From: a phage
Assembly (NCBI GenBank): GCA_018027755.1
Contig: GCA_018027755.1_4098.1
Length of the DNA stretch: 64,000 nucleotides
Reading direction: 5' to 3' (one strand)
In this document: positions 1-64,000 of the stretch, piece after piece
Position numbering within the stretch: position 1 is the first letter of the stretch
Layout: each line of letters starts with the position of its first letter
Translations under genes and position numbers: made by a program
Notes under the pieces: generated by a model
What the model was told of the DNA's origin: nothing
Seen by the model: only the letters and a program-made list of their open reading frames with translations
Databases searched by the model: none

Positions 1-254
1 ATTTCAAAGATGGTACTATTCAATCTATCAGTACTGAATATGAATATCAATGGACTGAGTACTTCACTTATGGATCGCGTAATACATTGATGGCTTCACG
101 TAGTAAATTGGAAGAAGTACTGACTCGTATGAATGAACGCGAACGTCAATTTTATGACAAACCAGAAATGTGGAGTTCAACTTACATTGACCGTATTGAC
201 TATGTTATTATGACTCCAATCTTTGACACTGCTTACTATGATTCTTTGAAATAA
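1..254 (+). CDS. hypothetical protein, 3' portion (5' end outside window)
   Basis: Frame open from window edge to TAA at 252-254; co-oriented with downstream genes. Confidence 0.4.
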   Translation, partial: FKDGTIQSISTEYEYQWTEYFTYGSRNTLMASRSKLEEVLTRMNERERQFYDKPEMWSSTYIDRIDYVIMTPIFDTAYYDSLK

Positions 255-265
255 GGATAACTTAT

Positions 266-442
266 ATGAAACTACGTACTCGTAATCGACTGATGGATGC
301 ACTGTACCATGAACAGCTTTCACTGAATGAAGTGAAGCGACAGTTAATGTACACATATCTGTTACCCGCTCGCATTGCAAAACAACGTGCTAAAGAATTG
401 CTGAAAGAAGCAATCGAGTACTGGGAATCTGATTCGTACTAA
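266..442 (+). CDS. hypothetical small protein (58 aa)
   Basis: ATG 266 after AAGGA; below 60-aa track cutoff, read directly from sequence. Confidence 0.4.
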   Translation: MKLRTRNRLMDALYHEQLSLNEVKRQLMYTYLLPARIAKQRAKELLKEAIEYWESDSY

Positions 443-470
443 TTGTCACGTTAATTAAGTGAGGCGATAA

Positions 471-722
471 ATGAAAATTTTATTAGTTCTAATACTACTA
501 ATTGTTTTACCATTTACGTTAGTATCCCCTGAACTTGCATGGAATGTGTTTGTGTACTTACTATGTACTATTGTAGTAAATGGTATCTTGTTCTTAGTTC
601 TATTCATAAATGGAATAGGACACGGTGGAGGATGGACCAGTACTGCTGATATTGTACATAAAACCACTATGTCTTTATTTGTAGTGTGGAATTTATTCTG
701 GACTTGGTTTGTGTTCTTCTAA
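471..722 (+). CDS. small hydrophobic membrane protein (83 aa)
   Basis: ORF track; translation almost entirely L/I/V/F-rich. Confidence 0.5.
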   Translation: MKILLVLILLIVLPFTLVSPELAWNVFVYLLCTIVVNGILFLVLFINGIGHGGGWTSTADIVHKTTMSLFVVWNLFWTWFVFF

Positions 723-733
723 TTAAAAAAAAT

Positions 734-1105
734 ATGAATATAGATTTGAAAGGTGCAACACGAACTGTCATACTCATTGGGGAATATGCTATCAAGATTC
801 CAACCTTTAAAAGTTGGAAGCTATTCTTAACAGGGATGATAGCTAACCTCAATGAACGTTCGTGGATGCAGTACTCCAAGCGTAGTAATAGTGGTATCTG
901 CCCTACGTTGTGGTCATCATGTACTGGACTAGTAACTGTACAGAAACGTTGTAAGCCAGTACAACATAGGGGTTTATTTTGGGTGGAGTTGTGTGCTTTA
1001 GCATTGGATTCAGAGTTAAGTACTGACTTCTTCTATTCAGATGCGAAGCCAGAAAACTTTGGGTATCTGTGTGGTAAGTTGGTTAAACTTGATTATGGAG
1101 ATTAA
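734..1105 (+). CDS. small protein-kinase-like protein
   Basis: Motifs IGEYAIKIP, DAKPENFG, KLVKLDYG resemble kinase Lys/catalytic-loop/DFG-like segments; start placed at internal ATG of track ORF 686..1105. Confidence 0.4.
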   Translation: MNIDLKGATRTVILIGEYAIKIPTFKSWKLFLTGMIANLNERSWMQYSKRSNSGICPTLWSSCTGLVTVQKRCKPVQHRGLFWVELCALALDSELSTDFFYSDAKPENFGYLCGKLVKLDYGD

Positions 1106-1106
1106 T

Positions 1107-1376
1107 ATGTACGCACTGTATAATAAAGAAAAGAAACGATTTGCTAAGGTTGAAATTTCGATTGATACATTTGACATGTTGGAGTACTGTATTGTAACGG
1201 ACTTATATGCTAACTTGTATTACGTTCTTGATGACGTATCAGTACTGCAACGATTGCTTGAGAATTCCAAAAGTCAATGCCAGGACATCCATGATGGTTC
1301 ATCTTATGAAACACCTGAGTGTCCCCACGGGCAACTCGATGGGTATGAGATTGTTAAGTTGGGAATTGTTGAGTAA
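1107..1376 (+). CDS. hypothetical protein
   Basis: ATG 1107 overlaps upstream stop (TAATATG); track ORF 1041..1376 trimmed. Confidence 0.5.
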   Translation: MYALYNKEKKRFAKVEISIDTFDMLEYCIVTDLYANLYYVLDDVSVLQRLLENSKSQCQDIHDGSSYETPECPHGQLDGYEIVKLGIVE

Positions 1377-1382
1377 AAGGTA

Positions 1383-1411
1383 TTGACACCGTACTCATTT
1401 AACTGTATTAT
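1383..1411 (+). promoter_or_regulatory. sigma70-like promoter (TTGACA-N17-TATTAT, TG-extended)
   Basis: -35 at 1383-1388, -10 at 1406-1411, 30 bp upstream of ATG 1442. Confidence 0.5.
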
Positions 1412-1441
1412 GTATGTACACCAACTAATGAGGAATCGGAA

Positions 1442-1801
1442 ATGGCATCTTTATCTGAAATCACTGAACTGAATCCACTGGTAATTAGTACTGTTCAACG
1501 CACCAAGACGTTTTACTTCCGTCCTGCTGATGGATGGAAACGTGGAATGAATGGTGACTATCGAGTACTGGAAGATTCGCTCATCGAGCGTATCAACTCT
1601 GAACTACAGAAGTATGAAGGTGTTAAAGTTGTCCGTTCAACTTCTCGTTATTTTGAGTACTACATTGAGTCTTCAACTGTAAATGAAAACTCATCATTCT
1701 CGGTGGATAACACTGATATTCTTCGCAATGCAGTTGGTTTGCTATGCAACATTGCAGAAGAAATGGGATTAACTATCACCACAATGAGTGAGTTAGAATA
1801 G
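1442..1801 (+). CDS. hypothetical protein (119 aa)
   Basis: ORF track; GAGGAA RBS; promoter upstream. Confidence 0.6.
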   Translation: MASLSEITELNPLVISTVQRTKTFYFRPADGWKRGMNGDYRVLEDSLIERINSELQKYEGVKVVRSTSRYFEYYIESSTVNENSSFSVDNTDILRNAVGLLCNIAEEMGLTITTMSELE

Positions 1802-1805
1802 AATA

Positions 1806-1850
1806 AAAAAAGGGTTGACTTAGGTCGGCCCTTTTGCTATTATATCTATA
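1806..1850 (+). promoter_or_regulatory. composite element: A-run + hairpin overlapping TTGACT-N17-TATTAT promoter
   Basis: AGGGTTGAC..GTCGGCCCT stem between A-run and T-run; -35 1815-1820, -10 1838-1843; same element recurs at 35585, 39262, 42529, 45286. Confidence 0.5.
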
Positions 1851-1871
1851 TCGAAACGAAGGAGACAAACC

Positions 1872-2645
1872 ATGACCCGTCAAGAGAAAGCAATCCAAAT
1901 CGAAAAAAACTTCAATAGCATGATGGCTGCACTGGAATGCCTTCTTGATACACAAGCTAACTCTATCAACTCTCTGATCGTATCAGGTAAAGGTGGTGTT
2001 GGTAAAACTTATAACGTTGACCAACGGTTGCAGAAAGCTGATGATAACTTTGAAATCGACTACAAGAAAATCAGTGGTAAAGTAACTACTTTGGGTCTGT
2101 ACGAAGCACTGTATCGTTCACGTCATGCCGCATCAGTACTGTTACTTGATGACGTTGATATCTTCTCTGACGAGACTAATATTGATTTGCTTAAAGCTGT
2201 GTTGGATACGTCAGAGAAGCGTGTAGTTTCTTACGCGACTTCTGCTAAGTACCTGGAACAGCAGGGTATCCCTAAGCAGTTTGAATTCCGTGGTAAAGTA
2301 ATCTTTCTGACTAACAAAAACCTGTCACAGATTGCTAAAGGTAAAAGCAGCTTAGCACCACACATCGATGCACTGATCACTCGTAGTATCTTTGTTGACC
2401 TGCAACTGTTCACCAACGAAGAAGTGATGATTCACATTGAGAACATCATGAACAAAACTAACATCCTTGAAAACAATGGTGTTAACAAAAATGGTTGTAA
2501 AGCAATCCTGAATTGGATGCTGAACAACGAAGAACGTTTGCGTAGTCCATCACTGCGTATGCCAGTACTGATCGCTGGTTTGTATAATAAATTCCCATAC
2601 GATTGGGAATCAATGGCAGAGAATATGTTCCTTGAGAAAATTTAA
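1872..2645 (+). CDS. P-loop NTPase (deviant Walker A, ParA/MinD-like signature)
   Basis: SGKGGVGKTY Walker A and hydrophobic-LLLDDVD Walker B in translation; GGAGA RBS. Confidence 0.6.
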   Translation: MTRQEKAIQIEKNFNSMMAALECLLDTQANSINSLIVSGKGGVGKTYNVDQRLQKADDNFEIDYKKISGKVTTLGLYEALYRSRHAASVLLLDDVDIFSDETNIDLLKAVLDTSEKRVVSYATSAKYLEQQGIPKQFEFRGKVIFLTNKNLSQIAKGKSSLAPHIDALITRSIFVDLQLFTNEEVMIHIENIMNKTNILENNGVNKNGCKAILNWMLNNEERLRSPSLRMPVLIAGLYNKFPYDWESMAENMFLEKI

Positions 2646-2654
2646 TTACATGTA

Positions 2655-2683
2655 TTGACAGTACTACACTATGGTAGTACTAT
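2655..2683 (+). promoter_or_regulatory. sigma70-like promoter (TTGACA-N17-TACTAT)
   Basis: -35 2655-2660, -10 2678-2683; GGAG RBS then ATG 2713. Confidence 0.45.
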
Positions 2684-2712
2684 AACTTAATATTCACCAC
2701 CGGAGATACGAT

Positions 2713-3051
2713 ATGCTTGAGTTTTTTAATTCAGATACAATGATTAGTATTACTTTGATTTATCTGTTTGGTTTTTTCTTTTATCATGCACTGGTTGTAG
2801 TACTGTGGTATTTTAAAAAGAAAATTGTTTTTAAACTGTATCCAGTAAGGAATTCATCACTAGTTCTTTACACACTAGTTCAAGGTTTGTTTGCAATTGT
2901 TGGTCTTATGGCACACTTAATTTATTGTGCCAATCCTCACTTGAACTCAATCTCACAATATATTGTATTCTTTGGGTTGTTCATTTGGTTAGTTGTATAC
3001 TTAATCCATCTCATTATTCATGGTAGAGATAAAATTCGCGGAGACTTCTAA
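2713..3051 (+). CDS. small polytopic membrane protein, tandem family M
   Basis: ORF track; multiple hydrophobic segments; first of 7 abutting membrane ORFs. Confidence 0.6.
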   Translation: MLEFFNSDTMISITLIYLFGFFFYHALVVVLWYFKKKIVFKLYPVRNSSLVLYTLVQGLFAIVGLMAHLIYCANPHLNSISQYIVFFGLFIWLVVYLIHLIIHGRDKIRGDF

Positions 3052-3398
3052 TGTTTGAAGCTTATCTTGAGTTTTTAAGGAGTAGTTCAGTTGCACATTC
3101 ACTTGCAGGGATTATTCTAACAACTTATGTATCATTTTGGGTAGTTATGTTTCTAGGATGGTATTTTAAACGACAATTCTATAAACGTAATGGTGAAGAT
3201 TTTATGAATTCTGCCATTAATCAATCGTTGTTTGCATCAACATTGATTGCATGTATTGTAGCAACACTCACAGGAAAGGTACTACCAGCTTTTTCCGCAG
3301 TTTACGGCACACTTGGGATGATATGTTTAACTTTTATATTGACCATTAAAATTTGTTGTGTTATGATTGAACTTCGAAATAAGATACCGGAGGAATGA
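3051..3398 (+). CDS. small polytopic membrane protein, tandem family M
   Basis: ORF track; start overlaps upstream stop; hydrophobic segments. Confidence 0.6.
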   Translation: MFEAYLEFLRSSSVAHSLAGIILTTYVSFWVVMFLGWYFKRQFYKRNGEDFMNSAINQSLFASTLIACIVATLTGKVLPAFSAVYGTLGMICLTFILTIKICCVMIELRNKIPEE

Positions 3399-3733
3399 TG
3401 GAGTACTTTATTGATTTACTGCCGTGGTATATGAAAGTTAGTACTTTGTACTATATTATTAGTGCTGGATTCTACTTTCTGATGTGGTTCTTTAAACGAC
3501 CAATTTCAGTATTCATCGCTGATAACATGCTGCAATTAAAATTACACGCATGGTTTGGTATGGCGATGATTATGCCTATTATTCACTACTCAATGATTAG
3601 TAGAGGTTTCCGTTCTAATGGTGAACCAATTGTATTAGTATTCTATTGGGGTTCAACTATTGCATATGTAAGTTTGTTGTTGTTCCCAGTCGTTCATAAG
3701 TTACGTGCTAAAGTTCCTGATGCGAGGTACTAA
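3395..3733 (+). CDS. small polytopic membrane protein, tandem family M
   Basis: ORF track; ATGA overlap with upstream gene; hydrophobic segments. Confidence 0.6.
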   Translation: MMEYFIDLLPWYMKVSTLYYIISAGFYFLMWFFKRPISVFIADNMLQLKLHAWFGMAMIMPIIHYSMISRGFRSNGEPIVLVFYWGSTIAYVSLLLFPVVHKLRAKVPDARY

Positions 3734-4047
3734 TGGATATAGTAACATTGATTTACACGTTGTATTCATTCTATTTCATTATGTGTTGGGTTGGATTTTT
3801 ATTTGTACTCAAGATGTTTGATTATGTTGAAAAACAGATAAAAGAATTTTGTATTCCTTTTATCGGTTCAACCATTATTAGTGTTTCTTGTGTGTATTTT
3901 TTGGTTTTTGATCCACCAGATAACACTGCAATGATTGACTTGATGTTACTACCAACAACTGTTACTTTTTTATGTAGTCTGATGCCGCCGATTAGCCGTG
4001 GACTAACAGAATTTAGACGCAATCAAAAGCGTAAACGAGGGATGTAA
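3733..4047 (+). CDS. small polytopic membrane protein, tandem family M
   Basis: ORF track; C-terminus KRKRG shared with next gene. Confidence 0.6.
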   Translation: MDIVTLIYTLYSFYFIMCWVGFLFVLKMFDYVEKQIKEFCIPFIGSTIISVSCVYFLVFDPPDNTAMIDLMLLPTTVTFLCSLMPPISRGLTEFRRNQKRKRGM

Positions 4048-4415
4048 TGGAAATTGCTCTTATTATCTTAACTGCTATGCTGTTTATTAGTACTGTGGTT
4101 ATAATTGGTAAATTCTTTTGTGTATCATTTTTAGAAACGGTATACGATGAAATTGCTGATGATTATGAATTACAAGCCGGATTTTTCATTACGTATTGGC
4201 TTAGTTTATTTTGTCTAGTCATTGCTTGGATTTTACATATCTTTAAATGGGGTATGGTAGACGGTGATCCTATTATGGCAATTATTGTTCTAGTGTTTGG
4301 TATCCTTGGTGGTGCAGTGCATAATCTAATGGTTATCTGGCAAACTGTTCAATATGTTTTGGTTCCCTATTTCGAAAAGATGCACAGTACAATTAAAAAA
4401 CGTAAACGAGGTTAG
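4047..4415 (+). CDS. small polytopic membrane protein, tandem family M
   Basis: ORF track; C-terminus KKRKRG; hydrophobic segments. Confidence 0.6.
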   Translation: MEIALIILTAMLFISTVVIIGKFFCVSFLETVYDEIADDYELQAGFFITYWLSLFCLVIAWILHIFKWGMVDGDPIMAIIVLVFGILGGAVHNLMVIWQTVQYVLVPYFEKMHSTIKKRKRG

Positions 4416-4416
4416 T

Positions 4417-4779
4417 ATGAACGGGATAGAATTATCTTTCGTTGGTCAATTACTAGTAATGGCGTATACATTTATCTTCTCACTGAATGCATTCGTGTGC
4501 ATTGGGAAGTACTTCCATAAGCGACCATTATCAAATATATATGATGTAATCCAAAAGAGATATAGTCCAGCATATACTGTGTTGGGTACAGTATTCAATT
4601 TTGGTTTTATTGTATTAATAATTGGACTGTTCACATCCTCTTTGAATACAATAACCTTCGGTCTTATGATATGTTCATTGGTATTAGCCGTAATTATATG
4701 TTGTTTAGTACTGCACCTTGTGGTACTATTGTATATAAAGATCTCTGAAATCCACCAACGTTTGGGTATGAGGAAATAA
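4417..4779 (+). CDS. small polytopic membrane protein, tandem family M
   Basis: Track ORF 4354..4779 trimmed to ATG 4417 after CGAGG RBS. Confidence 0.55.
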   Translation: MNGIELSFVGQLLVMAYTFIFSLNAFVCIGKYFHKRPLSNIYDVIQKRYSPAYTVLGTVFNFGFIVLIIGLFTSSLNTITFGLMICSLVLAVIICCLVLHLVVLLYIKISEIHQRLGMRK

Positions 4780-4780
4780 T

Positions 4781-5152
4781 ATGAGTTACCGTGAGATATT
4801 TTCCATTATTTCAATTATTATGTTCAGTACTGGAACACTGGTATGGTTATTATACTTCTTCTGTATTAATCCAGTGTATAATATGTTATGTAATATTAAA
4901 TCAAGTGCCGGATATATCACTTTTATGGTCTTTATGGGATATTATTGTCTAAGCATTTTAGGTGTTGTTTTGGTTGTTATATTTGATGTGGGACCAAATA
5001 GTGATGGTATGGAAATACATGAATTAATAACCATGTTTGGATGTATGATACCAACAGCACTACTGTTTGTAGCTACTTGTAGTGGATTGATAAAATTATA
5101 TAATTATTTAAAATCCATTCATAATTCCATTCATAATAAGCGTATGTCATAA
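4781..5152 (+). CDS. small polytopic membrane protein, tandem family M
   Basis: ORF track; GAGGAA RBS; hydrophobic segments. Confidence 0.6.
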   Translation: MSYREIFSIISIIMFSTGTLVWLLYFFCINPVYNMLCNIKSSAGYITFMVFMGYYCLSILGVVLVVIFDVGPNSDGMEIHELITMFGCMIPTALLFVATCSGLIKLYNYLKSIHNSIHNKRMS

Positions 5153-5158
5153 TAAAAA

Positions 5159-5182
5159 ATCCAGTACTATTAAGTACTGGAT
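5159..5182 (+). other. perfect stem-loop ATCCAGTAC-N6-GTACTGGAT
   Basis: 9-bp inverted repeat built from two AGTACT hexamers between genes; no T-run. Confidence 0.35.
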
Positions 5183-5194
5183 GTATAAGGAGTT

Positions 5195-5857
5195 ATGATG
5201 AAATCAAAATTAGGTTTGTTTTATAAAAACTATTTTGTTAAACAACGTAAATTTATAAAAAAATATTTCTCTGGCGAGAAGTCTAGTCCTATAATCTTTA
5301 AAAGACCAAGTTATAATACTTACTTAGCTGGTGCTAAACAGTCTAAGAAATTTATTACTCTTTTACATAAAAACAAAATTAAAGCTTCTTATGTTGAAAC
5401 GAGAAGAAACTCATCAATAACTCCTGGTGATTTTATTGAGTACGGATGTTTCAATATTAAGTACAATGATAATACATACTTTATGGATATTGATTGTAAT
5501 ACATCCAATCTTTTTAACATTGTAGTAAATCCATTAAAACAATATAATGTTTATGGTGATTCTATTATCAAATTAATCAAAAACAAAGATAGCTTTGATT
5601 TTGAAATAAATGTTTTAGATGATAATTTTGACGAAGTACCAGTAAACCCTGAAATCTGTGATATTTTAAACAGTTTAAAAGGTAGTACCTACAATATATC
5701 ATCTGATTTAATGTTTCAGTACTCATTAATCCATAAAGATATTGAAAAGTATATTGAATGCTCCAGAATTTTGAATTTTCTCTATGATGAATTTAAAAAG
5801 AGTTCTAAAATAACTGCATACACTTTGTACAATATTCCTAAAATGGTGAATCTTTAA
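5195..5857 (+). CDS. hypothetical protein (220 aa), basic N-terminus
   Basis: ORF track; AAGGAG RBS. Confidence 0.6.
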   Translation: MMKSKLGLFYKNYFVKQRKFIKKYFSGEKSSPIIFKRPSYNTYLAGAKQSKKFITLLHKNKIKASYVETRRNSSITPGDFIEYGCFNIKYNDNTYFMDIDCNTSNLFNIVVNPLKQYNVYGDSIIKLIKNKDSFDFEINVLDDNFDEVPVNPEICDILNSLKGSTYNISSDLMFQYSLIHKDIEKYIECSRILNFLYDEFKKSSKITAYTLYNIPKMVNL

Positions 5858-6261
5858 CAAATACAGTACTGGCAACTCCACCGTCTGTAATATATTGTCC
5901 AGTACTGTAAATTTGTATACCATCGGTTAAGTAAGTTCTGTATAAAGTTGCTGTAACATATACGTTATTCATATTCATCTCTATTGGTAGTACACATTTG
6001 GTATAGGCCGACACATCTGTTTGTGTACCTATACCCAATTGACCTGCGTTATCGCCTGTGTTATTACCAGTTGCGTAAACACCCAATGAAGTTATAATAT
6101 GATTAGAAAAATATGAATAACCCAAACTCTTGAGATTCTCTACTGTACAACGTACCATCTGACATAAGGGCAAAAACTGTCGTATCAGATGAAGCTATTT
6201 TTGTAACAGAAGGTTGTATGTTCTTTTTTGATGATGTGATAATTCTTCGAAAGGGTAGCAT
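5838..6261 (-). pseudogene. decayed MLPF-leader RCC1-like paralog (frameshifted, truncated)
   Basis: ATG 6261 after GGAGG gives MLPFRRIITSS..DGTLYSRE then stop after about 53 codons; GQLGIG-containing continuation is in another frame (track ORF 5838..6173). Confidence 0.55.
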
Positions 6262-6353
6262 TGTATCCTCCAAATGTAAATCGTTATTATATTTAGGACA
6301 AAAAAATGCCAGTACAAGGCACTGGCATAAAATCTAAGCAGAAGGCATATCCT

Positions 6354-6464
6354 TCATCTTAATAAATGAAAATTGTGTACCAGTATTTGTGGTTCCAATT
6401 TCTTTATTTCAGGAAGAGTTGGTTTAATATTTCCGTACTTTAACATTCTTCCAAAAGGTAACAT
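6354..6464 (-). pseudogene. MLPF-leader stub (36 codons)
   Basis: Canonical cassette upstream; MLPFGRMLKYGNIKP.. terminates after 36 codons. Confidence 0.5.
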
Positions 6465-6539
6465 AAATCCCTCCTTTATTCATTATACTATATTTAATAC
6501 AAAAAAAAAGAAAAGCCAGTATCAAGTACTGGCCCTATA
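6465..6539 (-). promoter_or_regulatory. array cassette boundary (terminator hairpin + TATAAT + AAGGAGG)
   Basis: Minus-strand reading: GCCAGTA..TACTGGC hairpin, T-run, TATAGTATAATGAATAAAGGAGG, ATG. Confidence 0.55.
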
Positions 6540-7889
6540 TTATTGTAAAGGTATTTCAGTCAAGGTACTATATGTTGTGCCATTATACACACCACGCCAG
6601 TATAATTTACCTTCAGTACTAACCACTAATAATCCATATGTTGTAAACCCAAGAGTACCACCAACATACATAGCATCTTTGATTTTAATACCAATGTCTT
6701 CATATGTAAATGAAGCGACTGCTCCCGCTTGCCATGAAGGACTAGCATAGTAATCACTATAAACACCATGTGCTTTATATATTGATGTTGTTCCGGGTTC
6801 AAAAATTACAGTTCCACAGTAGTTCATTCGTATTTTGGTACTGGATGAAGTTGGTACATTTATACCTACATCATCTTTAATCCCTGTAGTTAGGACGTTA
6901 AAACCACCCGCTACACGGTTGACGTCATTCGCACCGATTAGAAACATACCAACGTTGTAGCCCATATAATACACACTACTTGTACCATTCCAGAAAGAAA
7001 AACCACCACCATTACCACAGCGATATAGTTGTGAATTTGAGCAGTACATCATGCCTTCGTTTGTTGCATCAAAATCATCTGCTGTTCCGATTACAGCCAC
7101 TGTAGTCCACGTTTTAATCACTTGGTTTGTACTAGCTGGTTTTTGTATACCATATCGTATATTATATCCCTTACCTACGATTGTACCATCTTCTAATTTG
7201 GCATAAAGTACAGGTCTATTACCAACAAAATACACATTATTATGTGACATGTCTATTGTGCATCTTAATGAAACTGCTTTTTGTGTCAATTGATTATCTT
7301 TAGTAAAAGAAGTAAAGTAGTAATCTGATGTGGAGTTGTTTATTAAACCTTGAATCGACAAACCCATATACCAGATTTCACCATTAGTGTTCAATGCTGC
7401 CAAAATACAACTATATTTTGAAGTGTATGCTGGGGTTAATGATGTTGCTGGACCTTTATCATATCCACCACAGAATACCATTTCCACAACTTCACCTACG
7501 TTAGAAAAATAAGAAGATACATTTATAAAACCATTTGTTATAAAAGGTGCTGTAGTTATACTTGAATGTGTGAATATTCCATTTGCATATACACCACAAA
7601 AATGATATGAACCATCATTATCTTTAACTATTATTCCATTTGATAGTAGCCAAAAATTGTTTACATTTTTTCGTACTAATTCAATTCCTGTACCATTGGT
7701 TGGTGTTATACCAAAAGAAACATATTTTGTTTGACCAATACCATATAAATTTCCATTTGATGCTAATATTGCACCAAACCAATTACCACCACCATTCCTA
7801 TCATGACCCATACCAATGGAGTCGAATTTCTTCACAGTAGAGGCTTCAACTTTATTTCCGTACTTAACCATTCTCGCAAAAGGTAACAT
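6540..7889 (-). CDS. MLPF-leader RCC1-like beta-propeller repeat protein (449 aa)
   Basis: ORF track; leader MLPFARMVKYGN; G/T/S/N/Y-rich with RCC1-like G-x-N-x-x-G-Q/E/K-L/F-G-x-G repeats. Confidence 0.75.
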   Translation of the reverse strand: MLPFARMVKYGNKVEASTVKKFDSIGMGHDRNGGGNWFGAILASNGNLYGIGQTKYVSFGITPTNGTGIELVRKNVNNFWLLSNGIIVKDNDGSYHFCGVYANGIFTHSSITTAPFITNGFINVSSYFSNVGEVVEMVFCGGYDKGPATSLTPAYTSKYSCILAALNTNGEIWYMGLSIQGLINNSTSDYYFTSFTKDNQLTQKAVSLRCTIDMSHNNVYFVGNRPVLYAKLEDGTIVGKGYNIRYGIQKPASTNQVIKTWTTVAVIGTADDFDATNEGMMYCSNSQLYRCGNGGGFSFWNGTSSVYYMGYNVGMFLIGANDVNRVAGGFNVLTTGIKDDVGINVPTSSSTKIRMNYCGTVIFEPGTTSIYKAHGVYSDYYASPSWQAGAVASFTYEDIGIKIKDAMYVGGTLGFTTYGLLVVSTEGKLYWRGVYNGTTYSTLTEIPLQ

Positions 7890-7959
7890 AATTCCCTCCT
7901 TTATTCATTATACTATATTTAACCAAAAAGAAAAGCCAGTACAGAGTACTGGCATTGTA
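7890..7959 (-). promoter_or_regulatory. array cassette boundary (terminator hairpin + TATAAT + AAGGAGG)
   Basis: Same conserved cassette as at 6465. Confidence 0.55.
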
Positions 7960-9093
7960 TTAAGGTTTATTTTTATAATTAATTTCTACATAGTTACGTT
8001 GTGTTCCAGTATATCCTGGAACATTCCCTATATTTCCATTACCTGCACCAAACAGACGTTCTCCGACTGCAAAATATGTCCCATAGAAACAACCATCAAA
8101 CACAGGAACATCATTATAATTTGATATGTAATTATCCATTGAATCCATTCTAGTGTATGCAGTCAGAGTTACATTTGTACCTATACCATATGCACCATAA
8201 GGGTTAGTACCAGCAACATAATACCCAGTGGGTGTACATATTACTGGTGAATTTGCCCCTGATCTCGTGTGGATAAATCTAAATGTACCTTCAGGTACTG
8301 GTGCTTCTTTACTGAATAATGTTGTAGCTACTACTGGGTAATCAATACCATAACTATTACCACTCAACCACGTTTTACCATCACTATCTTTGAATAATGA
8401 ACAGGATTGTGTGCATCCGAACAGATTCAAATTGGTTACATTTGGAAATTTACTAATTTGTGTATATACCAGAACTGTGGTTGCGGCAGCACTACCAAGT
8501 TGTCCACGACCATTATCACCCGCACTGTACATGTACCCATCGGTCTTTAATATTATACTAGCGTTTCCTAAAATATCAAAATCAACAACATCCGTTTGTG
8601 TTAATGTAGCTATAGGATAACGAAAATTCACTGCCTCACCAGTACCAAATTGACAATTGGTGTTTACCCCACATCCATATAAGTTGCCGTTTTGCATTAA
8701 TATAAACAAACCTGTTGTCATTTTAATTTTCTTAATATTAAGAATATCTATATCTTGGAATATGTGTGTTACATTTACAAATGTGGTTGAGTTAACAGTA
8801 CTTGAACCATAATAAGAACCGTTCCCGCTACCAAAGAATTCATCGCCTTTTCTGTACATTGCACATAGACTGCCACCCCATACATCATCAACTCCAGTGT
8901 CAATTTGAATAACTGAAGTAACACTAGTTGTTGCACCAGTGCCAAGTTCACCACCTGAATTGAATCCAAAACCATACAAATCTCCACTTTCGGTGAGCAC
9001 CAAAACACTGTTATTGGTTGTGCATGAAATCTTTTTGATATTATTAGATGGTCTTTTATTTCCGTACTTAACCATTCTTGCAAAAGGTAACAT
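7960..9093 (-). CDS. MLPF-leader RCC1-like beta-propeller repeat protein (377 aa)
   Basis: ORF track; leader MLPFARMVKYGN; SGDLYGFGFNSGGELGTG-type repeats. Confidence 0.75.
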   Translation of the reverse strand: MLPFARMVKYGNKRPSNNIKKISCTTNNSVLVLTESGDLYGFGFNSGGELGTGATTSVTSVIQIDTGVDDVWGGSLCAMYRKGDEFFGSGNGSYYGSSTVNSTTFVNVTHIFQDIDILNIKKIKMTTGLFILMQNGNLYGCGVNTNCQFGTGEAVNFRYPIATLTQTDVVDFDILGNASIILKTDGYMYSAGDNGRGQLGSAAATTVLVYTQISKFPNVTNLNLFGCTQSCSLFKDSDGKTWLSGNSYGIDYPVVATTLFSKEAPVPEGTFRFIHTRSGANSPVICTPTGYYVAGTNPYGAYGIGTNVTLTAYTRMDSMDNYISNYNDVPVFDGCFYGTYFAVGERLFGAGNGNIGNVPGYTGTQRNYVEINYKNKP

Positions 9094-9166
9094 GATTTCT
9101 CTCCTTTATCCATTATACTATATTTAATACAAATAAGAAAGCCAGTACAGAGTACTGGCTTTTACA
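9094..9166 (-). promoter_or_regulatory. array cassette boundary
   Basis: Conserved hairpin/T-run/TATAAT/AAGGAG cassette. Confidence 0.55.
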
Positions 9167-10357
9167 TTACAATTGTCTAGGTGTATCCAGAACATATCTA
9201 TTTGTTTTAGGACCACCATCATCATAAGTTCCGGTTGAATATATATTTTTCATATCAGCAGTTAGGAAAGTACGTAACGACCCTCGATATATTTTTATTT
9301 TATCATACATAGAATATGTTATTTCTGACGGCAATGGACATGCAGTAAATTTACCAATGGTAACATTAGAACCAACACCCAATGAACCAGCATAACTACT
9401 CGCATTTAAACCTGTTGCATATACACCAGTACTCGTAACTAGTATACTAGATTGTGCTGGGTATCCAGTATGGATTGAATAATAAGTACCGGGTGGTAAT
9501 GTAGCACTATTATTTCCTAAAACTCCATTAACAGTGCTAGATGTAGTTTTATTTCCCCATGCCCCATTATTAGCGTTACCACCTACTAGGAACTGACGTG
9601 CTCCTGTACTTGGATTCTCTACTAAAGCACTGACAGCACCAAATGAACAAACAGTATATTGTAATGTTTTTGTATATGTGGTACTTGGCTTATACAAAGT
9701 ATATTCATTAAATGGTGTCCATGTGGTACTAGTACTTATGCCAGATGTACTACCACCAATATATAAATTATTTTGTGTATCAAAAAACATTGCACAGTAA
9801 TTTGTTGACTGTATTTGTGCAATATCTACATCTGGTGTTACCGCTTTAACAAATGAACCATCTGATATTTGATAAGTAGTTCCTGTACCATCTGCGAATT
9901 GTCTAGCACTATTCCACCCTGTACTCCATATTGTATTATTATCCATTAAGAAAGTAAACCATGTAGTACCTGCATACATCTGTTTAATTGAAGTACTTGA
10001 ACTTTGTTTGTACAATTTTTCAATATATTGGTTATAACTTAAAAATGATGTAGTACTAGTTTCTAAACCAATATGACTACCATATCCACAATAAAAATAA
10101 TTTAAGTCCTTATCTTGAACTAACAAAGTTCCTTGTGTCATCCAGCAATCTTTGACATTTTCTCTAATTAATGTCCACGACCTTACTGCATTATTATTTC
10201 CTCTACCAAACTTCCCAAAACTATTACTGCCTCGTGCGTATAGTTGACCGTCGGTATAAAGTACAACAACCTCAGTATCAGTTGGTATTATTTTCTTAAT
10301 TTGTAGTGGTACAGGCACAATATTCCCATAATTCATCATTCTTGCAAAAGGTAACAT
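9167..10357 (-). CDS. MLPF-leader RCC1-like beta-propeller repeat protein (396 aa)
   Basis: ORF track; leader MLPFARMMNYGN; body near-identical to 13612..14802. Confidence 0.75.
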   Translation of the reverse strand: MLPFARMMNYGNIVPVPLQIKKIIPTDTEVVVLYTDGQLYARGSNSFGKFGRGNNNAVRSWTLIRENVKDCWMTQGTLLVQDKDLNYFYCGYGSHIGLETSTTSFLSYNQYIEKLYKQSSSTSIKQMYAGTTWFTFLMDNNTIWSTGWNSARQFADGTGTTYQISDGSFVKAVTPDVDIAQIQSTNYCAMFFDTQNNLYIGGSTSGISTSTTWTPFNEYTLYKPSTTYTKTLQYTVCSFGAVSALVENPSTGARQFLVGGNANNGAWGNKTTSSTVNGVLGNNSATLPPGTYYSIHTGYPAQSSILVTSTGVYATGLNASSYAGSLGVGSNVTIGKFTACPLPSEITYSMYDKIKIYRGSLRTFLTADMKNIYSTGTYDDGGPKTNRYVLDTPRQL

Positions 10358-10436
10358 AATTCCCCTCCTTATTCATTATACTATATTTAATACAAATAAG
10401 AAAGCCAGTATCAAGTACTGGCATAGTTTTATAGTA
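10358..10436 (-). promoter_or_regulatory. array cassette boundary
   Basis: Conserved cassette. Confidence 0.55.
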
Positions 10437-11546
10437 TCATTTCGGCATTGTAATTGCAGACCATGAGTTCGTGGTAATAGGACCTGGCACATACAAAAAA
10501 GAACCACAAGCATAAATTTGATTATTACCATCAAATACTATACTAAAATGTGCACATGTGTATAATGCTGATTTTTCTGGGTTGTAATTATCTAAAGTTA
10601 GTGTATTGGTGAATCTACTCAAACCACCACCAGAACCATTTCTACCAAATTCACCAGTACTATATATCTTTCCTTCGGTTGTTGCGTACATATTAACATA
10701 TGAAGTTGCACTTGATTTTGATATTTTATGTATCTTACTATCAATAGTAGTGGAGTTAAATGCAAATGGATATACTTGTGTGTTCGTTGTAATACCGTTA
10801 CCAAGTTGACCAACATACTGCCAACCTGCGTTGTATATATTGCTGGCTGAATAAGCAAGAGTACCAGTACTGTTACCACCAAATAGTTTAACACTTGTTA
10901 ACCTTCTTACTAGTGTAGTATACTGTCCGGGACTTACGCCAAGTGAACCATACCCACTGCTCCCGCAACCGAGAAGTTCATTATTTGATGTTAATATTAA
11001 TGTGTTATTCTGTGTACCCAATATATCAAGGACTGTATTAGCTCCGGTATTAACAACTGAAACAAAAGTACTCTGAGCCGTGGAATACCCACCACCGAGT
11101 GAATAGTTACCATTCATGCCTCTACCATAAACAATCGAACCACTAGCATCAACGTAGTGCATTGTATCTGCACCAATTGATATCATTTTAATATTAGATA
11201 TATGTGGAAATGAAGAAGTAACATTCAAACCACCCAACGGAATCATAGTATTTCCTGTGCCTAATTGTGTGGTAACTCCATGCATTATGAATTCTTCACC
11301 CTTGAGATAAAGAATATTGTACGCACCAGCCCATGCATCAGTAACACCTTCTGAAATTAATATCCAAGTATTTCTTGTTGCTGTATTTTCAACGTTTAAC
11401 TGCAAATACGTATTAACCCCACAACCATAAAGTGAGCCATCGCCATAGAGGACGTACAAATTATCAAGACCGCACAGTACTTTCTTTATCTTTGGAGCTT
11501 CAGGTGCAATATTTCCGTACTTAACCATTCTTGCAAAAGGTAACAT
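10437..11546 (-). CDS. MLPF-leader RCC1-like beta-propeller repeat protein (369 aa)
   Basis: Track ORF trimmed to MLPF ATG; AGGAGTG RBS only 8 nt after upstream gene stop. Confidence 0.7.
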   Translation of the reverse strand: MLPFARMVKYGNIAPEAPKIKKVLCGLDNLYVLYGDGSLYGCGVNTYLQLNVENTATRNTWILISEGVTDAWAGAYNILYLKGEEFIMHGVTTQLGTGNTMIPLGGLNVTSSFPHISNIKMISIGADTMHYVDASGSIVYGRGMNGNYSLGGGYSTAQSTFVSVVNTGANTVLDILGTQNNTLILTSNNELLGCGSSGYGSLGVSPGQYTTLVRRLTSVKLFGGNSTGTLAYSASNIYNAGWQYVGQLGNGITTNTQVYPFAFNSTTIDSKIHKISKSSATSYVNMYATTEGKIYSTGEFGRNGSGGGLSRFTNTLTLDNYNPEKSALYTCAHFSIVFDGNNQIYACGSFLYVPGPITTNSWSAITMPK

Positions 11547-11554
11547 ATTCACTC

Positions 11555-12730
11555 CTATTCTGGTAAAATCATTTTCTTCATTTTAACTTGTTGTGTACCT
11601 GGACTCTGTTCCTGAAACATAGACCCGTTACCACACCAGTACACCTCATTAGTACCCACTAACGCGTATAACACACCAGAACCACCTTGTACTGAAAATG
11701 CATTAACATCTGGTGCAACATCCATATCCTCATATTGTACCTGGTGGTAATAAGATCTTTCTGATGCAGTAGTAACAGGCCAACCAAGAGGAACACCACT
11801 ACCACATGTATAAAGTTTACCATTCTGTGTCATTGCCATTATAAAATAATTCAAACTGTGATTGTTCATCGACCCAGCATCTGGTATAATACCACTAATT
11901 GCAGGAGTGGTACTAAATGGACTCATGATAATAGTAGTGTCGCCATACCCTATTCCTAAACAATAATCAGTGTTTTTTCCAGCAGTATATACATTAATCT
12001 TATTTCTATTGGATGTAAGTACTGAAGTGGTTTCAGGAGTACATGAAATACCAATAACTGTTCCAGATATATCAGTACTTACCGTAAATGTCGAAAGTTT
12101 AGAAGAACCTGACCCTAAGTTGTAACTTGCGTTATTCCCACATCTGTAGTATTGATTATTTTTAACATAATGGAAAGCATCCCCAGCCGTTGTTCCCGCA
12201 ATTATAGTAACTCCAGTAGCAATCTGAATTGGCGTTGTTTTTCTACCAGTAACACCCAATGCACCTCCTGTATTACGCCCAATCCCATATAAGTCCCCAT
12301 TACTTAACAAAATCAATAACGCACCATTTGATGCAGTAGTTTCAGTAGCAGCTATATCTACTACTGTAGTAAGTGCTGGTATTGTAGACAATAAAGATGT
12401 GATATTAGTCCATCCAGGAACTGGTGATGCAGATACACCGACATAACCCATTTGACCAGCTAAGTAAAATTCTCCGTCAGTCGTAAGTATAATTGTTGCT
12501 GCAAAGAAGCACCAAACATTAGAAACTTTATATGGACACTGTACCCACCCATTTTGCACATACGCAGTGCTATTATTTCCTAGCATATAGTGTGCACCAT
12601 TTCCACGTAGATATAAGTTACCACTATCAAATAACATACCCATATGTGATGGAGATGTACTTATCTTCATAACACCTGAAGGTGCTGGAACTCTGTTTCC
12701 GTACTTAACCATTCTTGCAAAAGGTAACAT
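11555..12730 (-). CDS. MLPF-leader RCC1-like beta-propeller repeat protein (391 aa)
   Basis: Track ORF trimmed to MLPF ATG after AAGGAGG; leader MLPFARMVKYGN. Confidence 0.7.
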   Translation of the reverse strand: MLPFARMVKYGNRVPAPSGVMKISTSPSHMGMLFDSGNLYLRGNGAHYMLGNNSTAYVQNGWVQCPYKVSNVWCFFAATIILTTDGEFYLAGQMGYVGVSASPVPGWTNITSLLSTIPALTTVVDIAATETTASNGALLILLSNGDLYGIGRNTGGALGVTGRKTTPIQIATGVTIIAGTTAGDAFHYVKNNQYYRCGNNASYNLGSGSSKLSTFTVSTDISGTVIGISCTPETTSVLTSNRNKINVYTAGKNTDYCLGIGYGDTTIIMSPFSTTPAISGIIPDAGSMNNHSLNYFIMAMTQNGKLYTCGSGVPLGWPVTTASERSYYHQVQYEDMDVAPDVNAFSVQGGSGVLYALVGTNEVYWCGNGSMFQEQSPGTQQVKMKKMILPE

Positions 12731-12801
12731 ATTTCCTCCTTTATTCATTATACTATATTTAATACAAAAAGAAATGCCAGTATCAAGTACTGGCCTATAT
12801 T
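12731..12801 (-). promoter_or_regulatory. array cassette boundary
   Basis: Conserved cassette. Confidence 0.55.
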
Positions 12802-13539
12802 TTAGACTGAATTGTTAGGATAATATCTCCCACGTCCCCATATTATTCGCACAGCACCACCACCAGCAGCCGTATAAGAAAAATTATCCCATATACTACC
12901 ACCACCACCATACATCTTACCAGCACCACCACTACCAGCACCACCATTATATGAACCATCGTATCTACCGCCAATACCATTAGCACCTTGAACAATGATA
13001 CCAGTACCACCACCCGTACCAATGAACGAGGTATTATAGAATGCACCACCACCACCGCCGCCGCCAGCACCATTTTCACCAGTGATTGCATCTCCGTTAC
13101 CACCTTTACCAGTGTAGCCACCAGCACCACCACCAATGACTGCACCACCACTTACACCAGCGTTGCCCCCATTACCACCACCATCATTAATAGCGTTAGC
13201 AGCTTTCCCACCTAGTCCACCAACCCTATATTCACCAGTGAAGCTAACACATAGTTTTTCAGTTCCACGATATAAACCGTTTTCAACTGCTGTAGTAGTG
13301 TTGGGATGTGTAAGAGAAACACTTAAGTACTCACCACTAGTAACCGGAATATTATTACGCCACGATAAGCCGCCGCCAGCACCACGTTGACCACCCGGCG
13401 AAATAACACATACTGATATTTCGGTAACGCTAGCAGGAACTGTAAATTGTGTTGTTCCTATTGTCGTGATTAATTGTTCACCATGTGGCTTATATTCAAT
13501 TTCATTCCCGTACTTAATCATTCTTCCAAAAGGTAACAT
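12802..13539 (-). CDS. MLPF-leader glycine-rich protein (245 aa)
   Basis: ORF track; leader MLPFGRMIKYGN but body is Gly-rich (runs of GGG/GxG) and unlike the RCC1-like paralogs. Confidence 0.7.
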   Translation of the reverse strand: MLPFGRMIKYGNEIEYKPHGEQLITTIGTTQFTVPASVTEISVCVISPGGQRGAGGGLSWRNNIPVTSGEYLSVSLTHPNTTTAVENGLYRGTEKLCVSFTGEYRVGGLGGKAANAINDGGGNGGNAGVSGGAVIGGGAGGYTGKGGNGDAITGENGAGGGGGGGAFYNTSFIGTGGGTGIIVQGANGIGGRYDGSYNGGAGSGGAGKMYGGGGSIWDNFSYTAAGGGAVRIIWGRGRYYPNNSV

Positions 13540-13611
13540 AATTCCCTCCTTTATTCATTATAATATATTTAATACAAAAAAGAAAAGCCAGTACAAAGTA
13601 CTGGCATTATA
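13540..13611 (-). promoter_or_regulatory. array cassette boundary
   Basis: Conserved cassette. Confidence 0.55.
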
Positions 13612-14802
13612 TTATAACTGTCTTGGAGTATCCAGTACATATCTATTTGTACGAGGACCACCATCATCATCAGTTCCTGTTGAATATATATTTTTCATAT
13701 CAGCAGTTAGGAAAGTACGATACGAACCGCGATATATTTTAATTTTATCATACATAGAATATGTTATTTCTGACGGCAATGGACATGCAGTAAATTTACC
13801 AATGGTAACATTAGAACCAACACCCAATGTGCCAGCATAACTACTCGCATTTAAACCAGTTGCATATACACCTGCACTCGTAACTAGTATACTAGATTGT
13901 GTTGGGTATCCAGTATGAATTGAATACAAAGTACCGGGTGGTAAGGTTGTACTATTATTTCCTAAAACTCCATTAACAGTGCTAGATGTAGTTTTATTTC
14001 CCCATGCTCCATTATTAGCTAATCCACCAACTAGAAACTGACGTGCTCCTGTATTTGGATTCTCCACCAAAGCACTGACTGAACCCATTGAGCATCCAGT
14101 GTATTGTAACGTTTTTGTGTATGTGGTACTTGGCTGATATAAAGTATATTCATTATATAAAGTCCATGTAGTGCTGGAACTTATACCGGATGTACCACCA
14201 CCAATATATAAATTATTTTGTGTATCAAAAAACATTGCACAGCTATTTGTTGACATTATTTGTGCAATATCAACATCTGGTGTTACAGCTTTAACAAATG
14301 AACCATCGGTTATTTGTTGAGTTTTTCCAGTACCATCAGCGAATTGTTTAGCCCCACTCCACCCAGTACTCCATATTGTATTATTATCCATTAAGAAAGT
14401 AAACCATGTAGTACCTGCATACATCTGTTTAATTGAAGTACTTGAACTTTGTTTGTACAATTTTTCAATATATTGGTTATAACTTAAAAATGATGTAGTA
14501 CTAGTTTCTAAACCAATATAACCACCATAGCCACAATAAAAATAATTTAAGTCCTTATCTTGTACTAACAAAGTTCCTTCTGACATCCAACAATCGTTAA
14601 CGTTTTCTCTAATTAATGTCCATGTTCTTAATGCAGTGTTGTTTCCTCTCCCAAACTTCCCAAAACTATTATTGCCTCGTGCGTATAGTTGACCATCAGT
14701 ATAAAGTACAACAACATCACTATTGATTGGTATTATTTTCTTAATTTGAAGAGGCTCAGGTGTAATATTTCCATAATCAAACATTCTAACAAAAGGTAAC
14801 AT
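13612..14802 (-). CDS. MLPF-leader RCC1-like beta-propeller repeat protein (396 aa)
   Basis: Track ORF 13612..14859 trimmed to MLPF ATG; leader MLPFVRMFDYGN; body near-identical to 9167..10357. Confidence 0.75.
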   Translation of the reverse strand: MLPFVRMFDYGNITPEPLQIKKIIPINSDVVVLYTDGQLYARGNNSFGKFGRGNNTALRTWTLIRENVNDCWMSEGTLLVQDKDLNYFYCGYGGYIGLETSTTSFLSYNQYIEKLYKQSSSTSIKQMYAGTTWFTFLMDNNTIWSTGWSGAKQFADGTGKTQQITDGSFVKAVTPDVDIAQIMSTNSCAMFFDTQNNLYIGGGTSGISSSTTWTLYNEYTLYQPSTTYTKTLQYTGCSMGSVSALVENPNTGARQFLVGGLANNGAWGNKTTSSTVNGVLGNNSTTLPPGTLYSIHTGYPTQSSILVTSAGVYATGLNASSYAGTLGVGSNVTIGKFTACPLPSEITYSMYDKIKIYRGSYRTFLTADMKNIYSTGTDDDGGPRTNRYVLDTPRQL

Positions 14803-14873
14803 ATTTCCTCCTTTATTCATTATACTATATTTAATACAAAAAAGAAAAGCCAGTATCAAGTACTGGCCTATAT
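14803..14873 (-). promoter_or_regulatory. array cassette boundary
   Basis: Conserved cassette. Confidence 0.55.
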
Positions 14874-16043
14874 TTAAACTGGCGAATCTAATATAAATTC
14901 TAAACTACTAATGCCACCATATGTGACATCTGTTCCCGTGCTATATACAAAATTACCATCAGTTATATAAGTTCGGTTATAACTACCTGCCATCTGTGAC
15001 TTACTATAATCAAACCCATCAGGTACGATTGCTTTGGTATATACTAATGCATTAGTAGATGTACCAATACCTAACATACCAGCTTGTGTAGATTGATTGT
15101 AGCCGCAACAATATATACCATCTGTTGTAGCAATAACTTGGTTATAATATGAAGTATTGTTAGCAATGCTTACTACATCACCAGGTGGCATTAGTGATGC
15201 TGTTTGTACCTCAAATGCTCTATAATCTTTGAGAGAACCATCTTTCCCATCTGCTTGTGCACCAAATATTCTTGAACCACCATTTGCGATGATAGTTTTA
15301 CCAGTGGGATCAGTGCCTATTGCCATTGCCATTGAAGTACCATTATTCACATAGTACTTTATATTAATTGTATTACTTAAGCTGGTAGGAGCACCATAAT
15401 ATATATTATATAACTTACTTCCTGAACTTGTAACTGCATTGACTCTTCCTGTATAAAATAACCATCCTTGGTTTGTAACATAACCGTGCATTAAATTACT
15501 TGCAAACAATTTAACAGGTAATTGATTTGCTGCGGTAGGAACAGTACTTTTGACGAATCTACCAGAAACATGGTTAATTGTTGTCCCATCACCCAACTGA
15601 CCATCCGACCCTACTCCAGTACTCCATATTGTTTGGTCTGATAGTAACACACTTGTAGTCTGATAACTAACGGCTATATCTAATATTGGTAATGTTAATG
15701 TATTGAATATAGGCATAGCAGATGTCCATATTGATACTCCTGACCCTTTCATACCAACAGTTGTTGAACTTCCACTGTACCATATTTCATTATTGCTTTT
15801 CTTAACAACTATCGACGTGGCTCCCATCCAAAAATCTTCAACACCAGAAGTACTAAAAGTCCATGTAGTAACAGTATTTTTGTGACCTAAACCCAAAATA
15901 CCATATGCATTATCACCACGCACATATAAATCACCACTGTTTGTTAAAACAGCAACATTATAGTTGTTAGCAAGTATTTTTTTAATATTTGGTTTAGCAG
16001 GTGCAATATTCCCGTAATCAAACAATCTCACAAAAGGTAACAT
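14874..16043 (-). CDS. MLPF-leader RCC1-like beta-propeller repeat protein (389 aa)
   Basis: Track ORF trimmed to MLPF ATG; leader MLPFVRLFDYGN; SGDLYVRGDNAYGILGLG repeats. Confidence 0.7.
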   Translation of the reverse strand: MLPFVRLFDYGNIAPAKPNIKKILANNYNVAVLTNSGDLYVRGDNAYGILGLGHKNTVTTWTFSTSGVEDFWMGATSIVVKKSNNEIWYSGSSTTVGMKGSGVSIWTSAMPIFNTLTLPILDIAVSYQTTSVLLSDQTIWSTGVGSDGQLGDGTTINHVSGRFVKSTVPTAANQLPVKLFASNLMHGYVTNQGWLFYTGRVNAVTSSGSKLYNIYYGAPTSLSNTINIKYYVNNGTSMAMAIGTDPTGKTIIANGGSRIFGAQADGKDGSLKDYRAFEVQTASLMPPGDVVSIANNTSYYNQVIATTDGIYCCGYNQSTQAGMLGIGTSTNALVYTKAIVPDGFDYSKSQMAGSYNRTYITDGNFVYSTGTDVTYGGISSLEFILDSPV

Positions 16044-16114
16044 AATTCCTCCTTTATTCATTATACTATATTTACCCCAAAAAGAAATGCCAGTACTTGA
16101 GTACTGGCATTATG
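16044..16114 (-). promoter_or_regulatory. array cassette boundary
   Basis: Conserved cassette. Confidence 0.55.
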
Positions 16115-17224
16115 TTATTTTGGTAAATCAATTTTAGTAAAGACTGCAACATCTGCACTTGCACCTGGAATGGCGTAATACGATCCAGTACTATATACAT
16201 TCCCGTCTTTGGTTAATAATGATGTTAATCCGTCACTAAAAGCAACATCACTAATCTCACTAACTTCTACAGGTAATTGTAAATTAGCAGCACTATAGAT
16301 AGCACCCGTTTGAGAATTGTTTAATCCCAAACCACGGTTTCCCCCAATACCTTTCTGATATGCACTAGTTAATATAATTTGCGTAGCCGTGCTTGTTGCC
16401 TCTGAATTTGTCATAAACAAAGGTGAATTATTAGGTAAAGTACTTACAGGAACTGCTTTGAATGTAGTTGAATCTGAACTAAGAAAGTTTGGAGTTGTAC
16501 CACATGTGAAATATGATGTACCATTATAGTAATTGAGTGTATGTCCACCAATAGCTGCATCTATTACACCAGAACTACGCAGTCCCCAAATGTTAACTTG
16601 TGTTCTGTTCCCTGTGCCATGTAATCCACGGTCATTCCACCCTGAACTATATAACTTATTATCTATGCTAATATACATACTATCATTAGGAGTAGACATA
16701 ACTTTACGCACATTAGAAGCACATAGTGTTAATGTATATATTGATGAAGAACCAATCCCCAATACACCACGGTATCCATTAGCCCCAGCACCATAGAGTA
16801 CTGAACTTGAACTGAGTACAAATATTACACCACCATTGCATACAATATTAGCAATTTGATTCACAGGAATTGTATTTGTAAACCACTCCGTTCTATCAAC
16901 TAATGTAGTACTGTAAGAAGTTGTTGATGATGATGTGAACCAAAATGTTTCACCTGATGTCCATATCGTATTGTCATTTTTAATAATAACAAGTGTTCGT
17001 CCTCCAGTGAAAAAATTAGAAACATCTGCACTTACTAATGTCCAAGAAGATACCGTGTTTTTATTACCATTTCCAGATTCACCACCTTGATTTCTGCCTA
17101 TGTAATACAATTCATGTGAATCAGTCAATACGAATTGACCTTGAGTAGAAGCACCAACTTTAATTATATTTTTAGGACCAGAGGTAATATTCCCATAATC
17201 AAATAGTCTTACAAAAGGTAACAT
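16115..17224 (-). CDS. MLPF-leader RCC1-like beta-propeller repeat protein (369 aa)
   Basis: Track ORF trimmed to MLPF ATG; leader MLPFVRLFDYGN; RBS 8 nt after upstream gene stop. Confidence 0.7.
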   Translation of the reverse strand: MLPFVRLFDYGNITSGPKNIIKVGASTQGQFVLTDSHELYYIGRNQGGESGNGNKNTVSSWTLVSADVSNFFTGGRTLVIIKNDNTIWTSGETFWFTSSSTTSYSTTLVDRTEWFTNTIPVNQIANIVCNGGVIFVLSSSSVLYGAGANGYRGVLGIGSSSIYTLTLCASNVRKVMSTPNDSMYISIDNKLYSSGWNDRGLHGTGNRTQVNIWGLRSSGVIDAAIGGHTLNYYNGTSYFTCGTTPNFLSSDSTTFKAVPVSTLPNNSPLFMTNSEATSTATQIILTSAYQKGIGGNRGLGLNNSQTGAIYSAANLQLPVEVSEISDVAFSDGLTSLLTKDGNVYSTGSYYAIPGASADVAVFTKIDLPK

Positions 17225-17232
17225 AATTCCTC

Positions 17233-18435
17233 CTATTGTTGCCATAACTGCGTTGGCATTAATGTTAGTGTAGTAATACTATAAGTGCCATCAGGCAATC
17301 TACCACCATTACCATTCCAGCCACCACATGCATATAATTTATAATCTTTAGTAATTATTATGGTTCTGCTCCAATCTTTAGATGCCATAAGAACATTGTC
17401 ATAACCACCACTTATTGCATTAAGATTAAAAATATTCCAAGTCCTAACTAATGTATTAGTTCCATTACCTTCTTGACCGTATCCGTTAGCACCACTACTT
17501 CTAACATATGGTGCGTATTGTGCCATAGGTGCACCAATTGATGCATTTCCCATATTACTTGGACAAATAAAAGTACTGTACTTACTTACATCAACCGTGA
17601 CCGATGTGTTCCTAATTGGTGTTAGCTGATTTACCGATGTAGTCGTACCATTACCAGCTTGTCCAGTACTGTTAGCCCCGCTATAATATACAGGCCCACC
17701 AGTAGTAAACCACCAAGTAACATCGTATGTAGTACTAATATGTTCGACATCACTCATCACATATTTGTTCAAATATATCATAGAACTAGCACCACAACCA
17801 CTTTCACCGAAGTTATCCTTACCACAAAACCATGCCTTTTTATTTGATTTAATATAGTGCGTTCCTTGTAATGAACATGCCATATGTGTAACTTCACCCA
17901 TATTAGTCATAACTGTTAGTGTAGGTATGGAATTTTGATTACCAGACCCACATTCACCATTGGTATTTCTTCCACACGCAATTACTCTACCATCGGTTAA
18001 TAATATTCTAGTACTTTCACCTATATATACACTCTTGATCATATTAGCCATAACACCAATTTTATTAAATGAAGCAGTAACATCAGTCCATGTTCTCAAA
18101 TAACCATTAACAGGTGTTGCATCTCCATAATCAGAAAATGCACCAACCGACCCAGTGTAGTATATTTTATTATCCAAATCAATCATCAATGAACCTTGAA
18201 CACCAAGCCAAAAGGCTGCACATCGCGTTGCAAGTACTGTAAATGACGCAACTGCTGCTGAATTCCCAAGACCAAATTGATAAAAGTTATTACTACCATA
18301 ACCATATAAAGTATTAGTTGGGCTATGTAGATACATACAGTTTGTATAATGTTGTTGTAAAACATCTGAGAACTCTACAGGTTCTGGACCTGGTGCAATA
18401 TTTGCGTACTTAACCATTCGTGCAAAAGGTAACAT
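17233..18435 (-). CDS. MLPF-leader RCC1-like beta-propeller repeat protein (400 aa)
   Basis: ORF track; leader MLPFARMVKYAN. Confidence 0.7.
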   Translation of the reverse strand: MLPFARMVKYANIAPGPEPVEFSDVLQQHYTNCMYLHSPTNTLYGYGSNNFYQFGLGNSAAVASFTVLATRCAAFWLGVQGSLMIDLDNKIYYTGSVGAFSDYGDATPVNGYLRTWTDVTASFNKIGVMANMIKSVYIGESTRILLTDGRVIACGRNTNGECGSGNQNSIPTLTVMTNMGEVTHMACSLQGTHYIKSNKKAWFCGKDNFGESGCGASSMIYLNKYVMSDVEHISTTYDVTWWFTTGGPVYYSGANSTGQAGNGTTTSVNQLTPIRNTSVTVDVSKYSTFICPSNMGNASIGAPMAQYAPYVRSSGANGYGQEGNGTNTLVRTWNIFNLNAISGGYDNVLMASKDWSRTIIITKDYKLYACGGWNGNGGRLPDGTYSITTLTLMPTQLWQQ

Positions 18436-18507
18436 ATTTCCCTCCTTTATTCATTATACTATATTTAATACAAAAAGAAATGCCAGTATCAAGTACTGGC
18501 ATAGTAT
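18436..18507 (-). promoter_or_regulatory. array cassette boundary
   Basis: Conserved cassette. Confidence 0.55.
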
Positions 18508-19635
18508 TCAAAAAGGTAAATCAATTTGCTTAGTAATAATAGTATCTAACGGTATTGAACACAATGAGAAATTCTTTCCACCCGTATTTTTAGGATTATA
18601 TCCATTCATCCATACATTATTACCTTCGTAAAATGTATTCCAGTATAAAGACCCACTATATCGTGTATTCGAATTGAACGATGTAAAATTGAATTCTTGA
18701 AATGCTGTAAAATATGGAAGGGAACTTGAACTACTTCCCGTAAATGGGGTATGCCCAGTTGCTATTAGTTTGTTTGTATCTGCATTAATTAAAAATACAA
18801 CACTAGTCGAATAGTCCAACGAATCAGGATGATATATATTACTCATATCACCTATAGTAAAACCAACATCAAAAACTTTACTATGTGCACCACTACCAGC
18901 AAAAGTAGTTCCAGTTGCATATATTTTATTATCAGATGTTATCATTACAAAACCAACACCAGAAACAAAACTGCATTTTATATCATAAGATATATCATCA
19001 AACAACGGAACAAATGTGGTTGCATCACCCGATGTTGCTTTAACTTGAAAGCTGTTATTTGAACCTGAACCATATACAGTTCCATCGTTTTTAATCTTAA
19101 ACAATGTATCGCCAAGGTAACCGCCAAATATATTATCCACATTAGTGTCAAGTACAGTCCACGCTGAAACATAATTTTTATGTCCTAAACCTAATGCACC
19201 ACTTCGATTCCATCCTCTTCCATAAAGTGTTCCGTCTTTCATTAATATAAATGCTGTATAACCACATAACATTTTTTTAATTTGGGTAACATCTATACCA
19301 GTGAAATACACAGCCCAGTCAGTATATCCTTGTTGGAAAGTATTAGAATTCGTGAATGCATATGTTGAACCTGAACCATATATTTTATCACCTTTAATAA
19401 CAACGGAAAACGATCCTAACCATAAGTCATCAACTTCAGTTGTGATTTGTTGAACTGCTCCTAACGATACAAACTTTGTACTTAAACCCGCATTATAGTT
19501 TGAATCTTCACCGTGTGCATATACAGTGCCATCTTGCATTAGAAACATTTCAAGAGTGTAACTAACAACACTTTTCTTTATATTATTAACTTCGATTATA
19601 TTCCCATAATCAAACATTCTAACAAAAGGTAACAT
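18508..19635 (-). CDS. MLPF-leader RCC1-like beta-propeller repeat protein (375 aa)
   Basis: ORF track; leader MLPFVRMFDYGN. Confidence 0.7.
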   Translation of the reverse strand: MLPFVRMFDYGNIIEVNNIKKSVVSYTLEMFLMQDGTVYAHGEDSNYNAGLSTKFVSLGAVQQITTEVDDLWLGSFSVVIKGDKIYGSGSTYAFTNSNTFQQGYTDWAVYFTGIDVTQIKKMLCGYTAFILMKDGTLYGRGWNRSGALGLGHKNYVSAWTVLDTNVDNIFGGYLGDTLFKIKNDGTVYGSGSNNSFQVKATSGDATTFVPLFDDISYDIKCSFVSGVGFVMITSDNKIYATGTTFAGSGAHSKVFDVGFTIGDMSNIYHPDSLDYSTSVVFLINADTNKLIATGHTPFTGSSSSSLPYFTAFQEFNFTSFNSNTRYSGSLYWNTFYEGNNVWMNGYNPKNTGGKNFSLCSIPLDTIITKQIDLPF

Positions 19636-19707
19636 AATTCCCTCCTTTATTCATTATACTTTATTTAATACAAATAAGAATTCCTGTATCGAGTACTGGC
19701 ATTCAAT
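19636..19707 (-). promoter_or_regulatory. array cassette boundary
   Basis: Conserved cassette. Confidence 0.55.
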
Positions 19708-20856
19708 TTATTGTAAAAAGGACATATCTACTTCTGTATAACTAAGAATGTTTTGACCAGCAATTCCACCCATTACTACTATTGCATACCCACAATAATA
19801 TAATTTCCCAGTGTCCGTAAGTATAAGTGAACCAGAAGGTGTTCTTACCAAATTACACGAACTATTAAAAGAAGTATACGAAGGAGTATAGGAGTACTGA
19901 TTAATATTATTACCAACACCTAATTGACCACCCCTATTCGAACCAGATGCATAAAGTACTTCATCTGCTTTGACAATATGTGATGCCATGTTAGCAACAC
20001 ATGCATATACACCATATACCCCTGTACTCAATAATGTAGGAGTCTTGTATTGAATATCAGTACTAGTAGATGTTCCACCTGTGCCAAATTCATTACCATA
20101 TTGTGCTCCGTACTGCTTCCCACATGCGTACAAATTATTATCCGATTTGATAAAAAATGTACTCTGATAACTTACATCAAAATCTATAACATCCGAAGAA
20201 ATCATCGTTACCCCAGTAATCGAAGTTTGATTACCAGTACCCAACTGGTAGTAATAGTTAAAACCACAACCCCATAAAGTATTATCTTCTCGCAAATAAA
20301 TGTTACCAACAGCCTTTTTAACAGATGTTATAGTACTGACCTTCTTGAATGTATTAAATGAATCAATGTTAGTACCATCTCCAAAGGAGGATATGTTCGA
20401 TGCGTTATTAGCACCACAACAATATAATGTCCCATCCTTCAGTACTAAATTTACCTTCATATCATTAAAACTGCTCATGTACTCAATATCAGATACACTA
20501 ATACCACCTGATGTTATCCACGTAGTACAGTCCGTCCATAACGTCTTCCTATCAGTTACCCCAGTAAATGCCTTCGTGTTACCAGTGATAAACACTTTAC
20601 CAGTACCCTTTTCTTCATACAATTGACAATCACTACTGTTATCTTCCAATAAAACCCTCTGTACATTCTCTGCACAAAGAATAAATTTACTCGAAGCTAC
20701 TCCTGTACCAGTACCCCAATTCGTCGCAGAAGATGCATACAACTTGTGTGTTAGTGTATCATGCAAATACATAGAACCACTAGAATATATTTTAAAACGC
20801 CCTTCTTTCTCAGGTATAATATTCCCATAATCAAACATTCTAACAAAAGGTAACAT
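19708..20856 (-). CDS. MLPF-leader RCC1-like beta-propeller repeat protein (382 aa)
   Basis: Track ORF trimmed to MLPF ATG; leader MLPFVRMFDYGN. Confidence 0.7.
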   Translation of the reverse strand: MLPFVRMFDYGNIIPEKEGRFKIYSSGSMYLHDTLTHKLYASSATNWGTGTGVASSKFILCAENVQRVLLEDNSSDCQLYEEKGTGKVFITGNTKAFTGVTDRKTLWTDCTTWITSGGISVSDIEYMSSFNDMKVNLVLKDGTLYCCGANNASNISSFGDGTNIDSFNTFKKVSTITSVKKAVGNIYLREDNTLWGCGFNYYYQLGTGNQTSITGVTMISSDVIDFDVSYQSTFFIKSDNNLYACGKQYGAQYGNEFGTGGTSTSTDIQYKTPTLLSTGVYGVYACVANMASHIVKADEVLYASGSNRGGQLGVGNNINQYSYTPSYTSFNSSCNLVRTPSGSLILTDTGKLYYCGYAIVVMGGIAGQNILSYTEVDMSFLQ

Positions 20857-20958
20857 ATTTCCTCCTTTATTCATTATATCATATTTACCCCATAAACAAA
20901 ACCCTTGACAACCTTCCAGTACTGATGTACTATAGAAGGAATATAAGGAGAACTACAC
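20857..20958. promoter_or_regulatory. divergent promoter region
   Basis: Minus-strand cassette promoter/RBS for 19708..20856; plus-strand TTGACA-N17-TACTAT and TAAGGAG before ATG 20959. Confidence 0.5.
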
Positions 20959-21186
20959 ATGACAAATACTCTTAAGTACTACCTCAATACTCTAAATGAA
21001 CTAGAGTACGCGAAGTTTCTCGCGGATAGTTCGTGGCTAATTGAGCTAAAAACACATAACAGTACTGGATGTAACCTAATGCTGAACAATGCACTTGATA
21101 CCCTTGTAGTGAGTATTTTACACAGCAACATCTGCGGGGATAGAAACAAACAATTATCAAAAATCTTAGTACTGCTATCTATATGA
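20959..21186 (+). CDS. small protein, tandem family A
   Basis: ORF track; first of a run of 59-75-aa paralogs. Confidence 0.5.
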   Translation: MTNTLKYYLNTLNELEYAKFLADSSWLIELKTHNSTGCNLMLNNALDTLVVSILHSNICGDRNKQLSKILVLLSI

Positions 21187-21386
21187 ATATCGAACAGTAC
21201 TACATCGATGCACTACCAACAAAAGGTCTACGTGAAAGCCTACTGCATACACAAACTAATTTCAAACACCTCAAACGTAGCCCTAAACTCCTGAACTCGT
21301 ACAGGAATAATAACATAAGAAATGCTTTACAAGGGGTAGAATGTATGCAATACTATTACATCCTTACCCTATTAATCGAGTACTAA
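21183..21386 (+). CDS. small protein, tandem family A
   Basis: ORF track; ATGA overlap; C-terminal L-x-L-I-x-Y-like tail. Confidence 0.55.
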   Translation: MNIEQYYIDALPTKGLRESLLHTQTNFKHLKRSPKLLNSYRNNNIRNALQGVECMQYYYILTLLIEY

Positions 21387-21387
21387 T

Positions 21388-21597
21388 ATGAATACTGAAC
21401 ATAAAGAATTCTACACCAAATACCTTAGCAACGAAGAACAATTGTTTCTAAGGAGTGTATCACCTGTAAGTACCAATACTCAATTCGGTAGAGATTGCTT
21501 TAATAATTGTATACGTAGTACTCTAGAAGCAATCGAATGCAATAACAAAAATATTATGTACTCAGGTTTAATAGGACTAATATATTTCTATGAATAA
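21388..21597 (+). CDS. small protein, tandem family A
   Basis: ORF track; MNTEHKEFYTKYLS..; close paralog of 24340..24549. Confidence 0.6.
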   Translation: MNTEHKEFYTKYLSNEEQLFLRSVSPVSTNTQFGRDCFNNCIRSTLEAIECNNKNIMYSGLIGLIYFYE

Positions 21598-21784
21598 TCA
21601 TAAAGATTTCTATTGTAGTAAACTACCCAAACAAGAACAGCTATCATTCTCTTTAGCACCACCTATGAGAAAGGATAATCTGTATTATAATTACGATTTC
21701 AGGATGGTGACACGTTATGCAATAGAACATCAGTTCCCTGAAACTAAGTACCGCTCTATCCTGAACCTCATCTTTAAGTTCTAA
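21590..21784 (+). CDS. small protein, tandem family A
   Basis: ORF track; MNNHKDFY.. N-terminus. Confidence 0.55.
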   Translation: MNNHKDFYCSKLPKQEQLSFSLAPPMRKDNLYYNYDFRMVTRYAIEHQFPETKYRSILNLIFKF

Positions 21785-21836
21785 AAGGTACACCAGGGAC
21801 CGAGTACTTTAATATAGTAAGGCTAATTACATTATA

Positions 21837-22022
21837 ATGAATCATATAAGCTACTACTACCAACAACTATCCGACAGAGACAAGTACAGTCACAACTCCC
21901 ATGTGTGGTACTACAAACGCGGCAGTATAAGAGACAAACAACATTACTTCTGTATTTCTATTAAAGAAGCACTGACAACTAAGTACACGTACCGAGCAGT
22001 ACTTAAACTAATCTCTATTTGA
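21837..22022 (+). CDS. small protein, tandem family A
   Basis: ORF track; ..YTYRAVLKLISI tail. Confidence 0.55.
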   Translation: MNHISYYYQQLSDRDKYSHNSHVWYYKRGSIRDKQHYFCISIKEALTTKYTYRAVLKLISI

Positions 22023-22030
22023 GGTAATAT

Positions 22031-22216
22031 ATGAATACATTTGAGTACTATACCAATAAACTATCTATGCCTGAAAGATCTCATCTCTATGTGTGGAGAA
22101 ATGCGTATAAAAGCGGCAATAAACTTATACAAAGAAATTCCCTTACAGTGTGTACAAATTTAATTAAAGCAGAGTACCGCACATATATTGAAGTACTGAA
22201 GCTGATAGCAATCTAA
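22031..22216 (+). CDS. small protein, tandem family A
   Basis: ORF track; ..YIEVLKLIAI tail. Confidence 0.55.
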   Translation: MNTFEYYTNKLSMPERSHLYVWRNAYKSGNKLIQRNSLTVCTNLIKAEYRTYIEVLKLIAI

Positions 22217-22224
22217 GGTACTCT

Positions 22225-22404
22225 ATGCAAGAATTCTATATCTATAACCTCCAGCACAAAGATAGATACAACTATAATAAATTCCAAAGGTACTACACAG
22301 TCGGGAACAAAAGAGATAAAAAACGATACTTTCTATCATGTACAGTAGAAGCACAAAACGAAAAGTACACGTACAGAGAAGTACTGAAACTCATCTCTAT
22401 GTAA
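22225..22404 (+). CDS. small protein, tandem family A (59 aa)
   Basis: Below track cutoff; MQEFYIYNLQ..YTYREVLKLISM read from sequence. Confidence 0.5.
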   Translation: MQEFYIYNLQHKDRYNYNKFQRYYTVGNKRDKKRYFLSCTVEAQNEKYTYREVLKLISM

Positions 22405-22412
22405 GGAATAAT

Positions 22413-22592
22413 ATGCAAGAATACTATATAGAACACATAAGCATTAAAGACCGTTTCATGTACGACACCTTCGTGAAGTACTACAACCTGGCAACTAACA
22501 GTACTAAAAATATTAATCTCAATAGCTGCATTCATCACGCACTAACAAAAGATAATCCCTTCAGGGAAATCCTCGCACTAGCATCTGTATAA
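22413..22592 (+). CDS. small protein, tandem family A (59 aa)
   Basis: Track ORF 22338..22592 trimmed to MQEYYIEHIS.. Confidence 0.5.
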   Translation: MQEYYIEHISIKDRFMYDTFVKYYNLATNSTKNINLNSCIHHALTKDNPFREILALASV

Positions 22593-22602
22593 AGGAAACC
22601 AA

Positions 22603-23262
22603 ATGAAACTTAATGCACACAGCAAACAATACCTTAAGCACTTTAAGTACCTCAACAGTATTCAAGCAGAATCTTTTACACCAGCATATACGTATCACCC
22701 TAATGTACTAAAGAAACGAAATAAAAAGAAAAAATCCAGAAATGTTCTCGTATCTAAGAACCTCAAATCGTACTTGAAGAAAAATAATATAGCTCTTGCT
22801 TTTATTAATATCTATAATACTGATTTAAAAGTATTGAGTACTAATACCAGCACAAAAGCACTAAAGAATGCATCTATCTATATACACATGGATAATATCC
22901 CGTGCACTATAATTCTATCTTTCGGGAATGTATACTTCTTCGGGAATTGTAATAGCACCCATGATATCAGTACTGCACAATTCCAAATCGGAGATATGTA
23001 CTGCATGGGTTCAGAAAAAATACACGATAACATGCACTTCTTCCAAAAGCAACGTACTAACGAAACTGATACAGTACTGCAATTCCTCAAAGAATTACAA
23101 AACAAAGAATTATCCGAGGAAGAAGAATTCATGTACAGTACTGTAATCGATAATCCAGAACTCTATAAAAACGCGTACAAACTAACAAAACATGTACAGG
23201 AACTTATCAGTACTGATAAGAAATTTCATCACCTCATTACGTATATTTCAAACTATGTATAA
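22603..23262 (+). CDS. hypothetical protein (219 aa)
   Basis: ORF track; GGAAAC RBS; no similarity to flanking family A. Confidence 0.55.
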   Translation: MKLNAHSKQYLKHFKYLNSIQAESFTPAYTYHPNVLKKRNKKKKSRNVLVSKNLKSYLKKNNIALAFINIYNTDLKVLSTNTSTKALKNASIYIHMDNIPCTIILSFGNVYFFGNCNSTHDISTAQFQIGDMYCMGSEKIHDNMHFFQKQRTNETDTVLQFLKELQNKELSEEEEFMYSTVIDNPELYKNAYKLTKHVQELISTDKKFHHLITYISNYV

Positions 23263-23386
23263 AGAATACTAAAATTATCTATAATGAATTAATGAAAGAA
23301 TGTATTAAAGGTGCTATTAACCCTAAAGATACGTATGACTTGTACTATGCAGTACTAACCCTTGTTTTCACGAAATAACACATAAT

Positions 23387-23578
23387 ATGAATAACCACAA
23401 AGAATACTACATAGAGAAACTCCCAATGTATCTCCAACACCTTGTACCAACAGAACCATTGGGTATAGAAAAAAACTACGAAAAAGACTACTTCATTCAG
23501 TGCACTAAATCCTCGATATATATTGAAGACTATAATCGAGTACTGTATCACATCCTTTTACTAATATATAGGTACTAA
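23387..23578 (+). CDS. small protein, tandem family A
   Basis: ORF track; MNNHKEYYIEKLP...LLLIYRY. Confidence 0.6.
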   Translation: MNNHKEYYIEKLPMYLQHLVPTEPLGIEKNYEKDYFIQCTKSSIYIEDYNRVLYHILLLIYRY

Positions 23579-23579
23579 T

Positions 23580-23762
23580 ATGCACAAAGAATACTACACA
23601 CAATTTCTCCCCAGCATTTTTGAACACTACGCCAGATACAAAGTCCCTATGGATAACGATTTGGCAGTACTGGGATTCAATAACTGCATAGAACGAAGTA
23701 TAGAAAATAGTAGTAGTTATGACCAGCTATATAACACTATCCTACTTATATTCAGGTACTAA
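23580..23762 (+). CDS. small protein, tandem family A
   Basis: ORF track; MHKEYYTQFLP...ILLIFRY. Confidence 0.6.
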   Translation: MHKEYYTQFLPSIFEHYARYKVPMDNDLAVLGFNNCIERSIENSSSYDQLYNTILLIFRY

Positions 23763-23763
23763 T

Positions 23764-23952
23764 ATGCATAAAGAATACTACACAAAATATTTCCCAATGT
23801 ACCTCAGTACTAATCTATTAGATAAACCTCGCGGTATCAATGCACAAAACGATAAAGTGTACTTTACTATGTGCACTAAAGCATGTATACTAGATTTTGA
23901 CAGCTATCATCGAGTACTGTATCATACCCTGTACCTAGCTTTCGTATTCTAA
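23764..23952 (+). CDS. small protein, tandem family A
   Basis: Track ORF 23719..23952 trimmed to MHKEYYTKYFP.. Confidence 0.55.
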   Translation: MHKEYYTKYFPMYLSTNLLDKPRGINAQNDKVYFTMCTKACILDFDSYHRVLYHTLYLAFVF

Positions 23953-23961
23953 AAGAACAAT

Positions 23962-24147
23962 ATGCATAAAGAATTCTACTTAAGCCATCTCGATCTAAAC
24001 TCCCAAATGCTTATACCACTAATCCCAATAGATATCAAGGATAAGAAAAATACCGAACAATTCATTTACCATACACAGTGTGCGATCACCCCAAATTACA
24101 TTCCATATGAATTGTACTACATTATCGCCCTAATATATAGGTACTAA
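23962..24147 (+). CDS. small protein, tandem family A
   Basis: ORF track; MHKEFYLSHL...ALIYRY. Confidence 0.6.
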   Translation: MHKEFYLSHLDLNSQMLIPLIPIDIKDKKNTEQFIYHTQCAITPNYIPYELYYIIALIYRY

Positions 24148-24148
24148 T

Positions 24149-24334
24149 ATGCATAGAGAATACTACACACAATTTGTTAAAGGGAACTACAAACATGCCG
24201 TACCCAGAACCCCTTTAAATTCTCATGACCCAAGTACTATATTCTTGTTTAATGACGCAATACGTACAGTACTCAATACTAAAGATGAAGATGTGCAGTA
24301 CGTATTCTTACTATTACTTATATACAGACACTAA
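24149..24334 (+). CDS. small protein, tandem family A
   Basis: ORF track; MHREYYTQFV...LLLIYRH. Confidence 0.6.
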   Translation: MHREYYTQFVKGNYKHAVPRTPLNSHDPSTIFLFNDAIRTVLNTKDEDVQYVFLLLLIYRH

Positions 24335-24339
24335 CTAAT

Positions 24340-24549
24340 ATGAATAAAGAACATAAAGAATTCTACTCCAAATACATAAGCCCCTCAGAACAAATGTTTC
24401 TAAGAACTACTCCACCTTTAAGTACTAATACATTTTTCGGCAGAGTATGCTACAATAATTGTATTCAAATGACTTTAAACGCAAACGAAGATGGTAACAG
24501 TACTAACCTGTACTCAGGTATCATAGGTATACTATTCCTGTATGAATAA
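24340..24549 (+). CDS. small protein, tandem family A
   Basis: ORF track; paralog of 21388..21597. Confidence 0.6.
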   Translation: MNKEHKEFYSKYISPSEQMFLRTTPPLSTNTFFGRVCYNNCIQMTLNANEDGNSTNLYSGIIGILFLYE

Positions 24550-24730
24550 TTTCAAAGACTTCTATTTGAATACACTACCTACTGTACTTTCTCTAAGTGC
24601 TCAATGTAAAATCCCGCTGGATAATGCTTACGCCAGATATAGCTATTCCATAACTGTTAATCGATGTATAGAGAATCATTGCAGTACTAACCAGTACTAT
24701 AACATAATCCTACTTATATTCAGGTACTAA
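24542..24730 (+). CDS. small protein, tandem family A
   Basis: ORF track; MNNFKDFYLNTLP...ILLIFRY. Confidence 0.6.
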   Translation: MNNFKDFYLNTLPTVLSLSAQCKIPLDNAYARYSYSITVNRCIENHCSTNQYYNIILLIFRY

Positions 24731-24731
24731 T

Positions 24732-24914
24732 ATGAATAAAGAACATAAAGAATTCTATATACGAAAACTAACATTCGTCCCCGTAAGAATATATAAAGAA
24801 TGCGACCCAAGATTATACCTATGGCACTTCAATGAGTGCATAAAAGATTCTATATACCATAAGAACTATAAAGAACAATTGTGCTCAGTACTAACACTAG
24901 TACTATCATATTAA
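24732..24914 (+). CDS. small protein, tandem family A
   Basis: ORF track; MNKEHKEFYIRKL.. Confidence 0.6.
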   Translation: MNKEHKEFYIRKLTFVPVRIYKECDPRLYLWHFNECIKDSIYHKNYKEQLCSVLTLVLSY

Positions 24915-24929
24915 TTAATAGAGAATACT

Positions 24930-25121
24930 ATGTATAAAAACTTCTATATAAGTAAACTAAAAGAAAATGAACAAGTATGGATTAGATCTATAATTCCACT
25001 GGCATTTAATAGATATGCATTTAACAGATGTACCGAGATTGCTATAGACCCTTATAATATTAAAGAGAATGTACAGTATAATCAGTACTACTATATCTTA
25101 ATGCTTATATATAGAAAGTAA
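24930..25121 (+). CDS. small protein, tandem family A
   Basis: ORF track; MYKNFYISKL...LMLIYRK. Confidence 0.55.
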   Translation: MYKNFYISKLKENEQVWIRSIIPLAFNRYAFNRCTEIAIDPYNIKENVQYNQYYYILMLIYRK

Positions 25122-25532
25122 TTAAACACATAGAGACAGGGGAAGCTCCTAGTGAACAACCTTTATGTACAGGCGAATTGTTAAAATTCAGCCTGGACAA
25201 ATGCGATCACTAGGATTCTCCCCAGGCTAAACCCCGTAATCATAGGTAGTCATAAGTAATCATATATAAACATTTATATGAGCACCGTAGAATCACAGAA
25301 TGATTATATATGATTCAGTACTGATTAGTATAGACAAGATTGCTCAAGAATGCACGGAAATGTGTGTGAATGATTCAGTACTGATATCCCACTAAGTAGG
25401 CAGAGGAAGTCTGCCGTACTTTGTAGTTTCCAAGCTCCTTTTCCATTTTGCAAATTACATCAAATGTAATCAAAAGTAATCACACAATGATTAGTACTGA
25501 ATTATTACTTTCACCTTAATTACAATTACCCT

Positions 25533-25550
25533 TTTACCCTTCGGGGTAAA
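25533..25550 (+). other. stem-loop with TTCG tetraloop
   Basis: TTTACCC-TTCG-GGGTAAA perfect inverted repeat in ORF-free hub. Confidence 0.35.
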
Positions 25551-26169
25551 ATTCCATTACCCCTTGAGGCTCCAGCAAAAAGTTGGTTAGTACTCCATCC
25601 TAAATCTCGATCCTAAAAATTTTGGAGTACCTATGAAATAAAAGTTGGATCTTCGAAAGTTGAAATTTACGTTGGGACGTTTATGATTTGTGGGATATAA
25701 TGATGTTTGTAGTCGGGTAGTTCTCAAGAATATCAGTACTGAATGATGAAAGAAAGCTATTGACTTTATGATTCAGTACTGTATAATGTTTTACATAGAG
25801 AGATGAGTTGCCGCAAACAATTCATTCACTCTACTTCCTGTCGTGAGACAGTACAGAAAGATAGTTCCTCCTATGGGTGGTACATCTTTTAGAACCTCTT
25901 TTTTCGTAATATGAACAGTACTGATATTAACAGAATGGTGTCAGTACTGATTTTAATTTAATGCATTATGCCACCAGCACAAGCTGGTGGATTCCCTCTA
26001 ACAGTATTCAGTACTACATGATGGTCTTCATCCTCCTAGGGTAACATAGTGAGGGCTATGATGGCAGTACTGAATACTCCCTTTCAAAAGATAGATCTAT
26101 GGTATAGTACTGACGGATTTTGGGCGTAGTTACCCTGGATGGATTTTGGGCGTAGATATGTCTAGCCCT

Positions 26170-26320
26170 CCAGAAGTCTGGAAGTAAAGATGGCTATCCA
26201 TCTAGACGGCTAAACGGCTAGATTTCTGGATGGCTGGATGGCTGGATGGCTGGATGGCTAGACGTTTGGACGGCTAAACGGCTAGATGGTTACACGTCTG
26301 GAAGTATAGACGGCTAAATC
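26170..26320. repeat. iteron-like tandem/symmetric repeat block
   Basis: CTGGATGG x4 in tandem (26226-26258) flanked by repeated GACGGCTAAACGGCTAGA and TCTGGAAGTA-AGA-GGCTA units. Confidence 0.6.
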
Positions 26321-26499
26321 AAAATTTTATTTTGTTTTTTCCAATAGTTCCCCTACCGCGTGGGGATAGTTTCCCCGCAGTATCTGGAGTTAGATTTTTC
26401 TGAATCTGGAATCATTATCTTATAAACTGGGGGCAATGTCAACGACCTGGTCGGATATTTTTAAAAATTTTTTCAGTACTGAATTTTGGGCGTAACTAT

Positions 26500-26514
26500 G
26501 CACCCGGTGGGCTT
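26500..26514 (+). repeat. motif-2 copy (GCACCCGGTGGGyT)
   Basis: Reverse complement of motif-1 core; preceded by GAATTTTGGGCGTAA. Confidence 0.5.
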
Positions 26515-26661
26515 GAGTCTTTCTCGACTTGATGGAACTATTATACAGTACTGAAAAAATAAAGCAATACCCTGGAAGCAAAAAAATTTTAATTAATTTG
26601 CTTGCTATCCTGGGCCGGACTATGGTACTATATTTCAGTACTGAGAAAGTGCGTTTGCCTG

Positions 26662-26681
26662 CTAGGGTGCGGGAGTGTATC
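26662..26681 (+). repeat. motif-1 copy (..AGGGTGCGGGAGTGTATC)
   Basis: Conserved 20-25-nt element, one of 7 copies. Confidence 0.5.
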
Positions 26682-26715
26682 CTTTTTTTATATCTTGAAT
26701 TTTGGGCGTAATTCC

Positions 26716-26730
26716 GCACCCCCTGGGGTT
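26716..26730 (+). repeat. motif-2 copy
   Basis: GCACCCCCTGGGGTT; about 50 nt downstream of motif-1 copy. Confidence 0.45.
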
Positions 26731-26936
26731 TCCGCTTTCTCGCGTCTATGTAGTAATTATACGCTTTTTCAGGATCAAGTCAATACCTAAAAACAAAATA
26801 ATTGAAAATAATTTAACGCGTTTAAACGGCCCGTAAAGCCCTGGAATGATTGGAATGGTGCAAATGTATAGCTTAGGTGTATTAATGCGTTAGAATGCGT
26901 CTGAGGCCGTTTTACGGGGTATAGGGATGATTTAGT

Positions 26937-27031
26937 GGATTGATTCAGTACTGAATAATAGTACTCCTATATAGAAAGATAGTTCCCCTGGATTGATTCA
27001 GTACTGAATAATAGTTCCCCTATATAGAAAG
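26937..27031 (+). repeat. about 42-bp direct repeat x2 containing palindrome TCAGTACTGA
   Basis: GGATTGATTCAGTACTGAATAATAGT.CC.TATATAGAAAG at 26937 and 26990, just upstream of first early promoter. Confidence 0.6.
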
Positions 27032-27063
27032 AAAACTATTTTAAAAGTATTTGTAGAAAGTAC

Positions 27064-27091
27064 TTGCACAGTACTGAAAAAAGCGTATAAT
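27064..27091 (+). promoter_or_regulatory. early promoter (TTGCAC-N16-TATAAT)
   Basis: -35 27064-27069, -10 27086-27091; followed by GTTTTACATC and GGGAA-CAC-TTCCC hairpin. Confidence 0.6.
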
Positions 27092-27145
27092 GTTTTACAT
27101 CGAGAGCGGGAACACTTCCCTACTCACTTTTAAGAGATTAAAACG

Positions 27146-27508
27146 ATGGCGACTCAAATCACTAAAATCATTGCTAACCTGGTTAACTTCCGCGACGATA
27201 TGAAAGATCTTCCGGCGGCAACGGTTAAAACTCACATTGACGCATACCGCGAACTGATTAAAATGCTGCCGCTTAAGCGTGAACAATACGCCGCCACCGT
27301 GATGCTTGATGCGATGATCCATAAGATGATCGCCAGTGATTTGACGATGGTTTATCAGTATATGGGCGAAAATTTCGCGGTGTATAGTAAACCAGTACCA
27401 GGAATGGAAAGTACAGAAGTATTACACGGTTTAAATTTAAAACAAGATGCATGGGATAATATGCCTCGTTTCCTGGTATGGGCTGACAGTGGCAAAATTT
27501 ACGAATAA
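27146..27508 (+). CDS. hypothetical protein (120 aa)
   Basis: ORF track; promoter + 5' hairpin upstream; E. coli-like codons. Confidence 0.65.
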   Translation: MATQITKIIANLVNFRDDMKDLPAATVKTHIDAYRELIKMLPLKREQYAATVMLDAMIHKMIASDLTMVYQYMGENFAVYSKPVPGMESTEVLHGLNLKQDAWDNMPRFLVWADSGKIYE

Positions 27509-27522
27509 GTTTTAGAAAGTAC

Positions 27523-27550
27523 TTGCAAACTAAGTTTAAAAGCGTATAAT
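27523..27550 (+). promoter_or_regulatory. early promoter (TTGCAA-N16-TATAAT)
   Basis: -35 27523-27528, -10 27545-27550. Confidence 0.6.
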
Positions 27551-27564
27551 GTTTTACATCAGGT

Positions 27565-27579
27565 GGGGAATAGTTCCCC
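27565..27579 (+). promoter_or_regulatory. 5'-proximal leader hairpin
   Basis: GGGGAA-TAG-TTCCCC immediately after predicted start site, before AGAGGA RBS. Confidence 0.5.
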
Positions 27580-27600
27580 ACTATATAAGAGGATTAAAAA

Positions 27601-27840
27601 ATGGCTAAATCAAAAATGTTCTTAGGTCACAAAAACAAAACTCATTGGAATGTAAGCCTTTGGATTAATAACGATGAGTCATTGTACCGGTTGGCCCTGG
27701 ACTTTATTGCCGCCAATACTAATCGCAATGATGCGGCCCGTCATATGATGTTATTTTTAGAACAGACTGGACAAGATAAAACACCGGACGGATTCAAATA
27801 TAGCACTACTGCGATCCGTGCGGCGATGGTTGGAATGTAA
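27601..27840 (+). CDS. hypothetical protein (79 aa), paralog of 29645..29884
   Basis: ORF track; shares GHKNKTHWNVSLWINNDESLYR and TPDGFKYSTTAIRAAMVGM with 29645..29884. Confidence 0.7.
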   Translation: MAKSKMFLGHKNKTHWNVSLWINNDESLYRLALDFIAANTNRNDAARHMMLFLEQTGQDKTPDGFKYSTTAIRAAMVGM

Positions 27841-27926
27841 TAGAATTTATTTAAAGTACTATCATTTTTTTGCGATAGTACTTTATAATAGTGTTTTATT
27901 CATACACCAACGATAAGGGCAACAGC

Positions 27927-28193
27927 ATGAATATTAAGTATTTTGCGACGCGTGAACAAGCTCGGATCGCCGCTCGCCAGGACGGGGCAACGTTTAAAGA
28001 TATGGGCGTACAATCGGAACGTGGTAAACGTTGGGCCATTGTAAAGCGTAGTACCGCCAGATCATTACAGTACTGGTTAGCGGCCTTAAAAAGTCCCGAT
28101 AGTGTATCGCGTCGAGTGGTAGAAATAAAGCTCGACCGAAAGGGCAACCGCGTGACCGTGTACCGTACTAAAAAGATTGCAGTACTTGAATAA
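27927..28193 (+). CDS. hypothetical protein (88 aa), paralog of 40612..41016
   Basis: Track ORF trimmed to ATG 27927; KYFATREQARIAAR and DRKGNRVTVY shared with 40612..41016. Confidence 0.6.
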   Translation: MNIKYFATREQARIAARQDGATFKDMGVQSERGKRWAIVKRSTARSLQYWLAALKSPDSVSRRVVEIKLDRKGNRVTVYRTKKIAVLE

Positions 28194-28200
28194 AAAGTAC

Positions 28201-28228
28201 TTGCAAACTATGTTTAATGGCGTATAAT
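28201..28228 (+). promoter_or_regulatory. early promoter (TTGCAA-N16-TATAAT)
   Basis: -35 28201-28206, -10 28223-28228. Confidence 0.6.
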
Positions 28229-28242
28229 GTTTTACATCGAGA

Positions 28243-28259
28243 GCGGGAACACTTCCCGC
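28243..28259 (+). promoter_or_regulatory. 5'-proximal leader hairpin
   Basis: GCGGGAA-CAC-TTCCCGC. Confidence 0.5.
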
Positions 28260-28281
28260 CTATAACCTGGAGTAATAAAAA

Positions 28282-28512
28282 ATGACTAATATGTATATGA
28301 CTGAAGTTAAAACCGTAAAAGATACTACCACGAATAAAACTACTTACTTACAGCGGATCTGCGGTGTATGGCAACGTATCAGCAAATCAAAGTACTTTAA
28401 ATTAACATCATATGCAAATCGTTCGGATTCATTCAGTACTGAAATAAAAGGTAATAAAGTACACCAATACGGCACTTATTATTATTACAGCCTGGACGCG
28501 ATTGCAGTATAA
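28282..28512 (+). CDS. hypothetical protein (76 aa)
   Basis: ORF track; GGAG RBS. Confidence 0.6.
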   Translation: MTNMYMTEVKTVKDTTTNKTTYLQRICGVWQRISKSKYFKLTSYANRSDSFSTEIKGNKVHQYGTYYYYSLDAIAV

Positions 28513-28545
28513 TCATATTTTTTGAAAAATTTACAATTGCCGGTA

Positions 28546-28574
28546 TTGACTTATTTTGTCAGTACTGGCATAAT
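28546..28574 (+). promoter_or_regulatory. promoter (TTGACT-N17-CATAAT) driving an ORF-less unit
   Basis: -35 28546-28551, -10 28569-28574; downstream about 150 nt carries motif-1 and motif-2 and ends in a T-run. Confidence 0.45.
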
Positions 28575-28597
28575 GTATTCATTGGCAGATAAGCCGT

Positions 28598-28622
28598 AGC
28601 CCATAGGGTGCGGGAGTGTATC
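28598..28622 (+). repeat. motif-1 copy
   Basis: AGCCCATAGGGTGCGGGAGTGTATC. Confidence 0.5.
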
Positions 28623-28666
28623 TATAGAAAAATTAGTTTAGTATAGTTACAATTGTGCACCCGGTG

Positions 28667-28680
28667 GGTTAGCTGTTGTC
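28667..28680 (+). repeat. motif-2 copy
   Basis: GCACCCGGTGGGTT. Confidence 0.5.
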
Positions 28681-28764
28681 ATGGGGTATATTATGCCAGT
28701 ACTTGATAATGCTGTCAATACTTTTTTTTAATATTCAGTACTGAAAACTATTTTTAAAAAGTAC

Positions 28765-28792
28765 TTGTAAACTATGTTTAAAGGCGTATAAT
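28765..28792 (+). promoter_or_regulatory. upstream promoter P1 (TTGTAA-N16-TATAAT)
   Basis: First of two tandem promoters before 28943. Confidence 0.5.
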
Positions 28793-28801
28793 GTTTTACA
28801 T

Positions 28802-28881
28802 CAGGACGGGGAACGAAATAAGTAACTTCCCGTTAAGTAGCCCAGGAGTAAGGCACACGAAAAACTCCCCTGATAAAATAG
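28802..28881 (+). ncRNA. candidate about 80-nt leader/small RNA element, copy 1
   Basis: CAGGACGGGGAACGAAATAAG...CTCCCCTGATAAAATAG between promoters P1 and P2; second copy at 39430..39508 before an unrelated gene. Confidence 0.35.
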
Positions 28882-28882
28882 T

Positions 28883-28910
28883 TTGACAATAGAAAGTAAA
28901 AGCGTATAAT
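28883..28910 (+). promoter_or_regulatory. promoter P2 (TTGACA-N16-TATAAT)
   Basis: -35 28883-28888, -10 28905-28910. Confidence 0.6.
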
Positions 28911-28942
28911 ACTTACATCAACTACTGAATGAGGGTTACAAA

Positions 28943-29554
28943 ATGAAAACTATCACTACTACTACTTTTGTTATGGCTTTTTCTGAACTGAACGCAGAAC
29001 AAAAAACGGCGGCTATCGAACTGGTTCGGGATCGTGAGCGTTCATGTGAGGATAATTTCTTTGCTGAGGGCGTTATCGAGTACTATAAAGAAACAGTACT
29101 ACCAGAATACGGCATAGATGAAGCTGAATTGCAATACAGTGGTTTTTGGTCGCAAGGTGACGGTGCATCAATCAGTACTAACCACGTTGACGCTGAGAAG
29201 TTTTTACGCAAGGTTAAGGCGTTAACGAAATATCGTTCAATCCGTCACCTGTTGAACGAGGATGATTTAGAAATGAGTGTAGAACGTTTCCAATCACGCT
29301 ACGCACACGAAAACACGGTAGGCGGTTGCGTTGATACTCGCTACACTGATTTAACTGTAAAACAGGCGGCATTGGCTGAGGATCTGGAAAACTTACTGAC
29401 TGATGCGATCCGTGAATTATCTCGTAAGTTGTACCGTGATTTAGAGAATGCATATGAGGATCAATTCACTACTGAAAACATCGTAGCACTGATTGAGGGT
29501 AACGAATATCAATTCAATGTGATTGATGGCGTAGTAGAATCAATCGAATATTAA
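28943..29554 (+). CDS. hypothetical protein (203 aa), acidic
   Basis: ORF track; GAGGG RBS; only a weak ISTNH motif reminiscent of ArdA, not called. Confidence 0.65.
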   Translation: MKTITTTTFVMAFSELNAEQKTAAIELVRDRERSCEDNFFAEGVIEYYKETVLPEYGIDEAELQYSGFWSQGDGASISTNHVDAEKFLRKVKALTKYRSIRHLLNEDDLEMSVERFQSRYAHENTVGGCVDTRYTDLTVKQAALAEDLENLLTDAIRELSRKLYRDLENAYEDQFTTENIVALIEGNEYQFNVIDGVVESIEY

Positions 29555-29566
29555 TTTAAAAAGTAC

Positions 29567-29594
29567 TTGCATACTAAGTTTAAAAGCGTATAAT
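29567..29594 (+). promoter_or_regulatory. early promoter (TTGCAT-N16-TATAAT)
   Basis: -35 29567-29572, -10 29589-29594. Confidence 0.6.
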
Positions 29595-29607
29595 ACTTTA
29601 TATCGAG

Positions 29608-29626
29608 GCGGGGAGTGGTTCCCCGC
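29608..29626 (+). promoter_or_regulatory. 5'-proximal leader hairpin
   Basis: GCGGGGA-GTGGT-TCCCCGC. Confidence 0.5.
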
Positions 29627-29644
29627 TCAAACGAGGATTTAAAA

Positions 29645-29884
29645 ATGGCTAGTACTAAAACTTATAACGGACACAAAAACAAAACTCATTGGAATGTAAG
29701 CCTTTGGATCAATAACGATGAATCATTATACCGGATTGCTCAAAATTGCATCGCACAAAGTAGAACTAAAGATATTGCTGCGGAATGTATGTACCGCAGA
29801 TTAAAAGCCAACGGTACTACTACAACGCCGGACGGCTTTAAGTATAGCACTACTGCGATCCGTGCTGCAATGGTTGGAATGTAA
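29645..29884 (+). CDS. hypothetical protein (79 aa), paralog of 27601..27840
   Basis: Track ORF trimmed to ATG 29645 after GAGGA RBS. Confidence 0.7.
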   Translation: MASTKTYNGHKNKTHWNVSLWINNDESLYRIAQNCIAQSRTKDIAAECMYRRLKANGTTTTPDGFKYSTTAIRAAMVGM

Positions 29885-29941
29885 TATTCAGTACTGAGAT
29901 AATGGCGGGTAATAGTTCCCGCCTTTACTGAGGGTTATCTA

Positions 29942-30202
29942 ATGAGTAAAGTAATTAGCTATACAGCACTAAGCAAGACATTATCTATTAGCCAGTGCAC
30001 CGATGGTTATTGGCTATTTGATGAAACGCGTGGCATGAATTTAGCCATGCGTGCAAAAACTGCTGAGGCGGCGTATCTTGAAGCATTGGAATACTACCAG
30101 GAACGTTTAAAGGAAGTAGAAGAAGATTATAAAAGCCTCAAAGCGAAAGTAGATCATTTCGTCGGTCAATTCATCGAGGAAGACGACGACAAACAATATT
30201 GA
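29942..30202 (+). CDS. hypothetical protein (86 aa)
   Basis: ORF track; GAGGG RBS; leader hairpin upstream. Confidence 0.6.
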   Translation: MSKVISYTALSKTLSISQCTDGYWLFDETRGMNLAMRAKTAEAAYLEALEYYQERLKEVEEDYKSLKAKVDHFVGQFIEEDDDKQY

Positions 30203-30210
30203 AAAAGTAC

Positions 30211-30238
30211 TTGCAATTAGTTTTCAGTACTGTATAAT
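30211..30238 (+). promoter_or_regulatory. early promoter (TTGCAA-N16-TATAAT, TG-extended)
   Basis: -35 30211-30216, -10 30233-30238. Confidence 0.6.
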
Positions 30239-30250
30239 GGTTTACATCAA

Positions 30251-30270
30251 AGGGAGAAATGGTTCTCCCT
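30251..30270 (+). promoter_or_regulatory. 5'-proximal leader hairpin
   Basis: AGGGAGAA-ATGG-TTCTCCCT. Confidence 0.5.
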
Positions 30271-30288
30271 GGTAATGAGGAAAATAAA

Positions 30289-30510
30289 ATGGCTAATATC
30301 ACTACTCTTTCCCAACTGGAAGCACTGGTGAAATCTATGCGGGAACATGCCGACAAAATCGGCGTACAAGATCCAGCCGTTTGCTTCTGCGACGAATTGA
30401 ATGATGATACCCTGGTAATAGCAGAAGTCCAGGACGTTTCTAACTATTCCTCGCGTTACACTGGCGGCGTAGCAAATAAAGGCGACTTCTGTTTATACCT
30501 TACAAAATAA
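30289..30510 (+). CDS. hypothetical protein (73 aa)
   Basis: Track ORF trimmed to ATG 30289 after GAGGAAAA. Confidence 0.6.
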   Translation: MANITTLSQLEALVKSMREHADKIGVQDPAVCFCDELNDDTLVIAEVQDVSNYSSRYTGGVANKGDFCLYLTK

Positions 30511-30586
30511 CAACGCGGGGAGATAATAACTCCCCGTTACTTTTTCAGTACTGAATCATTTAATAGACGGATCTCGGCACCCGGTG

Positions 30587-30600
30587 GGTTAGTGACTGTT
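30587..30600 (+). repeat. motif-2 copy
   Basis: GCACCCGGTGGGTT. Confidence 0.5.
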
Positions 30601-30678
30601 TCGTCTTGATGTAGTAATTATGCCAGTACTGGATGCACTTGTCAACAACTATTTTTCAAATACTTTTTATTAAAATAC

Positions 30679-30706
30679 TTGCAATTAGTTTTTAAACGCG
30701 TATAAT
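30679..30706 (+). promoter_or_regulatory. early promoter (TTGCAA-N16-TATAAT)
   Basis: -35 30679-30684, -10 30701-30706. Confidence 0.6.
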
Positions 30707-30716
30707 GTTTTGCATA

Positions 30717-30733
30717 GGGGGAGCGGTTCCCCC
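30717..30733 (+). promoter_or_regulatory. 5'-proximal leader hairpin
   Basis: GGGGGA-GCGGT-TCCCCC; identical leader reused at 31039. Confidence 0.5.
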
Positions 30734-30754
30734 TGGTAACTAAGGAATAATAAA

Positions 30755-30991
30755 ATGCTTGAACAAATCAAATCAACGACTTCGAATGTAACGGGAACGG
30801 TAGCACACTTTACTAGTGATGAATCGCGGGGCGTACCCTATTGTGCTGTACATGTAAACACTGATGGCAACTACTGGTTTACTGTTTACGGATCATATTC
30901 CTTTGGACGACCAGGGCATCAAAAAATTCTGGATAAAGTACAGCCAACGGGTAAAAATATCACTGCTGAAATGTTTTATAAAAAATCATAA
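30755..30991 (+). CDS. hypothetical protein (78 aa)
   Basis: ORF track; AAGGAA RBS. Confidence 0.6.
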   Translation: MLEQIKSTTSNVTGTVAHFTSDESRGVPYCAVHVNTDGNYWFTVYGSYSFGRPGHQKILDKVQPTGKNITAEMFYKKS

Positions 30992-30996
30992 AGTAC

Positions 30997-31024
30997 TTGA
31001 TAATAGTTTTTAGTACTGTATAAT
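30997..31024 (+). promoter_or_regulatory. early promoter (TTGATA-N16-TATAAT, TG-extended)
   Basis: -35 30997-31002, -10 31019-31024. Confidence 0.55.
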
Positions 31025-31038
31025 ATTTTACATCGCAA

Positions 31039-31055
31039 GGGGGAGCGGTTCCCCC
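31039..31055 (+). promoter_or_regulatory. 5'-proximal leader hairpin
   Basis: GGGGGA-GCGGT-TCCCCC. Confidence 0.5.
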
Positions 31056-31075
31056 TGGTAACTAAGGATAATCAA

Positions 31076-31375
31076 ATGAAAATTGCAATCATCGCCCTGG
31101 CTTTATCTGTTTCCTCTTTCGCTGTTAATGCGTCATTAGATGTAAGTAGTGAAAAATTCATTCAGTGCACTGTTGCAATGACCGATGAAAGTACTGGCGA
31201 GATTGTATTAAAGGATTTAGAGATCAAGCCGGAAGCATTTAAAAACGGCCCGTTCCATGAAGAAGACGAAAACGGTAGTACAACAATTTATTATGATGCC
31301 AGTACTAAACGCGGTTCGGTCACTGTAATGGATACTGAGAAAGTAACTCATACTGGCGTTATTAATTGCCGTTGA
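31076..31375 (+). CDS. small secreted/periplasmic protein (signal-peptide-like N-terminus)
   Basis: ORF track; MKIAIIALALSVSSFAVNAS.. hydrophobic leader. Confidence 0.6.
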   Translation: MKIAIIALALSVSSFAVNASLDVSSEKFIQCTVAMTDESTGEIVLKDLEIKPEAFKNGPFHEEDENGSTTIYYDASTKRGSVTVMDTEKVTHTGVINCR

Positions 31376-31396
31376 TAGATACTACGGGGTAACATC

Positions 31397-31627
31397 ATGA
31401 CTAAGCGAATTGTTTTACTTAACGAAAGCAGTACTACACAACTACTTAACGCCGTGCATTATGATATTGAAACGAGCGTTAATCTTATCAGTACTGTCGT
31501 ACTGTTGGACACTGGAAAGGTCGCCAATGATAAAGCGATTGCAGGTATACTAACGGATCTTGAGCCTGGTAGCAGTGCACCAATAACGTTAAATGGTAAA
31601 GTGTTTAATATTTTACTCACTGATTAA
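31397..31627 (+). CDS. hypothetical protein (76 aa)
   Basis: ORF track; terminator immediately downstream. Confidence 0.6.
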   Translation: MTKRIVLLNESSTTQLLNAVHYDIETSVNLISTVVLLDTGKVANDKAIAGILTDLEPGSSAPITLNGKVFNILLTD

Positions 31628-31633
31628 GTACAT

Positions 31634-31663
31634 AGCCCACCTGGTGGGCTTTTTTTGTTTTTG
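31634..31663 (+). terminator. intrinsic terminator
   Basis: AGCCCACC-TGGTGGGCT hairpin followed by TTTTTTTGTTTTT. Confidence 0.7.
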
Positions 31664-31861
31664 TAGTATCGTAGTACTGAGATACTTTGAAAATAGTTTT
31701 AAGAAAGTAGTTGACATTACCGCAGAAAAGCGTAGAATGTATTACATCAAGACGGGGAGCACTAAGTAGACCGCCAGTAAGTCGAACGAAAAACTGGACA
31801 CGTCGAGAAAACTTTGATACACTAACCAACGTAAACTAAACTTTAATTGAGGATTTATAAA

Positions 31862-32344
31862 ATGGCTAATGTAAAATCATTCATCAAAGCACTGGTAGCA
31901 AATGAAACTAACGTCGCGGCTGAGATCCTGGCTGAACTGGATAACGATACCATGAAAGCGGTACGCAATAATTTTAACATCGCGTACAGTACTGCGAAAG
32001 AACTACAAGCAAATAAAGCGGCAGAAATTGAAGCGGCAAAGGCGGCCCGTGAAGCAGAACTACAAGCAACAATTGAAAGTATTCAGGCGGCAGTAGTTGG
32101 ATTGGATCTGGAAGTAGTTACAGAGATGGCACAAAAAGCCCTGGCGAAAAAGTACGGTGAAGATAAGCCAGAAGTAAAAGCTAAAAAATGGATTCAAGAA
32201 CGTGTAGCGGTAGTACTTGATAACGGGGAAGAATATCTGATTCCGGTGCGTGGTAACTGCATTGCGGTAGTACTGGATGCGATTAACTCCAGTGGTATGA
32301 CTCGCGAGGAATGGATCGAAGCTCATCGCAAAGTTGAAGCATAA
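31862..32344 (+). CDS. hypothetical protein (160 aa), Ala/Glu-rich coiled-coil-like N-terminus
   Basis: Track ORF trimmed to ATG 31862 after GAGGA RBS. Confidence 0.6.
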   Translation: MANVKSFIKALVANETNVAAEILAELDNDTMKAVRNNFNIAYSTAKELQANKAAEIEAAKAAREAELQATIESIQAAVVGLDLEVVTEMAQKALAKKYGEDKPEVKAKKWIQERVAVVLDNGEEYLIPVRGNCIAVVLDAINSSGMTREEWIEAHRKVEA

Positions 32345-32365
32345 CAATTAAAGTACTGAATCACT

Positions 32366-32392
32366 AGCCCACCTTAAACAGTGGGCTTTTTT
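32366..32392 (+). terminator. intrinsic terminator
   Basis: AGCCCAC-CTTAAACA-GTGGGCT hairpin followed by TTTTTTG. Confidence 0.65.
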
Positions 32393-32619
32393 GTGTCTAT
32401 CGTTTACCAGGCCACCAGCACCGCCTAGAAACGATTCTAACGCATTAAACTGATTATCTGATGCATTGCCCTAGCTGGTGGCGTTAAAGTCGTTAGAATG
32501 CGATTGAGAGCGTTTAAAGTATTTTGCAAAAAGTAATAAAAAGTACTTGCACGATTAAGAGATTAGCGTATAATTAATTACATCAAGGTAAGACACCTTA
32601 ACTAACTGAGGATATAAAG

Positions 32620-32772
32620 ATGAATACTTATGACCTGGATTGTTTTACTTTACAAGTAATGTCAGTATGCAGTAAGAAAGATTGGTCATCAAAGGAATTT
32701 AAAGCAGTTATCGCGTGTGCAAAACACGGCAAGACTATCAATGAAACGGCATCAATCATTGATAAACTTTAA
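32620..32772 (+). CDS. hypothetical small protein (50 aa)
   Basis: Below track cutoff; promoter and GAGGA RBS upstream; read from sequence. Confidence 0.45.
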   Translation: MNTYDLDCFTLQVMSVCSKKDWSSKEFKAVIACAKHGKTINETASIIDKL

Positions 32773-32842
32773 AAAATAGTTTGACAATAGTTTTAAGTAC
32801 TGGCATAATACATACATCAACTACTGAATAGGAATCAAAACA

Positions 32843-33070
32843 ATGGCTATCGTAATCGCTTATGTAACTGGTACTACTGGCACTTCTTCTACTGTTGCTG
32901 TAATTACCAACAAGAAAGGTGCGGAATTACATTCTGCAATGGATACCTGGGCGGTAAATGAGTTCGGTCAGTGGGCAAGTGTAGCATATGTTGAAACCTA
33001 TCAAGTGCCAACCATTAGCTTAACGGATCTCGGTGTAGATCGTATCCTTTGCCTGGATGAATTAAATTAA
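32843..33070 (+). CDS. hypothetical protein (75 aa)
   Basis: ORF track; TAGGAA RBS. Confidence 0.6.
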   Translation: MAIVIAYVTGTTGTSSTVAVITNKKGAELHSAMDTWAVNEFGQWASVAYVETYQVPTISLTDLGVDRILCLDELN

Positions 33071-33157
33071 AAAAGTACTTGCAAAGTAAGTTGGATAAAG
33101 TATAATACATTACATCAAGGGGAGAAAATGGTTCTCCCCACTAAGAGGAAACTAAAA

Positions 33158-33301
33158 ATGAAAACTTGTCAATGTGGTAAAAAATCTATTACTGGTTTGA
33201 AACGGGGCGTTGCTCTTTGTCAGTATCACTATAACGCTCAGGTATGGGGTAAAGAGTGGGCCGACCAGGTGGAAGCAGTAAAGAAAGCAAAAAGTAAGTA
33301 A
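33158..33301 (+). CDS. small Cys-containing protein (47 aa), possible zinc ribbon
   Basis: Below track cutoff; promoter + leader hairpin + AGAGGAAA RBS; MKTCQCGKK...CQYHY. Confidence 0.45.
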   Translation: MKTCQCGKKSITGLKRGVALCQYHYNAQVWGKEWADQVEAVKKAKSK

Positions 33302-33382
33302 AATTATTATCACAGTACTATTGACATAGATTGATAGTACTGGCATAATAGATTTTATCAAGACAACTAAGAGGAAACAATA

Positions 33383-33595
33383 ATGGCTATCATCACAAAA
33401 ATCAAAGTAAACAAATCACTGGTTAAGCTGGAAGAAGTGAAAGAAGGTTATAAAGTATCGTGGTGCGGCATGTATCGGATTTTTACAGATGTTGACGATG
33501 CAATCAATTACTACACTGACACGGTAAAAAACTTTGTTCGTGCTGATGTGGTTATGGCAGTGGCAACACACAAAGCATCGAAAGAAAGTAAGTAA
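33383..33595 (+). CDS. hypothetical protein (70 aa), paralog of 36530..36709
   Basis: ORF track; MAIITKIK..; shared upstream promoter sequence with 33677 and 36530 genes. Confidence 0.6.
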   Translation: MAIITKIKVNKSLVKLEEVKEGYKVSWCGMYRIFTDVDDAINYYTDTVKNFVRADVVMAVATHKASKESK

Positions 33596-33676
33596 AAATA
33601 TTATCACAGTACTATTGACATAGTTTGATAGTACTGGCATAATAGATTTTATCAAGACAACTAAGAGGAAATTAAA

Positions 33677-34021
33677 ATGGCTAATATCAACACTATCGCA
33701 AAACAAAATATCAACCTGTCTTCTGTTGAAGTTGTACATATTGCCGCTCGGCGTTGGTTCCAGGCTTCATATGGTAACACTTATTTCTCTTTAAGTGTAG
33801 ACGTAGAAATTGATGGTAATTTTATTGAAGTAGTAAACGTGCCGTTCCAATATGGATACGGGGATCACTTTGACACTGTAGCAATGGAAGAATTTAGCAA
33901 GGTTATTAATATGGAAGATAAAGAGTTTTTACGCGGTTCTTATCTTTCCCGTTTTTGCCGTGACAATAATATCACTGTTTACAGTTCGGTAACTGATGTT
34001 AAACGCAAAAAAGATCTTTAA
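33677..34021 (+). CDS. hypothetical protein (114 aa), paralog of 40202..40525
   Basis: ORF track; shared GNTY, YGYG and C-terminal DVKRKKD. Confidence 0.65.
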   Translation: MANINTIAKQNINLSSVEVVHIAARRWFQASYGNTYFSLSVDVEIDGNFIEVVNVPFQYGYGDHFDTVAMEEFSKVINMEDKEFLRGSYLSRFCRDNNITVYSSVTDVKRKKDL

Positions 34022-34101
34022 TTAGCTTTACTTTATGCAGATACTTTGATATAGTGTCTGCATAGGGGAAAGAAATTAAATTAACTTAAGAGGATCGTAT
34101 A

Positions 34102-34371
34102 ATGAAAAATATCAGTACTTTAATCGATGCAGGTACTCATGTTCGTCGGTCTATGGTTGCAACCAGTACTACAAAACAAGTAGCGAGCGGTTATCTTGTA
34201 TTTGTGCACGATGGTAAACTCCTGGAACGTTCAATCAATTTTGATGTTAAAAACAATTGCCGTTTTATTATCTTTCGCCGTGAACAATATAAGATCGACA
34301 TTCCAGCGAAGCCCATTAGCGGTGCGTACAACGTGCAATCATTGTTTGAACGTCAACCATACACCTATTAA
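34102..34371 (+). CDS. hypothetical protein (89 aa)
   Basis: ORF track; AGAGGA RBS. Confidence 0.6.
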   Translation: MKNISTLIDAGTHVRRSMVATSTTKQVASGYLVFVHDGKLLERSINFDVKNNCRFIIFRREQYKIDIPAKPISGAYNVQSLFERQPYTY

Positions 34372-34422
34372 TCAAAACATCGTTAGCGGTCGATTTAGGC
34401 CGCTTATATTGGGGATTATACC

Positions 34423-34695
34423 ATGAACGTTAATCAAGTACTGAATGAGATCGAAAGCATCATTAAACCGATGAAGCGTACTGATGCTATGTTAACACCG
34501 GAAGAATGCCGCCTTTATGAGCGTTACAGCGTCGAACAAGTCCAGGCAATGGCTATGGCTACCCCAGCCGTTAAACAGCCTGAGAACGCGTTACAGGACG
34601 TTACAGGGGATTATATCATCAATCCAGTACTAGGGAAGATGGCTGCAATCACCGAAGATCAACAAGACTACTTAAGCCAGTACTTAAAAGGTTAA
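34423..34695 (+). CDS. hypothetical protein (90 aa)
   Basis: ORF track. Confidence 0.55.
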   Translation: MNVNQVLNEIESIIKPMKRTDAMLTPEECRLYERYSVEQVQAMAMATPAVKQPENALQDVTGDYIINPVLGKMAAITEDQQDYLSQYLKG

Positions 34696-34700
34696 TTAAT

Positions 34701-34910
34701 ATGCTTACTGTACAGGATAAGATCGACATCTTAAAGGTTAATATGTATGTGATTGATGCAGTACCTGGTAAAGTATTTGCATACGATGACAGTACTGTAA
34801 GCGATTTCTACTATAGCCAGGACGTGGGGGATCTTTCTGTACAGTCGGTTATTGAAAACGTAGTTAATGCAGCGTATGAGCATTTACTTTCAAATAGTAC
34901 TTGCAATTAG
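34701..34910 (+). CDS. hypothetical protein (69 aa)
   Basis: ORF track; starts 5 nt after upstream stop. Confidence 0.55.
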   Translation: MLTVQDKIDILKVNMYVIDAVPGKVFAYDDSTVSDFYYSQDVGDLSVQSVIENVVNAAYEHLLSNSTCN

Positions 34911-34979
34911 TTTTTAAACGCGTATAATGTTTTACATGAAGGGGAGAAATGATTCTCCCCACTAATTAAGGAATATGAA

Positions 34980-35126
34980 ATGAAAGCATCAAAAAAGAGT
35001 AATACTAAGAAAGCACGTTCAACCTTAGATGGGGTATTCCCTTTACGTTTCGTTGATGAAGTAGTTTCCTACCCGCCGGGCCTTACTCCTGAGATGGTAG
35101 AAAGTTTGCGTAAATCTAAAAAATAG
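34980..35126 (+). CDS. hypothetical small protein (48 aa)
   Basis: Below track cutoff; promoter + leader hairpin upstream. Confidence 0.4.
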   Translation: MKASKKSNTKKARSTLDGVFPLRFVDEVVSYPPGLTPEMVESLRKSKK

Positions 35127-35207
35127 TACTTGCAATTAGTTTTCAGTACTGTATAATAGTTTACATGAAGGGGAGAAATGATTCTCCCCAATAACAGGAG
35201 AAACAAA

Positions 35208-35360
35208 ATGAAACAATACAACGCTCGGTTTGATGTTACTATCGGTAACGGCAAAGGTCAATTCTCTTTCAGTACTCGCCGCAGTTATACAGAAAACTTC
35301 CTGCGTAATTGTGCACTGACCGCCGCACAAATTAAACATTACTTCCAGGCTAAAAAATGA
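35208..35360 (+). CDS. hypothetical small protein (50 aa)
   Basis: Track ORF trimmed to ATG 35208 after CAGGAG RBS. Confidence 0.5.
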   Translation: MKQYNARFDVTIGNGKGQFSFSTRRSYTENFLRNCALTAAQIKHYFQAKK

Positions 35361-35446
35361 AATCATTAGCTTATTACAGTTCAGCGGTGATCGGTGCATT
35401 GATCGCGGCATTGTTAGTAACCTATCTATTCTTTATGGTGATTTAA
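35357..35446 (+). CDS. hydrophobic micro-protein (29 aa)
   Basis: ATGA overlap with upstream gene; MKSLAYYSSAVIGALIAALLVTYLFFMVI single TM-like helix. Confidence 0.35.
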   Translation: MKSLAYYSSAVIGALIAALLVTYLFFMVI

Positions 35447-35581
35447 ATGAATCCTAACGGTTTAATTTACAGTACTCCTAAAACGAAAGCAGATAAAGCG
35501 AAAGCACGTAAAGCGAAAGTAAAGGAGTACATTAAGCAAGGCATGACGCGAAAGGCGGCAGTACTGAAAGCTAAAAAATAA
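35447..35581 (+). CDS. basic micro-protein (44 aa)
   Basis: TAAATGA coupling; Lys/Ala-rich. Confidence 0.35.
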   Translation: MNPNGLIYSTPKTKADKAKARKAKVKEYIKQGMTRKAAVLKAKK

Positions 35582-35584
35582 ATG

Positions 35585-35625
35585 AAAAAAGTGGTTGACT
35601 TCGGTCAGCCATTTTGCTATTATAT
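35585..35625 (+). promoter_or_regulatory. composite element: A-run + hairpin overlapping TTGACT-N17-TATTAT promoter
   Basis: Same element as 1806; followed by motif-1 copy and a second promoter. Confidence 0.5.
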
Positions 35626-35647
35626 ATTCATTGAGAGATAGCTCACT

Positions 35648-35672
35648 AGCCCACCGGGTGCATAAGTGTATC
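35648..35672 (+). repeat. motif-1 copy
   Basis: AGCCCACCGGGTGCATAAGTGTATC. Confidence 0.5.
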
Positions 35673-35795
35673 TATTATATAAGTATTGAGTACTGAAAAC
35701 TATTTTTAAAAAGTACTTGCAAACTATCTCAATTGGCGTATAATGTTTTACATCGCAAGGGGAAACGGTTTCCCCTGGTAATAAGGAAACAAATC

Positions 35796-36137
35796 ATGAC
35801 TATCTCAATTGCTCAATCTAACTTTGAAAATGAAATCATCGCCCAGGCACTGCGTTTAAATGATGGTCGGGCCGAAATTAATTACGGTTTCAATTCAGGC
35901 GGTTGTGAAAACTATCAGTACTTTGTAACGGCTGATGGCGGTGTCCTGGGTATCAATACAGTTATTGTAAACATCCAAAAAATTAATTTCAATGATCCAG
36001 ACGATAGCCAGTTTTACATTGTAGGCGTAGACGTGAACTATGAGGATGACTCACTAACTGATGATCACACTGGCGAGCGGTTAGAAAGTGCATACGGTGA
36101 AGATGATTATCAGTCCGGTCCAGAAGATTTCGAATAA
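35796..36137 (+). CDS. hypothetical protein (113 aa), acidic C-terminus
   Basis: Track ORF trimmed to ATG 35796 after AAGGAAAC. Confidence 0.6.
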   Translation: MTISIAQSNFENEIIAQALRLNDGRAEINYGFNSGGCENYQYFVTADGGVLGINTVIVNIQKINFNDPDDSQFYIVGVDVNYEDDSLTDDHTGERLESAYGEDDYQSGPEDFE

Positions 36138-36233
36138 TATAAAAAAATAGTTTGACAATAGATTATAGTACTGTATAATAGTTTACATCAAGGGGAGAAA
36201 AACTTCTCCCCACTAACAGAGAGAGAAAACAAA

Positions 36234-36446
36234 ATGGCTAATATCCGGTCGAAATTAAAAAATGCAAAACAAGTTTTATTTTCAGATCATGAATACTTTA
36301 ATAAAGATATTACAGGAGTTACAAGTATCAAGGAAGTAAAAGAAAAAACCGGTGTTTTGTGTGATGTGCGATTAGTTGGGACATTTGGGAATAACGTGCT
36401 ATATCGCTGCGGTGATTACAATTTTACACTGACTATCATTAACTAA
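36234..36446 (+). CDS. hypothetical protein (70 aa)
   Basis: ORF track; promoter + leader hairpin upstream. Confidence 0.6.
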   Translation: MANIRSKLKNAKQVLFSDHEYFNKDITGVTSIKEVKEKTGVLCDVRLVGTFGNNVLYRCGDYNFTLTIIN

Positions 36447-36529
36447 AAATATTATCACAGTACTATTGACATAGTTTGATAGTACTGACATAATAACTTT
36501 TATCAACTACACTACTAAGGAATTAAAAA

Positions 36530-36709
36530 ATGGCTATCATCGCAAAAACTGAAATCGTTGGTCTGGATTCTATCATCATGACGTTTGAAGATCAAAAAGG
36601 TATGTATGTAGTTTCCTATGGTGATTATGTTCGGGAGTATGAAACGGTAGACGAAGCCTTTGAAAGTTATATTCGCCAGGTGAATAAAGCATACGACGAC
36701 TACCGCTAA
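36530..36709 (+). CDS. hypothetical protein (59 aa), paralog of 33383..33595
   Basis: Below track cutoff; MAIIAKTEIVGL..; same upstream promoter sequence. Confidence 0.5.
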   Translation: MAIIAKTEIVGLDSIIMTFEDQKGMYVVSYGDYVREYETVDEAFESYIRQVNKAYDDYR

Positions 36710-36810
36710 AATATATTACCAGTACTATTAAATCTATTGACAACGTTTGATAGTACTGTATAATAAGTTTTATAAACAGTAATTAACTTAACCTAAGAGA
36801 GAGAAACAAA

Positions 36811-36954
36811 ATGATCGCACTGGATTCATTCATCGACGCAGTACTGGCAAAAACTGGCGAGGATCTGACCGCAGAACAATACGCGATGATCGAGCAATGT
36901 CAGCAAAACGGTAAATCGGTGAAAGATACTGTTAAGATTATCCGCAAGATGTAA
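36811..36954 (+). CDS. hypothetical small protein (47 aa)
   Basis: Below track cutoff; AGAGAGAGAAAC leader then ATG. Confidence 0.4.
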   Translation: MIALDSFIDAVLAKTGEDLTAEQYAMIEQCQQNGKSVKDTVKIIRKM

Positions 36955-36960
36955 TATTAT

Positions 36961-36986
36961 AGCCCACTGGTTAACGCTGGTGGGCT
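36961..36986 (+). terminator. probable intrinsic terminator (weak T-tract)
   Basis: AGCCCAC-TGGTTAACGC-TGGTGGGCT hairpin; contains a GCTGGTGG octamer. Confidence 0.45.
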
Positions 36987-37059
36987 TTAATCATTTACCC
37001 TATACAATGCCAGTACTAAACCGTTTATCTCGTTAGAATGCGTTACAGGACGTTTAACA

Positions 37060-37257
37060 ATGATTAGCATGAAATCAGTACAAAAACAAATAGAAACATT
37101 ATCAAAAATTAAACGTAAACAGTACTCCTTAGAATATACAATCAATGGTAACTATCATCTAATGAAAGAAAATAATTTTATAGTCATTGATGAATCATTG
37201 CAAATCATTAGTATAGTACTGAAAGCATTAATCAATGACAGAAAAAAATTAAAATAA
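37060..37257 (+). CDS. hypothetical protein (65 aa)
   Basis: ORF track; AT-rich, weak RBS. Confidence 0.4.
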   Translation: MISMKSVQKQIETLSKIKRKQYSLEYTINGNYHLMKENNFIVIDESLQIISIVLKALINDRKKLK

Positions 37258-37317
37258 TCTATTGACAATATCATCCAGTACTGGCATAATACTTACATCA
37301 AGACGAGAACGTCACTA

Positions 37318-37342
37318 ACCCATAGGGTGCACAAATGTAACT
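37318..37342 (+). repeat. motif-1 copy (diverged)
   Basis: AACCCATAGGGTGCACAAATGTAAC. Confidence 0.4.
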
Positions 37343-37586
37343 ATATAATATCGTTCAATAAATGATCAAAAAAGTACTGGATCAATTTAACATAAGGAGT
37401 ATAATTCTGATCAATTCTTGATCAAAGGCAATATACGCAGTTGAATTTATATAGACAATACAAAGGCGTTACTATCCGTGGTAATGCTGGTGGATATGTA
37501 GTATCATATGGTTTGAATAAGATTAGCACTAGTAGTATTATTGTAGCATTACAGTACTATAGTATTTTTATAATGAGGTTAAAATA

Positions 37587-37844
37587 ATGGCAGTAGGATA
37601 CGCGAAAGACGGGGCCGAACAAGACGAGATTCACGCAGTGATTCAGGCCGCCGTTAACCACGCTAGAAAGCAAATTAACGCACAAAGAGAATCACTGGTA
37701 CATTGCCTCGACTGCGGCGATAAAATCCCTGAGAATCGACGCCAGGCCGTTATAGGGTGCATGTATTGTATTACTTGCCAGGAGGATCATGATAGTACTT
37801 TTAAAAGAGATCCGCGTAATTGTTGGCATAGATCTATGAGATAA
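37587..37844 (+). CDS. TraR/DksA-family C4 zinc-finger protein
   Basis: INAQRESLVHCLDCGDKIPENRR....CMYCITCQ matches TraR-type CxxC-N17-CxxC pattern. Confidence 0.65.
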   Translation: MAVGYAKDGAEQDEIHAVIQAAVNHARKQINAQRESLVHCLDCGDKIPENRRQAVIGCMYCITCQEDHDSTFKRDPRNCWHRSMR

Positions 37845-37907
37845 AAAGTATTGACAGTACTGAAAGATAGTGTATAATGTTTTATATCTTAACTGAGGAT
37901 AGTAATC

Positions 37908-38264
37908 ATGGGAATACAACATATCACGCGTACTACTGACAATGGAGAGATCACTGGTTATCAGGTACAGGGCAAAGTAGCACAATTGCAGTACTGGTTT
38001 GTTAAACGTGGAATCATTGCACCGGATCTTGATTATGACCGTGTAGCGTTTATTGATTCTCTTTATGTTGATCCTGATAGTCGGGGCAATGGTGAAGGTA
38101 ACGAATTAATGAATGCCTTTATTGATGCCGCCGGTGATTCAGATTGTATCATCTTAGAATGCGATACGGGAGAAGATAACGCCTTTAATCTTAAAGAATG
38201 GTACGAAGGTTTCGGATTCGAGGTATTGATAGATAGTGAATATCCTATCATGATTTTATCATAG
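37908..38264 (+). CDS. GNAT-family N-acetyltransferase-like protein
   Basis: IDSLYVDPDSRGNGEGNELM resembles GNAT acetyl-CoA motif (V-x-P-x-x-R-G-x-G); promoter upstream. Confidence 0.45.
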   Translation: MGIQHITRTTDNGEITGYQVQGKVAQLQYWFVKRGIIAPDLDYDRVAFIDSLYVDPDSRGNGEGNELMNAFIDAAGDSDCIILECDTGEDNAFNLKEWYEGFGFEVLIDSEYPIMILS

Positions 38265-38336
38265 TACTTGCATTTAGTTTTCAGTACTGTTATAGTACTT
38301 ACATCAAGGGGAAACGTCTTCCCCTACTAAGAGGAA

Positions 38337-38531
38337 ATGAAAATGGAAAACTTATCAAGTATTTTAGTACAAGATGATTTTGGCAATCCTGGTAGTGCTA
38401 TCATTGTTCGGGGTAATAAAGCAACGTTTGTTATTGCTGGTGGGCCAGTACAGCGTAGCATTAAAAATAATGCTGTTACCATTAATAATGTACGCTATCG
38501 CTTAGATAAAGAATTGATTCATAAACTTTAA
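38337..38531 (+). CDS. hypothetical protein (64 aa)
   Basis: ORF track; leader hairpin + AGAGGAAA RBS. Confidence 0.6.
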   Translation: MKMENLSSILVQDDFGNPGSAIIVRGNKATFVIAGGPVQRSIKNNAVTINNVRYRLDKELIHKL

Positions 38532-38615
38532 AAAGTATTTGACAATAGATTATAGTGCTGTATAATAAGTTACATGAAGGGGTGAAATGATTCTCCCCAC
38601 TAAGAGGAAAGAAAA

Positions 38616-38828
38616 ATGCAAGGTCAACTAATCGTTCGTAAATGGTCTGATACTAACGAAAAACCGTGGGATGTACAATACATCGGACCGGATGGGGTAT
38701 CACGTTATCAGCCTGGCGTAACGCATAGTACTGAGCAATTCGCAAACGCTCACCGCGAACGCCTGTTAGAATCCATGAAACAGGGATTCTGTGAAAAATT
38801 CATTCAAGATCATTGGCTGAAAGATTAA
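38616..38828 (+). CDS. hypothetical protein (70 aa)
   Basis: ORF track; leader hairpin + AGAGGAAA RBS. Confidence 0.6.
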   Translation: MQGQLIVRKWSDTNEKPWDVQYIGPDGVSRYQPGVTHSTEQFANAHRERLLESMKQGFCEKFIQDHWLKD

Positions 38829-38845
38829 TATAAGGAGTACAGCTT

Positions 38846-38938
38846 ATGCAAATGAATCCGATGATTATTGTTTTAGCTGTACTTATGATCATTCATGCAA
38901 TAGTAGAAGTATTAACGCAATCAGGAGTAATAAAATGA
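38846..38938 (+). CDS. hydrophobic micro-protein (30 aa)
   Basis: AAGGAG RBS; MQMNPMIIVLAVLMIIHAIVEVL.. Confidence 0.35.
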   Translation: MQMNPMIIVLAVLMIIHAIVEVLTQSGVIK

Positions 38939-39108
38939 TTCAAGTAGAATTATCAGTACTGAAAGATCTGTTTTATCGGTTAGGTACTACTGGCGAGTAT
39001 CCTAAAAGTGATACCGCAAAACTTTTTGTATCACTCGACTTATGGCAACGCGAACAATTAGTAATGTCCTGGCGTAAAGGTAAAGCAGATAGCGAGGTGA
39101 AAGCATGA
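38935..39108 (+). CDS. hypothetical small protein (57 aa)
   Basis: ATGA overlap with upstream micro-ORF. Confidence 0.4.
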   Translation: MIQVELSVLKDLFYRLGTTGEYPKSDTAKLFVSLDLWQREQLVMSWRKGKADSEVKA

Positions 39109-39254
39109 AAGAATTCTTATTCGAAGTAGTGTTTCAAGGTGTCGGTAGTAACCAACTGATTCGCTCAAGTGGTTACAATGTTAACCAGGCATGGAATAAC
39201 ATTAAACAAATGTACCCGAACGCTATCACCTATCGCAACCCGAAACAAGTTTAA
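39105..39254 (+). CDS. hypothetical small protein (49 aa)
   Basis: ATGA overlap; followed by composite terminator/promoter element. Confidence 0.4.
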   Translation: MKEFLFEVVFQGVGSNQLIRSSGYNVNQAWNNIKQMYPNAITYRNPKQV

Positions 39255-39261
39255 AAATAAT

Positions 39262-39303
39262 TGAAAAAGGGATTGACACCGGTCAGTCCCTTTGCTATTA
39301 TAT
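39262..39303 (+). promoter_or_regulatory. composite element: A-run + hairpin overlapping TTGACA-N17-TATTAT promoter
   Basis: AGGGATTGAC-ACCG-GTCAGTCCCT; -35 39273-39278, -10 39296-39301. Confidence 0.5.
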
Positions 39304-39320
39304 ACGCATAGAAACAAATC

Positions 39321-39345
39321 AGCCCACAGGGTGCATAAATGTATC
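39321..39345 (+). repeat. motif-1 copy
   Basis: AGCCCACAGGGTGCATAAATGTATC, followed by a GCTGGTGG octamer. Confidence 0.5.
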
Positions 39346-39429
39346 TATTGTTTGCTGGTGGCTAGTACTGAAAACTATTTTTAAAAAAGTACTTGCATTG
39401 TACTTAGAATCAAGTATAATGTTTTACAT

Positions 39430-39508
39430 CAGGACGGGGAACGAAACAAGTAACCCCGTTAAGTAGTCCAGGAGTAAGACATACGAAAAACTCCCCTGAT
39501 AAAATAGT
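39430..39508 (+). ncRNA. candidate about 80-nt leader/small RNA element, copy 2
   Basis: Near-identical to 28802..28881, again between tandem promoters. Confidence 0.35.
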
Positions 39509-39569
39509 TTGACAATAGAAATTAAACGAGTATAATACTTACATCAACCACTGATAAGGAAACATAAAA

Positions 39570-39845
39570 ATGCGGATTCTACTGACAGCTAACGAAATCG
39601 AACAAGTACTGACTACTAACCTGGAAGACTGGAAACGTGAAGCAGATATCCAGGCGGTTCAATGGCTTAACGATAAGTTAACGCCGGATGACTTAAGCAA
39701 GATTGTAGATCCTCAATTCTACGAAGATATTCACGACACCGCGTTAAGCGTCGAGGATGTACTTGATAAGCACTACATTGATACTGATTTACATGTTTAC
39801 GGTCGTAAAAACTTTATCACTATTCACGACATTTACAATACTTAA
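39570..39845 (+). CDS. hypothetical protein (91 aa)
   Basis: ORF track; AAGGAAAC RBS. Confidence 0.6.
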   Translation: MRILLTANEIEQVLTTNLEDWKREADIQAVQWLNDKLTPDDLSKIVDPQFYEDIHDTALSVEDVLDKHYIDTDLHVYGRKNFITIHDIYNT

Positions 39846-39932
39846 GTATTGACAAAGTATCTTAGTACTGTATAATAGTTTACATCAAGGCGGGGAAATG
39901 GTTCCCCTCCTAACTAAAAGAGAGAAATTAAA

Positions 39933-40115
39933 ATGGCTAAGTGCACTATCTGTAAGAAAGAAATCGTATTAGTTCCAAGTGCCCGTGAACGTGCCGCTCG
40001 GTTCGGTGGCAAAGCGTCAGACTATACAAAAATGTTTACTGCCCATGCAGATTGCCAGGTAGCAAAACGTTCACAAGAAAGCGTAGAATTAATGCGTAAA
40101 CTTTCCAAAAAATAA
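39933..40115 (+). CDS. small Cys-containing protein (60 aa)
   Basis: ORF track; MAKCTICKK...HADC; promoter + leader hairpin. Confidence 0.55.
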   Translation: MAKCTICKKEIVLVPSARERAARFGGKASDYTKMFTAHADCQVAKRSQESVELMRKLSKK

Positions 40116-40201
40116 GTATTGACAAAGTATCTTAGTACTGTATAATAGTTTACATCAAGTGAGGGGAAACGGTTCCCCTCCTAACAGAGAGAGAAATAAA
40201 A

Positions 40202-40525
40202 ATGGCTATGATCCTTACCCAGAAAGTGGAATTGAAAATTGTAACCTCCTTTGACATTAAAGTTAATCGCTGGACTGATCGGAACGGCAATACTTACCAC
40301 TCTTGCTACGTGTCTGCATTGATTGGTGATCGTTGGGAAGACCTGGGACACGAAACTTTTACATACGGTTACGGTACGCAAGGCGAATACACGGGCTTGG
40401 AGATCATTAAAGAAACCGTTATAGGTTTCAACCCGAAAGAAAAAGTTATTCACCGCATCGAAAAAGAGATTAACAAAGAAATAACAGTTCGCTACTACGA
40501 TGTAAAACGTAAGAAAGACATGTAA
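40202..40525 (+). CDS. hypothetical protein (107 aa), paralog of 33677..34021
   Basis: ORF track; C-terminal DVKRKKDM. Confidence 0.65.
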   Translation: MAMILTQKVELKIVTSFDIKVNRWTDRNGNTYHSCYVSALIGDRWEDLGHETFTYGYGTQGEYTGLEIIKETVIGFNPKEKVIHRIEKEINKEITVRYYDVKRKKDM

Positions 40526-40611
40526 TAGAATCCATTTAAAGTACTATTTGACATTACACAGATAGTACTTTATAATAGACTCTAACTTGTAGTACTAACT
40601 CAACTAATAGG

Positions 40612-41016
40612 ATGTATACCATGATTACTAAATTCTACGCTACCCGTGAAGCTGCCCGTATTGTTGCACGCGAGGAAGGAGCAGCATTTAAAGACATGGG
40701 AACGACAGCACCGAAAGGTCAACGCTGGGCCGTACAGTTCAAAGAAATCTCTGATATTGTGAATTCACCTGAGCCAGTACTGACAGCAGCAGAACTAAAA
40801 CGAGCGGATATGCTGGCGGCAATACTTGACGCTCAAGATGAATTTATCGCTGATTCTGATATCAAAGTACAGGTAAACCACACCGCATGGACTCACGCGG
40901 ATCACCTGGCAAACCTTAAGCGTCCAAGTGAACTGATTCGCAACCAGAAAGAGATCCGACACGACCGTAAGGGTAATCGTGTAACAGTATACAGTAAACG
41001 CCGCCAGGTTATCTAA
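40612..41016 (+). CDS. hypothetical protein (134 aa), paralog of 27927..28193
   Basis: ORF track; shared N- and C-terminal blocks with extra central insert. Confidence 0.6.
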   Translation: MYTMITKFYATREAARIVAREEGAAFKDMGTTAPKGQRWAVQFKEISDIVNSPEPVLTAAELKRADMLAAILDAQDEFIADSDIKVQVNHTAWTHADHLANLKRPSELIRNQKEIRHDRKGNRVTVYSKRRQVI

Positions 41017-41038
41017 TAACTTGCAGTACTAACAACAC

Positions 41039-41064
41039 GGCGGGATCAGTTCCCGCCTTTTTTA
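41039..41064 (+). terminator. intrinsic terminator
   Basis: GGCGGGA-TCAGT-TCCCGCC hairpin followed by TTTTTTA. Confidence 0.65.
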
Positions 41065-41077
41065 TAGGACAAACAAA

Positions 41078-41332
41078 ATGATTAAGGTTCAACTATATAA
41101 AGATAACATCTTACGGGTACACTATAAAGCACCGAAGAGAATCATCACAAAGGCCGTACAGCTTGCTAATGAGTTTATTAATGGTAACCTATTACCAAGG
41201 AAGTTAAGCAACGGGAAACTGCGTGTAATCGACGTGGACACTAACAACAGGATAGTAATCGAGAACACAGGAAAAATAAACCTTTATGAACACCAACAAT
41301 ATAATAAGAAAATAAAACTAATATCACGTTGA
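41078..41332 (+). CDS. hypothetical protein (84 aa)
   Basis: ORF track. Confidence 0.55.
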   Translation: MIKVQLYKDNILRVHYKAPKRIITKAVQLANEFINGNLLPRKLSNGKLRVIDVDTNNRIVIENTGKINLYEHQQYNKKIKLISR

Positions 41333-41385
41333 CAGTACTCAAATGTTTTAGTACTATGTACACATACCAACACGGGAGAAACAAA

Positions 41386-41604
41386 ATGAAATTATCTAAA
41401 ATCGAAAAAACAACTATTGATGTAGCAGTTAAGCACGGTTATACCTTTCGTAATGATTCACATTTTACCAATTTTCAACAAGGACAGAGAACTATTAAAA
41501 AACTAATTGACAAAGGCTTATTAGTTAAAGTAGATAACGGTAACGGTGTGGAGTATCAACCAACACAGGACGCATTTTATTTTAAGAAATATAATATTAT
41601 CTAA
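41386..41604 (+). CDS. hypothetical protein (72 aa)
   Basis: Track ORF trimmed to ATG 41386; TTGACA-N17-TACTAT promoter at about 41334. Confidence 0.55.
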   Translation: MKLSKIEKTTIDVAVKHGYTFRNDSHFTNFQQGQRTIKKLIDKGLLVKVDNGNGVEYQPTQDAFYFKKYNII

Positions 41605-41662
41605 TTGACAGTACTCAAATGTTTTAGTACTATATGTACATACCAACACGGGGAAAAACAAA

Positions 41663-41905
41663 ATGATTACTTTAGAAAAACGTATCAAAGAAACTACATC
41701 GCTGGTGGAATTGTTAACAGTACTCAAATGTAAAACAACACCATTCAGCACGCCGGACTTTATTAATATGGTTGATGTTAATGGTCGCTATCGTATCACG
41801 GTCGAACAAGGAGCGGCGAAAGTATTCAGTACTAAAAACACTAAGGAAGTGATCCACGCCGTTAATGTTAAAAAAGTAGTTGCCATTGATAGTAAAGTAC
41901 TGTAA
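41663..41905 (+). CDS. hypothetical protein (80 aa)
   Basis: ORF track; upstream region duplicates that of 41386 gene. Confidence 0.55.
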   Translation: MITLEKRIKETTSLVELLTVLKCKTTPFSTPDFINMVDVNGRYRITVEQGAAKVFSTKNTKEVIHAVNVKKVVAIDSKVL

Positions 41906-41936
41906 GATAGTTTCATTAACTCAAGGAGTAAATGCA

Positions 41937-42521
41937 ATGCGTAATTATACTAAATTCATCCGTACACTGTCAGAAATGGAAACCAACAAAGAGATCCTTT
42001 CAGCTTGTCGGTTAGCTGGCCTGGAGATCATCGGTGCTGGTTCTTCCCGTATAGTATTCGCTTTAAATGATCGGTTAGTGATTAAGGTCGCGAATTGTGA
42101 TGCGGGTGTCGAACAAAATGAAACTGAATGTAAGGTATGGAATTTTTTAGACTATGACCGCCCTCAGTTGAAACAGTACTTTGCAAAGGTGCATATGCAT
42201 TTATGCGATCCTGATAATATGTTTATCGTTATGGATCGGTTGAGTACTGCAAGCAAAGGCAGTGTGAAGCACGTTAACGCGTGCAATGAATTAAAGTACA
42301 ATATTAAACGTAATGCAATCGAACGCCAGCACCGCTTTGCTGATGCACTACAACACGTTGATGATACATTATCAACACTAACGATAAGAGATATCAGAAA
42401 ACAGAATATCGGCCAGGATCGTAATGGCCTTATTAAAGTACTTGATTACGGTTTAACCCGCAATATCTGGAATCAGTACTATAAAAAGCGTGATGTGGCA
42501 GCAAGTAAGGTAACACGATAA
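41937..42521 (+). CDS. protein-kinase-like protein (194 aa)
   Basis: Track ORF trimmed to ATG 41937 after AAGGAG; IIGAGSSRIVF (Gly loop), VIKV, IRDIRKQN, KVLDYG resemble kinase motifs. Confidence 0.45.
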   Translation: MRNYTKFIRTLSEMETNKEILSACRLAGLEIIGAGSSRIVFALNDRLVIKVANCDAGVEQNETECKVWNFLDYDRPQLKQYFAKVHMHLCDPDNMFIVMDRLSTASKGSVKHVNACNELKYNIKRNAIERQHRFADALQHVDDTLSTLTIRDIRKQNIGQDRNGLIKVLDYGLTRNIWNQYYKKRDVAASKVTR

Positions 42522-42528
42522 AAAAGAT

Positions 42529-42570
42529 TAAAAAAGGGATTGACTCCGGTCAGTCCCTTTGCTATTATAT
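42529..42570 (+). promoter_or_regulatory. composite element: A-run + hairpin overlapping TTGACT-N17-TATTAT promoter
   Basis: -35 42540-42545, -10 42563-42568. Confidence 0.5.
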
Positions 42571-42592
42571 ATCCATTGAGAGATAACTCACT

Positions 42593-42617
42593 GACCCATA
42601 GGGTGCGGAAGTGTATC
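42593..42617 (+). repeat. motif-1 copy
   Basis: GACCCATAGGGTGCGGAAGTGTATC. Confidence 0.5.
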
Positions 42618-42742
42618 TATTATATAAGTATTCAGTACTGAAAACTATTTTTAAAAAAGTACTTGCATTGTACTTAGAATCAAGTATAATGTTTTATATC
42701 GAGAGGGGGAAATGGTTCTCCCTGGCAATAAGGAATAAAATC

Positions 42743-42964
42743 ATGACTACAATGACTTGCATTTACGCTTCCAATCGTCTGAATGATGCGGCCTTTAATG
42801 TTGATTCAGAATATCAATGTTATCGGGATGAAAATAAAAAAGTTTTTGTAGTTGATAATAATGGTTTCCATATTGAATTACAATCCGGCTTCACTGGTGT
42901 TGATGGTAAATCAGTATGGGGCGTACAGGATGATAAAGGTACATATCATTTTAAACGTAATTAA
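42743..42964 (+). CDS. hypothetical protein (73 aa)
   Basis: Track ORF 42611..42964 trimmed to ATG after promoter, leader hairpin and AAGGAA RBS. Confidence 0.55.
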   Translation: MTTMTCIYASNRLNDAAFNVDSEYQCYRDENKKVFVVDNNGFHIELQSGFTGVDGKSVWGVQDDKGTYHFKRN

Positions 42965-43048
42965 GTATTTGACAAAGTATCTTAGTACTGTATAATAGTT
43001 TACATCAAGGGGAGAATAGTTCTCCCCGATACTAAAAGGAATAAAATC

Positions 43049-43456
43049 ATGACTACTACCAATCAAGCTCGGAACATCACCAACGATAAAAATCATGCTG
43101 CAATGGTCGCTGGTTACATTGAAGCTATGCAATTCAGTACTGTACACAATGAGAACGGCGAATACCTGGAAGATTATGAATTATCAGAGCAAGCCCATCA
43201 AGCGGCAGTGATTGCATGTTCACGTTTCCTTGCTGTACATGGTGAAGATATGGAAACAGTACAAAAACACCATAATCCTGATTATACTTATAGTCATGCA
43301 GGTCATGATCTCTTTCTTACTCGCGAAGGTCACGGCACTGGTTTTTGGGATCGTGATATCGGTCACTATGATGATATATTCACTAAGTACTGCGAAGAAA
43401 TCAACGTTTGCGATCCCTATGTAGGCGATGATAATCTAATCTATATGGGCGAATAA
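43049..43456 (+). CDS. hypothetical protein (135 aa), His-rich
   Basis: ORF track; leader hairpin + AAGGAA RBS. Confidence 0.6.
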   Translation: MTTTNQARNITNDKNHAAMVAGYIEAMQFSTVHNENGEYLEDYELSEQAHQAAVIACSRFLAVHGEDMETVQKHHNPDYTYSHAGHDLFLTREGHGTGFWDRDIGHYDDIFTKYCEEINVCDPYVGDDNLIYMGE

Positions 43457-43544
43457 AAGTATTTGACAAAGTATATCAGTACTGTATAATAGTTTACATC
43501 AAGGGGAGAATAGTTCTCCCCCACCAATAAAAGGAAACAAAATT

Positions 43545-43817
43545 ATGTCCAGCTACTCCGCTACTATGATCATTAAAGATATGAACGGTAATCCTACTTC
43601 TGCTGGTGGATCATTTGGAAACATTAATTTAGATGGGCGGTTATCCATGCAATCAGCCATCGATACAGCGAAAGAAGTTTTTAAGAATGAATGTACTGTA
43701 AGCAAGCTGGATTATATGGGATTCGCTATCGAGAAAACTAATCGTTTTGTGAACTACAAAAATCCACTGATGATTGATACTAACCTGAAAGCTAACGAAG
43801 TGGAATACTTATTATGA
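43545..43817 (+). CDS. hypothetical protein (90 aa)
   Basis: ORF track. Confidence 0.6.
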   Translation: MSSYSATMIIKDMNGNPTSAGGSFGNINLDGRLSMQSAIDTAKEVFKNECTVSKLDYMGFAIEKTNRFVNYKNPLMIDTNLKANEVEYLL

Positions 43818-44005
43818 CAGTTGAAGAAGTTAAAAAAGTACTGGCAGTACTACGCTATCATAATCATTGCAAGGTGAAGAATGATCCTGATTATCTCGAT
43901 TCATCCCTGGAAGAGGATACACTACAAGCAATAAGCCATATGCAAAAAATGCTTAAGCGTATGACCGAAAAGAATAGACCGGACTATATCGGAAATAAAA
44001 TTTAA
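43814..44005 (+). CDS. hypothetical protein (63 aa)
   Basis: ORF track; ATGA overlap. Confidence 0.55.
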   Translation: MTVEEVKKVLAVLRYHNHCKVKNDPDYLDSSLEEDTLQAISHMQKMLKRMTEKNRPDYIGNKI

Positions 44006-44091
44006 AAAGTACTTGCATTGTAGTTAGATTAACGTATAATGTTTTATATCGAGAGGGGAAATGGTTTCCCCTCAAGTCCAGGAGATACACC

Positions 44092-44355
44092 ATGAACACT
44101 ATCGAAATCACTATCAATGCACACGTATACGACAACGTAGTACTGCAAACTACTATGACCGCTAATGATACCAGTACTTTGCGGAATACTGTTATTAGTG
44201 CCGTATGTGCTGCAATCGGTGATGTTGCCCTGGAAAATGCAGAACATATCAACAACGGTTTCACTATGTGCAAACGTGATAACGCAAAACATATCATCGT
44301 GGAAGGTTACGGCGGTGTAGAATTTAATGTTTATATGAAAAAAGTATTTGCATAA
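44092..44355 (+). CDS. hypothetical protein (87 aa)
   Basis: ORF track. Confidence 0.6.
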   Translation: MNTIEITINAHVYDNVVLQTTMTANDTSTLRNTVISAVCAAIGDVALENAEHINNGFTMCKRDNAKHIIVEGYGGVEFNVYMKKVFA

Positions 44356-44422
44356 TAACTAAAACAAAGTATAATGTTTTGCATAGGGGGAGATATCCTC
44401 CCCCACTAAAAGGAGTAATAAA

Positions 44423-44647
44423 ATGGCTAACTTTGATGAACTGATGCGGGAAGTAGCTACCCTGGCAGAAGAGAAGAAATCATTCGATTCTATCTATAAC
44501 ACCTCTTACCGTGATTCAGTACTGGCATGTACTCAGGATCAAAAAGATGAACTAATCGCCACATATCATGAAGCATGGAAGTACTACCGCCAATGGGAGA
44601 AAGAAGAAAGCGAGTCTACCATCAACGGCATCAATAATCTAATCTAA
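44423..44647 (+). CDS. hypothetical protein (74 aa)
   Basis: ORF track. Confidence 0.6.
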   Translation: MANFDELMREVATLAEEKKSFDSIYNTSYRDSVLACTQDQKDELIATYHEAWKYYRQWEKEESESTINGINNLI

Positions 44648-44723
44648 AAGTTTTATTTCAGTACTATTGACATAGCTTGATAGTACTGATGTAATAACTT
44701 TACTAACTACAAGGGGAAACATA

Positions 44724-44981
44724 ATGGAACAGTTCACACAATATCGGGTAAATCCTCAAGCTATGGCCTACGTAGAAGACCATAAAACGTTACCAGTACT
44801 GCAACCAGTTAAAGGCCATATCTATCGTGCAATGTCGTGGAGTACGGCCCAGGATGGCTATAAAACCGTAGCTGTCGGTATGTACTGCGGTAATGGTGAA
44901 TGGTTTGATCCAAATAATCCGGTCGCCGTTGACAGTACTGAAAAAATGAAATGGGCCGACTACATCGAAGATATTTCATAA
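44724..44981 (+). CDS. hypothetical protein (85 aa)
   Basis: ORF track. Confidence 0.6.
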   Translation: MEQFTQYRVNPQAMAYVEDHKTLPVLQPVKGHIYRAMSWSTAQDGYKTVAVGMYCGNGEWFDPNNPVAVDSTEKMKWADYIEDIS

Positions 44982-45071
44982 AAACTATTTGACAGTACTA
45001 ACCAGTAATGTATAATGTTTTACATAGAGCGGGGGAATAGTTCTCCCGCCAATAGTTTGGAGTAAAACATT

Positions 45072-45272
45072 ATGTCTATCGCTATCGCCCTGGTTGAAGT
45101 ACTGAAAGAAGCTAAAGCCAACCTTATCGATGTACAGATTAAGGAATTGCAAAACGGCTTAATCGGCTGCACTTGTACCGCTGGCGGTGCGGCAGACTAT
45201 CGAGAACACGAATCACTCGAATCACTGGTTCGGTATCTTACCATGATCGTTGATGATTGGAGAATCATCTAA
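45072..45272 (+). CDS. hypothetical protein (66 aa)
   Basis: ORF track. Confidence 0.55.
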   Translation: MSIAIALVEVLKEAKANLIDVQIKELQNGLIGCTCTAGGAADYREHESLESLVRYLTMIVDDWRII

Positions 45273-45285
45273 CAAAAAAAGAATA

Positions 45286-45327
45286 AAAAAAGGGATTGAC
45301 TCCGGTCAGTCCCTTTGCTATTATATA
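45286..45327 (+). promoter_or_regulatory. composite element: A-run + hairpin overlapping TTGACT-N17-TATTAT promoter
   Basis: -35 45297-45302, -10 45320-45325. Confidence 0.5.
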
Positions 45328-45343
45328 CGCATAGACAAAAACT

Positions 45344-45368
45344 AGCCCACAGGGTGCATAAGTGTATC
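45344..45368 (+). repeat. motif-1 copy
   Basis: AGCCCACAGGGTGCATAAGTGTATC, followed by a GCTGGTGG octamer. Confidence 0.5.
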
Positions 45369-45519
45369 CAAAATATATAGTTAATAACGGTGAGTAACTA
45401 TCTGCTGGTGGAGTGAAAACTATTAATAAAAAAAGTATTGACAAAGTATATCAGTACTGCGATAATGTATCTCGTAGGGCGGCAATGGTGCGACGGCCCA
45501 CAAAGTTAGGAGATTCAAA

Positions 45520-45852
45520 ATGACTACTTCAATCGCTATCGTTAAAGCTTTCATCCGTACTAATGTTTCCTCTGTATTCATCGACGGCCTCGACCGTAAC
45601 GTAGAATACTCAATCATTATCGCACAAACGGCAAACGGTTCTCGGTACATCCTTAATGATAGTGAAGCAAATCACTACTACTTCACTAAAGCCACTGGCT
45701 TTAAACGCATCGATGCTGATGTAGTATACGCTAAGATGAATAAGCTGGTAGATAAGATTAACGCTAAAGGTACTATAGATTTACAGTACTGGACCGAAAC
45801 CGATCCAGAATATGGATCTCACCGCTACCTGAATCCAGGTATTAAAATGTAA
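45520..45852 (+). CDS. hypothetical protein (110 aa)
   Basis: ORF track; AGGAG RBS. Confidence 0.6.
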   Translation: MTTSIAIVKAFIRTNVSSVFIDGLDRNVEYSIIIAQTANGSRYILNDSEANHYYFTKATGFKRIDADVVYAKMNKLVDKINAKGTIDLQYWTETDPEYGSHRYLNPGIKM

Positions 45853-45941
45853 AAAGTACTTGCATAGTACTTAGAATCAAGTATAATGTTTTACATAGAG
45901 AGGGGGAAATGGTTCTCCCTCCTAAATTAAGGAGTTTTATC

Positions 45942-46343
45942 ATGACCTTCTCAATCAATTCCTTCGCTGACGTTTTAGTACTGGCTCGGACTTTCGGTAA
46001 AGATGCACTGGAGTACGCTGTAAGTAATGGTACTATCCAACCGGAACAGTGCCGCATCATTGGAAACTGCAAACGTTGGGCGGTATCCAATACTATTGCA
46101 CTGGAAAACTTCCACGATGGCAACAATGAATATTCTGTTGATGTAGTATTCGAAGCCGTTGATCTCGGCGGTATCTATAATACTAACCTGAATGATGTGC
46201 GTATCGTTCGCACGGGGTTCGGTGCTTATGATGTATCTATTCGTGAAGCTATGAACACCGGATACATTAGCAAGGACTTACTTGCTCACATCATGCAGCT
46301 GTGTACGGAACGTAACGAAGCACGTACTATCTTAGGGCTGTAA
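45942..46343 (+). CDS. hypothetical protein (133 aa)
   Basis: Track ORF trimmed to ATG 45942 after AAGGAG. Confidence 0.6.
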   Translation: MTFSINSFADVLVLARTFGKDALEYAVSNGTIQPEQCRIIGNCKRWAVSNTIALENFHDGNNEYSVDVVFEAVDLGGIYNTNLNDVRIVRTGFGAYDVSIREAMNTGYISKDLLAHIMQLCTERNEARTILGL

Positions 46344-46411
46344 GCAATACACATCACCAAACATCATAGGCCGCTCTCTAGCGGCCTTAACTATATCAGG
46401 AGGGCATACAT

Positions 46412-46621
46412 ATGTTCTATACAGTATACAGCGTTCTAGGCACTATTGCAGGCGTACATGATAACGTCAATGATGCTATGCGTACAGTACTGCAACAGGT
46501 TCCACTAAAGCCTAAGACCATTAAGCAGATGACAGCACGACTAACCAGGGCGACCGATGGCGTGGAAGTATGGCAGGACTACGGGGATACACAGATAATC
46601 GTAAGCGTAACGAAGGATTAA
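46412..46621 (+). CDS. hypothetical protein (69 aa)
   Basis: ORF track; AGGAGGG RBS. Confidence 0.6.
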   Translation: MFYTVYSVLGTIAGVHDNVNDAMRTVLQQVPLKPKTIKQMTARLTRATDGVEVWQDYGDTQIIVSVTKD

Positions 46622-46871
46622 TGCGTAAAGGGATCTAGTACTGATTCAGAAAAAAGTCAAGGCGTTTTTAAAATTATGCGTTAAAAAAATGCATAGGTAA
46701 TCCCTTGACTTTTTTGAAATAAAAGGGATTGGACTATGGCAAAATGCGTAGGGGGCTAAAGGGCGGGTAACCTTAGCGACTTCGATAAAGGGGTATTACG
46801 AATAAAATGTTATTGATTTTTTATACGAATCGTATATTATAGGATTGATATTATTTTTTAATGGAGTCCCT

Positions 46872-47069
46872 ATGCGTATTTTAACTAAAGAACAGCACCA
46901 CGAAAGACTTATCAATAACATGGCTATGATAATGTATAAGTCCCATGACCGTGGTATTGCCTATAAGCGTGAATTAATTATGGCACTATTCATTGGAACT
47001 AACTTTCAGGAAAGGTATGTCAACGATTGGATTTGGTATTTAATTGAAGATATAACGAGTAAACTATGA
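46872..47069 (+). CDS. small protein, tandem family B (LGTNYQE motif)
   Basis: Track ORF trimmed to MRILTKEQ; FIGTNFQERYV motif. Confidence 0.6.
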   Translation: MRILTKEQHHERLINNMAMIMYKSHDRGIAYKRELIMALFIGTNFQERYVNDWIWYLIEDITSKL

Positions 47070-47266
47070 AAATGCGTATTTTAAATAAAGAAGAATATCA
47101 ATCACTGTTACGTAAAAACTTCACAAAGATTTATAATACAGACACACACGTAGAACGAATGGAGTTATACCTTTTGATTACTTTGGGAACTAACTATCAG
47201 GAAAGATGGGTGATTCAATATATGGATACATTGAAAAATAAAATATTGTCCACGAGGAAACAATGA
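47066..47266 (+). CDS. small protein, tandem family B
   Basis: ORF track; ATGA overlap; LGTNYQERWV. Confidence 0.65.
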   Translation: MKMRILNKEEYQSLLRKNFTKIYNTDTHVERMELYLLITLGTNYQERWVIQYMDTLKNKILSTRKQ

Positions 47267-47472
47267 AAACTATAACACGAACCCAATCATACGGTCTTAT
47301 CTTGAAATACATGGACTTAATGGTGGATATCAGCAAAGACCTTCCTAAAACTGAAATTGAAGTTGCAAGAGCAGAGATCCGCATGTTGGCTGTACTGAAC
47401 ACAAACCATCAGGAAGATTATGTTGAAGAATGGATTCGATTTTTAATTCAAGATATAAAGAGTAAATTATGA
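47263..47472 (+). CDS. small protein, tandem family B
   Basis: ORF track; LNTNHQEDYV. Confidence 0.6.
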   Translation: MKTITRTQSYGLILKYMDLMVDISKDLPKTEIEVARAEIRMLAVLNTNHQEDYVEEWIRFLIQDIKSKL

Positions 47473-47684
47473 TTATTATAGAAAACTCATATCAATATAC
47501 TGAACGCATCGCTGCCAGACAACTTGAAATCCTCATAATATACGAAGAGACTTCTGATTTAAACTTAGCCGAGGTATTGGAAAATGATATACTATTGGGT
47601 GCATTCTTAGGAACAGACTATCAGAAGTATTATGAGGAAAAGTATTTGTCATCTCTTGAGAAATATATCAGGAGCAAATTATGA
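47469..47684 (+). CDS. small protein, tandem family B
   Basis: ORF track; LGTDYQKYY. Confidence 0.6.
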   Translation: MIIIENSYQYTERIAARQLEILIIYEETSDLNLAEVLENDILLGAFLGTDYQKYYEEKYLSSLEKYIRSKL

Positions 47685-47893
47685 TTTTTTTAACACCAGA
47701 AGAATATAAGAAACGTTTCAATTCCGCACAGGGTGAAATCTTACTTATATACCTTTCAAATGCAGACCTTAACTTATCAAGGGTATTAGAAAAAGATTTA
47801 CTTATGGGTGCATTCCTTGATACAGACTTTCAGGTGTATTATGTAGGGGAATACTTAATTGCACTTCAGAATTATATCAGGAGTAAACTATGA
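47681..47893 (+). CDS. small protein, tandem family B
   Basis: ORF track; close paralog of 47469..47684. Confidence 0.65.
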   Translation: MIFLTPEEYKKRFNSAQGEILLIYLSNADLNLSRVLEKDLLMGAFLDTDFQVYYVGEYLIALQNYIRSKL

Positions 47894-48117
47894 AACATTT
47901 AAGTAACTCCGAGAAGAATAAAATTATCGTTGCTGCAATAAACAAATATTTTACACTTCCTCACAAAGAAGGTTTATGTGTAAGGGAACACAGGATAAAC
48001 ACCACCGATAAACGCATGATGGCTGTACTGGGGACGAACTTCCAGGAAGAGTATGTTATTGCACACATAGTTGCACTCAAGAATTACATTATGGACAAAT
48101 GTAATGAACATCATTAA
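47890..48117 (+). CDS. small protein, tandem family B
   Basis: ORF track; LGTNFQEEYV. Confidence 0.65.
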   Translation: MKHLSNSEKNKIIVAAINKYFTLPHKEGLCVREHRINTTDKRMMAVLGTNFQEEYVIAHIVALKNYIMDKCNEHH

Positions 48118-48328
48118 TAACTTTGAATACGAGGCCCGTGCTAAGAGTGCCAGAAAAAAAGAGAACACCATTTACTTCACTATGATGTACTTACAATGGA
48201 CTGAAATTGAAGAAAAGGTTGCTGAAGTATGGATGTTGGAATTCATGGGGACGCAGTATCAGAATAGGTTTGCGGGTGAGTATATCAATGTTCTTATGAA
48301 ACAAATAGAAAGAAAGGAAAAGAACTAA
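48104..48328 (+). CDS. small protein, tandem family B
   Basis: Track ORF trimmed to MNIINNFEYE; MGTQYQNRF. Confidence 0.55.
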   Translation: MNIINNFEYEARAKSARKKENTIYFTMMYLQWTEIEEKVAEVWMLEFMGTQYQNRFAGEYINVLMKQIERKEKN

Positions 48329-48486
48329 TGGTTTTCATTAACATATCTGACCAACTCGATACTAAACTAGAAGTCGAGCAGAGTGAGGGAGGGATGTTGT
48401 ACTTTCTTGGAACTTCTCATCAGAATTTTTATATCCATGAACACATAGTTGCACTCACAAATCTAATAAGGGATAAATGTAAATGA
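48328..48486 (+). CDS. small protein, tandem family B (52 aa)
   Basis: Below track cutoff; FLGTSHQNFY motif. Confidence 0.5.
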   Translation: MVFINISDQLDTKLEVEQSEGGMLYFLGTSHQNFYIHEHIVALTNLIRDKCK

Positions 48487-48740
48487 AACACTTGACGAAC
48501 GATGAATATTCACTTAGAATTCGAAAGCTCACCCCAGAAGCAAGAGTAATCTACGATGACGATGCACTTTCATGGAACGAGATGAAAGTTAAAGTTCATG
48601 AGCTATGGTTGCTGTACTTTGTGGGAACCCAATATCAAGAGAAATATTGTACCGATTATCTTGAACAACTAATGGATCTTATACAGATAAAACTAAATGA
48701 ACGAATTGTGGAAAAATATGAAAACTTTATCAAGCACTGA
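48483..48740 (+). CDS. small protein, tandem family B
   Basis: ORF track; VGTQYQEKY. Confidence 0.65.
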   Translation: MKHLTNDEYSLRIRKLTPEARVIYDDDALSWNEMKVKVHELWLLYFVGTQYQEKYCTDYLEQLMDLIQIKLNERIVEKYENFIKH

Positions 48741-48969
48741 GTATCAAACTGCCCTCTTCTCCCTTCTAAACACCCTCCGCACGAACAATAAACTTTATAA
48801 TTCCCGTGAAGCTGATATCGTCAACGCTGATGTATATCTTAATAAATTCATAGGGACTAACTATCAAGAACTGTTCACTCTACGATATATCGCTGCATTG
48901 AGAAACGAAATATCAGATAAAACCCGTCAAGCCAGAAGAGAATGGAATAAACAATGCGACACAGACTAA
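48718..48969 (+). CDS. small protein, tandem family B
   Basis: Track ORF trimmed to MKTLSSTEY; IGTNYQELF. Confidence 0.6.
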   Translation: MKTLSSTEYQTALFSLLNTLRTNNKLYNSREADIVNADVYLNKFIGTNYQELFTLRYIAALRNEISDKTRQARREWNKQCDTD

Positions 48970-49205
48970 ATCACAAAATGTATTGTAAACTATTACAGAC
49001 ACTGGCACAGAAACACTATGACACGGTATCTGGAATATTACCCTATGATATCATGCGTTTACTTCACTGTGAGGCCGAGATGCTTGTACTGATGACTGGC
49101 ACAGATAAAAACGCAATTGCCAAATCTATAGATATGTTCATCGATGCACACTGCCAACACATTAGAACCGAGATATGGAGACGTGAGAATGAAAATCCTG
49201 ACTGA
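48954..49205 (+). CDS. small protein, tandem family B (divergent)
   Basis: ORF track; MTGTDKNAIAK in motif position. Confidence 0.5.
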   Translation: MRHRLNHKMYCKLLQTLAQKHYDTVSGILPYDIMRLLHCEAEMLVLMTGTDKNAIAKSIDMFIDAHCQHIRTEIWRRENENPD

Positions 49206-49404
49206 GCATGAGTATTACAATAGGTTAAGAACTATACAAGGAAAAGTCTCGTGGACTTTTTTAGATAATTCTATTGCAGAAGCGGACCGATGTGTTATAA
49301 TAGCTGAAATGAAGCTATTACTCTTCATTGGGACAAACTATCAAAGTATCTACATAGACGCATGGTTAAGCAGCTTACGTCTGAAGTCGGTGAGTTTAAA
49401 ATGA
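49189..49404 (+). CDS. small protein, tandem family B
   Basis: Track ORF trimmed to MKILTEHEY; IGTNYQSIY. Confidence 0.6.
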   Translation: MKILTEHEYYNRLRTIQGKVSWTFLDNSIAEADRCVIIAEMKLLLFIGTNYQSIYIDAWLSSLRLKSVSLK

Positions 49405-49619
49405 GAAAATTAATAGGTTTCGAATATGTTAAGCTTCTACAAACCTGTGGAATCAGAAGGAGAATGATTCAAAAGGATAAAAAAATTGCCGAAGAACGAA
49501 AGTATATAATGATAACTGAACTTTATGTCTTAACACTCTTAGGCACAAACTATCAACACACTTATGTAGACCTATGGATCGATGCACTACAGAAAGAGGT
49601 TAAAAGTAAATGCAAATGA
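49401..49619 (+). CDS. small protein, tandem family B
   Basis: Track ORF trimmed to MRKLIGFEY; LGTNYQHTYV. Confidence 0.6.
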   Translation: MRKLIGFEYVKLLQTCGIRRRMIQKDKKIAEERKYIMITELYVLTLLGTNYQHTYVDLWIDALQKEVKSKCK

Positions 49620-49828
49620 TTAATTTAAGTAAAGATGAATATTATGAACGTCTTGCAAAAACTTATCCAGCACGTAACGCCGTTTATAATAGTAACATTA
49701 TTGAACGCTCAAAGAAGTTGATTGTAGTAAATGAGATTAAGATGCTTTCAGTCTTAGGAACAAACTATCAAGAGAATGCTGTACTGTTGTTAATTGATGC
49801 CCTCCAGAGAGAGATACAAAGTAAATGA
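49610..49828 (+). CDS. small protein, tandem family B
   Basis: ORF track; MQMINLSKDEY; LGTNYQENAV. Confidence 0.65.
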   Translation: MQMINLSKDEYYERLAKTYPARNAVYNSNIIERSKKLIVVNEIKMLSVLGTNYQENAVLLLIDALQREIQSK

Positions 49829-50073
49829 TTCATTTATCTTACCATGATTATCAAAAACGTTTAAATGCATCAAGGGATATAAGGATTCAAATCTTCAATA
49901 ACAAAAAATTGAAACCTGACACCAGAAGAATCAAAATGATAGAAGCAGAGTTATGCAACTTCCTGGGGACGAACTATCAGGCAGGTAAGGTAAAAAACTA
50001 TCTTAGAGAACTAATGATTTGTATCGAAAATAAATGTGAGGTTGATGAACATGCAAATGATCAATTTAAGTAA
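49825..50073 (+). CDS. small protein, tandem family B
   Basis: ORF track; LGTNYQAGKV. Confidence 0.6.
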   Translation: MIHLSYHDYQKRLNASRDIRIQIFNNKKLKPDTRRIKMIEAELCNFLGTNYQAGKVKNYLRELMICIENKCEVDEHANDQFK

Positions 50074-50314
50074 AGATGAATATACCGAGCGTATGACAAA
50101 AATTACGCACAAACGTAATACAATCTATCACAACCCAGAAATCCAACACAGTAAGAAAATGATTATGATGCGTGAGTTAAAGATGGGTGTATTCTTAGGA
50201 ACAAACTATCAAGATACAGAAGTAAATCGCTTAATCGCGGAGTTACTACTGGAAATCAGAGGTAAGCTGTACTTTCATCAAATGACCCAACCACTGAGGT
50301 GTACTGATCGATGA
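50051..50314 (+). CDS. small protein, tandem family B
   Basis: Track ORF trimmed to MQMINLSKDEYTER; paralog of 49610..49828. Confidence 0.6.
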   Translation: MQMINLSKDEYTERMTKITHKRNTIYHNPEIQHSKKMIMMRELKMGVFLGTNYQDTEVNRLIAELLLEIRGKLYFHQMTQPLRCTDR

Positions 50315-50562
50315 ATGCGATGAATATTGTGAATAACATCAGATTAGCAGAAAGATTTGATAGAATTGGGGAAGCACTGAGAAGATACGATAAAGAATAT
50401 GGTCATTTGAGCTTTTCTATAGAAAAGAGATATGAACTTGAAGCAGAGTTTAAAATGCAGAGTCTCTTAGGCACACAGTATCAAAACCAATATATTCAAA
50501 CTTGGATTGATTGTTTAATCCAGACAATTTACGTAAGAAACATTAAATGCAAAATGAAATGA
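50311..50562 (+). CDS. small protein, tandem family B
   Basis: ORF track; LGTQYQNQYI. Confidence 0.6.
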   Translation: MNAMNIVNNIRLAERFDRIGEALRRYDKEYGHLSFSIEKRYELEAEFKMQSLLGTQYQNQYIQTWIDCLIQTIYVRNIKCKMK

Positions 50563-50807
50563 TATACTTAACCTATAATGAATACGTCGAGAGATTAGTT
50601 CGTGCCAAGAGATATACCAATAAACGTCCAATTGACCTAAACCAAACCCCAGCAGAAAGGAGTGCAGAAGTATTATTCCAATCACTACCATATCTTCTGG
50701 GAACTGATAGACAAGAGGAATATGTTGCACGTATGATTAGATATCTTAAAATCACTATTAAGGAAAAAGTAAATGCAAATGCAAATGAAATACTTAACAG
50801 ACGATGA
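50547..50807 (+). CDS. small protein, tandem family B
   Basis: ORF track; LGTDRQEEYV; paralog of next gene. Confidence 0.6.
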   Translation: MQNEMIYLTYNEYVERLVRAKRYTNKRPIDLNQTPAERSAEVLFQSLPYLLGTDRQEEYVARMIRYLKITIKEKVNANANEILNRR

Positions 50808-51030
50808 GTTAAAAGAACGACTAATTAAATCCAGAAAACTTACAAATCAACTTCCAAACGACACAAACAAGTCACATGCCGAAAGGAGTGCAGAAGTTTT
50901 ATACATTCAACTCATGTACTTTCTTGGAACTGACAGACAAGAGTATTACATTGAAAGTATGCTTCGATATCTTAAATTCTCTATAAAGGAAAAGATACAT
51001 GCTCAAGAATTTAAAAATCCTAACAGTTAA
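50773..51030 (+). CDS. small protein, tandem family B
   Basis: ORF track; LGTDRQEYYI. Confidence 0.6.
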   Translation: MQMQMKYLTDDELKERLIKSRKLTNQLPNDTNKSHAERSAEVLYIQLMYFLGTDRQEYYIESMLRYLKFSIKEKIHAQEFKNPNS

Positions 51031-51256
51031 TGAATATCATACGATTGTAATGAAAACTAATAGTGAAATTTCTAAAAAATCAAACCCAAAGTACATACTG
51101 GAACACACATTCGAAGAACGCCAATTAGCTCTAGTTGAAGCAAAACTTCTTGCACTCCTAGGAACAAACTATCAGGAAGAATACATCAGAAAACTAATAT
51201 ACCTTTTAACTAAACACATCAGGAAAAGAAAAAAGCATGAAGCACTTGACAGATGA
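50999..51256 (+). CDS. small protein, tandem family B
   Basis: ORF track; LGTNYQEEYI. Confidence 0.65.
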   Translation: MLKNLKILTVNEYHTIVMKTNSEISKKSNPKYILEHTFEERQLALVEAKLLALLGTNYQEEYIRKLIYLLTKHIRKRKKHEALDR

Positions 51257-51467
51257 TGAACATGGGCTTATAGTAATGGATGTAATCAACATCGAATACA
51301 AAAAGTTGATACGCTACCGTTGTTATGAAGATAAGCAACTCGTTCTAGCAGAACAGAAGTTGTTTCGACTCTTAAACACAAACTTCCAAGCACAATACGA
51401 AGAATCGTATATGTACCTTTTGGCGAGGAAAGCAAAAAGAGATTATGAAAATTTTAAGCAAAGGTGA
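51237..51467 (+). CDS. small protein, tandem family B
   Basis: ORF track; LNTNFQAQY. Confidence 0.6.
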   Translation: MKHLTDDEHGLIVMDVINIEYKKLIRYRCYEDKQLVLAEQKLFRLLNTNFQAQYEESYMYLLARKAKRDYENFKQR

Positions 51468-51660
51468 TTCAGTAATATTACTTATAGAGAGTTCAAGTAA
51501 ATTCTTAAACATAACACTGTCTGATATAGATGAAGATGACAAAGAAGTACTGAGAGCAGATTTAAGAGTACTGTTACATATCGGAACAAACCTACAAGAA
51601 GAATATGTAGAGTGCTACATCAATGAACTTAAAGAATTAGTACTGAGAAAATGCAAATGA
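51445..51660 (+). CDS. small protein, tandem family B
   Basis: ORF track; IGTNLQEEYV. Confidence 0.6.
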   Translation: MKILSKGDSVILLIESSSKFLNITLSDIDEDDKEVLRADLRVLLHIGTNLQEEYVECYINELKELVLRKCK

Positions 51661-51878
51661 AAATCATTACCGATGCAGAATACCTAACAATCATAAATGG
51701 ACTGTTTTTGAAGCTCTTCGTCATTAACACATCAGATATACCAGATATGGATAAAATTATTAAGAGAAATGAAGTCTATGTTCTAGCTACCCTTGGAACG
51801 AACTATCAAGAACACGACATTAAAGATTATATTAATACACTTAAACGAGCGATTGAACTAAAATGCCAAAACCACTAG
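51651..51878 (+). CDS. small protein, tandem family B
   Basis: ORF track; LGTNYQEHDI. Confidence 0.65.
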   Translation: MQMKIITDAEYLTIINGLFLKLFVINTSDIPDMDKIIKRNEVYVLATLGTNYQEHDIKDYINTLKRAIELKCQNH

Positions 51879-52078
51879 GAACAGCAGAATACATTGAACT
51901 AATGGGATTACACTTCTCATCCTTTCAGAAACTTATGCGAGAATCAAAGAATGATTTAGAATATACCATCAGAGGTTCCGATTTAAGAATGCTTCTCACC
52001 CTAGACACAGATTCCCAAGAGCGATTTGTCAATGAGCATATTAGAGCACTTTTAATGGAAATTCAAAGTAAACTATGA
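51863..52078 (+). CDS. small protein, tandem family B
   Basis: ORF track; LDTDSQERFV. Confidence 0.55.
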   Translation: MPKPLGTAEYIELMGLHFSSFQKLMRESKNDLEYTIRGSDLRMLLTLDTDSQERFVNEHIRALLMEIQSKL

Positions 52079-52290
52079 AGGTAATATCAAATCAAGAGTA
52101 CTTGGCACTATTCAGGAAGAATAATCACAAATATATGGCACTTGATTCAAGAACTGATATAAGTGAACTTGAAAAAAATCTTTTGCGTTCAGATATGATA
52201 GTACTGACACTCTTAGGAACACAGCATCAAGAGAGAACTGTTAATTCACACATAGAAATACTTAAGAAGCTTATACAGGAAAAGTTATGA
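52075..52290 (+). CDS. small protein, tandem family B
   Basis: ORF track; LGTQHQERTV. Confidence 0.6.
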   Translation: MKVISNQEYLALFRKNNHKYMALDSRTDISELEKNLLRSDMIVLTLLGTQHQERTVNSHIEILKKLIQEKL

Positions 52291-52508
52291 GAATCATAAC
52301 ACAACAAGATATTCTTAAGTTCACAAGGGTTCATGCATCTGAATTTGATGCTATATTATCAAAAAGTTACAACAACCCTTATACACAAGATGTACACTAC
52401 AATGAATTATGGGTGTATATACTTTTAGGTACAGATCATCAAGAGCAAGCAGTACAGAAGTATTTGTTAGCTTTACGTGATGCTACTGCTAATGGAGTAC
52501 GTGTTTAA
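52287..52508 (+). CDS. small protein, tandem family B
   Basis: ORF track; LGTDHQEQAV. Confidence 0.6.
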   Translation: MRIITQQDILKFTRVHASEFDAILSKSYNNPYTQDVHYNELWVYILLGTDHQEQAVQKYLLALRDATANGVRV

Positions 52509-52509
52509 T

Positions 52510-52752
52510 ATGAAAGTACTGACAGAACTAGAAATGTATCATAGATTTAATAAGTACTATCATTTACTTAAGCCTATACAGAGGATTAAATGTCCATTTG
52601 AAGAGAAACAGGTTTTAATCTATGAGCACAAGTTCTTTGTATCATTAGGTACAGATCAACAAGAGTACTATTTGACGTTGTACTTGATTACATTAATAGA
52701 TTTAATTTACTATAAAACCAAACAAGCTAATAAAGAGAAATATGAAAACTAA
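52510..52752 (+). CDS. small protein, tandem family B
   Basis: Track ORF trimmed to MKVLTELEMY; LGTDQQEYYL. Confidence 0.6.
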   Translation: MKVLTELEMYHRFNKYYHLLKPIQRIKCPFEEKQVLIYEHKFFVSLGTDQQEYYLTLYLITLIDLIYYKTKQANKEKYEN

Positions 52753-53086
52753 TATACAACTCAAGGTATATAAATCATTTGAACATACATATATCAAAAG
52801 TAGTCTATGTAGAGATGTAATGGATTACAAGGGTAAGCCATTCACAATTACTTATGATTCTTATGTTGATGATTTATATATATCATTTGTTAATTACGAA
52901 AATAAAATATACAAGCACGTTGATATTAAAGATTTAAGTACTTTATCTGAAGAGGAATACTTTCAGGAATCATTAGTATGGGATTTAGAGTTTCCTATGC
53001 CATTAGTACATAAGATGATAGTACTAATGAAAGAATCTAAACAGGAGCCTAATGGTGATTATGAAGAACACACAGTTGAGTATTAA
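52742..53086 (+). CDS. tandem family C protein (acidic-aromatic-FQ-x-SL motif)
   Basis: ORF track; SEEEYFQESLVWD. Confidence 0.6.
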   Translation: MKTNIQLKVYKSFEHTYIKSSLCRDVMDYKGKPFTITYDSYVDDLYISFVNYENKIYKHVDIKDLSTLSEEEYFQESLVWDLEFPMPLVHKMIVLMKESKQEPNGDYEEHTVEY

Positions 53087-53456
53087 AAGTACTGATAATA
53101 TTAAGAGTTATACAAGCTCAAGTACTGTGACAATCGAAGTGAATTCTATTAATGCTGGTAATGCAGTAGATAAGTTCTTTATTGCTCAAGGGTACAGGAA
53201 AGATATTCATCAATATTGTTCAGTATATGGGGAGTACAATAGTACTGAAGATATAATTTATTGGTCAACACATCAAGATTATCTAACTAAAATTGGAGTC
53301 CCAGATGTTAGTACTTTATCTGAAGAAGAATACTTTCAGTACAGCTTAATATGTGATGTACCTATACCTTTAGGGTTAATCAAGGGTATACAGGAAGAGG
53401 TTCATAAGCTTAAATCCATGAGTAAAGGTACTTTCATTAGAACAGTGCAATACTAG
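53052..53456 (+). CDS. tandem family C protein
   Basis: ORF track; SEEEYFQYSLICD; paralog of previous. Confidence 0.6.
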   Translation: MVIMKNTQLSIKSTDNIKSYTSSSTVTIEVNSINAGNAVDKFFIAQGYRKDIHQYCSVYGEYNSTEDIIYWSTHQDYLTKIGVPDVSTLSEEEYFQYSLICDVPIPLGLIKGIQEEVHKLKSMSKGTFIRTVQY

Positions 53457-53457
53457 C

Positions 53458-53486
53458 TTGACAGTACTTTTCATTACTGATATAGT
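53458..53486 (+). promoter_or_regulatory. sigma70-like promoter (TTGACA-N17-TATAGT)
   Basis: -35 53458-53463, -10 53481-53486, before ATG 53516. Confidence 0.5.
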
Positions 53487-53515
53487 ACACTAACGTTAAT
53501 CATAGGGTAAAAATT

Positions 53516-53761
53516 ATGTTAAATTTTTTAAATTTCCTTATCGTTTTGTGTATTGTTCTTGGGATTGCACCATTTGTATTGTATTTCATGGATTCAGATG
53601 AAATGCAGAAGATGAATTGCACAAGGACAGGACAGAGTAGAGAAGAGACGATTCTTATGCCTGTTACGGTTATTGTTAACAACATGCCCATTACAAACAT
53701 GGTCCCTACCCTAACGACAACGTACCAGTACTCTTGTGCTGACGGAGAGAGGTGGAGATGA
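53516..53761 (+). CDS. small membrane-anchored protein (81 aa)
   Basis: ORF track; hydrophobic N-terminal helix; own promoter. Confidence 0.55.
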   Translation: MLNFLNFLIVLCIVLGIAPFVLYFMDSDEMQKMNCTRTGQSREETILMPVTVIVNNMPITNMVPTLTTTYQYSCADGERWR

Positions 53762-54078
53762 AATTTAATATAGCAAAAACATCGAGTATATGTATTTTTG
53801 GTTATGCAGAAGAGTTAGGTGATATTGACATTCTTTTGTACAAAAAGGATGGTGTTATGCATTTCAAGTACCAGGATGAAGAGGCAGACAATTATCTTTT
53901 ACCTAATTTAGTACAAATGCAGGAAGAGGAATTATTCCAGTACAGCTTAGTATACGACATTGATATTTGCACGATGCCAGTACTAATTAGTATTCAAAAA
54001 GTGATGCTCGATATGTATGATAAGCTAATACAAGGTACATCAGGGAGAATCATTGAAATCGATATACAAGACAATTAA
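53752..54078 (+). CDS. tandem family C protein
   Basis: ORF track; EEELFQYSLVYD. Confidence 0.6.
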   Translation: MEMKFNIAKTSSICIFGYAEELGDIDILLYKKDGVMHFKYQDEEADNYLLPNLVQMQEEELFQYSLVYDIDICTMPVLISIQKVMLDMYDKLIQGTSGRIIEIDIQDN

Positions 54079-54271
54079 TCAAGAATGGAAGACCCAAAAG
54101 TACAGGGAATTCAACAGGAATTTTACAAAAGATGCATTGAATTTAAAAACAACAGAGTTTGATATGTTTATTTTTCTTGGAACACGTTCACAAGAACAAT
54201 TTGTTCATTATTATATAAATTCGTTGCGAACGGAGATAGTATGCAAAACACAGGGTATTATAAAAAGGTAA
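54053..54271 (+). CDS. small protein, family B-like (embedded in family C array)
   Basis: ORF track; FLGTRSQEQFV motif. Confidence 0.5.
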   Translation: MKSIYKTINQEWKTQKYREFNRNFTKDALNLKTTEFDMFIFLGTRSQEQFVHYYINSLRTEIVCKTQGIIKR

Positions 54272-54507
54272 ACCAATATTTGTACGCTACAAAGTACAGG
54301 GATTTTTGTTTAAAGGGTGGTGATGAAGATTTTTCTTTGCGATTATCAGAATTTAATCTGTTATTTTATCTTGGTACAAAAGAACAAGAAGAAATGGCAC
54401 AGAAATTTATCAAGCACCTTTTACAAAAAATTAATATGCAAATTTTGATGCTTAAGTTACAGAATGAGATAAATGAATATGAATCCAGAAATAGTTCAGG
54501 ATCTTAA
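54241..54507 (+). CDS. small protein, family B-like
   Basis: ORF track; YLGTKEQEEMA motif. Confidence 0.5.
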   Translation: MQNTGYYKKVNQYLYATKYRDFCLKGGDEDFSLRLSEFNLLFYLGTKEQEEMAQKFIKHLLQKINMQILMLKLQNEINEYESRNSSGS

Positions 54508-54865
54508 AAAAGTAATATTTCTTTTGAATACCAGAAGTGAATTGTATACAGAGTTAAAAGAGATTAATGCATTTTATCAGAATTTTGTAATCCAAGAGTT
54601 CAGTGATTTAATTACAGATGCATTATTTGAATTCTCGGAGAAATACAAAGGAACAGAGTTCAGTGTTAAGAATGTTATTCGTCCAAGTACAAGGAAAATT
54701 ATATTATCACATTTTACATTTGACAATAAAGATTTATTCAGTCATAATCCAAGTACAGCTTTATATTTTATTCCTGATTCAGACAAAAATCATCCTATTC
54801 ATTACGGATGGATTTTGTCATATATAGTACAAGGAAAGGAGTATCCTATTAAATGGAAAGATTAG
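54473..54865 (+). CDS. hypothetical protein (130 aa)
   Basis: ORF track; no family motif. Confidence 0.5.
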   Translation: MNMNPEIVQDLKKVIFLLNTRSELYTELKEINAFYQNFVIQEFSDLITDALFEFSEKYKGTEFSVKNVIRPSTRKIILSHFTFDNKDLFSHNPSTALYFIPDSDKNHPIHYGWILSYIVQGKEYPIKWKD

Positions 54866-55013
54866 GGCGATTAGATTATTACACAATTAATACAAATTAT
54901 TTGTTGAGTAATATAAAATCCGATTACAAAATATGGATAAAGAACAGAGATAGCATGTGTTATGAATTTTATTTAGATTATGCTATCAAACGATTTTTAA
55001 GAGAAGAACATTA

Positions 55014-55217
55014 ATGCAAAAGATTAATACGATAACATTAAATGCATTACAGGATTCATTATTAGATAGTATTAAGATGTATTACAATATACATTTGAAG
55101 GGTGGTATTGATAATTACGATTATTATTTGAGTTTAATTACATTTGAGCACCTTTCAGTACAGGACAGGATTATACATCCTACAAATCCTAGGTATCCAT
55201 CGATAGGTAAATTATGA
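55014..55217 (+). CDS. hypothetical protein (67 aa)
   Basis: ORF track. Confidence 0.45.
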   Translation: MQKINTITLNALQDSLLDSIKMYYNIHLKGGIDNYDYYLSLITFEHLSVQDRIIHPTNPRYPSIGKL

Positions 55218-55762
55218 ATGAGATAGATTTATTAGCACACAAGATAAGTACAATAATGCTTATCCTCAATAACAACCATCCTATATCGCAGATAGATGGA
55301 ATCCTGAGTCAGAGGACAGGTGGTAGTTTATATTTGTCCATAAACGCAGATATCGCAAGGAAATACATTGATATTGATGTTGAAATCGAATATGATACAA
55401 CGGGGATTGTTGATGTAGGAGCATTAATCAGTTCAAATCCAGTATCAGCATCCCCATTGACCAAAGATGTTAGTACAGGATTCGAAGGATATTTGTGGTA
55501 CAATACCAATGATGATTATTTTATATATCAGCATTCCAATACAAATTATGATGAAGACAAATTTCAGTTCATAGACCCTTATGATGAAGCTGAAGTATTT
55601 CAAAAATCATTAATCACAAAACCGCATGAGATGATGTATCTAATGTTATTCAGTACAATGCATTTGAATCCATTAATTAAAGGTTTAAAATTTTATATTC
55701 AATTAAATTTAGTCCATGTAGTTTATGATTTATTAATGCAAGGATATAGTTATGAAGTATAA
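55214..55762 (+). CDS. tandem family C protein
   Basis: ORF track; DEAEVFQKSLITKP. Confidence 0.55.
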   Translation: MNEIDLLAHKISTIMLILNNNHPISQIDGILSQRTGGSLYLSINADIARKYIDIDVEIEYDTTGIVDVGALISSNPVSASPLTKDVSTGFEGYLWYNTNDDYFIYQHSNTNYDEDKFQFIDPYDEAEVFQKSLITKPHEMMYLMLFSTMHLNPLIKGLKFYIQLNLVHVVYDLLMQGYSYEV

Positions 55763-56063
55763 AATGATGTATACCCCAGATATGATTTATGTTGAATTAG
55801 AAGATGATGACGATGGGTGGAATTTGATTTATTCAAGAAGTTCAGGTTGGTACATGGCACATTTAAATGATTCGATAGTTACAGATTATTTTGTAGATTT
55901 CAATACATTATCCGATGAAGAATTGTTCCAACAGCAATTAGTGATTGACACGGGTGGTTATGATGTCTTATTATTAAAAAAGATACAAAAAGCTGTTATT
56001 GATTTTAAGCCCATGATATGGCAAAGGAAATATTATGACCTCGAAGTACCATACCAGCAATGA
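55752..56063 (+). CDS. tandem family C protein
   Basis: ORF track; SDEELFQQQLVID. Confidence 0.6.
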   Translation: MKYKMMYTPDMIYVELEDDDDGWNLIYSRSSGWYMAHLNDSIVTDYFVDFNTLSDEELFQQQLVIDTGGYDVLLLKKIQKAVIDFKPMIWQRKYYDLEVPYQQ

Positions 56064-56601
56064 AATTCAGTACACCTACGCTAATGCAATCCTTATGGGA
56101 CAAAAGTTAGCTTGTATTGTTGCAGCCTTATATAATGCCCAGAAAGATTACAAGCGTCATATCCACAAATGTATTGGTATTATTCCATCGAAGTACAATA
56201 CATATATTGCGTGCACGAGTCATTTTGATAAACGATTCAATACACCTGATACCCCAAATGCCAGTAGTGTTATTGGTCTTTTGGATTTCGCACCTGGTGC
56301 TGTTATTGGAAAGAATGATTTAGAGTACACATGGTATAATAAAAATGCCCCGTTAGTAATGGGAAAATATGATACAGAAACGAATAAAACAATAGAGTAC
56401 AATACATATAAATCAGAGGAAGAATTTTTCCAAGGTTCATTGCTTGTACCAGTGCGTTTGTTGTTTTATAATGTCCTTATTAGTACAGTACACAATAGTC
56501 CATTACACAAGAATCACAAAATTAATTTCAATTTTTGTGCTTATGCGATTGATGGTGTGTATGAGTGTTTAATGGAGGTATTGAGTTATGAAGCTGAATA
56601 A
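56035..56601 (+). CDS. tandem family C protein
   Basis: ORF track; SEEEFFQGSLLV. Confidence 0.6.
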   Translation: MTSKYHTSNEIQYTYANAILMGQKLACIVAALYNAQKDYKRHIHKCIGIIPSKYNTYIACTSHFDKRFNTPDTPNASSVIGLLDFAPGAVIGKNDLEYTWYNKNAPLVMGKYDTETNKTIEYNTYKSEEEFFQGSLLVPVRLLFYNVLISTVHNSPLHKNHKINFNFCAYAIDGVYECLMEVLSYEAE

Positions 56602-56929
56602 TACATTTGATATTAATAAGTTAAGAGAATGGTTTTATAGTATTGAAATTGAAGCCATCCCGTATCATAGATATGAACAATATAATTTAACCAGTATTGA
56701 TATCCGTGAGTTGTACGCGTATTATCAAAGTGCATTAGAGATGCATAAGTTATTTTTGAGTACAGATTTTGTTATAAATTACAATTTTGAGGAATTTAAT
56801 AATTATAATTTAGTACAGAAATATGTAGTAGCAAAGTACATGTACCTTCAAGGAATTACAAGTAATTTGGAATTCAATACAGTCCTGGCTTTAGTTGAGG
56901 TAATTTTATGCAGTACATGTATGATTTAG
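56588..56929 (+). CDS. hypothetical protein (113 aa)
   Basis: ORF track; no clear family motif. Confidence 0.5.
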   Translation: MKLNNTFDINKLREWFYSIEIEAIPYHRYEQYNLTSIDIRELYAYYQSALEMHKLFLSTDFVINYNFEEFNNYNLVQKYVVAKYMYLQGITSNLEFNTVLALVEVILCSTCMI

Positions 56930-57414
56930 AGTTTAGTTTAGATGCTGCCTTTAAATTTGTTCACAAGATAGAAACAATATACAGTACATTATGTGCAATA
57001 CAATCAGTATCATCTGAGTTTGATGTTGGTGAAAAATATCAGGTATGGAATAATACATTTCTAAACAAAGAACGTTGCTCTACGGGGTTTAATATTTTAA
57101 CATTTAATCCCAGCAATTGTTACCCAGAGAAGCATGAACGTTATCCGAATGACGACATGTGGTTTGATTACACAAAAGATGGTGATATGTCATCCCTTGT
57201 AGTTCCTGATGATTTTAATGCCGAAGATTTAACGAAAGAGTGGTGGTTTCAACAGAATTTAGTACACGATGATATTGATTTATTTTTTTATGTAGTATTT
57301 AAAATGCTTTACCACAACAATATATTAAAAGATAGTGTGTTTTTTTCATGTCTATATATTGATGATTTGTACAATGAAATCCAAATCAACATGCCCAGAA
57401 CGCCTGTATCGTAA
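56908..57414 (+). CDS. tandem family C protein
   Basis: ORF track; KEWWFQQNLVHDD. Confidence 0.55.
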   Translation: MQYMYDLEFSLDAAFKFVHKIETIYSTLCAIQSVSSEFDVGEKYQVWNNTFLNKERCSTGFNILTFNPSNCYPEKHERYPNDDMWFDYTKDGDMSSLVVPDDFNAEDLTKEWWFQQNLVHDDIDLFFYVVFKMLYHNNILKDSVFFSCLYIDDLYNEIQINMPRTPVS

Positions 57415-57439
57415 GATATGGGCTTTTTTCGTTTTGGTA

Positions 57440-57468
57440 TTGACAAAGAAGTGCAAAGCTGTTATCAT
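57440..57468 (+). promoter_or_regulatory. sigma70-like promoter (TTGACA-N17-TATCAT)
   Basis: -35 57440-57445, -10 57463-57468; T-run just upstream; AAAGGAG RBS downstream. Confidence 0.45.
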
Positions 57469-57496
57469 GTGTAATCATTTTAAAGGAGAACATATA

Positions 57497-58009
57497 GTGA
57501 GTTTCATAATCCCTAGTACATACGAAGATGCATCAAGTGCAGTTCATAAGATTCATTATATTTTTAATTTAATTATTAGATCTGCAAAAATTAAAATGTA
57601 TGCACCTCTTGTGACAAATAATCGAAATGAAGAAATTTTTATTAGCACAGACAAAATTATTTTTCCATATTTCAATGAAGATATATTGTGGTTCATACAT
57701 TTAGCTGCATTACAAAAATATAAAATGTCAATTCGTAATAATTTGGATATACCGTTATATCATCCTGATATTGGAGAGGATGAATATTTTCAGTACAGTA
57801 CAGTACACCGCCATGAAGATATCTTTGTTGCTATGCTTATTGCTAAATTGAACACCGTTGATTTGGAGTACCACAAATACAATAATAAATCATGTAAGAT
57901 CATAATCCCTGCATTCATAGCTCTTTATGATTATGTGGTGCATAACAAAAAAGATGATACATATGCTTTCAATGAAGAGTATTTGAATTTTTTTAAGGAG
58001 AACATATGA
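57497..58009 (+). CDS. tandem family C protein
   Basis: Track ORF 57335..58009 trimmed to GTG 57497 after AAAGGAG; EDEYFQYSTVH. Confidence 0.5.
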   Translation: MSFIIPSTYEDASSAVHKIHYIFNLIIRSAKIKMYAPLVTNNRNEEIFISTDKIIFPYFNEDILWFIHLAALQKYKMSIRNNLDIPLYHPDIGEDEYFQYSTVHRHEDIFVAMLIAKLNTVDLEYHKYNNKSCKIIIPAFIALYDYVVHNKKDDTYAFNEEYLNFFKENI

Positions 58010-58533
58010 GCAGTGAAGTGCAGAAATCAATGACATTCAATGAAATTGGTGCATTTAAAGATAAGATCATTGATTGCATTGAATACATGATTTGTAGTAA
58101 TATCGAAAGTATCGAGATATTTAACAAGACAAATCGCTCTTACCATATGATGTACATTGCAAACAATAATGGTATCATTCCATTTATTTCGGATAGTACA
58201 ATATGGTACGCATGTGATACGAAAAAAACCACAATAGGTTTACATTCATTTGAGACACATTATGATCTAATTATTCCTGAACATTGTATGCAAGAAGAAG
58301 AATATTTTCAAATGCAATGTATACATTCACCATTAGTGTTGTTTAGTTTATATATTATACCTTATATCACCAAATGTGTTCATGAGAATAAAGCTCCGTG
58401 GAATCATGAATTTGTATCGTTGAAGTTATTGTATAATGTATTAGTAGAATATTATGATTACAGGCACAATGGTACAATCAGTGATGTATGGGATTTTGAA
58501 TCGCTAAGGGTGAAAACATACACAGGTGAATGA
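58006..58533 (+). CDS. tandem family C protein
   Basis: ORF track; EEEYFQMQCIH. Confidence 0.6.
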   Translation: MSSEVQKSMTFNEIGAFKDKIIDCIEYMICSNIESIEIFNKTNRSYHMMYIANNNGIIPFISDSTIWYACDTKKTTIGLHSFETHYDLIIPEHCMQEEEYFQMQCIHSPLVLFSLYIIPYITKCVHENKAPWNHEFVSLKLLYNVLVEYYDYRHNGTISDVWDFESLRVKTYTGE

Positions 58534-59149
58534 TATGACCAGAATTAAAATGTATGATTTGATGCAGTACAGTAAAATTGCCATTCCAGTGCTTAATAAA
58601 GTGCTGGATGCATTCATTGCCAAATACCCTGAGAATTCAGTGTTATGTATTCCATTTAGTGTTCCAGATAAAGATGATATATTCCAAGTGAATGTCAGTA
58701 CACGTGGTATTACATTGCAGCAGAAATATATGGATACGGAATATTATGGAATAAAGTTGGATTCAGTACAGGGTTCTAAATCAGCCTATGATTTTTTTGT
58801 TCCTAATAACATCGAGTCATGGGAAACAAACATTTCAAAGAAAGATGAAAATGATGTTCCTATTAGTGGTGTGTTCAACAATAAAGTTTTTTATTATTAC
58901 GAAACCGACAAATTCCCTGAAGAGTTATATTACAATTCAGAAATGAATGAAGATGTAGATGCATTCATGTTTCAATTATCTTTAGTACATGATATCATTG
59001 ATGTTCAAGAGTTAAGAGCAGAAATCAATTTAGCTAAAGAGTTATCGGACATGCTGCCACCGTTTAGTATGCTTTTTTGTGAAGGAGGTTATTTTTCAAA
59101 AGAAGTGTTTGAACATTTCGTAGATGTTGTAAAAGGGTTGGATATATAG
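58526..59149 (+). CDS. tandem family C protein
   Basis: ORF track; DAFMFQLSLVHD. Confidence 0.55.
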   Translation: MNDMTRIKMYDLMQYSKIAIPVLNKVLDAFIAKYPENSVLCIPFSVPDKDDIFQVNVSTRGITLQQKYMDTEYYGIKLDSVQGSKSAYDFFVPNNIESWETNISKKDENDVPISGVFNNKVFYYYETDKFPEELYYNSEMNEDVDAFMFQLSLVHDIIDVQELRAEINLAKELSDMLPPFSMLFCEGGYFSKEVFEHFVDVVKGLDI

Positions 59150-59150
59150 T

Positions 59151-59345
59151 ATGCTTATAATTGATATTAAACAAAAATACCGTAAGTTTGATTGGTTCAC
59201 CGATAGTTTCCAGCTTGAATTATTACATATGAATATCAGTGAAACATTATGTGCAGAAACACAAGATGAATTTGATGATAGAGTGATGAACATAGTAATG
59301 CTTTCTTGCTTTAAACATTTTGGTTATTTTTTCGGACAGAATTGA
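59151..59345 (+). CDS. hypothetical protein (64 aa)
   Basis: ORF track. Confidence 0.45.
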   Translation: MLIIDIKQKYRKFDWFTDSFQLELLHMNISETLCAETQDEFDDRVMNIVMLSCFKHFGYFFGQN

Positions 59346-59353
59346 GGTAAAAA

Positions 59354-59872
59354 ATGCATCAACACAAGCATCATTCATATGATTTTGCAATTAACATTAT
59401 GAAGTTTATTCGAGCGTTGGAGGATGGGAAGCTTAGTCATAAGTACACCAAAGTAGGTGACAATTGGTTCAGAAATGATGATGATGAGTTCAGAAGTCAT
59501 AAGATTGTTTACAGCAATAATTACAGTGCCAATTACCTACAAGATGTAGTGATGTGTTTTGAATACGTGTTGCAGTTCAGGGGTTCAATCCAAGATGAGT
59601 TGATGGAGAACATGTACATCCGATACCTTCCAATGCTCAAAGATGAAAATGTATTATTAAATTCAATATACCAACGAGTTCGTGAAATTGAGTGCAGGGA
59701 TATATTAGATACAGAAGAATCGTATTTCCAGCAATCCCTGATTTATGCACCTGATTTATTACAGGTACATAATTTGTTTAATACATTACGTCAGAACATC
59801 AGTACAGACATATTTTTGTCATTATCGGATTATGATACATTTGTCAAAGATTTAGAGGAAATAGGTTTATGA
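59354..59872 (+). CDS. tandem family C protein
   Basis: ORF track; EESYFQQSLIYAPD. Confidence 0.6.
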   Translation: MHQHKHHSYDFAINIMKFIRALEDGKLSHKYTKVGDNWFRNDDDEFRSHKIVYSNNYSANYLQDVVMCFEYVLQFRGSIQDELMENMYIRYLPMLKDENVLLNSIYQRVREIECRDILDTEESYFQQSLIYAPDLLQVHNLFNTLRQNISTDIFLSLSDYDTFVKDLEEIGL

Positions 59873-60213
59873 GTCGATTTTCGGTTTATATAGTAAACGT
59901 CAGTAAAGATGGTAGTTTAATTGAATTTGATGTAGTTGATAACAATGATAATTCATATGGTATTAAGGTACAGGACAATAATGTACAGTTCAGTACAAGG
60001 ACAAATTTTGAGAATCCAGTCCAAGTTCCGAATTTCATAGAAGATGAAGCTGCACGATTCCAATACGAAACGGCCTTTGATAATATGCATATGCATATTA
60101 TTATGCAACAAAGTTTAGTTCAATTGCTTCAGGTATTCAGACAAAATATATATGTACATGAAGTGTCGATTAATGGCATTCAAAGTTCCGTTTTGTTCGG
60201 TACAAATATGTAA
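59869..60213 (+). CDS. tandem family C-like protein
   Basis: ORF track; degenerate motif (ARFQYETAF..QQSLVQL). Confidence 0.5.
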   Translation: MSRFSVYIVNVSKDGSLIEFDVVDNNDNSYGIKVQDNNVQFSTRTNFENPVQVPNFIEDEAARFQYETAFDNMHMHIIMQQSLVQLLQVFRQNIYVHEVSINGIQSSVLFGTNM

Positions 60214-60223
60214 GGAAAGTACA

Positions 60224-60775
60224 ATGAGTTCAATGAGTTTATTAGATACATTAGAAAAAGACAGAAGTGCAATTAAGCGTTTAAAAGAGCAAGTACAAAA
60301 GATTGTATACAACGTTGATAAGTTTGAGGTTCCCGGAAGATTTGGTGATATTTCCCATACGGAGATCAAATCCCTTAAGTCAGATTTGTTGATTAAAAAT
60401 AAAAATGGGTTGATTTTAGTTTTGAGTTCAGATATGATGGGGGCAACACATAGTTATAATGCCGTATCGGTGCGTTCCGAGTGTGAAGGTATATATCTAT
60501 CACAGGGTTTCAATAGCGAGACACAGGTTTGTTTTTGTGATGCAGTACATGACCCTATGAAGTTCACGAGAAGTGAAGCCCAAGCGTTATTAGAGCTATC
60601 AGACGAGAGTTTGTTTCAGTACAGTACAATGTATGACAATGATAAGCTTCGTTGTATGTACGCTGTAAAGCATTATACACAGGAGTTTTCTGGATTTGCA
60701 TACCTTTTAGTTAGAACCAATACCAGATATATTGATATGTTAGAAGATTACATCGATAAAGTTGTTAATGTATGA
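60224..60775 (+). CDS. tandem family C protein
   Basis: Track ORF trimmed to ATG 60224 after AAGGAAAG; DESLFQYSTMYD. Confidence 0.55.
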   Translation: MSSMSLLDTLEKDRSAIKRLKEQVQKIVYNVDKFEVPGRFGDISHTEIKSLKSDLLIKNKNGLILVLSSDMMGATHSYNAVSVRSECEGIYLSQGFNSETQVCFCDAVHDPMKFTRSEAQALLELSDESLFQYSTMYDNDKLRCMYAVKHYTQEFSGFAYLLVRTNTRYIDMLEDYIDKVVNV

Positions 60776-60965
60776 TGTATTATTATGTGATGGGATAATG
60801 CTGATGAAAGAGTTATTTGAAGATCAGTTCAATACATATGTGGATAATATTCTTTATTCCAGCCGTGCTAGTCAACGAGGAAATCGTGCTTACAATATTG
60901 ATTACCTATTAGTGGTGCTGAGTTCACAGTACACCTACGCTGTACAGAGGACATATTATGAATAA
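60762..60965 (+). CDS. hypothetical protein (67 aa)
   Basis: ORF track. Confidence 0.45.
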   Translation: MLMYDVLLCDGIMLMKELFEDQFNTYVDNILYSSRASQRGNRAYNIDYLLVVLSSQYTYAVQRTYYE

Positions 60966-61161
60966 TTTTAGAGATGTTGCTAAGGAGAAGTTCAAGTGCA
61001 GTTTAGATTTTGGGTTAAATGATTTTCTGACATGCACAATGTACAGGAATGATGATTATGAGCAATCCGTAATTTCGTTGCACAGATATTTCGAAATAAT
61101 TTACGCAAGATATCTTAGAAGGTTAGAGGGAATAGGGGATTGGTATAATGATTACGTTTGA
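60958..61161 (+). CDS. hypothetical protein (67 aa)
   Basis: ORF track. Confidence 0.45.
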   Translation: MNNFRDVAKEKFKCSLDFGLNDFLTCTMYRNDDYEQSVISLHRYFEIIYARYLRRLEGIGDWYNDYV

Positions 61162-61384
61162 AGAACCAGAAACAATGAGTCCATATACGATGAAAGGTTT
61201 TGAATTCATGATGGATTCAATTTTGAAGAGTTCGTGTTTAGTACACAATCCTGAGCGTGCAACAGTGAGGGAATATCAGGACAATGCATTACAGCGTGTA
61301 ATGAATATGTACAGGAATACGAGTCGCAAGCTTTGTGCGTTGAAAAGGATTGAAGAAATCAAGGTTTCTAGGCTGAATAAATAG
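61148..61384 (+). CDS. hypothetical protein (78 aa)
   Basis: ORF track. Confidence 0.45.
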   Translation: MITFEEPETMSPYTMKGFEFMMDSILKSSCLVHNPERATVREYQDNALQRVMNMYRNTSRKLCALKRIEEIKVSRLNK

Positions 61385-61581
61385 AGACGTTTCATTTTGA
61401 CAGGCCGCAGGGGGGGTCAAAAAAATTTCCGCTGAAAAACATGCTAAGGTATATGTTTAATATAAAGTTTTATATTGTGTTTTTCAGAGTACAGTTCATG
61501 TTTCCTGAAACAAAAAATACCCCGCCGCCGAACGTTCTCCTTATATTGGAGTTTACCTTATTAATTATAGTAGAGATTAAG

Positions 61582-61959
61582 ATGGAAATAAAATATAATG
61601 AATTTTGTGCAAGGACATGGATGTACACTGGTGAGTTAGTTACGCACTCTAACTTATACAAGGGTGATTTAAACTACGCTAGGGACAAGATTTTAAAGTA
61701 CTGGAATGCTGACTTTTATTTGATGGATTTTAGTACTGGGTTTAGGGGTAAAGCAACCGAGATGTTGGACTATACAGTACTTGATGATGCTGCACTGTTT
61801 CAGGAGGCATTAGTATTTGATAAGAAGTACATCTGTACATTAGAAGAGATGATTGAATTACAGCGTAGTATTAAATGTATTCACAGGGAATGTATAGATA
61901 TCTGGTGCAGTACTGGTGAAGATAATTTTTGTAATCATTTCAATCTAGGGGAAGTGTGA
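61582..61959 (+). CDS. tandem family C protein
   Basis: Track ORF 61441..61959 trimmed to MEIKYNEF; DAALFQEALVFDKKY. Confidence 0.5.
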   Translation: MEIKYNEFCARTWMYTGELVTHSNLYKGDLNYARDKILKYWNADFYLMDFSTGFRGKATEMLDYTVLDDAALFQEALVFDKKYICTLEEMIELQRSIKCIHRECIDIWCSTGEDNFCNHFNLGEV

Positions 61960-62315
61960 TGGAATTTGATTTTTTAATATCAGTACATACTTTCAAGCAC
62001 AGTTATCAGTACTTTTGTAATTTAAACAAAGGTGATTTAATGCACAGTGCAAATGAGTATATTCATTACACTCAGGGTAAATTTACATTCATTGATTACA
62101 GTTCATTACAGTATCCACACCAAGATATGCCGGACTATACATTAATGGATACCGCAGAACTATTCCAAGAATCATTAGTATTTGATAAGAAGTACTTGTG
62201 TACATTTGAAGAAGTTATTGCAATACAAAATGAAATGAAAGAGTATGCTGCTTTGCATAAACCCAATGCAAGTATTAATCAAGAATACAAATTCAATTTA
62301 GGAATTCAAGAATGA
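61956..62315 (+). CDS. tandem family C protein
   Basis: ORF track; TAELFQESLVFDKKY; close paralog of neighbours. Confidence 0.65.
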   Translation: MMEFDFLISVHTFKHSYQYFCNLNKGDLMHSANEYIHYTQGKFTFIDYSSLQYPHQDMPDYTLMDTAELFQESLVFDKKYLCTFEEVIAIQNEMKEYAALHKPNASINQEYKFNLGIQE

Positions 62316-62671
62316 CATATGATTATTCTATGTACTATTATAAGTTACCTAAAGGATGGGACTTGTGCTGTAATCTTATTAAGGGCGACTCGGAACATGA
62401 GTTGAGTTTATATATGCATTACAAAGATTCTTGTTTTAAATTTATTCATGTATCACATGACGACTATGACTATGAATCTGAGAGTCTTATAGATTATACA
62501 GTACTGGACGATGGTGAACTATTTCAGGCTGCATTAGTGTTTGATAAGAATAAGTACTCCTGTACATTTGAAGAAATGGTTTCTTTGCAAAATGAAATGA
62601 AGAGATTTGAAAAAGAAAACGTATTTAATCCATCCCCATCAAGAACGAATAATTATTATTTCAATATATGA
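62312..62671 (+). CDS. tandem family C protein
   Basis: ORF track; DGELFQAALVFDKNKY. Confidence 0.65.
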   Translation: MTYDYSMYYYKLPKGWDLCCNLIKGDSEHELSLYMHYKDSCFKFIHVSHDDYDYESESLIDYTVLDDGELFQAALVFDKNKYSCTFEEMVSLQNEMKRFEKENVFNPSPSRTNNYYFNI

Positions 62672-62680
62672 GATTATAAA

Positions 62681-63175
62681 ATGACATTACAGAGTTCATT
62701 GGAAAAAGCAAAGAAGATTCATGAGTACATGAATATGGCAAAAGAAGGTTCAGTTTACGGTGTTTTCAAAGACACAAGTACTCAATATTATGTGCCAGAT
62801 AACCTCCTTTATAATGACTGCTCAGATACAGAAACGTGCGTACTGGATACAGAAACGTGCATACTAGATACCGACCCTAATGATTATGAATGTTTCATTG
62901 ATATGCATAATGAGTACATGGTCTATATTAATGATGCAGATATTACCATATACAGTACTGACTGCGATTCCGATGACATTATAATTCCGAGTGAAGTACT
63001 AGAAGGTCAGTGGGATAGTGAAGAGTATTACTTCCAACAAAGTACTGTATACGATGATGAAGTACTTGAAGTATTAGTTATTATGTGGTACTTTAAAAGT
63101 ATTGGTTCTGGGAACTTCTATTTCGATTACAGATACGTAACGAAAACTGTAGATAACGGTATTAACAGGGGTTGA
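62681..63175 (+). CDS. tandem family C protein
   Basis: ORF track; SEEYYFQQSTVYDDEVLEVLVIMWYF. Confidence 0.65.
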   Translation: MTLQSSLEKAKKIHEYMNMAKEGSVYGVFKDTSTQYYVPDNLLYNDCSDTETCVLDTETCILDTDPNDYECFIDMHNEYMVYINDADITIYSTDCDSDDIIIPSEVLEGQWDSEEYYFQQSTVYDDEVLEVLVIMWYFKSIGSGNFYFDYRYVTKTVDNGINRG

Positions 63176-63176
63176 A

Positions 63177-63647
63177 ATGAGTTTAGAAAGAGCATTAGAG
63201 ATTGCGAAGTTAATTGATTTATGCAGCAAAGAAATTGTAGCAAATTGTCTTAATGGATATCTATTCAAGGAAGGTAAATCATATTGTCGAATGAGATACG
63301 ATGACAGTAGTGAGTACATTCACATGTATGAAGAAAACTTAGATTCTTCTGAAACAACACTCAATGGGTGTGATGTTAATTTGGAAGATAATTACATGTA
63401 CTTCTGTCGTGATGCTGATATTTTAATACAAGATTCTGACATTATATCTGGTGCAGCAGAGAAACATCTTCCGTATTCAGTACTGGATAATGACTGGGGA
63501 AGTGAAGAGTACTACTTCCAGCAGAATACTATCTACGAGGAAGATGTACTTGACAAGCTTGTCATTCTGTGGTACTTTAATAATACAGATTGTCCTAGCT
63601 TCTATTTGGACTTGGATCTACTACGAGTTATTAAAGAGGATATATGA
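63177..63647 (+). CDS. tandem family C protein
   Basis: ORF track; SEEYYFQQNTIYEEDVLDKLVILWYF. Confidence 0.65.
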   Translation: MSLERALEIAKLIDLCSKEIVANCLNGYLFKEGKSYCRMRYDDSSEYIHMYEENLDSSETTLNGCDVNLEDNYMYFCRDADILIQDSDIISGAAEKHLPYSVLDNDWGSEEYYFQQNTIYEEDVLDKLVILWYFNNTDCPSFYLDLDLLRVIKEDI

Positions 63648-64000
63648 GTTTAGCAAGTGCACTTGAACTAGCACACAGAATACATCACTTCCACGATAAC
63701 ATAAAAAGTGGGTTCTATGGTGATAAAGTAAGTGCATTTGGTGATGAGTATTATCTATCAGGTATAAAGACATACTCTGATGATATTTTACTTATGGGAC
63801 AGGATAAAGACAATACTATACAGTACTCTTCATGTAGTCAATATACTAATTTTTTTGTATATATTCCAGGTACTAAGATTACTTTTGACACAACAAATAC
63901 ACCTGTTGACTTCGGGGTACTTGATGGCCCGTGGGGTACTGAAGAGTATTACTTCCAACAGAGTCTCATTTTTAACCAAGAAATTCTTGATTCCTTGGTT
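63644..64000 (+). CDS. tandem family C protein, 5' portion (3' end outside window)
   Basis: ATGA overlap at 63644; TEEYYFQQSLIFNQEILDSLV; open to window edge. Confidence 0.55.
   Translation, partial: MSLASALELAHRIHHFHDNIKSGFYGDKVSAFGDEYYLSGIKTYSDDILLMGQDKDNTIQYSSCSQYTNFFVYIPGTKITFDTTNTPVDFGVLDGPWGTEEYYFQQSLIFNQEILDSLV

Follow-up and report, generated by a model that had tools for sequence, protein, structure and literature searches.

The stretch without open reading frames (ORFs) at positions 25122-27145 of the 64,000-nucleotide DNA analyzed here (the window) most probably comprises the left boundary of a long direct terminal repeat (DTR), together with a non-coding leader at the start of that repeat. 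The 64-kb window derives from an Asteriusvirus (PBECO4/121Q-type) jumbo coliphage, a 350-kb phage of E. coli. The original prediction, made from the letters alone, had offered a replication origin, a packaging site or a master regulatory region. Packaging is supported by a left end at 25395, within the region, and regulation is supported in part by sigma-70 promoters, whereas an origin is not supported, as DnaA boxes are not enriched.

The termini had been mapped in sister phages and were carried to the window phage by homology. Six independent records (fEgEco12, vB_Ec-M-J, ELP-22, CRJP21, E9.1 and BF17) all begin with AGTAGGCAGAGG..., equivalent to window position 25395, and are 100% identical to the window over the first 28 nt or more. 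For fEgEco12, the ends were determined by PhageTerm and restriction digests (PMC13070987). By homology, the cut falls between 25394 and 25395 and makes 25395 nucleotide 1 of the virion DNA; the packaging option of the original prediction was supported, with the physical left end of six sister phages mapping inside the region. At the other side, the DTRs of fEgEco12 (20,993 bp) and vB_Ec-M-J (21,525 bp) match 46734-46773 exactly over their final 40 nt, so that both repeats end at window 46773. The DTR of the window phage would then span 25395-46773, about 21.4 kb. Beyond both of its outer sides, the window runs on into homologs of unique-region DNA, and it shows the collapsed concatemer form: the end of the unique DNA, a single DTR copy and the start of the unique DNA. 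Because the boundaries map to 25395 and 46773, the region has two parts, a 273-bp spacer closing the unique region and a 1,751-bp ORF-free leader opening the DTR (Table 1).

CTA^ was directly outside the packaged DNA at all nine boundaries examined (five left and four right, from Asteriusvirus, Alcyoneusvirus, Mimasvirus and the Munch group); in the vB_Ec-M-J record, the right boundary is one T off the CTA^ register. The motif is kept at the left ends of RaK2/Muenster, GAP32/CBB, fENko-Kae01 and EJP2, and CBB, fENko-Kae01 and Muenster also have GCTA^AG at their right boundaries. The left and right cut sites are in inverted orientation. Judging from homology to the mapped termini, cutting or nicking at CCCACTA^AGTAGG (25394/25395) would generate the left virion end, and its inverted partner GTCGCTA^AGGTTAC on the bottom strand (46774/46773) would generate the right virion end. 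Because C-R-C-T-A^ at both sites is carried by the strand that supplies the 5' terminus at the virion end, both 3'-OH ends would face into the repeat. Such a geometry is that of the classical T7/T3-type route, where the nicks are staggered and strand-displacement synthesis doubles the repeat.

The left end and concatemer junction of T7/T3 carry a terminal repeat, short-repeat arrays and, preceding the first gene, the host promoters A1-A3. Like that end, the present locus has a non-coding leader, short-repeat arrays adjoining the terminal repeat, strong inward-facing host-type promoters ahead of the first gene, and a single repeat copy per concatemer junction that needs duplication; in addition, the T7-like phage PGT2 carries an array of the type found here. 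In contrast to T7/T3, with a repeat of 160-230 bp, the repeat here measures 21 kb, and promoters for a phage RNA polymerase play no part. A further difference is the T4 gp17-like terminase (PMC8407769).

Table 1. Features of the DTR boundaries and leader in window coordinates; numbers preceded by + in the feature column are distances from the left end.
Feature	Position	Strand	Basis
Pre-terminus spacer, final 273 bp of the unique region	25122-25394		Upstream of first base of six sister records
Left DTR boundary, cut or nick site CCCACTA^AGTAGG	25388-25400	+	First base of six sister records
Terminal hairpin/palindrome AGTA-GGCAGA-GGAAG-TCTGCC-g-TACT, from genome nucleotide 1	25395-25420		Fold -6.9 kcal/mol, z -4.4
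GTAATCA(A/n)AA 10-bp repeats inside the end, mirroring the 25236-25275 set outside	25459-25482		Repeat search
Hairpin TTACCC-TTCG-GGGTAA	25534-25549		Fold -6.4 kcal/mol, z -3.0
GTACTCCA...TCCTAAAAATTTTGGAGTAC element, inverted repeat with 25-nt loop, +196 to +236	25590-25630		Fold z -4.2
P1, sigma-70, TTGACT-16-TATAAT, then early signature GTTTTACATAGAGAG; TCAGTACTG palindrome fills the spacer	25760-25787	+	Score 11/12
Terminator-like hairpin, two CAGTACTG copies, then ATTTTAATTT	25916-25949	+	Fold and promoter/terminator scan
Chi hairpin CCACCAGC-ACAA-GCTGGTGG, +577	25971-25990		Fold -9.9 kcal/mol, z -5.4
Two GGATTTTGGGCGTAG boxes directly upstream of the array (26115, 26141)	26115-26155	+	Repeat search
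Array, ~19 units of 8 bp (CTGGATGG / CTAGACGG / CTAAACGG / CTGGAAGT), +775 to +923	26170-26318	+	Repeat search
IHF-consensus A+T-rich stretch (AATCAAAATTTTA), then CCAATAGTTCCCCTACCGCGTGGGGATAGTTTCCCC	26317-26385		Consensus match, fold
P2, promoter-like, TTGACA-17-GATAAT, leftward toward the array, counted among weaker sites	26414-26442	-	Score 11/12
Box module 3, GAATTTTGGGCGTAA-CTATGCACCCGGTGGGC...TATTATACAGTACTGA	26481-26553	+	Repeat search, alignment
P3 of convergent pair, weak here; 10-11/12 in other genera	26602-26631	+	Promoter scan
P4 of convergent pair, TTGACT-16-TATAAT with TACATAGA signature	26783 to 26756	-	Score 11/12
Two 44-nt direct repeats, 53-bp spacing, 95% identical	26936-26979 and 26989-27032	+	Repeat search
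First-DTR-gene promoter TTGCAC-16-TATAAT (27064-27091), stem-loop GGGAA-CAC-TTCCC (27108-27120), ribosome-binding region	27064-27145	+	Cassette scan
Right DTR boundary, GGGTAACCT^TAGCGAC; bottom strand GTCGCTA^AGGTTAC	46767-46780	-	fEgEco12 / vB_Ec-M-J DTR ends

As originally proposed, 25122-27145 holds no credible ORF. The longest candidate (GTG start, 99 aa, minus strand, 26420-26719) is broken by stops in EJP2, although the DNA there is 95-100% identical. A 29-codon ATG ORF behind the first promoter appears, from inspection of the alignment by eye, to be shortened to ~20 codons in most relatives; confirmation by script covers the window and E9.1. An ORF-free zone of 1-2 kb is also present in 121Q, EJP2, RaK2, GAP32, Munch and Yen9-04. 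Several GenBank records annotate 4-12 'hypothetical proteins' over the non-coding leader, and some records have been opened at arbitrary points.

Within the region, 22 direct-repeat families and 56 inverted pairs were counted. The spacer contains an imperfect inverted repeat (25134-25155/25207-25228), GTAATCA repeats with a 10-bp period (25236-25275) and two TGATTCAGTACTGAT palindromes (25311-25325 and 25371-25385). It is homologous to the sequence just ahead of the right DTR copy of fEgEco12, and its 25300-25380 stretch is the most variable among relatives. Several genera share the layout of the leader, in which a hairpin at the terminus is followed by a GTACTCCA…TGGAGTAC element, a sigma-70 promoter, the slot for a short-repeat array, and convergent promoters around an inverted repeat. 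In Munch/fENko (TATCTTCT..AGAAGATA) and EJP2, the terminal sequences are unlike, yet a stem begins at nucleotide 1-2. The GTAATCA(A/n)AA repeats inside the end have one additional copy in vB_Ec-M-J, and the TTCG-tetraloop hairpin noted earlier was found at 25534-25549. The best-conserved piece of the leader is the GTACTCCA...TCCTAAAAATTTTGGAGTAC element, which is duplicated in EJP2 and 97% identical there, against 30-55% in its flanks; this island spans 25580-25620 in an otherwise diverged sequence. In Munch, fENko, CBB and GAP32, the element is located at about +90 to +135. A probable recognition or assembly platform for terminase or end-processing proteins is formed by the features that keep fixed places beside the end: the hairpin at nucleotide 1, the GTACTCCA..TGGAGTAC element and the slot for the 8-bp array.

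The array follows the consensus CTRGAYGG. Four tandem copies of CTGGATGG had been described and were found at 26226-26257. The flanking units were also present (GACGGCTAAACGGCTAGA at 26205 and 26269; TCTGGAAGTA at 26177 and 26297), but they are direct copies rather than mirror images. The number of CTGGATGG core copies ranges between ~1 and 4 from one isolate to another, and the G17 array has a larger deletion of 32 bp. Units of this type also occur in CBB, in GAP32, and in Yersinia, Serratia and Erwinia relatives, as well as in T5-like Aeromonas/Providencia phages, Vibrio harveyi phages and T7-like PGT2, mostly near a DTR boundary or a record end. They lie ~800 bp inside the DTR boundary in T5-like PR1, at nucleotides 43-115 of the PGT2 record, and at record starts or ~8 kb from ends in the Vibrio phages. 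Array orientation relative to the boundary varies between families, the slot is filled by unrelated box types in sister genera, and the ~0.8 kb from cut to array is far for a classical terminase site. The repeated boxes proposed earlier were recovered as GGATTTTGGGCGTAG at 26115 and 26141 and GAATTTTGGGCGTAA at 26481 and 26697; the TTTTGGGCGTA cores of these four boxes are exact and recur nowhere else in the window in exact form. At the GGATTTTGGGCGTAG-box position, GAP32, CBB and Munch have GAATTTTGGGTGTA, and CCATTAGCTCCCCTTCCGCG comes after the array in GAP32, CBB and Yen9-04. Box module 3 is 91% identical to a CBB DTR site, with related minus-strand copies near 35679, 42624 and 45377. A broader reading, which we put forward only tentatively and regard as unlikely, is that in RaK2-like jumbo phages one strand-specific C-R-C-T-A^ signal, inverted, may set both ends of the 20-kb repeat, a sequence signature of repeat duplication by the long-postulated staggered nicks and strand displacement, and that the CTRGAYGG array, interchangeable with Fur-box-like arrays, may be a horizontally shared, cis-acting DTR-boundary module of T7-like, T5-like, Vibrio and jumbo phages.

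The leader also bears the Chi octamer reported in the original prediction (GCTGGTGG at 25983-25990), which forms a perfect 8-bp stem with its inverted partner CCACCAGC at 25971-25978. Apart from EJP2, every aligned Asteriusvirus keeps this hairpin, its loop flipped between ACAA and TTGT; the hairpin is found at +484 in Munch, and it lies between promoter and array in two lineages. By the established orientation rule for RecBCD, the top-strand CCACCAGC at 25971 (a bottom-strand Chi) is in the active orientation for enzyme entering the left end, and seven plus-strand Chi sites in succession (36976-45404) have the orientation that is active from the right end. The window contains 13 Chi sites versus 0.56 expected (0 of 100 shuffles reached 13), and the 21-kb DTR contains 11 versus 0.18 in Markov simulations. 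In Munch, the DTR has 13 and the 24 kb that follow have 2; the corresponding counts in Muenster are 8 and 0. The leader Chi belongs to a DTR-wide, orientation-biased cluster. Chi sites in the orientation that would protect the right end far outnumber those in the other (7-9 versus 1-2). The plus-strand bias was 27:5, part of which may be explained by the G-rich coding strand, which alone would give ~2:1 as estimated from GC skew.

As the first Chi for RecBCD coming from the left end, the hairpin at +577, together with the oriented DTR series, would halt degradation and load RecA, as the enrichment suggests. With degradation stopped and RecA loaded, the two terminal repeats could therefore recombine into circles or concatemers. 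The same has been proposed for P1, in which Chi sites clustered in the terminal redundancy would let RecBCD/RecA recombine the repeats after injection (Subramaniam & Smith; bioRxiv 10.1101/2021.07.08.451572; PMC12315714). Both phages have dense Chi octamers in DNA that is terminally repeated in virions. Unlike P1, which packages by headful from pac and has variable ends, the present phage has fixed ends and a Chi series that is confined to a defined DTR and polarized toward the right end, with a palindromic Chi hairpin 0.5-0.6 kb inside the left end. A virulent jumbo phage with oriented Chi sites concentrated in its terminal repeats would therefore rely on host RecBCD/RecA right after entry.

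The leader resembles the T5 repeat region at the terminal-repeat boundary. In T5, 'Repeat Region 3' lies where the left terminal repeat ends on its right side and has been proposed to act as an injection stop signal (iss) (Heusterspreute 1987; Wang 2005; Davison, bioRxiv 10.1101/866236). Should a T5-type stop operate here, the right end would enter first, the 21-kb DTR (~6% of the genome) would be transferred, and entry would pause at the leader until DTR early proteins restarted it. Several likenesses are in accord with this. Both regions are untranslated, at least 1 kb long (1.2 kb in T5) and cross the boundary of a long DTR, with 270 bp (T5) and 273 bp (here) falling outside it, and both are dense in direct and inverted repeats and in palindromes, in an order that relatives retain. 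T5-like phages (AhSzq-1, AhSzw-1, PR1 and Vibrio T5-like phages) share the 8-bp array, those of Aeromonas and Providencia carrying it, as CTAGAYGG, in the position of the T5 region. T5 itself has AAATGAGAATCATTATCATT and Fur-box-like AAATGAGAATCATT boxes, the kind that takes the place of the array in RaK2 and Munch. The Chi excess in the right-end-protecting orientation would also fit a right end that is exposed first. However, the ~55 DTR genes all run left to right and would, under injection stop, enter promoter-last, and T5 ORF011-017 read toward Repeat Region 3, whereas the neighboring genes here read away. Unlike the T5 region, the region here is at the promoter-proximal repeat boundary, contains the physical left end, and has a Chi hairpin as well as early promoters directed into the repeat. 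The ~8 fixed paired DnaA boxes that define the T5 region were not found here, only three one-mismatch sites, all in 25122-25365, and the T5 DRD repeats (TGTGCAAATCCGACA) are absent from this region. Moreover, a T7-like record has the same array 43 bp after its first base, a place that hardly suits a stop signal, and in T5 itself the iss function is still a proposal. Injection stop is a doubtful account of the leader.

The regulatory option was partly supported. Early-type sigma-70 promoters are present at 25760 (+), 26783 (-) and 27064 (+), with weaker ones at 26602 (+) and 26442 (-) and weaker overlapping candidates at 25660-25701. The region had been described as separating family A from the first early promoter; instead, the first promoter of early type (25760-25787) lies inside it and not at its right edge. 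Five lineages (Asteriusvirus, EJP2, Munch, GAP32 and RaK2) have an inward-facing promoter between +261 and +366, P1 here being at +366, and the P2 arrangement was recognized by eye in Munch L014 at about 880-925. P3 and P4 flank an invariant inverted repeat, GGGTGCGG (26665-26672)/CCGCACCC (26714-26721), and box 4 (26697-26711). This architecture is kept in Asteriusvirus, Munch, CBB, GAP32, Yen9-04 and RaK2, and the module aligns across five genera with a lineage-specific central box, either a TTTTGG box or a Fur-box-like palindrome.

At least 15 CAGTACTGA-type palindromes had been claimed for the region; the strict count was 13, and AGTACT cores numbered 19. The AGTACT hexamer is genome-wide and not special to the region: it occurs 280 times in the window versus ~22 expected (a composition-based estimate) and falls in each of the three codon phases, and non-coding DNA as a whole has ~9 per kb. 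Only longer forms are concentrated in the region, CAGTACTG at 6.4 per kb versus 1.5 in DTR genes and 0.5 elsewhere, and TCAGTACTGA with 8 of its 16 copies. The 10-bp palindromes overlap promoter spacers or -35 elements, and the promoter-overlapping TCAGTACTGA copies are probable operators for a phage regulator. The original prediction had missed the wider AGTACT and Chi patterns, as well as the straddling of a DTR boundary.

Toward the right edge, the direct repeat placed at 26937-27031 was present in two copies as described, with a unit of 44 nt instead of 42 bp (26936-27032). Copy number and length differ among isolates, and comparison by eye with intact cassettes indicates that the units look like internally deleted promoter/stem-loop cassettes (CAGTACTGAATAATAGTTCCCC). 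The first DTR gene starts at 27146, and its promoter region shares ~80% identity with those of coliphages of roughly 130-155 kb. All elements of a sigma-70 early promoter cassette were found (-35/-10, 16-18 bp spacing, stem-loop and ribosome-binding site), and ~27 cassettes with a TATAAT-GTTTTACAT signature occur in the DTR. T4-type phages reportedly carry mobile early-promoter/stem-loop (PeSL) cassettes. As in these, a sigma-70 early promoter and a short stem-loop are repeated ahead of many small early genes, and cassette fragments or near-copies from the DTR are shared with unrelated coliphages; unlike in these, the sequence family is AAAGTACTTGCAA-N16-TATAATGTTTTACAT-stem-loop. In the related phage PA5oct, RNA-seq showed that DTR genes are early and host-polymerase dependent (PMC7318152). 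On the strength of the consensus matches and the PA5oct data, host sigma-70 polymerase would, after ejection, start at P1 (+366) and at the first-gene promoter (+1670), opening the early program of the DTR.

Promoters that face ORF-free DNA and are kept in five lineages could also drive non-coding RNA genes, P1 giving an RNA of ~150 nt that ends at the 25916-25949 hairpin, and P3/P4 giving overlapping antisense RNAs on host or phage targets. Terminator-like hairpins at 25916-25949 and 26664-26683, and two abundant ncRNAs inside the DTR of PA5oct, are consistent with such a cluster. We nevertheless consider it improbable as the main explanation: the Rfam search gave no family match even at an E-value of up to 10 (best matches 15-19 bits versus thresholds of 40-90, E-values of at least 3), the long P3-P4 inverted repeat is invariant in sequence and lacks compensatory changes, covariation being confined to a 3-bp promoter-leader stem, and the cut site, array and boxes are better read as DNA sites. 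An ncRNA reading is compatible with a DTR-boundary leader. A tRNA search of the window found none.

The iterons and origin of the original prediction fared worse. A phage replication origin, in which the array would act as initiator-binding iterons beside an A+T-rich stretch and be activated by convergent P1/P2 and P3/P4 transcription, is quite improbable. The order of array, 22-bp A+T-rich stretch with IHF consensus (26317) and G+C-rich hairpins agrees with it, as do the two convergent promoter pairs and the cumulative GC-skew minimum of the window at ~25 kb, but this skew switch coincides with a gene-block change and is not specific evidence for an origin. DnaA-like boxes are at background density (1.5 vs 1.9 per kb), and no 40-mer of at least 90% A+T is present. 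The array units are 8 bp long instead of the ~17-22 bp of origin iterons, out of helical phase and freely variable in copy number (CTGGATGG from ~1 to 4 among isolates); the slot holds unrelated box types in sister genera, the same array is found at DTR ends of unrelated phages, and T5 origins are reported near mid-genome. Least probable is a mostly non-functional spacer of decayed promoter/stem-loop cassettes and slippage-prone repeats tolerated beside a genome end, since, for all the truncated-looking 44-nt repeats and ATAGTTCCCC fragments, the copy-number variation of array, GTAATCA and 44-nt units among isolates and the mosaic left half in EJP2, element order and position are conserved across genera with little shared DNA identity, islands of 97-100% identity stand within diverged backgrounds, and every relative keeps a 1-2 kb non-coding zone despite near-total coding density elsewhere.

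As a DTR boundary with its leader, the locus offers a compact and conserved set of candidate cis-elements, individually mutable, for how long exact terminal repeats are cut and duplicated: the registered cut motif at both boundaries, the nucleotide-1 hairpin, the invariant element ~100-240 bp inside the end (~+200 here) and the array. Wrong protein annotation over the leader and arbitrary record openings are correctable. Reliance on RecBCD/RecA would bear on host range and on phage-therapy use. The array is common to four phage groups, and the locus bears on the function of the repeat-boundary region of T5; if the C-R-C-T-A^/boundary-module reading is true, the T5 'injection stop signal' would be recast as an end-processing element.

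The 2-kb query matched 44 phage records at 87-96% identity, all of them ~350-kb Asteriusvirus jumbo coliphages (PBECO4, 121Q, phAPEC6, G17, fEgEco12, and others). Direct terminal repeats (DTRs) of ~20-21 kb have been reported for these phages (PMC13070987, PMC11895373): 20,993 bp in fEgEco12, determined by PhageTerm with restriction digests in agreement (PMC13070987), and 20,668 bp in Sharanji (PMC11895373). The same first nucleotide, AGTAGGCAGAGGAAGTCTGCC..., equivalent to window position 25395, was found in six records (fEgEco12, vB_Ec-M-J, ELP-22, CRJP21, E9.1, and BF17), and the final 40 nt of the DTR in both fEgEco12 and vB_Ec-M-J exactly match window 46734-46773, indicating that the DTR spans 25395-46773 (21,379 bp). 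The window thus runs from unique end through DTR to unique start, which is a concatemer or collapsed arrangement. The region 25122-27145 is a genuine feature. Its first 273 bp form a pre-terminus spacer, and the other 1,751 bp are free of ORFs and head the DTR as its leader; we explain it as the left boundary of the terminal repeat together with the early-region leader. Public records already contain the terminus positions; in GenBank, several sister-phage records do not begin at the mapped terminus but are opened arbitrarily elsewhere.

We then compared the boundaries of related phages. The motif CTA^, where ^ marks the boundary of packaged DNA, lies immediately outside the packaged DNA at nine of nine boundaries, on the strand that supplies the 5' end at the virion terminus. 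The left and right sites of one genome are inverted, and 3'-OH ends would therefore point into the repeat. In T7 and T3, the classical scheme duplicates the terminal repeat via staggered nicks and strand displacement; judging from these phages, the inverted CTA^ sites would fit such a duplication, and double-strand cutting by a symmetric enzyme is equally compatible with the geometry. Apart from CTA^, no resemblance between left and right boundaries was apparent on visual comparison. The DTR boundary of T5 itself (GTGGATC^TAAAAAC) lacks the motif, indicating that CTA^ is specific to the RaK2-like clade. The right boundary of the window phage, 46773/46774, sits in a 250-bp non-coding gap (46622-46872) and reads ...GGGCGGGTAACCT^TAGCGAC. 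Downstream of it is a sigma-70-like promoter for the first unique-region genes (TTGATT-N17-TATTAT, by eye), and inside it TTAC.G.CCTTTAG....CATAGTCCAA is kept in CBB and fENko-Kae01. The DTR is flanked by three families of tandem paralogues. The Munch paper describes an RCC1-like 'DNA condensation' gene that is tandemly repeated in the right-most ~20 kb of that genome, and the six ~375-415-aa ORFs may be its counterparts.

Genome boundaries, leader elements, and associated features (+n, distance from the left end; L numbers, sequence segments of the named phages in their own coordinates)
Feature	Phage or distribution	Position	Sequence or remark
Left boundary, outside^inside	Asteriusvirus		CCCACTA^AGTAGG
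Left boundary	RaK2	Muenster nucleotide 1	GCCACTA^AGTCCG
Left boundary	GAP32	CBB nucleotide 1	TCCACTA^TATCTG
Left boundary	fENko-Kae01 / Munch		TCCGCTA^TATCTT
Left boundary	EJP2		TGCACTA^TATCTT; cut placed by Munch/GAP32 similarity, not a mapped terminus
Right boundary, bottom strand	Asteriusvirus		GTCGCTA^AGGTTA
Right boundary, bottom strand	CBB		CTCGCTA^AGCGTT
Right boundary, bottom strand	fENko-Kae01		GTGGCTA^AGGCAT
Right boundary, bottom strand	Muenster		AGTGCTA^AGCCTA
Leader 1, terminal hairpin	3/5 lineages	stem starts at genome nucleotide 1-2	three different sequence versions
Leader 2		+196 in window phage, ~+90 to +135 elsewhere	GTACTCCA...AAATTTTGGAGTAC
Leader 3, inward sigma-70 promoter P1	five lineages	+261 to +366	
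Leader 4, Chi hairpin	absent from EJP2, RaK2/Muenster, GAP32/CBB	+577 in window phage, +484 in Munch	
Leader 5, boxes			TTTTGGGYGTA
Leader 6, array slot		26170-26318	
Leader 7			CCAWTAGYTCCCCT.CCGCG
Leader 8, convergent promoters P3/P4		26602 (+), 26783 (-)	around invariant inverted repeat GGGTGCGG / CCGCACCC and lineage-specific central box
Leader 9, decayed promoter cassettes			
Leader 10, promoter and stem-loop of first gene			
Early-cassette family within region	window phage	25760 (+), 26783 (-), 27064 (+)	
Box-module copies at gene-group ends	window phage	~35679, 39330, 42624, 45377	(TATAAT/TTTTGG)-ATACAC-TTATGCACCC-NNN-GGGCT, minus-strand reading
Chi, bottom strand	window phage	25971, 32412	orientation active for RecBCD entering the left end
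Chi, seven consecutive, top strand	window phage	36976-45404	orientation active for right-end entry
Paralogue family	window phage	6000-21000 (-)	six ORFs of ~375-415 aa
Paralogue family ('family A')	window phage	21000-25121 (+)	~20 ORFs of ~60 aa; GC skew negative despite plus strand
Paralogue family	window phage	46845-51000 (+)	~70-aa ORFs directly after DTR
Fur-box-like palindromes	RaK2	L015 2620-2760, 2910, 3150	
Fur-box-like palindromes	Munch	L014 690-800, 1030-1060	
Fur-box-like palindromes	T5	L027 370-545	
Fur-box-like palindromes	AhSzq-1	L024 1440-1465	

As the original prediction had stated, the region contains no credible ORF, and the elements that it listed were all found at or near the expected coordinates. 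An ORF-free stretch of 1-2 kb is retained at the same place in RaK2, GAP32, CBB, Munch, fENko, Yen9-04, EJP2, and 121Q. Among GenBank records of sister phages (ELP-22, E9.1, SD-2_S15, and others), several annotate 4-12 'hypothetical protein' CDSs over the homologue of 25395-27145 and some annotate none. A 99-aa minus-strand ORF annotated in some records was rejected as a gene, as its frame is broken in EJP2 despite 95-100% DNA identity; likewise, a 29-codon ORF downstream of P1 was rejected, being apparently truncated in most relatives (alignment by eye). An Rfam scan of 24500-27700 at E-values up to 10 returned only noise, and ARAGORN detected no tRNA or tmRNA in the whole window. Ten elements make up the leader. 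The second is an island of 97% identity in the otherwise diverged EJP2. The inverted repeat between P3 and P4 is conserved yet invariant in sequence, so covariation was uninformative as to an RNA structure. In the Chi hairpin, the loop (25979-25982) reads ACAA in some isolates and TTGT in others with the stem still perfect (compared with fEgEco12, G17, and 121Q), indicating inversion of the palindrome via template switching or cruciform resolution. The array, boxes, and palindromes are putative functional elements, and TCAGTACTGA, the TTTTGGGCGTA box, and the array of 8-bp units are candidate targets of DNA-binding proteins.

The DTR carries ~27 near-identical cassettes, AAAGTACTTGCAA-N16-TATAAT-GTTTTACAT-stem-loop, upstream of its small genes (27545-45882, +); in full, the cassette reads AAAGTACTTGCAA-N16-TATAAT-GTTTTACATC-GGGGAGAA..TTCTCCCC stem-loop. 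Members of this family also occur within the region, so an early promoter lies inside it and not, as had been proposed, first at its edge. The promoter at 27064 (27043-27141) shows 77-88% identity to sites in roughly 130-155-kb coliphages, and this ~80% identity to promoter regions of other coliphages suggests that the cassettes are mobile. The DTR genes of the related phage PA5oct are early and host-polymerase-dependent, and its DTR also encodes two abundant ncRNAs (PMC7318152); no Asteriusvirus transcriptome was found in the literature searched. The box-module copies face opposite to the genes, often adjoin a Chi site and the next promoter, and could be antisense promoters or protein-binding sites.

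We next examined the palindromes, at least 15 of which had been counted. Only 13 of the strict CAGTACTGA type were found, with AGTACT cores numbering 19 in all, and AGTACT is not specific to the region: its density is 9.7 per kb there versus a non-coding average of 9.3 per kb in the window. Across the window, AGTACT occurs 280 times versus ~22 expected (composition-based estimate), the runner-up 6-bp palindrome having 79 copies. Inside ORFs it reaches 3.2 per kb, a 10-fold enrichment seen in every codon phase; two gene blocks (46774-51500 and 54000-61500) lack it entirely. The DTRs of Munch and Muenster contain it at 2-4 times the density of the unique DNA that follows. This pattern points to DNA-level selection for a binding or modification site. 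AGTACT forms part of many DTR early promoters; the full 10-bp palindrome clusters in the leader and overlaps promoter spacers or -35 elements, as operators typically would. Nothing relevant on the CAGTACTG/AGTACT motif in phages was found in the literature searched.

In the window, the Chi octamer GCTGGTGG has 13 copies versus 0.56 expected. Eleven of the copies lie in the DTR, between 25971 and 45411 (0.18 simulated), an enrichment of ~50-fold. The copies are independent sites, since their sequence contexts differ, some being coding and some intergenic. Munch has 13 Chi in its DTR (L023 1-21296) versus 2 in the next 24 kb, and Muenster 8 (L029 1-20030) versus 0 beyond, with the same polarity as in the window and a minus-oriented copy at ~6.5-7 kb. 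Three genera with differing DTR gene contents share a run of 7-9 top-strand sites in the right half and bottom-strand sites at ~+0.5 kb and ~+7 kb. Coding-strand G richness, for which we estimate from the observed GC skew a strand bias of roughly 2:1, cannot account for the roughly 50-fold enrichment or the restriction to the DTR. Phage P1, with its Chi-dense terminal redundancy, provides the closest precedent.

A replication origin had also been proposed. Host-type origin features were not found, the region being enriched in none of DnaA boxes, GATC clusters, E. coli Fur 19-mers, or A+T-rich 40-mers. Cumulative GC skew reaches its minimum at ~25 kb, where the gene blocks also change; this minimum is weak evidence for an origin, and a phage-specific origin is conceivable. 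We rejected an iteron reading of the array, given its 8-bp unit, free variation in copy number, and distribution across phages, including the left end of a T7-like record. The four tandem CTGGATGG copies are present, but the flanks described as symmetric are direct copies within an array of ~19 8-bp units.

Finally, we traced the array slot across phages. In Asteriusvirus, Mimasvirus, and Eneladusvirus, it is occupied by CTRGAYGG units of 8 bp, and in RaK2 and Munch by Fur-box-like GAGAATGATAATGATTCTCATT repeats. Several unrelated groups also have CTRGAYGG arrays: they occur in the T5-like Aeromonas phages AhSzq-1/AhSzw-1, ~800 bp inside the boundary of the 10,461-bp DTR of the T5-like Providencia phage PR1, near record starts or ~8 kb from record ends in many Vibrio harveyi phages, and at nucleotides 43-115 of T7-like PGT2. 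In some jumbo and T5-like phages, both this slot and the middle of the convergent-promoter module are filled by arrays of Fur-box-like palindromes (TGAGAAT-N-ATTCTCA, AAATGAGAATCATTATCATT); none was found in the window. To our knowledge, the conserved leader architecture, the CTA^ motif at both DTR boundaries, the oriented Chi series, and the cross-family array with its link to the T5 repeat region are previously undescribed in the literature searched. In T5, 'Repeat Region 3' is untranslated, spans 1.2 kb, extends 270 bp past the repeat boundary, and has been proposed as an injection stop signal (bioRxiv 10.1101/866236); it contains AAATGAGAATCATTATCATT boxes of the RaK2/Munch type. Although the jumbo-phage leader is gene-proximal, contains the physical genome end, and lacks T5's DnaA-box pairs, the box type common to T5 and RaK2/Munch and the CTRGAYGG array common to T5-like phages indicate that it is the jumbo-phage counterpart of T5 Repeat Region 3.

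Follow-up and report, generated by a model that had tools for sequence, protein, structure and literature searches.

What are copies of a host recombination signal doing among the early genes of a jumbo phage? The question is raised by a window of 64,000 nucleotides of phage DNA (NCBI GenBank assembly GCA_018027755.1, contig GCA_018027755.1_4098.1), which belongs to an E. coli jumbo phage of the 121Q/PBECO4 type, an Asteriusvirus. Its closest relatives are E. coli Asteriusviruses (94-96% identity), all isolated on E. coli, in keeping with the E. coli-like host suggested in a preliminary description of this DNA. The reading that we favor, with a probability of roughly 0.6, is that the octamers are functional Chi sites, accumulated by selection specifically in the long direct terminal repeat (DTR) of the jumbo phage. 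Their reader is most likely RecBCD, and the benefit is most likely protection of the DNA ends together with repeat-by-repeat recombination. Our literature search found no paper that connects Chi or RecBCD with Asteriusvirus or related phages, and no prior report of a Chi cluster in the DTR.

Chi Octamers and the Terminal Repeat

The exact E. coli Chi octamer, 5'-GCTGGTGG-3', occurs 13 times in the window when both strands are counted. Dinucleotide shuffles predict 0.56 copies, and none of 100 shuffles gave more than 4, which bears out the earlier estimate of less than one copy by chance. The eight plus-strand copies reported in the preliminary description are all exactly in place, at 25983, 32474, 36976, 37486, 38436, 39354, 43602, and 45404; a ninth at 41701 had been overlooked, as had four on the minus strand, at 25971, 32412, 12860, and 13118. 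The minus-strand copies at 25971 and 32412 are each paired with a plus-strand Chi, and those at 12860 and 13118 sit in Gly-rich coding sequence of minus-strand genes.

Eleven of the 13 copies (9 plus, 2 minus) are found inside the DTR (25395..46773, plus strand), a 21.4-kb segment collapsed to one copy in the present assembly, and the rest of the window to its right (46774-64000) has none. By homology to mapped relatives, the DTR would be present at both genome ends in the virion, with the left physical end at 25395 and the right one at 46773. Position 1 of vB_Ec-M-J and position 1 of fEgEco12 both align to 25395, and the ends of their DTRs (21525 and 20993, respectively) both align to 46773: two independently terminus-mapped genomes give the same boundaries. 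The 20,993-bp DTR of fEgEco12 was mapped by PhageTerm, and restriction digests verified its termini (PMC13070987); in vB_Ec-M-J, both DTR copies have the same sequence, and the PhageTerm class of the relatives is "long DTR, T5 type" (PMC11273794). An exposed DNA end near the cluster had been anticipated, and there is one; however, it lies inside the window at 46773, not to the right of it, and there is a second at 25395. As for its gene content, the repeat carries ∼55 small early genes, all on the plus strand and with consensus sigma-70 promoters.

The preliminary description had proposed counting Chi over a whole genome, and the count on vB_Ec-M-J upholds the enrichment. Its DTR has 11 copies (9 plus, 2 minus) in 21.5 kb, and its unique 335.5 kb has 23 (14 plus, 9 minus) versus order-4 expectations of 5.8 and 6.3. 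The unique region is therefore at most ∼2-fold enriched, and Chi density in the DTR is 7.5 times higher (10 times on the plus strand; p ∼3e-6). In the window, the DTR density is 0.51 per kb (11 in 21.4 kb), more than twice that of E. coli, where Chi occurs about once per 5 kb (∼0.2 per kb; bioRxiv 2020.08.13.249359).

Is Composition Enough?

Could the octamers have no function at all, and be a by-product of base composition, codon usage (GCT-GGT-GG encodes Ala-Gly-Gly), G-rich terminator stems, or the amplification of a repeated element? Some features would suit such an origin, which we nevertheless regard as very improbable. The DTR is somewhat GC-richer than the rest of the genome (0.386 versus 0.354), three of its Chi copies are coding, two of them in the Ala-Gly-Gly frame, and terminator stems of the AGCCCAC...GTGGGCT type give five of the eight bases at 36976. 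Moreover, the two copies outside the DTR are fully accounted for by local composition and Gly-rich coding, the order-4 expectation being 1.96 for the two observed. Inside the DTR, the same explanation is contradicted on several counts. Markov models up to order 4 predict ∼0.4 plus-strand and ∼0.08-0.09 minus-strand copies, against 9 and 2 observed; on the plus strand of 25900-47000, the order-4 figures are 9 versus 0.38 (p=3e-10), and GCTGGTGG is the top over-represented octamer, ahead of the promoter -10 words. Pooled over five lineages, exact Chi is found 42 times on the plus strand versus 2.25 expected (18.7-fold) and 9 times on the minus strand versus 0.46 (19.5-fold), whereas all 24 one-mismatch variants stay near expectation on the plus strand (0-2.3-fold), including neighbors of the same composition; only the exact octamer is enriched. 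Codon usage is excluded as the origin because the majority of copies are intergenic: 7 of 11 where 35% of the DNA is intergenic, and 8 of 14 where 26% is. The repeated element fails as a source as well, and this is best seen by looking at the sites one by one.

The Sites along the Repeat

The leftmost sites form a back-to-back palindrome, CCACCAGC-ACAA-GCTGGTGG (25971..25990), in an ORF-free leader. It consists of a minus-strand Chi (25971-25978), facing the left end at a distance of 577 bp, and a plus-strand Chi (25983-25990), and it can form a perfect 8-bp hairpin (dG -9.9 kcal/mol). The palindrome is intact in most relatives, and the Klebsiella phage fENko-Kae01 has a like architecture, CCACCAGC-TTAA-GCTGGTGG, 484 bp from its left end. 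A second pair is intergenic, with the minus-strand copy (32412..32419) 7.0 kb from the left end and kept in four of six relatives, and the plus-strand copy (32474..32481) 55 bp to its right and intact in all six.

Five of the plus-strand sites that follow are likewise intact in six of six relatives. The intergenic Chi at 36976..36983 is located, as had been claimed, in a terminator-like hairpin, AGCCCACTGG-TTAAC-GCTGGTGGGCT, of which it occupies the 3' arm (dG -9.1 kcal/mol, z -3.6); the 20-nt core of this hairpin is identical in fENko-Kae01. Three others are coding: 38436..38443 in a 64-aa ORF (frame Ala-Gly-Gly), 41701..41708 in an 80-aa ORF (frame Leu-Val), and 43602..43609 in a 90-aa ORF (frame Ala-Gly-Gly). 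The fifth, at 39354..39361, is intergenic and lies in one copy of a repeated 150-bp element, where the other copies have AT-rich sequence. The least stable site is 37486..37493 (plus strand), in a doubtful 48-aa TTG ORF or intergenic DNA; its counterpart is GCTGATGG in vB_Ec-M-J and GCTGGGGA in 121Q, and no sequence of G17 or SP27 aligns to it.

Closest to the right genome end, 1362 bp from it, is the intergenic plus-strand Chi at 45404..45411, intact in all five aligned relatives. Upstream of it, a decayed Chi, GCTGGCGG (45180..45187, plus strand), corresponds by alignment to an intact GCTGGTGG in vB_Ec-M-J, and G17, fEgEco12, CMSTMSU, and SP27 each have an intact Chi ∼220 bp upstream of their own last Chi. 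The sites at 39354 and 45404 had been described as standing just after copies of a motif, and they do follow the repeated intergenic element by 61 and 88 nt; Chi is not part of that element, though, because only two of its four copies carry one, at different offsets.

Taken over all sites, 57 of 64 site-by-relative comparisons show an intact Chi, versus 71-74% for other DTR octamers (p ∼0.02).

Recurrence across the Clade

Another question is whether the cluster is peculiar to E. coli Asteriusviruses. It is not: a DTR-confined cluster recurs independently, at non-homologous Chi positions, in five further lineages, made up of phages of Klebsiella, Pectobacterium, and Xanthomonas. Plus- and minus-strand copies in the mapped DTR, compared with those in adjacent non-DTR DNA, number 12 and 2 versus 1 and 1 in fENko-Kae01, 7 and 1 versus 0 and 0 in Muenster, 7 and 2 versus 2 and 1 in CBB, and, in the Xanthomonas phages, 7 and 2 versus 1 and 2 in XbC2 and 9 and 3 versus 0 and 0 in XaC1. 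In the Yersinia phage fHe-Yen9-04, the early small-gene region, delimited here by gene layout and not by a mapped DTR, has 6 and 0, and the 26.5 kb that follow have 2 and 1. Recurrence at non-homologous sites in six lineages again disfavors an origin without function.

Does the spread of hosts point to a different reader? The whole clade shares the cluster irrespective of the host on record, and it is found in two Xanthomonas phages, only ∼21% similar to each other, and one Yersinia phage, isolated on hosts whose RecBCD is not known to read GCTGGTGG. The Chi of Pseudomonas differs (GCTGGCGC; PMC5959072), and no polarised Chi was detected in Yersinia (bioRxiv 2020.08.13.249359). A phage-encoded factor acting in DNA binding, packaging, an injection pause, or replication might then mark the DTR, the identity with E. 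coli Chi being coincidental or secondary, and such a repeat-specific signal would fit the confinement to the DTR equally well. We consider this unlikely. That one particular host octamer of 65,536 should be matched exactly by coincidence is improbable, and this Chi is in use in the Enterobacterales, the best-sampled hosts; XbC2 itself is more than 50% similar to enterobacterial Mimasviruses and has several Chi sites homologous to theirs. The sites also have no fixed position with respect to promoters, terminators, or genes, being found in coding sequence (in two reading frames), promoter spacers, hairpin arms, and plain spacers, and no extended flanking consensus is visible in their contexts. 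The lack of a common flank also weighs against amplification of a repeated element.

Orientation toward the Genome Ends

The preliminary description saw the octamers as co-oriented. They are mostly on the plus strand within the cluster, but the ratio is 9:2 and not absolute. This ratio by itself is no evidence: observed over expected is ∼19-fold on each strand, and the bias matches the background G-richness of the coding strand (expectation 0.40:0.09), so it need not reflect directional selection. What does carry information is the position of each orientation relative to the ends. The nine plus-strand Chi are oriented correctly for RecBCD coming from the right genome end, and the minus-strand copies at 25971 and 32412 face the left one. 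In all six lineages, plus-strand Chi are skewed to the right (mean relative position 0.61) and minus-strand Chi to the left (0.32; Mann-Whitney p=0.001). In every lineage, the right end has a Chi within 0.4-1.4 kb, and in three of the six the left end has one within 0.2-0.6 kb. Sites in two orientations, each polarised toward its own end, are the signature of a translocase entering from the ends rather than of a site-specific binder, a further argument against a phage-encoded factor.

A side observation runs the other way: just two Chi face the left end, and this is presumably the end that enters the cell first, since the early genes are read from left to right.

How the Array Might Work

If the octamers are functional Chi sites, the following course of events can be envisaged. 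In the cell, host RecBCD could load onto the linear genome only at its two ends. Starting from the right end (46773), an enzyme would move leftward through the right repeat and pass as many as nine plus-strand Chi in the correct orientation, beginning with that at 45404 after 1.4 kb; starting from the left end (25395), it would meet minus-strand Chi after 0.6 kb and 7 kb, the latter being the copy at 32412. At Chi, RecBCD would switch: the 3'-ended strand would no longer be degraded, and RecA would be loaded onto it. Because the sequence of the repeat recurs at the other genome end, the RecA filament could invade the other repeat, on the same or a sister molecule, and the invasion would yield a circle or a head-to-tail concatemer together with a replication primer. 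With a stop within the repeat, the nuclease would never get to the unique genome. Protection from degradation, the role proposed at the outset, is only half of Chi's action; the location in the DTR points at least as strongly to Chi-stimulated recombination between both repeats.

Alternatively, Chi may act via RecBCD with evasion of CRISPR adaptation as the main benefit. In E. coli, naive adaptation is RecBCD-dependent and bounded by Chi, and injected phage ends are spacer hotspots. Products of RecBCD degradation of free phage ends would feed spacer capture by Cas1-Cas2, and Chi near the ends would shorten the phage DNA open to sampling. The anatomy expected is the same, with Chi close to the right end in every lineage and to the left end in half of them, and the data cannot tell CRISPR evasion from end protection. 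However, one or two terminal Chi would be enough for this purpose, which leaves the spread over the whole 21-kb repeat and the stop at its inner boundary unexplained, and CRISPR-Cas is silent in many E. coli strains; we hold evasion as the main benefit to be rather improbable, somewhat more so than a phage-encoded reader. Chi throughout the repeat, ending at the inner boundary, fits instead the need for homology-dependent recombination that our preferred reading entails.

Comparison with Known Systems

The closest parallel is phage P1. It has 50 Chi in 94.8 kb (0.53 per kb), and the cluster at its terminally redundant ends is the proposed driver of RecBCD-dependent circularisation (bioRxiv 2021.07.08.451572). 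P1, like P7 and D6, resembles the DTR cluster in having ∼0.5 Chi per kb, more than twice the E. coli value, on both strands and concentrated at the packaged ends; both hallmarks of such a terminal cluster, a density at least that of the host chromosome and concentration in the terminal repeat, are found here. The proposed roles are also alike, with RecBCD-Chi-RecA recombination between terminal repeats circularising the injected DNA. P1, though, is a temperate 95-kb phage with pac/headful packaging, ends variable over 20-40 kb, and Cre-lox as another route to a circle. Asteriusvirus, a jumbo phage of ∼350 kb, is virulent; its 21-kb DTRs are exact and fixed, its cluster stops at the repeat boundary, and it encodes a UvsX/UvsY recombination system of its own. 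RecBCD dependence has been shown for P1, and for Asteriusvirus it is what we propose.

A published rule associates richness in Chi with phages lacking recombination modules (PMC3784561, PMC12315714). In those phages, too, enrichment in host Chi lets RecBCD promote the recombination that forms packageable or replicating concatemers, but Chi is distributed genome-wide or toward ori/cos and the phage's own recombinase is absent, whereas in Asteriusvirus Chi is DTR-confined and phage recombinases are present. The annotation of the 96%-identical vB_Ec-M-J includes a UvsX-like recombinase, a UvsY mediator, SbcC/SbcD-like nuclease subunits, and endonuclease VII; given these genes, the present phage falls outside the "No Rec module, high Chi" class (Bobay 2013; Genome Res 2025), which is marked by absence of an own recombinase.

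T5 shares the long exact DTR, with pre-early/early genes behind host-type promoters that enter the cell first (first-step-transfer DNA), and Chi has been reported as over-represented in T5-like phages (PMC3784561). However, its 10.2-kb DTR contains Chi only twice and the first 100 kb 6 times, and no array fills the DTR; long DTRs as such therefore need no Chi. Finally, the Chi of the E. coli chromosome is the identical octamer, over-represented and biased to the G-rich strand. There, it is mostly coding, spread genome-wide at ∼1 per 5 kb, and polarised with replication, whereas the Chi of the phage are set in a 38% GC repeat, are mostly intergenic, and are polarised with respect to the physical DNA ends.

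Chi Octamers in the Window

On the two strands of the window, 13 copies were found of Chi, the recombination octamer of E. coli (GCTGGTGG; complement, CCACCAGC), against 0.56 expected from dinucleotide-preserving shuffles (maximum of 4 in 100). Eleven of the 13, nine on the plus strand and two on the minus strand, lie inside the direct terminal repeat (DTR) and span 25971-45411, and none occurs in 46774-64000. The preliminary description had listed eight plus-strand copies. A search of both strands found every one of these exact in position; the list was incomplete, as one further plus-strand copy (41701) and four on the minus strand (12860, 13118, 25971, and 32412) were missing from it. The copies at 12860 and 13118 are within Gly-rich coding sequence of minus-strand genes, and local composition accounts for them (order-4 expectation 1.96, observed 2). 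In 25900-47000, nine plus-strand copies were observed vs 0.1-0.4 expected (strand-specific Markov models, orders 0-4), and GCTGGTGG is the most over-represented octamer of that interval (p=3e-10), outranking the -10 promoter words.

The proposed enrichment was also supported at the scale of a whole genome, that of the complete relative vB_Ec-M-J. Each copy of its 21.5 kb DTR carries nine plus and two minus Chi (order-4 expectation, 0.38 and 0.08), whereas the 335.5 kb unique region carries 14 and 9 (expectation, 5.8 and 6.3). The density in the DTR is 7.5 times that of the unique region on both strands taken together, and 10 times on the plus strand (binomial p about 3e-6). At 0.51 per kb, it is more than twice the E. 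coli value of about 1 per 5 kb (bioRxiv 2020.08.13.249359) and equal to that of P1, with 50 Chi per 94.8 kb (bioRxiv 2021.07.08.451572).

The Terminal Repeat and Its Ends

At 94-96% identity, the window matches E. coli jumbo phages that belong to the genus Asteriusvirus (121Q, PBECO4, G17, vB_Ec-M-J, and fEgEco12). In vB_Ec-M-J, whose genome is 378,573 bp, the DTR is annotated as 21,525 bp and its two copies are identical; that of fEgEco12, which PhageTerm mapped and restriction digests confirmed, is 20,993 bp (PMC13070987), and that of Sharanji is 20,668 bp (PMC11895373). In both vB_Ec-M-J and fEgEco12, the first base of the genome aligns with 25395 of the window and the inner DTR boundary with 46773. 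These boundaries suggest that two repeat copies have been collapsed into one in the window assembly; alignment to the same two genomes places the left physical end of the packaged DNA at 25395 and the right end at 46773. In this layout, the unique sequence found to the left of 25395 runs into the right repeat, and that found to the right of 46773 continues from the left repeat.

The DTR makes up an early region of the T5 type, in which about 55 small genes, every one of them plus-strand, are preceded by many consensus sigma-70 promoters. Perfect 12-of-12 promoters (TTGACA-16/17-TATAAT) number 11 in 30000-47000, all on the plus strand and roughly one per small gene, and the promoter scan gave 99 promoter-like sites vs 57.5 in shuffles.

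The first ~1.7 kb of the DTR (25395-27145) is without a credible ORF, and the annotated relatives examined have a similar leader of 1.1-1.8 kb with a tiny ORF at most. This leader, which contains a Chi palindrome and many copies of the motif AGTACT, may harbor the packaging/terminase site or an origin. The GC skew of the window flips sign at about 25-26 kb. On the minus strand, at about 1-21000, an array of paralogous genes of ~1.1 kb adjoins the right DTR copy on its upstream side; the annotation of relatives names them RCC1-like "regulator of chromosome condensation", and the two Chi outside the DTR are explained by the Gly-rich repeats of these genes.

Probable Selection for the Exact Octamer

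Could composition or codon usage have produced the array? When the DTRs of five lineages are pooled, exact Chi exceeds expectation 18.7-fold on the plus strand (42 observed vs 2.25) and 19.5-fold on the minus strand (9 vs 0.46), while all 24 one-mismatch variants stay between 0 and 2.3-fold on the plus strand. The octamer is also in excess between genes, with 7 of 11 copies intergenic in the vB_Ec-M-J DTR, where 35% of the sequence is intergenic, and 8 of 14 in that of the Klebsiella phage fENko-Kae01, where the figure is 26%. The three coding copies in the DTR of the window are in two different reading frames. On the strength of Markov models of orders 0-6, the one-mismatch control, and the intergenic excess, such an artefact was rejected.

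Conservation points the same way. Among six Asteriusviruses with DTRs 89-96% identical, 57 of the 64 comparisons of a Chi site with a genome show the octamer intact, a higher share than the 71-74% for other octamers of the DTR (p about 0.02). Sites do turn over. The one at 37486 is degenerate or absent in four relatives, and position 45180 of the window reads GCTGGCGG, a one-base decay of what is an intact Chi at the aligned site of vB_Ec-M-J and, at the matching offset, in four further relatives.

Orientation and Position

RecBCD reads Chi on the 3'-ended strand, coming from the 3' side of the octamer; therefore, an enzyme coming in from the right end (46773) would respond to plus-strand sites and one coming in from the left end (25395) to minus-strand sites. 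The distance to the first site that each would meet is 1,362 bp on the right (plus-strand Chi) and 577 bp on the left (minus-strand Chi). The co-orientation proposed in the preliminary description holds as a count, 9:2 in the DTR. Taken alone, this bias is no proof of directional selection: composition predicts 0.40 plus-strand and 0.09 minus-strand sites, and observed/expected ratios are equal on both strands.

The positions of the sites are informative. Plus-strand Chi are on average nearer the right end in all six lineages (pooled mean relative position 0.61, p=0.003), minus-strand Chi are nearer the left end (0.32, p=0.015), and the two distributions differ (Mann-Whitney p=0.001, six lineages). 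If the probability that RecBCD recognizes any one site is taken as 30-40%, nine sites are computed to stop 96-99% of enzymes and two sites 51-64%. Only two sites in the DTR face left, and the left end is presumably the one that enters the cell first.

Recurrence across the Jumbo Phage Clade

The cluster recurs independently in distant clade members whose DTRs do not align with that of the window. Counted as plus/minus Chi, fENko-Kae01 has 12/2 in its 19.7 kb DTR and 1/1 in the adjacent 30 kb; Muenster, also a Klebsiella phage, 7/1 in 20.0 kb and 0/0 in the adjacent 25 kb; and the Pectobacterium phage CBB, 7/2 in 22.5 kb and 2/1 in the adjacent 27.5 kb. Two Xanthomonas phages have the same layout, XbC2 with 7/2 in a 17.6 kb DTR (1-17581) and 1/2 in the adjacent 27 kb, and XaC1, whose genome record was reached through a DUF932 anchor protein, with 9/3 in a 32.0 kb DTR (1-32031) and 0/0 in the adjacent 18 kb. 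The Yersinia phage fHe-Yen9-04 has 6/0 in an early region of 13.5 kb (1-13500), delimited by gene layout rather than by a mapped DTR, and 2/1 in the adjacent 26.5 kb. A back-to-back Chi palindrome stands close to the left end both in the window (CCACCAGC-ACAA-GCTGGTGG, at 577 bp) and in fENko-Kae01 (CCACCAGC-TTAA-GCTGGTGG, at 484 bp). The anatomy, statistics, conservation, and recurrence of the Chi array are all matters of observation. As a way of listing the clade, tblastn with the capsid protein was too broad, as it also matches T4-like capsids.

None of these phages provides a clean negative host. XbC2, isolated on Xanthomonas vesicatoria, was considered as a negative control and rejected: it has the cluster, is >50% similar to enterobacterial Mimasviruses, and shares homologous sites with them. 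The more distant XaC1 and fHe-Yen9-04 were rejected as well, both having the cluster.

A Possible Role for RecBCD

What could such an array do? We infer that RecBCD is the reader of the DTR Chi and that the phage benefits. The enzyme would load at the exposed genome ends, unwind and degrade the DNA up to a Chi inside the repeat, and there switch to loading RecA on the 3' tail. As this tail would be repeat sequence, it could therefore invade the other repeat. Invasion on the same molecule would give a circle with one DTR, invasion of the repeat of a sister molecule would give a head-to-tail concatemer, and the invading end might also prime replication. Chi would be confined to the repeat because the switch is needed before unique DNA is lost and where a homologous partner exists. 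This mechanism is the model proposed for P1, carried over by analogy to a virulent phage with exact DTRs.

Could the octamer be read by something other than RecBCD? The cluster is also present in phages isolated on Xanthomonas and Yersinia, and neither X. vesicatoria nor Yersinia is known to use the E. coli-type octamer. The Chi of Pseudomonas differs from that of E. coli (PMC5959072), and a survey of Chi detected no polarised Chi in Yersinia (bioRxiv 2020.08.13.249359); Xanthomonas is absent from that survey, and a literature search found no paper characterizing its Chi. Together, these results keep this less likely alternative alive.

Published work associates Chi richness with the absence of a recombination module (PMC3784561, PMC12315714). 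The phage departs from this association, and falls outside the "no Rec module, high Chi" class, because it has its own genes for UvsX/UvsY, an SbcCD-like nuclease, and endonuclease VII (annotation of vB_Ec-M-J). A plausible reconciliation of the array with these recombinases is timing, with the ends already exposed when no phage protein has yet been made. Among the ten largest DTR proteins, PHROGs searches gave no recognizable RecBCD inhibitor or end protector, a result that, such inhibitors being small and diverse, speaks neither for nor against an encoded one; eight of the ten matched only families of unknown function, and the remaining two gave an acetyltransferase and a weak ligase-like match.

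The RecBCD reading can be extended to the whole giant-phage clade (Asteriusvirus, Alcyoneusvirus, Mimasvirus, Eneladusvirus, and relatives), at a probability that we would put at roughly one in five. In this doubtful form, the ~20-kb DTRs would be dedicated landing pads for RecBCD, whose Chi arrays, facing both ends, recruit host double-strand-break repair; the host machinery would then carry out the initial circularisation, or the initial round of recombination-primed replication, ahead of the synthesis of any phage recombinase. The occurrence of GCTGGTGG in the Xanthomonas and Yersinia members would then mean either that Chi recognition extends well beyond enterics or that the clade has a reader of its own.

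Relation to Known Systems and Significance

By sequence, orientation, and position, the DTR octamers are Chi sites, putative as to activity. The closest known system is the P1 family, with a Chi cluster at its terminally redundant ends; the array resembles such a cluster in density and location, and a dependence on RecBCD would be predicted. The Chi-rich lambdoid phages and the Chi+ lambda red gam paradigm are more loosely related. T5 was rejected as a general long-DTR precedent, having no comparable array: its positions 1-100000 contain only six GCTGGTGG, about 1 per 17 kb. A review preprint puts the Chi density of T5 near or above that of E. coli; the count obtained here looks lower.

In full-text searches, no paper was found that brings up Chi in connection with the DTRs of these jumbo phages, whether Asteriusvirus, Rak2-like, CBB-like, or related, and the genome papers of fEgEco12 (PMC13070987) and Sharanji (PMC11895373) discuss the DTR without Chi. 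The finding is statistically robust, clade-wide, and directly testable, and its principle has precedent. It offers a concrete explanation, open to test, for how a linear phage genome of 350 kb escapes destruction by the main host exonuclease and begins to replicate, and predicts which host mutants (recB, recC tunnel alleles, recD, recA) would alter infection. Phage use of Chi now takes in virulent jumbo phages besides temperate P1 and the lambdoid phages, phages that have recombinases besides those that lack them, and, besides enrichment over whole genomes, an array that exactly matches a terminal repeat. On the practical side, the sharp step in Chi density marks the DTR boundary in collapsed assemblies of these jumbo phages, which are under development for therapy and whose termini are usually not known. 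Finally, the same octamer in clade phages of Xanthomonas and Yersinia offers a route to finding non-enteric bacteria that recognize E. coli-type Chi.

Other Repeated Elements near Chi

No common consensus is visible in the flanks of the 13 Chi sites. An intergenic element of about 150 bp is repeated at 35588, 39266, 42533, and 45289, and Chi as part of this larger repeat was ruled out, for only two of the four copies contain it and at unequal offsets; in the copy at 39266, it stands in place of the AT-rich sequence of the others. The element has a hairpin with a 12-bp stem (AAAGGGATTGACnCCGGTCAGTCCCTTT), whose 5' arm includes a -35-like TTGAC, followed by the -10-like GCTATTATAT and then by AGCCCACAGGGTGCATAAGTGTATC. 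A promoter that folds into a hairpin in this way points to a regulatory switch or to a transcribed structured RNA.

At 36964-36983, a 20-nt core, CCACTGGTTAACGCTGGTGG, forms a terminator-like hairpin whose 3' arm contains Chi. It is identical at 19342-19361 of fENko-Kae01, where its position in the DTR differs and where genome-wide identity is only about 29%.

The palindrome AGTACT, often as CAGTACTG, is hugely over-represented across the window (1-64000) and densest in 25395-46773, with 139 copies in the DTR (6.5 per kb), 108 in the 25 kb to its left, and 33 in the 17 kb on the right. For CAGTACTG, the window has 63 copies vs 24 expected, and the motif stands directly upstream of, or inside, early promoters (AAAAAGTACTTGACA). 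It likewise ranks at the top in the DTRs of Muenster (61 copies) and XbC2 (28 copies), and AGTACT/CAGTACTG is a clade-wide motif of the early region.
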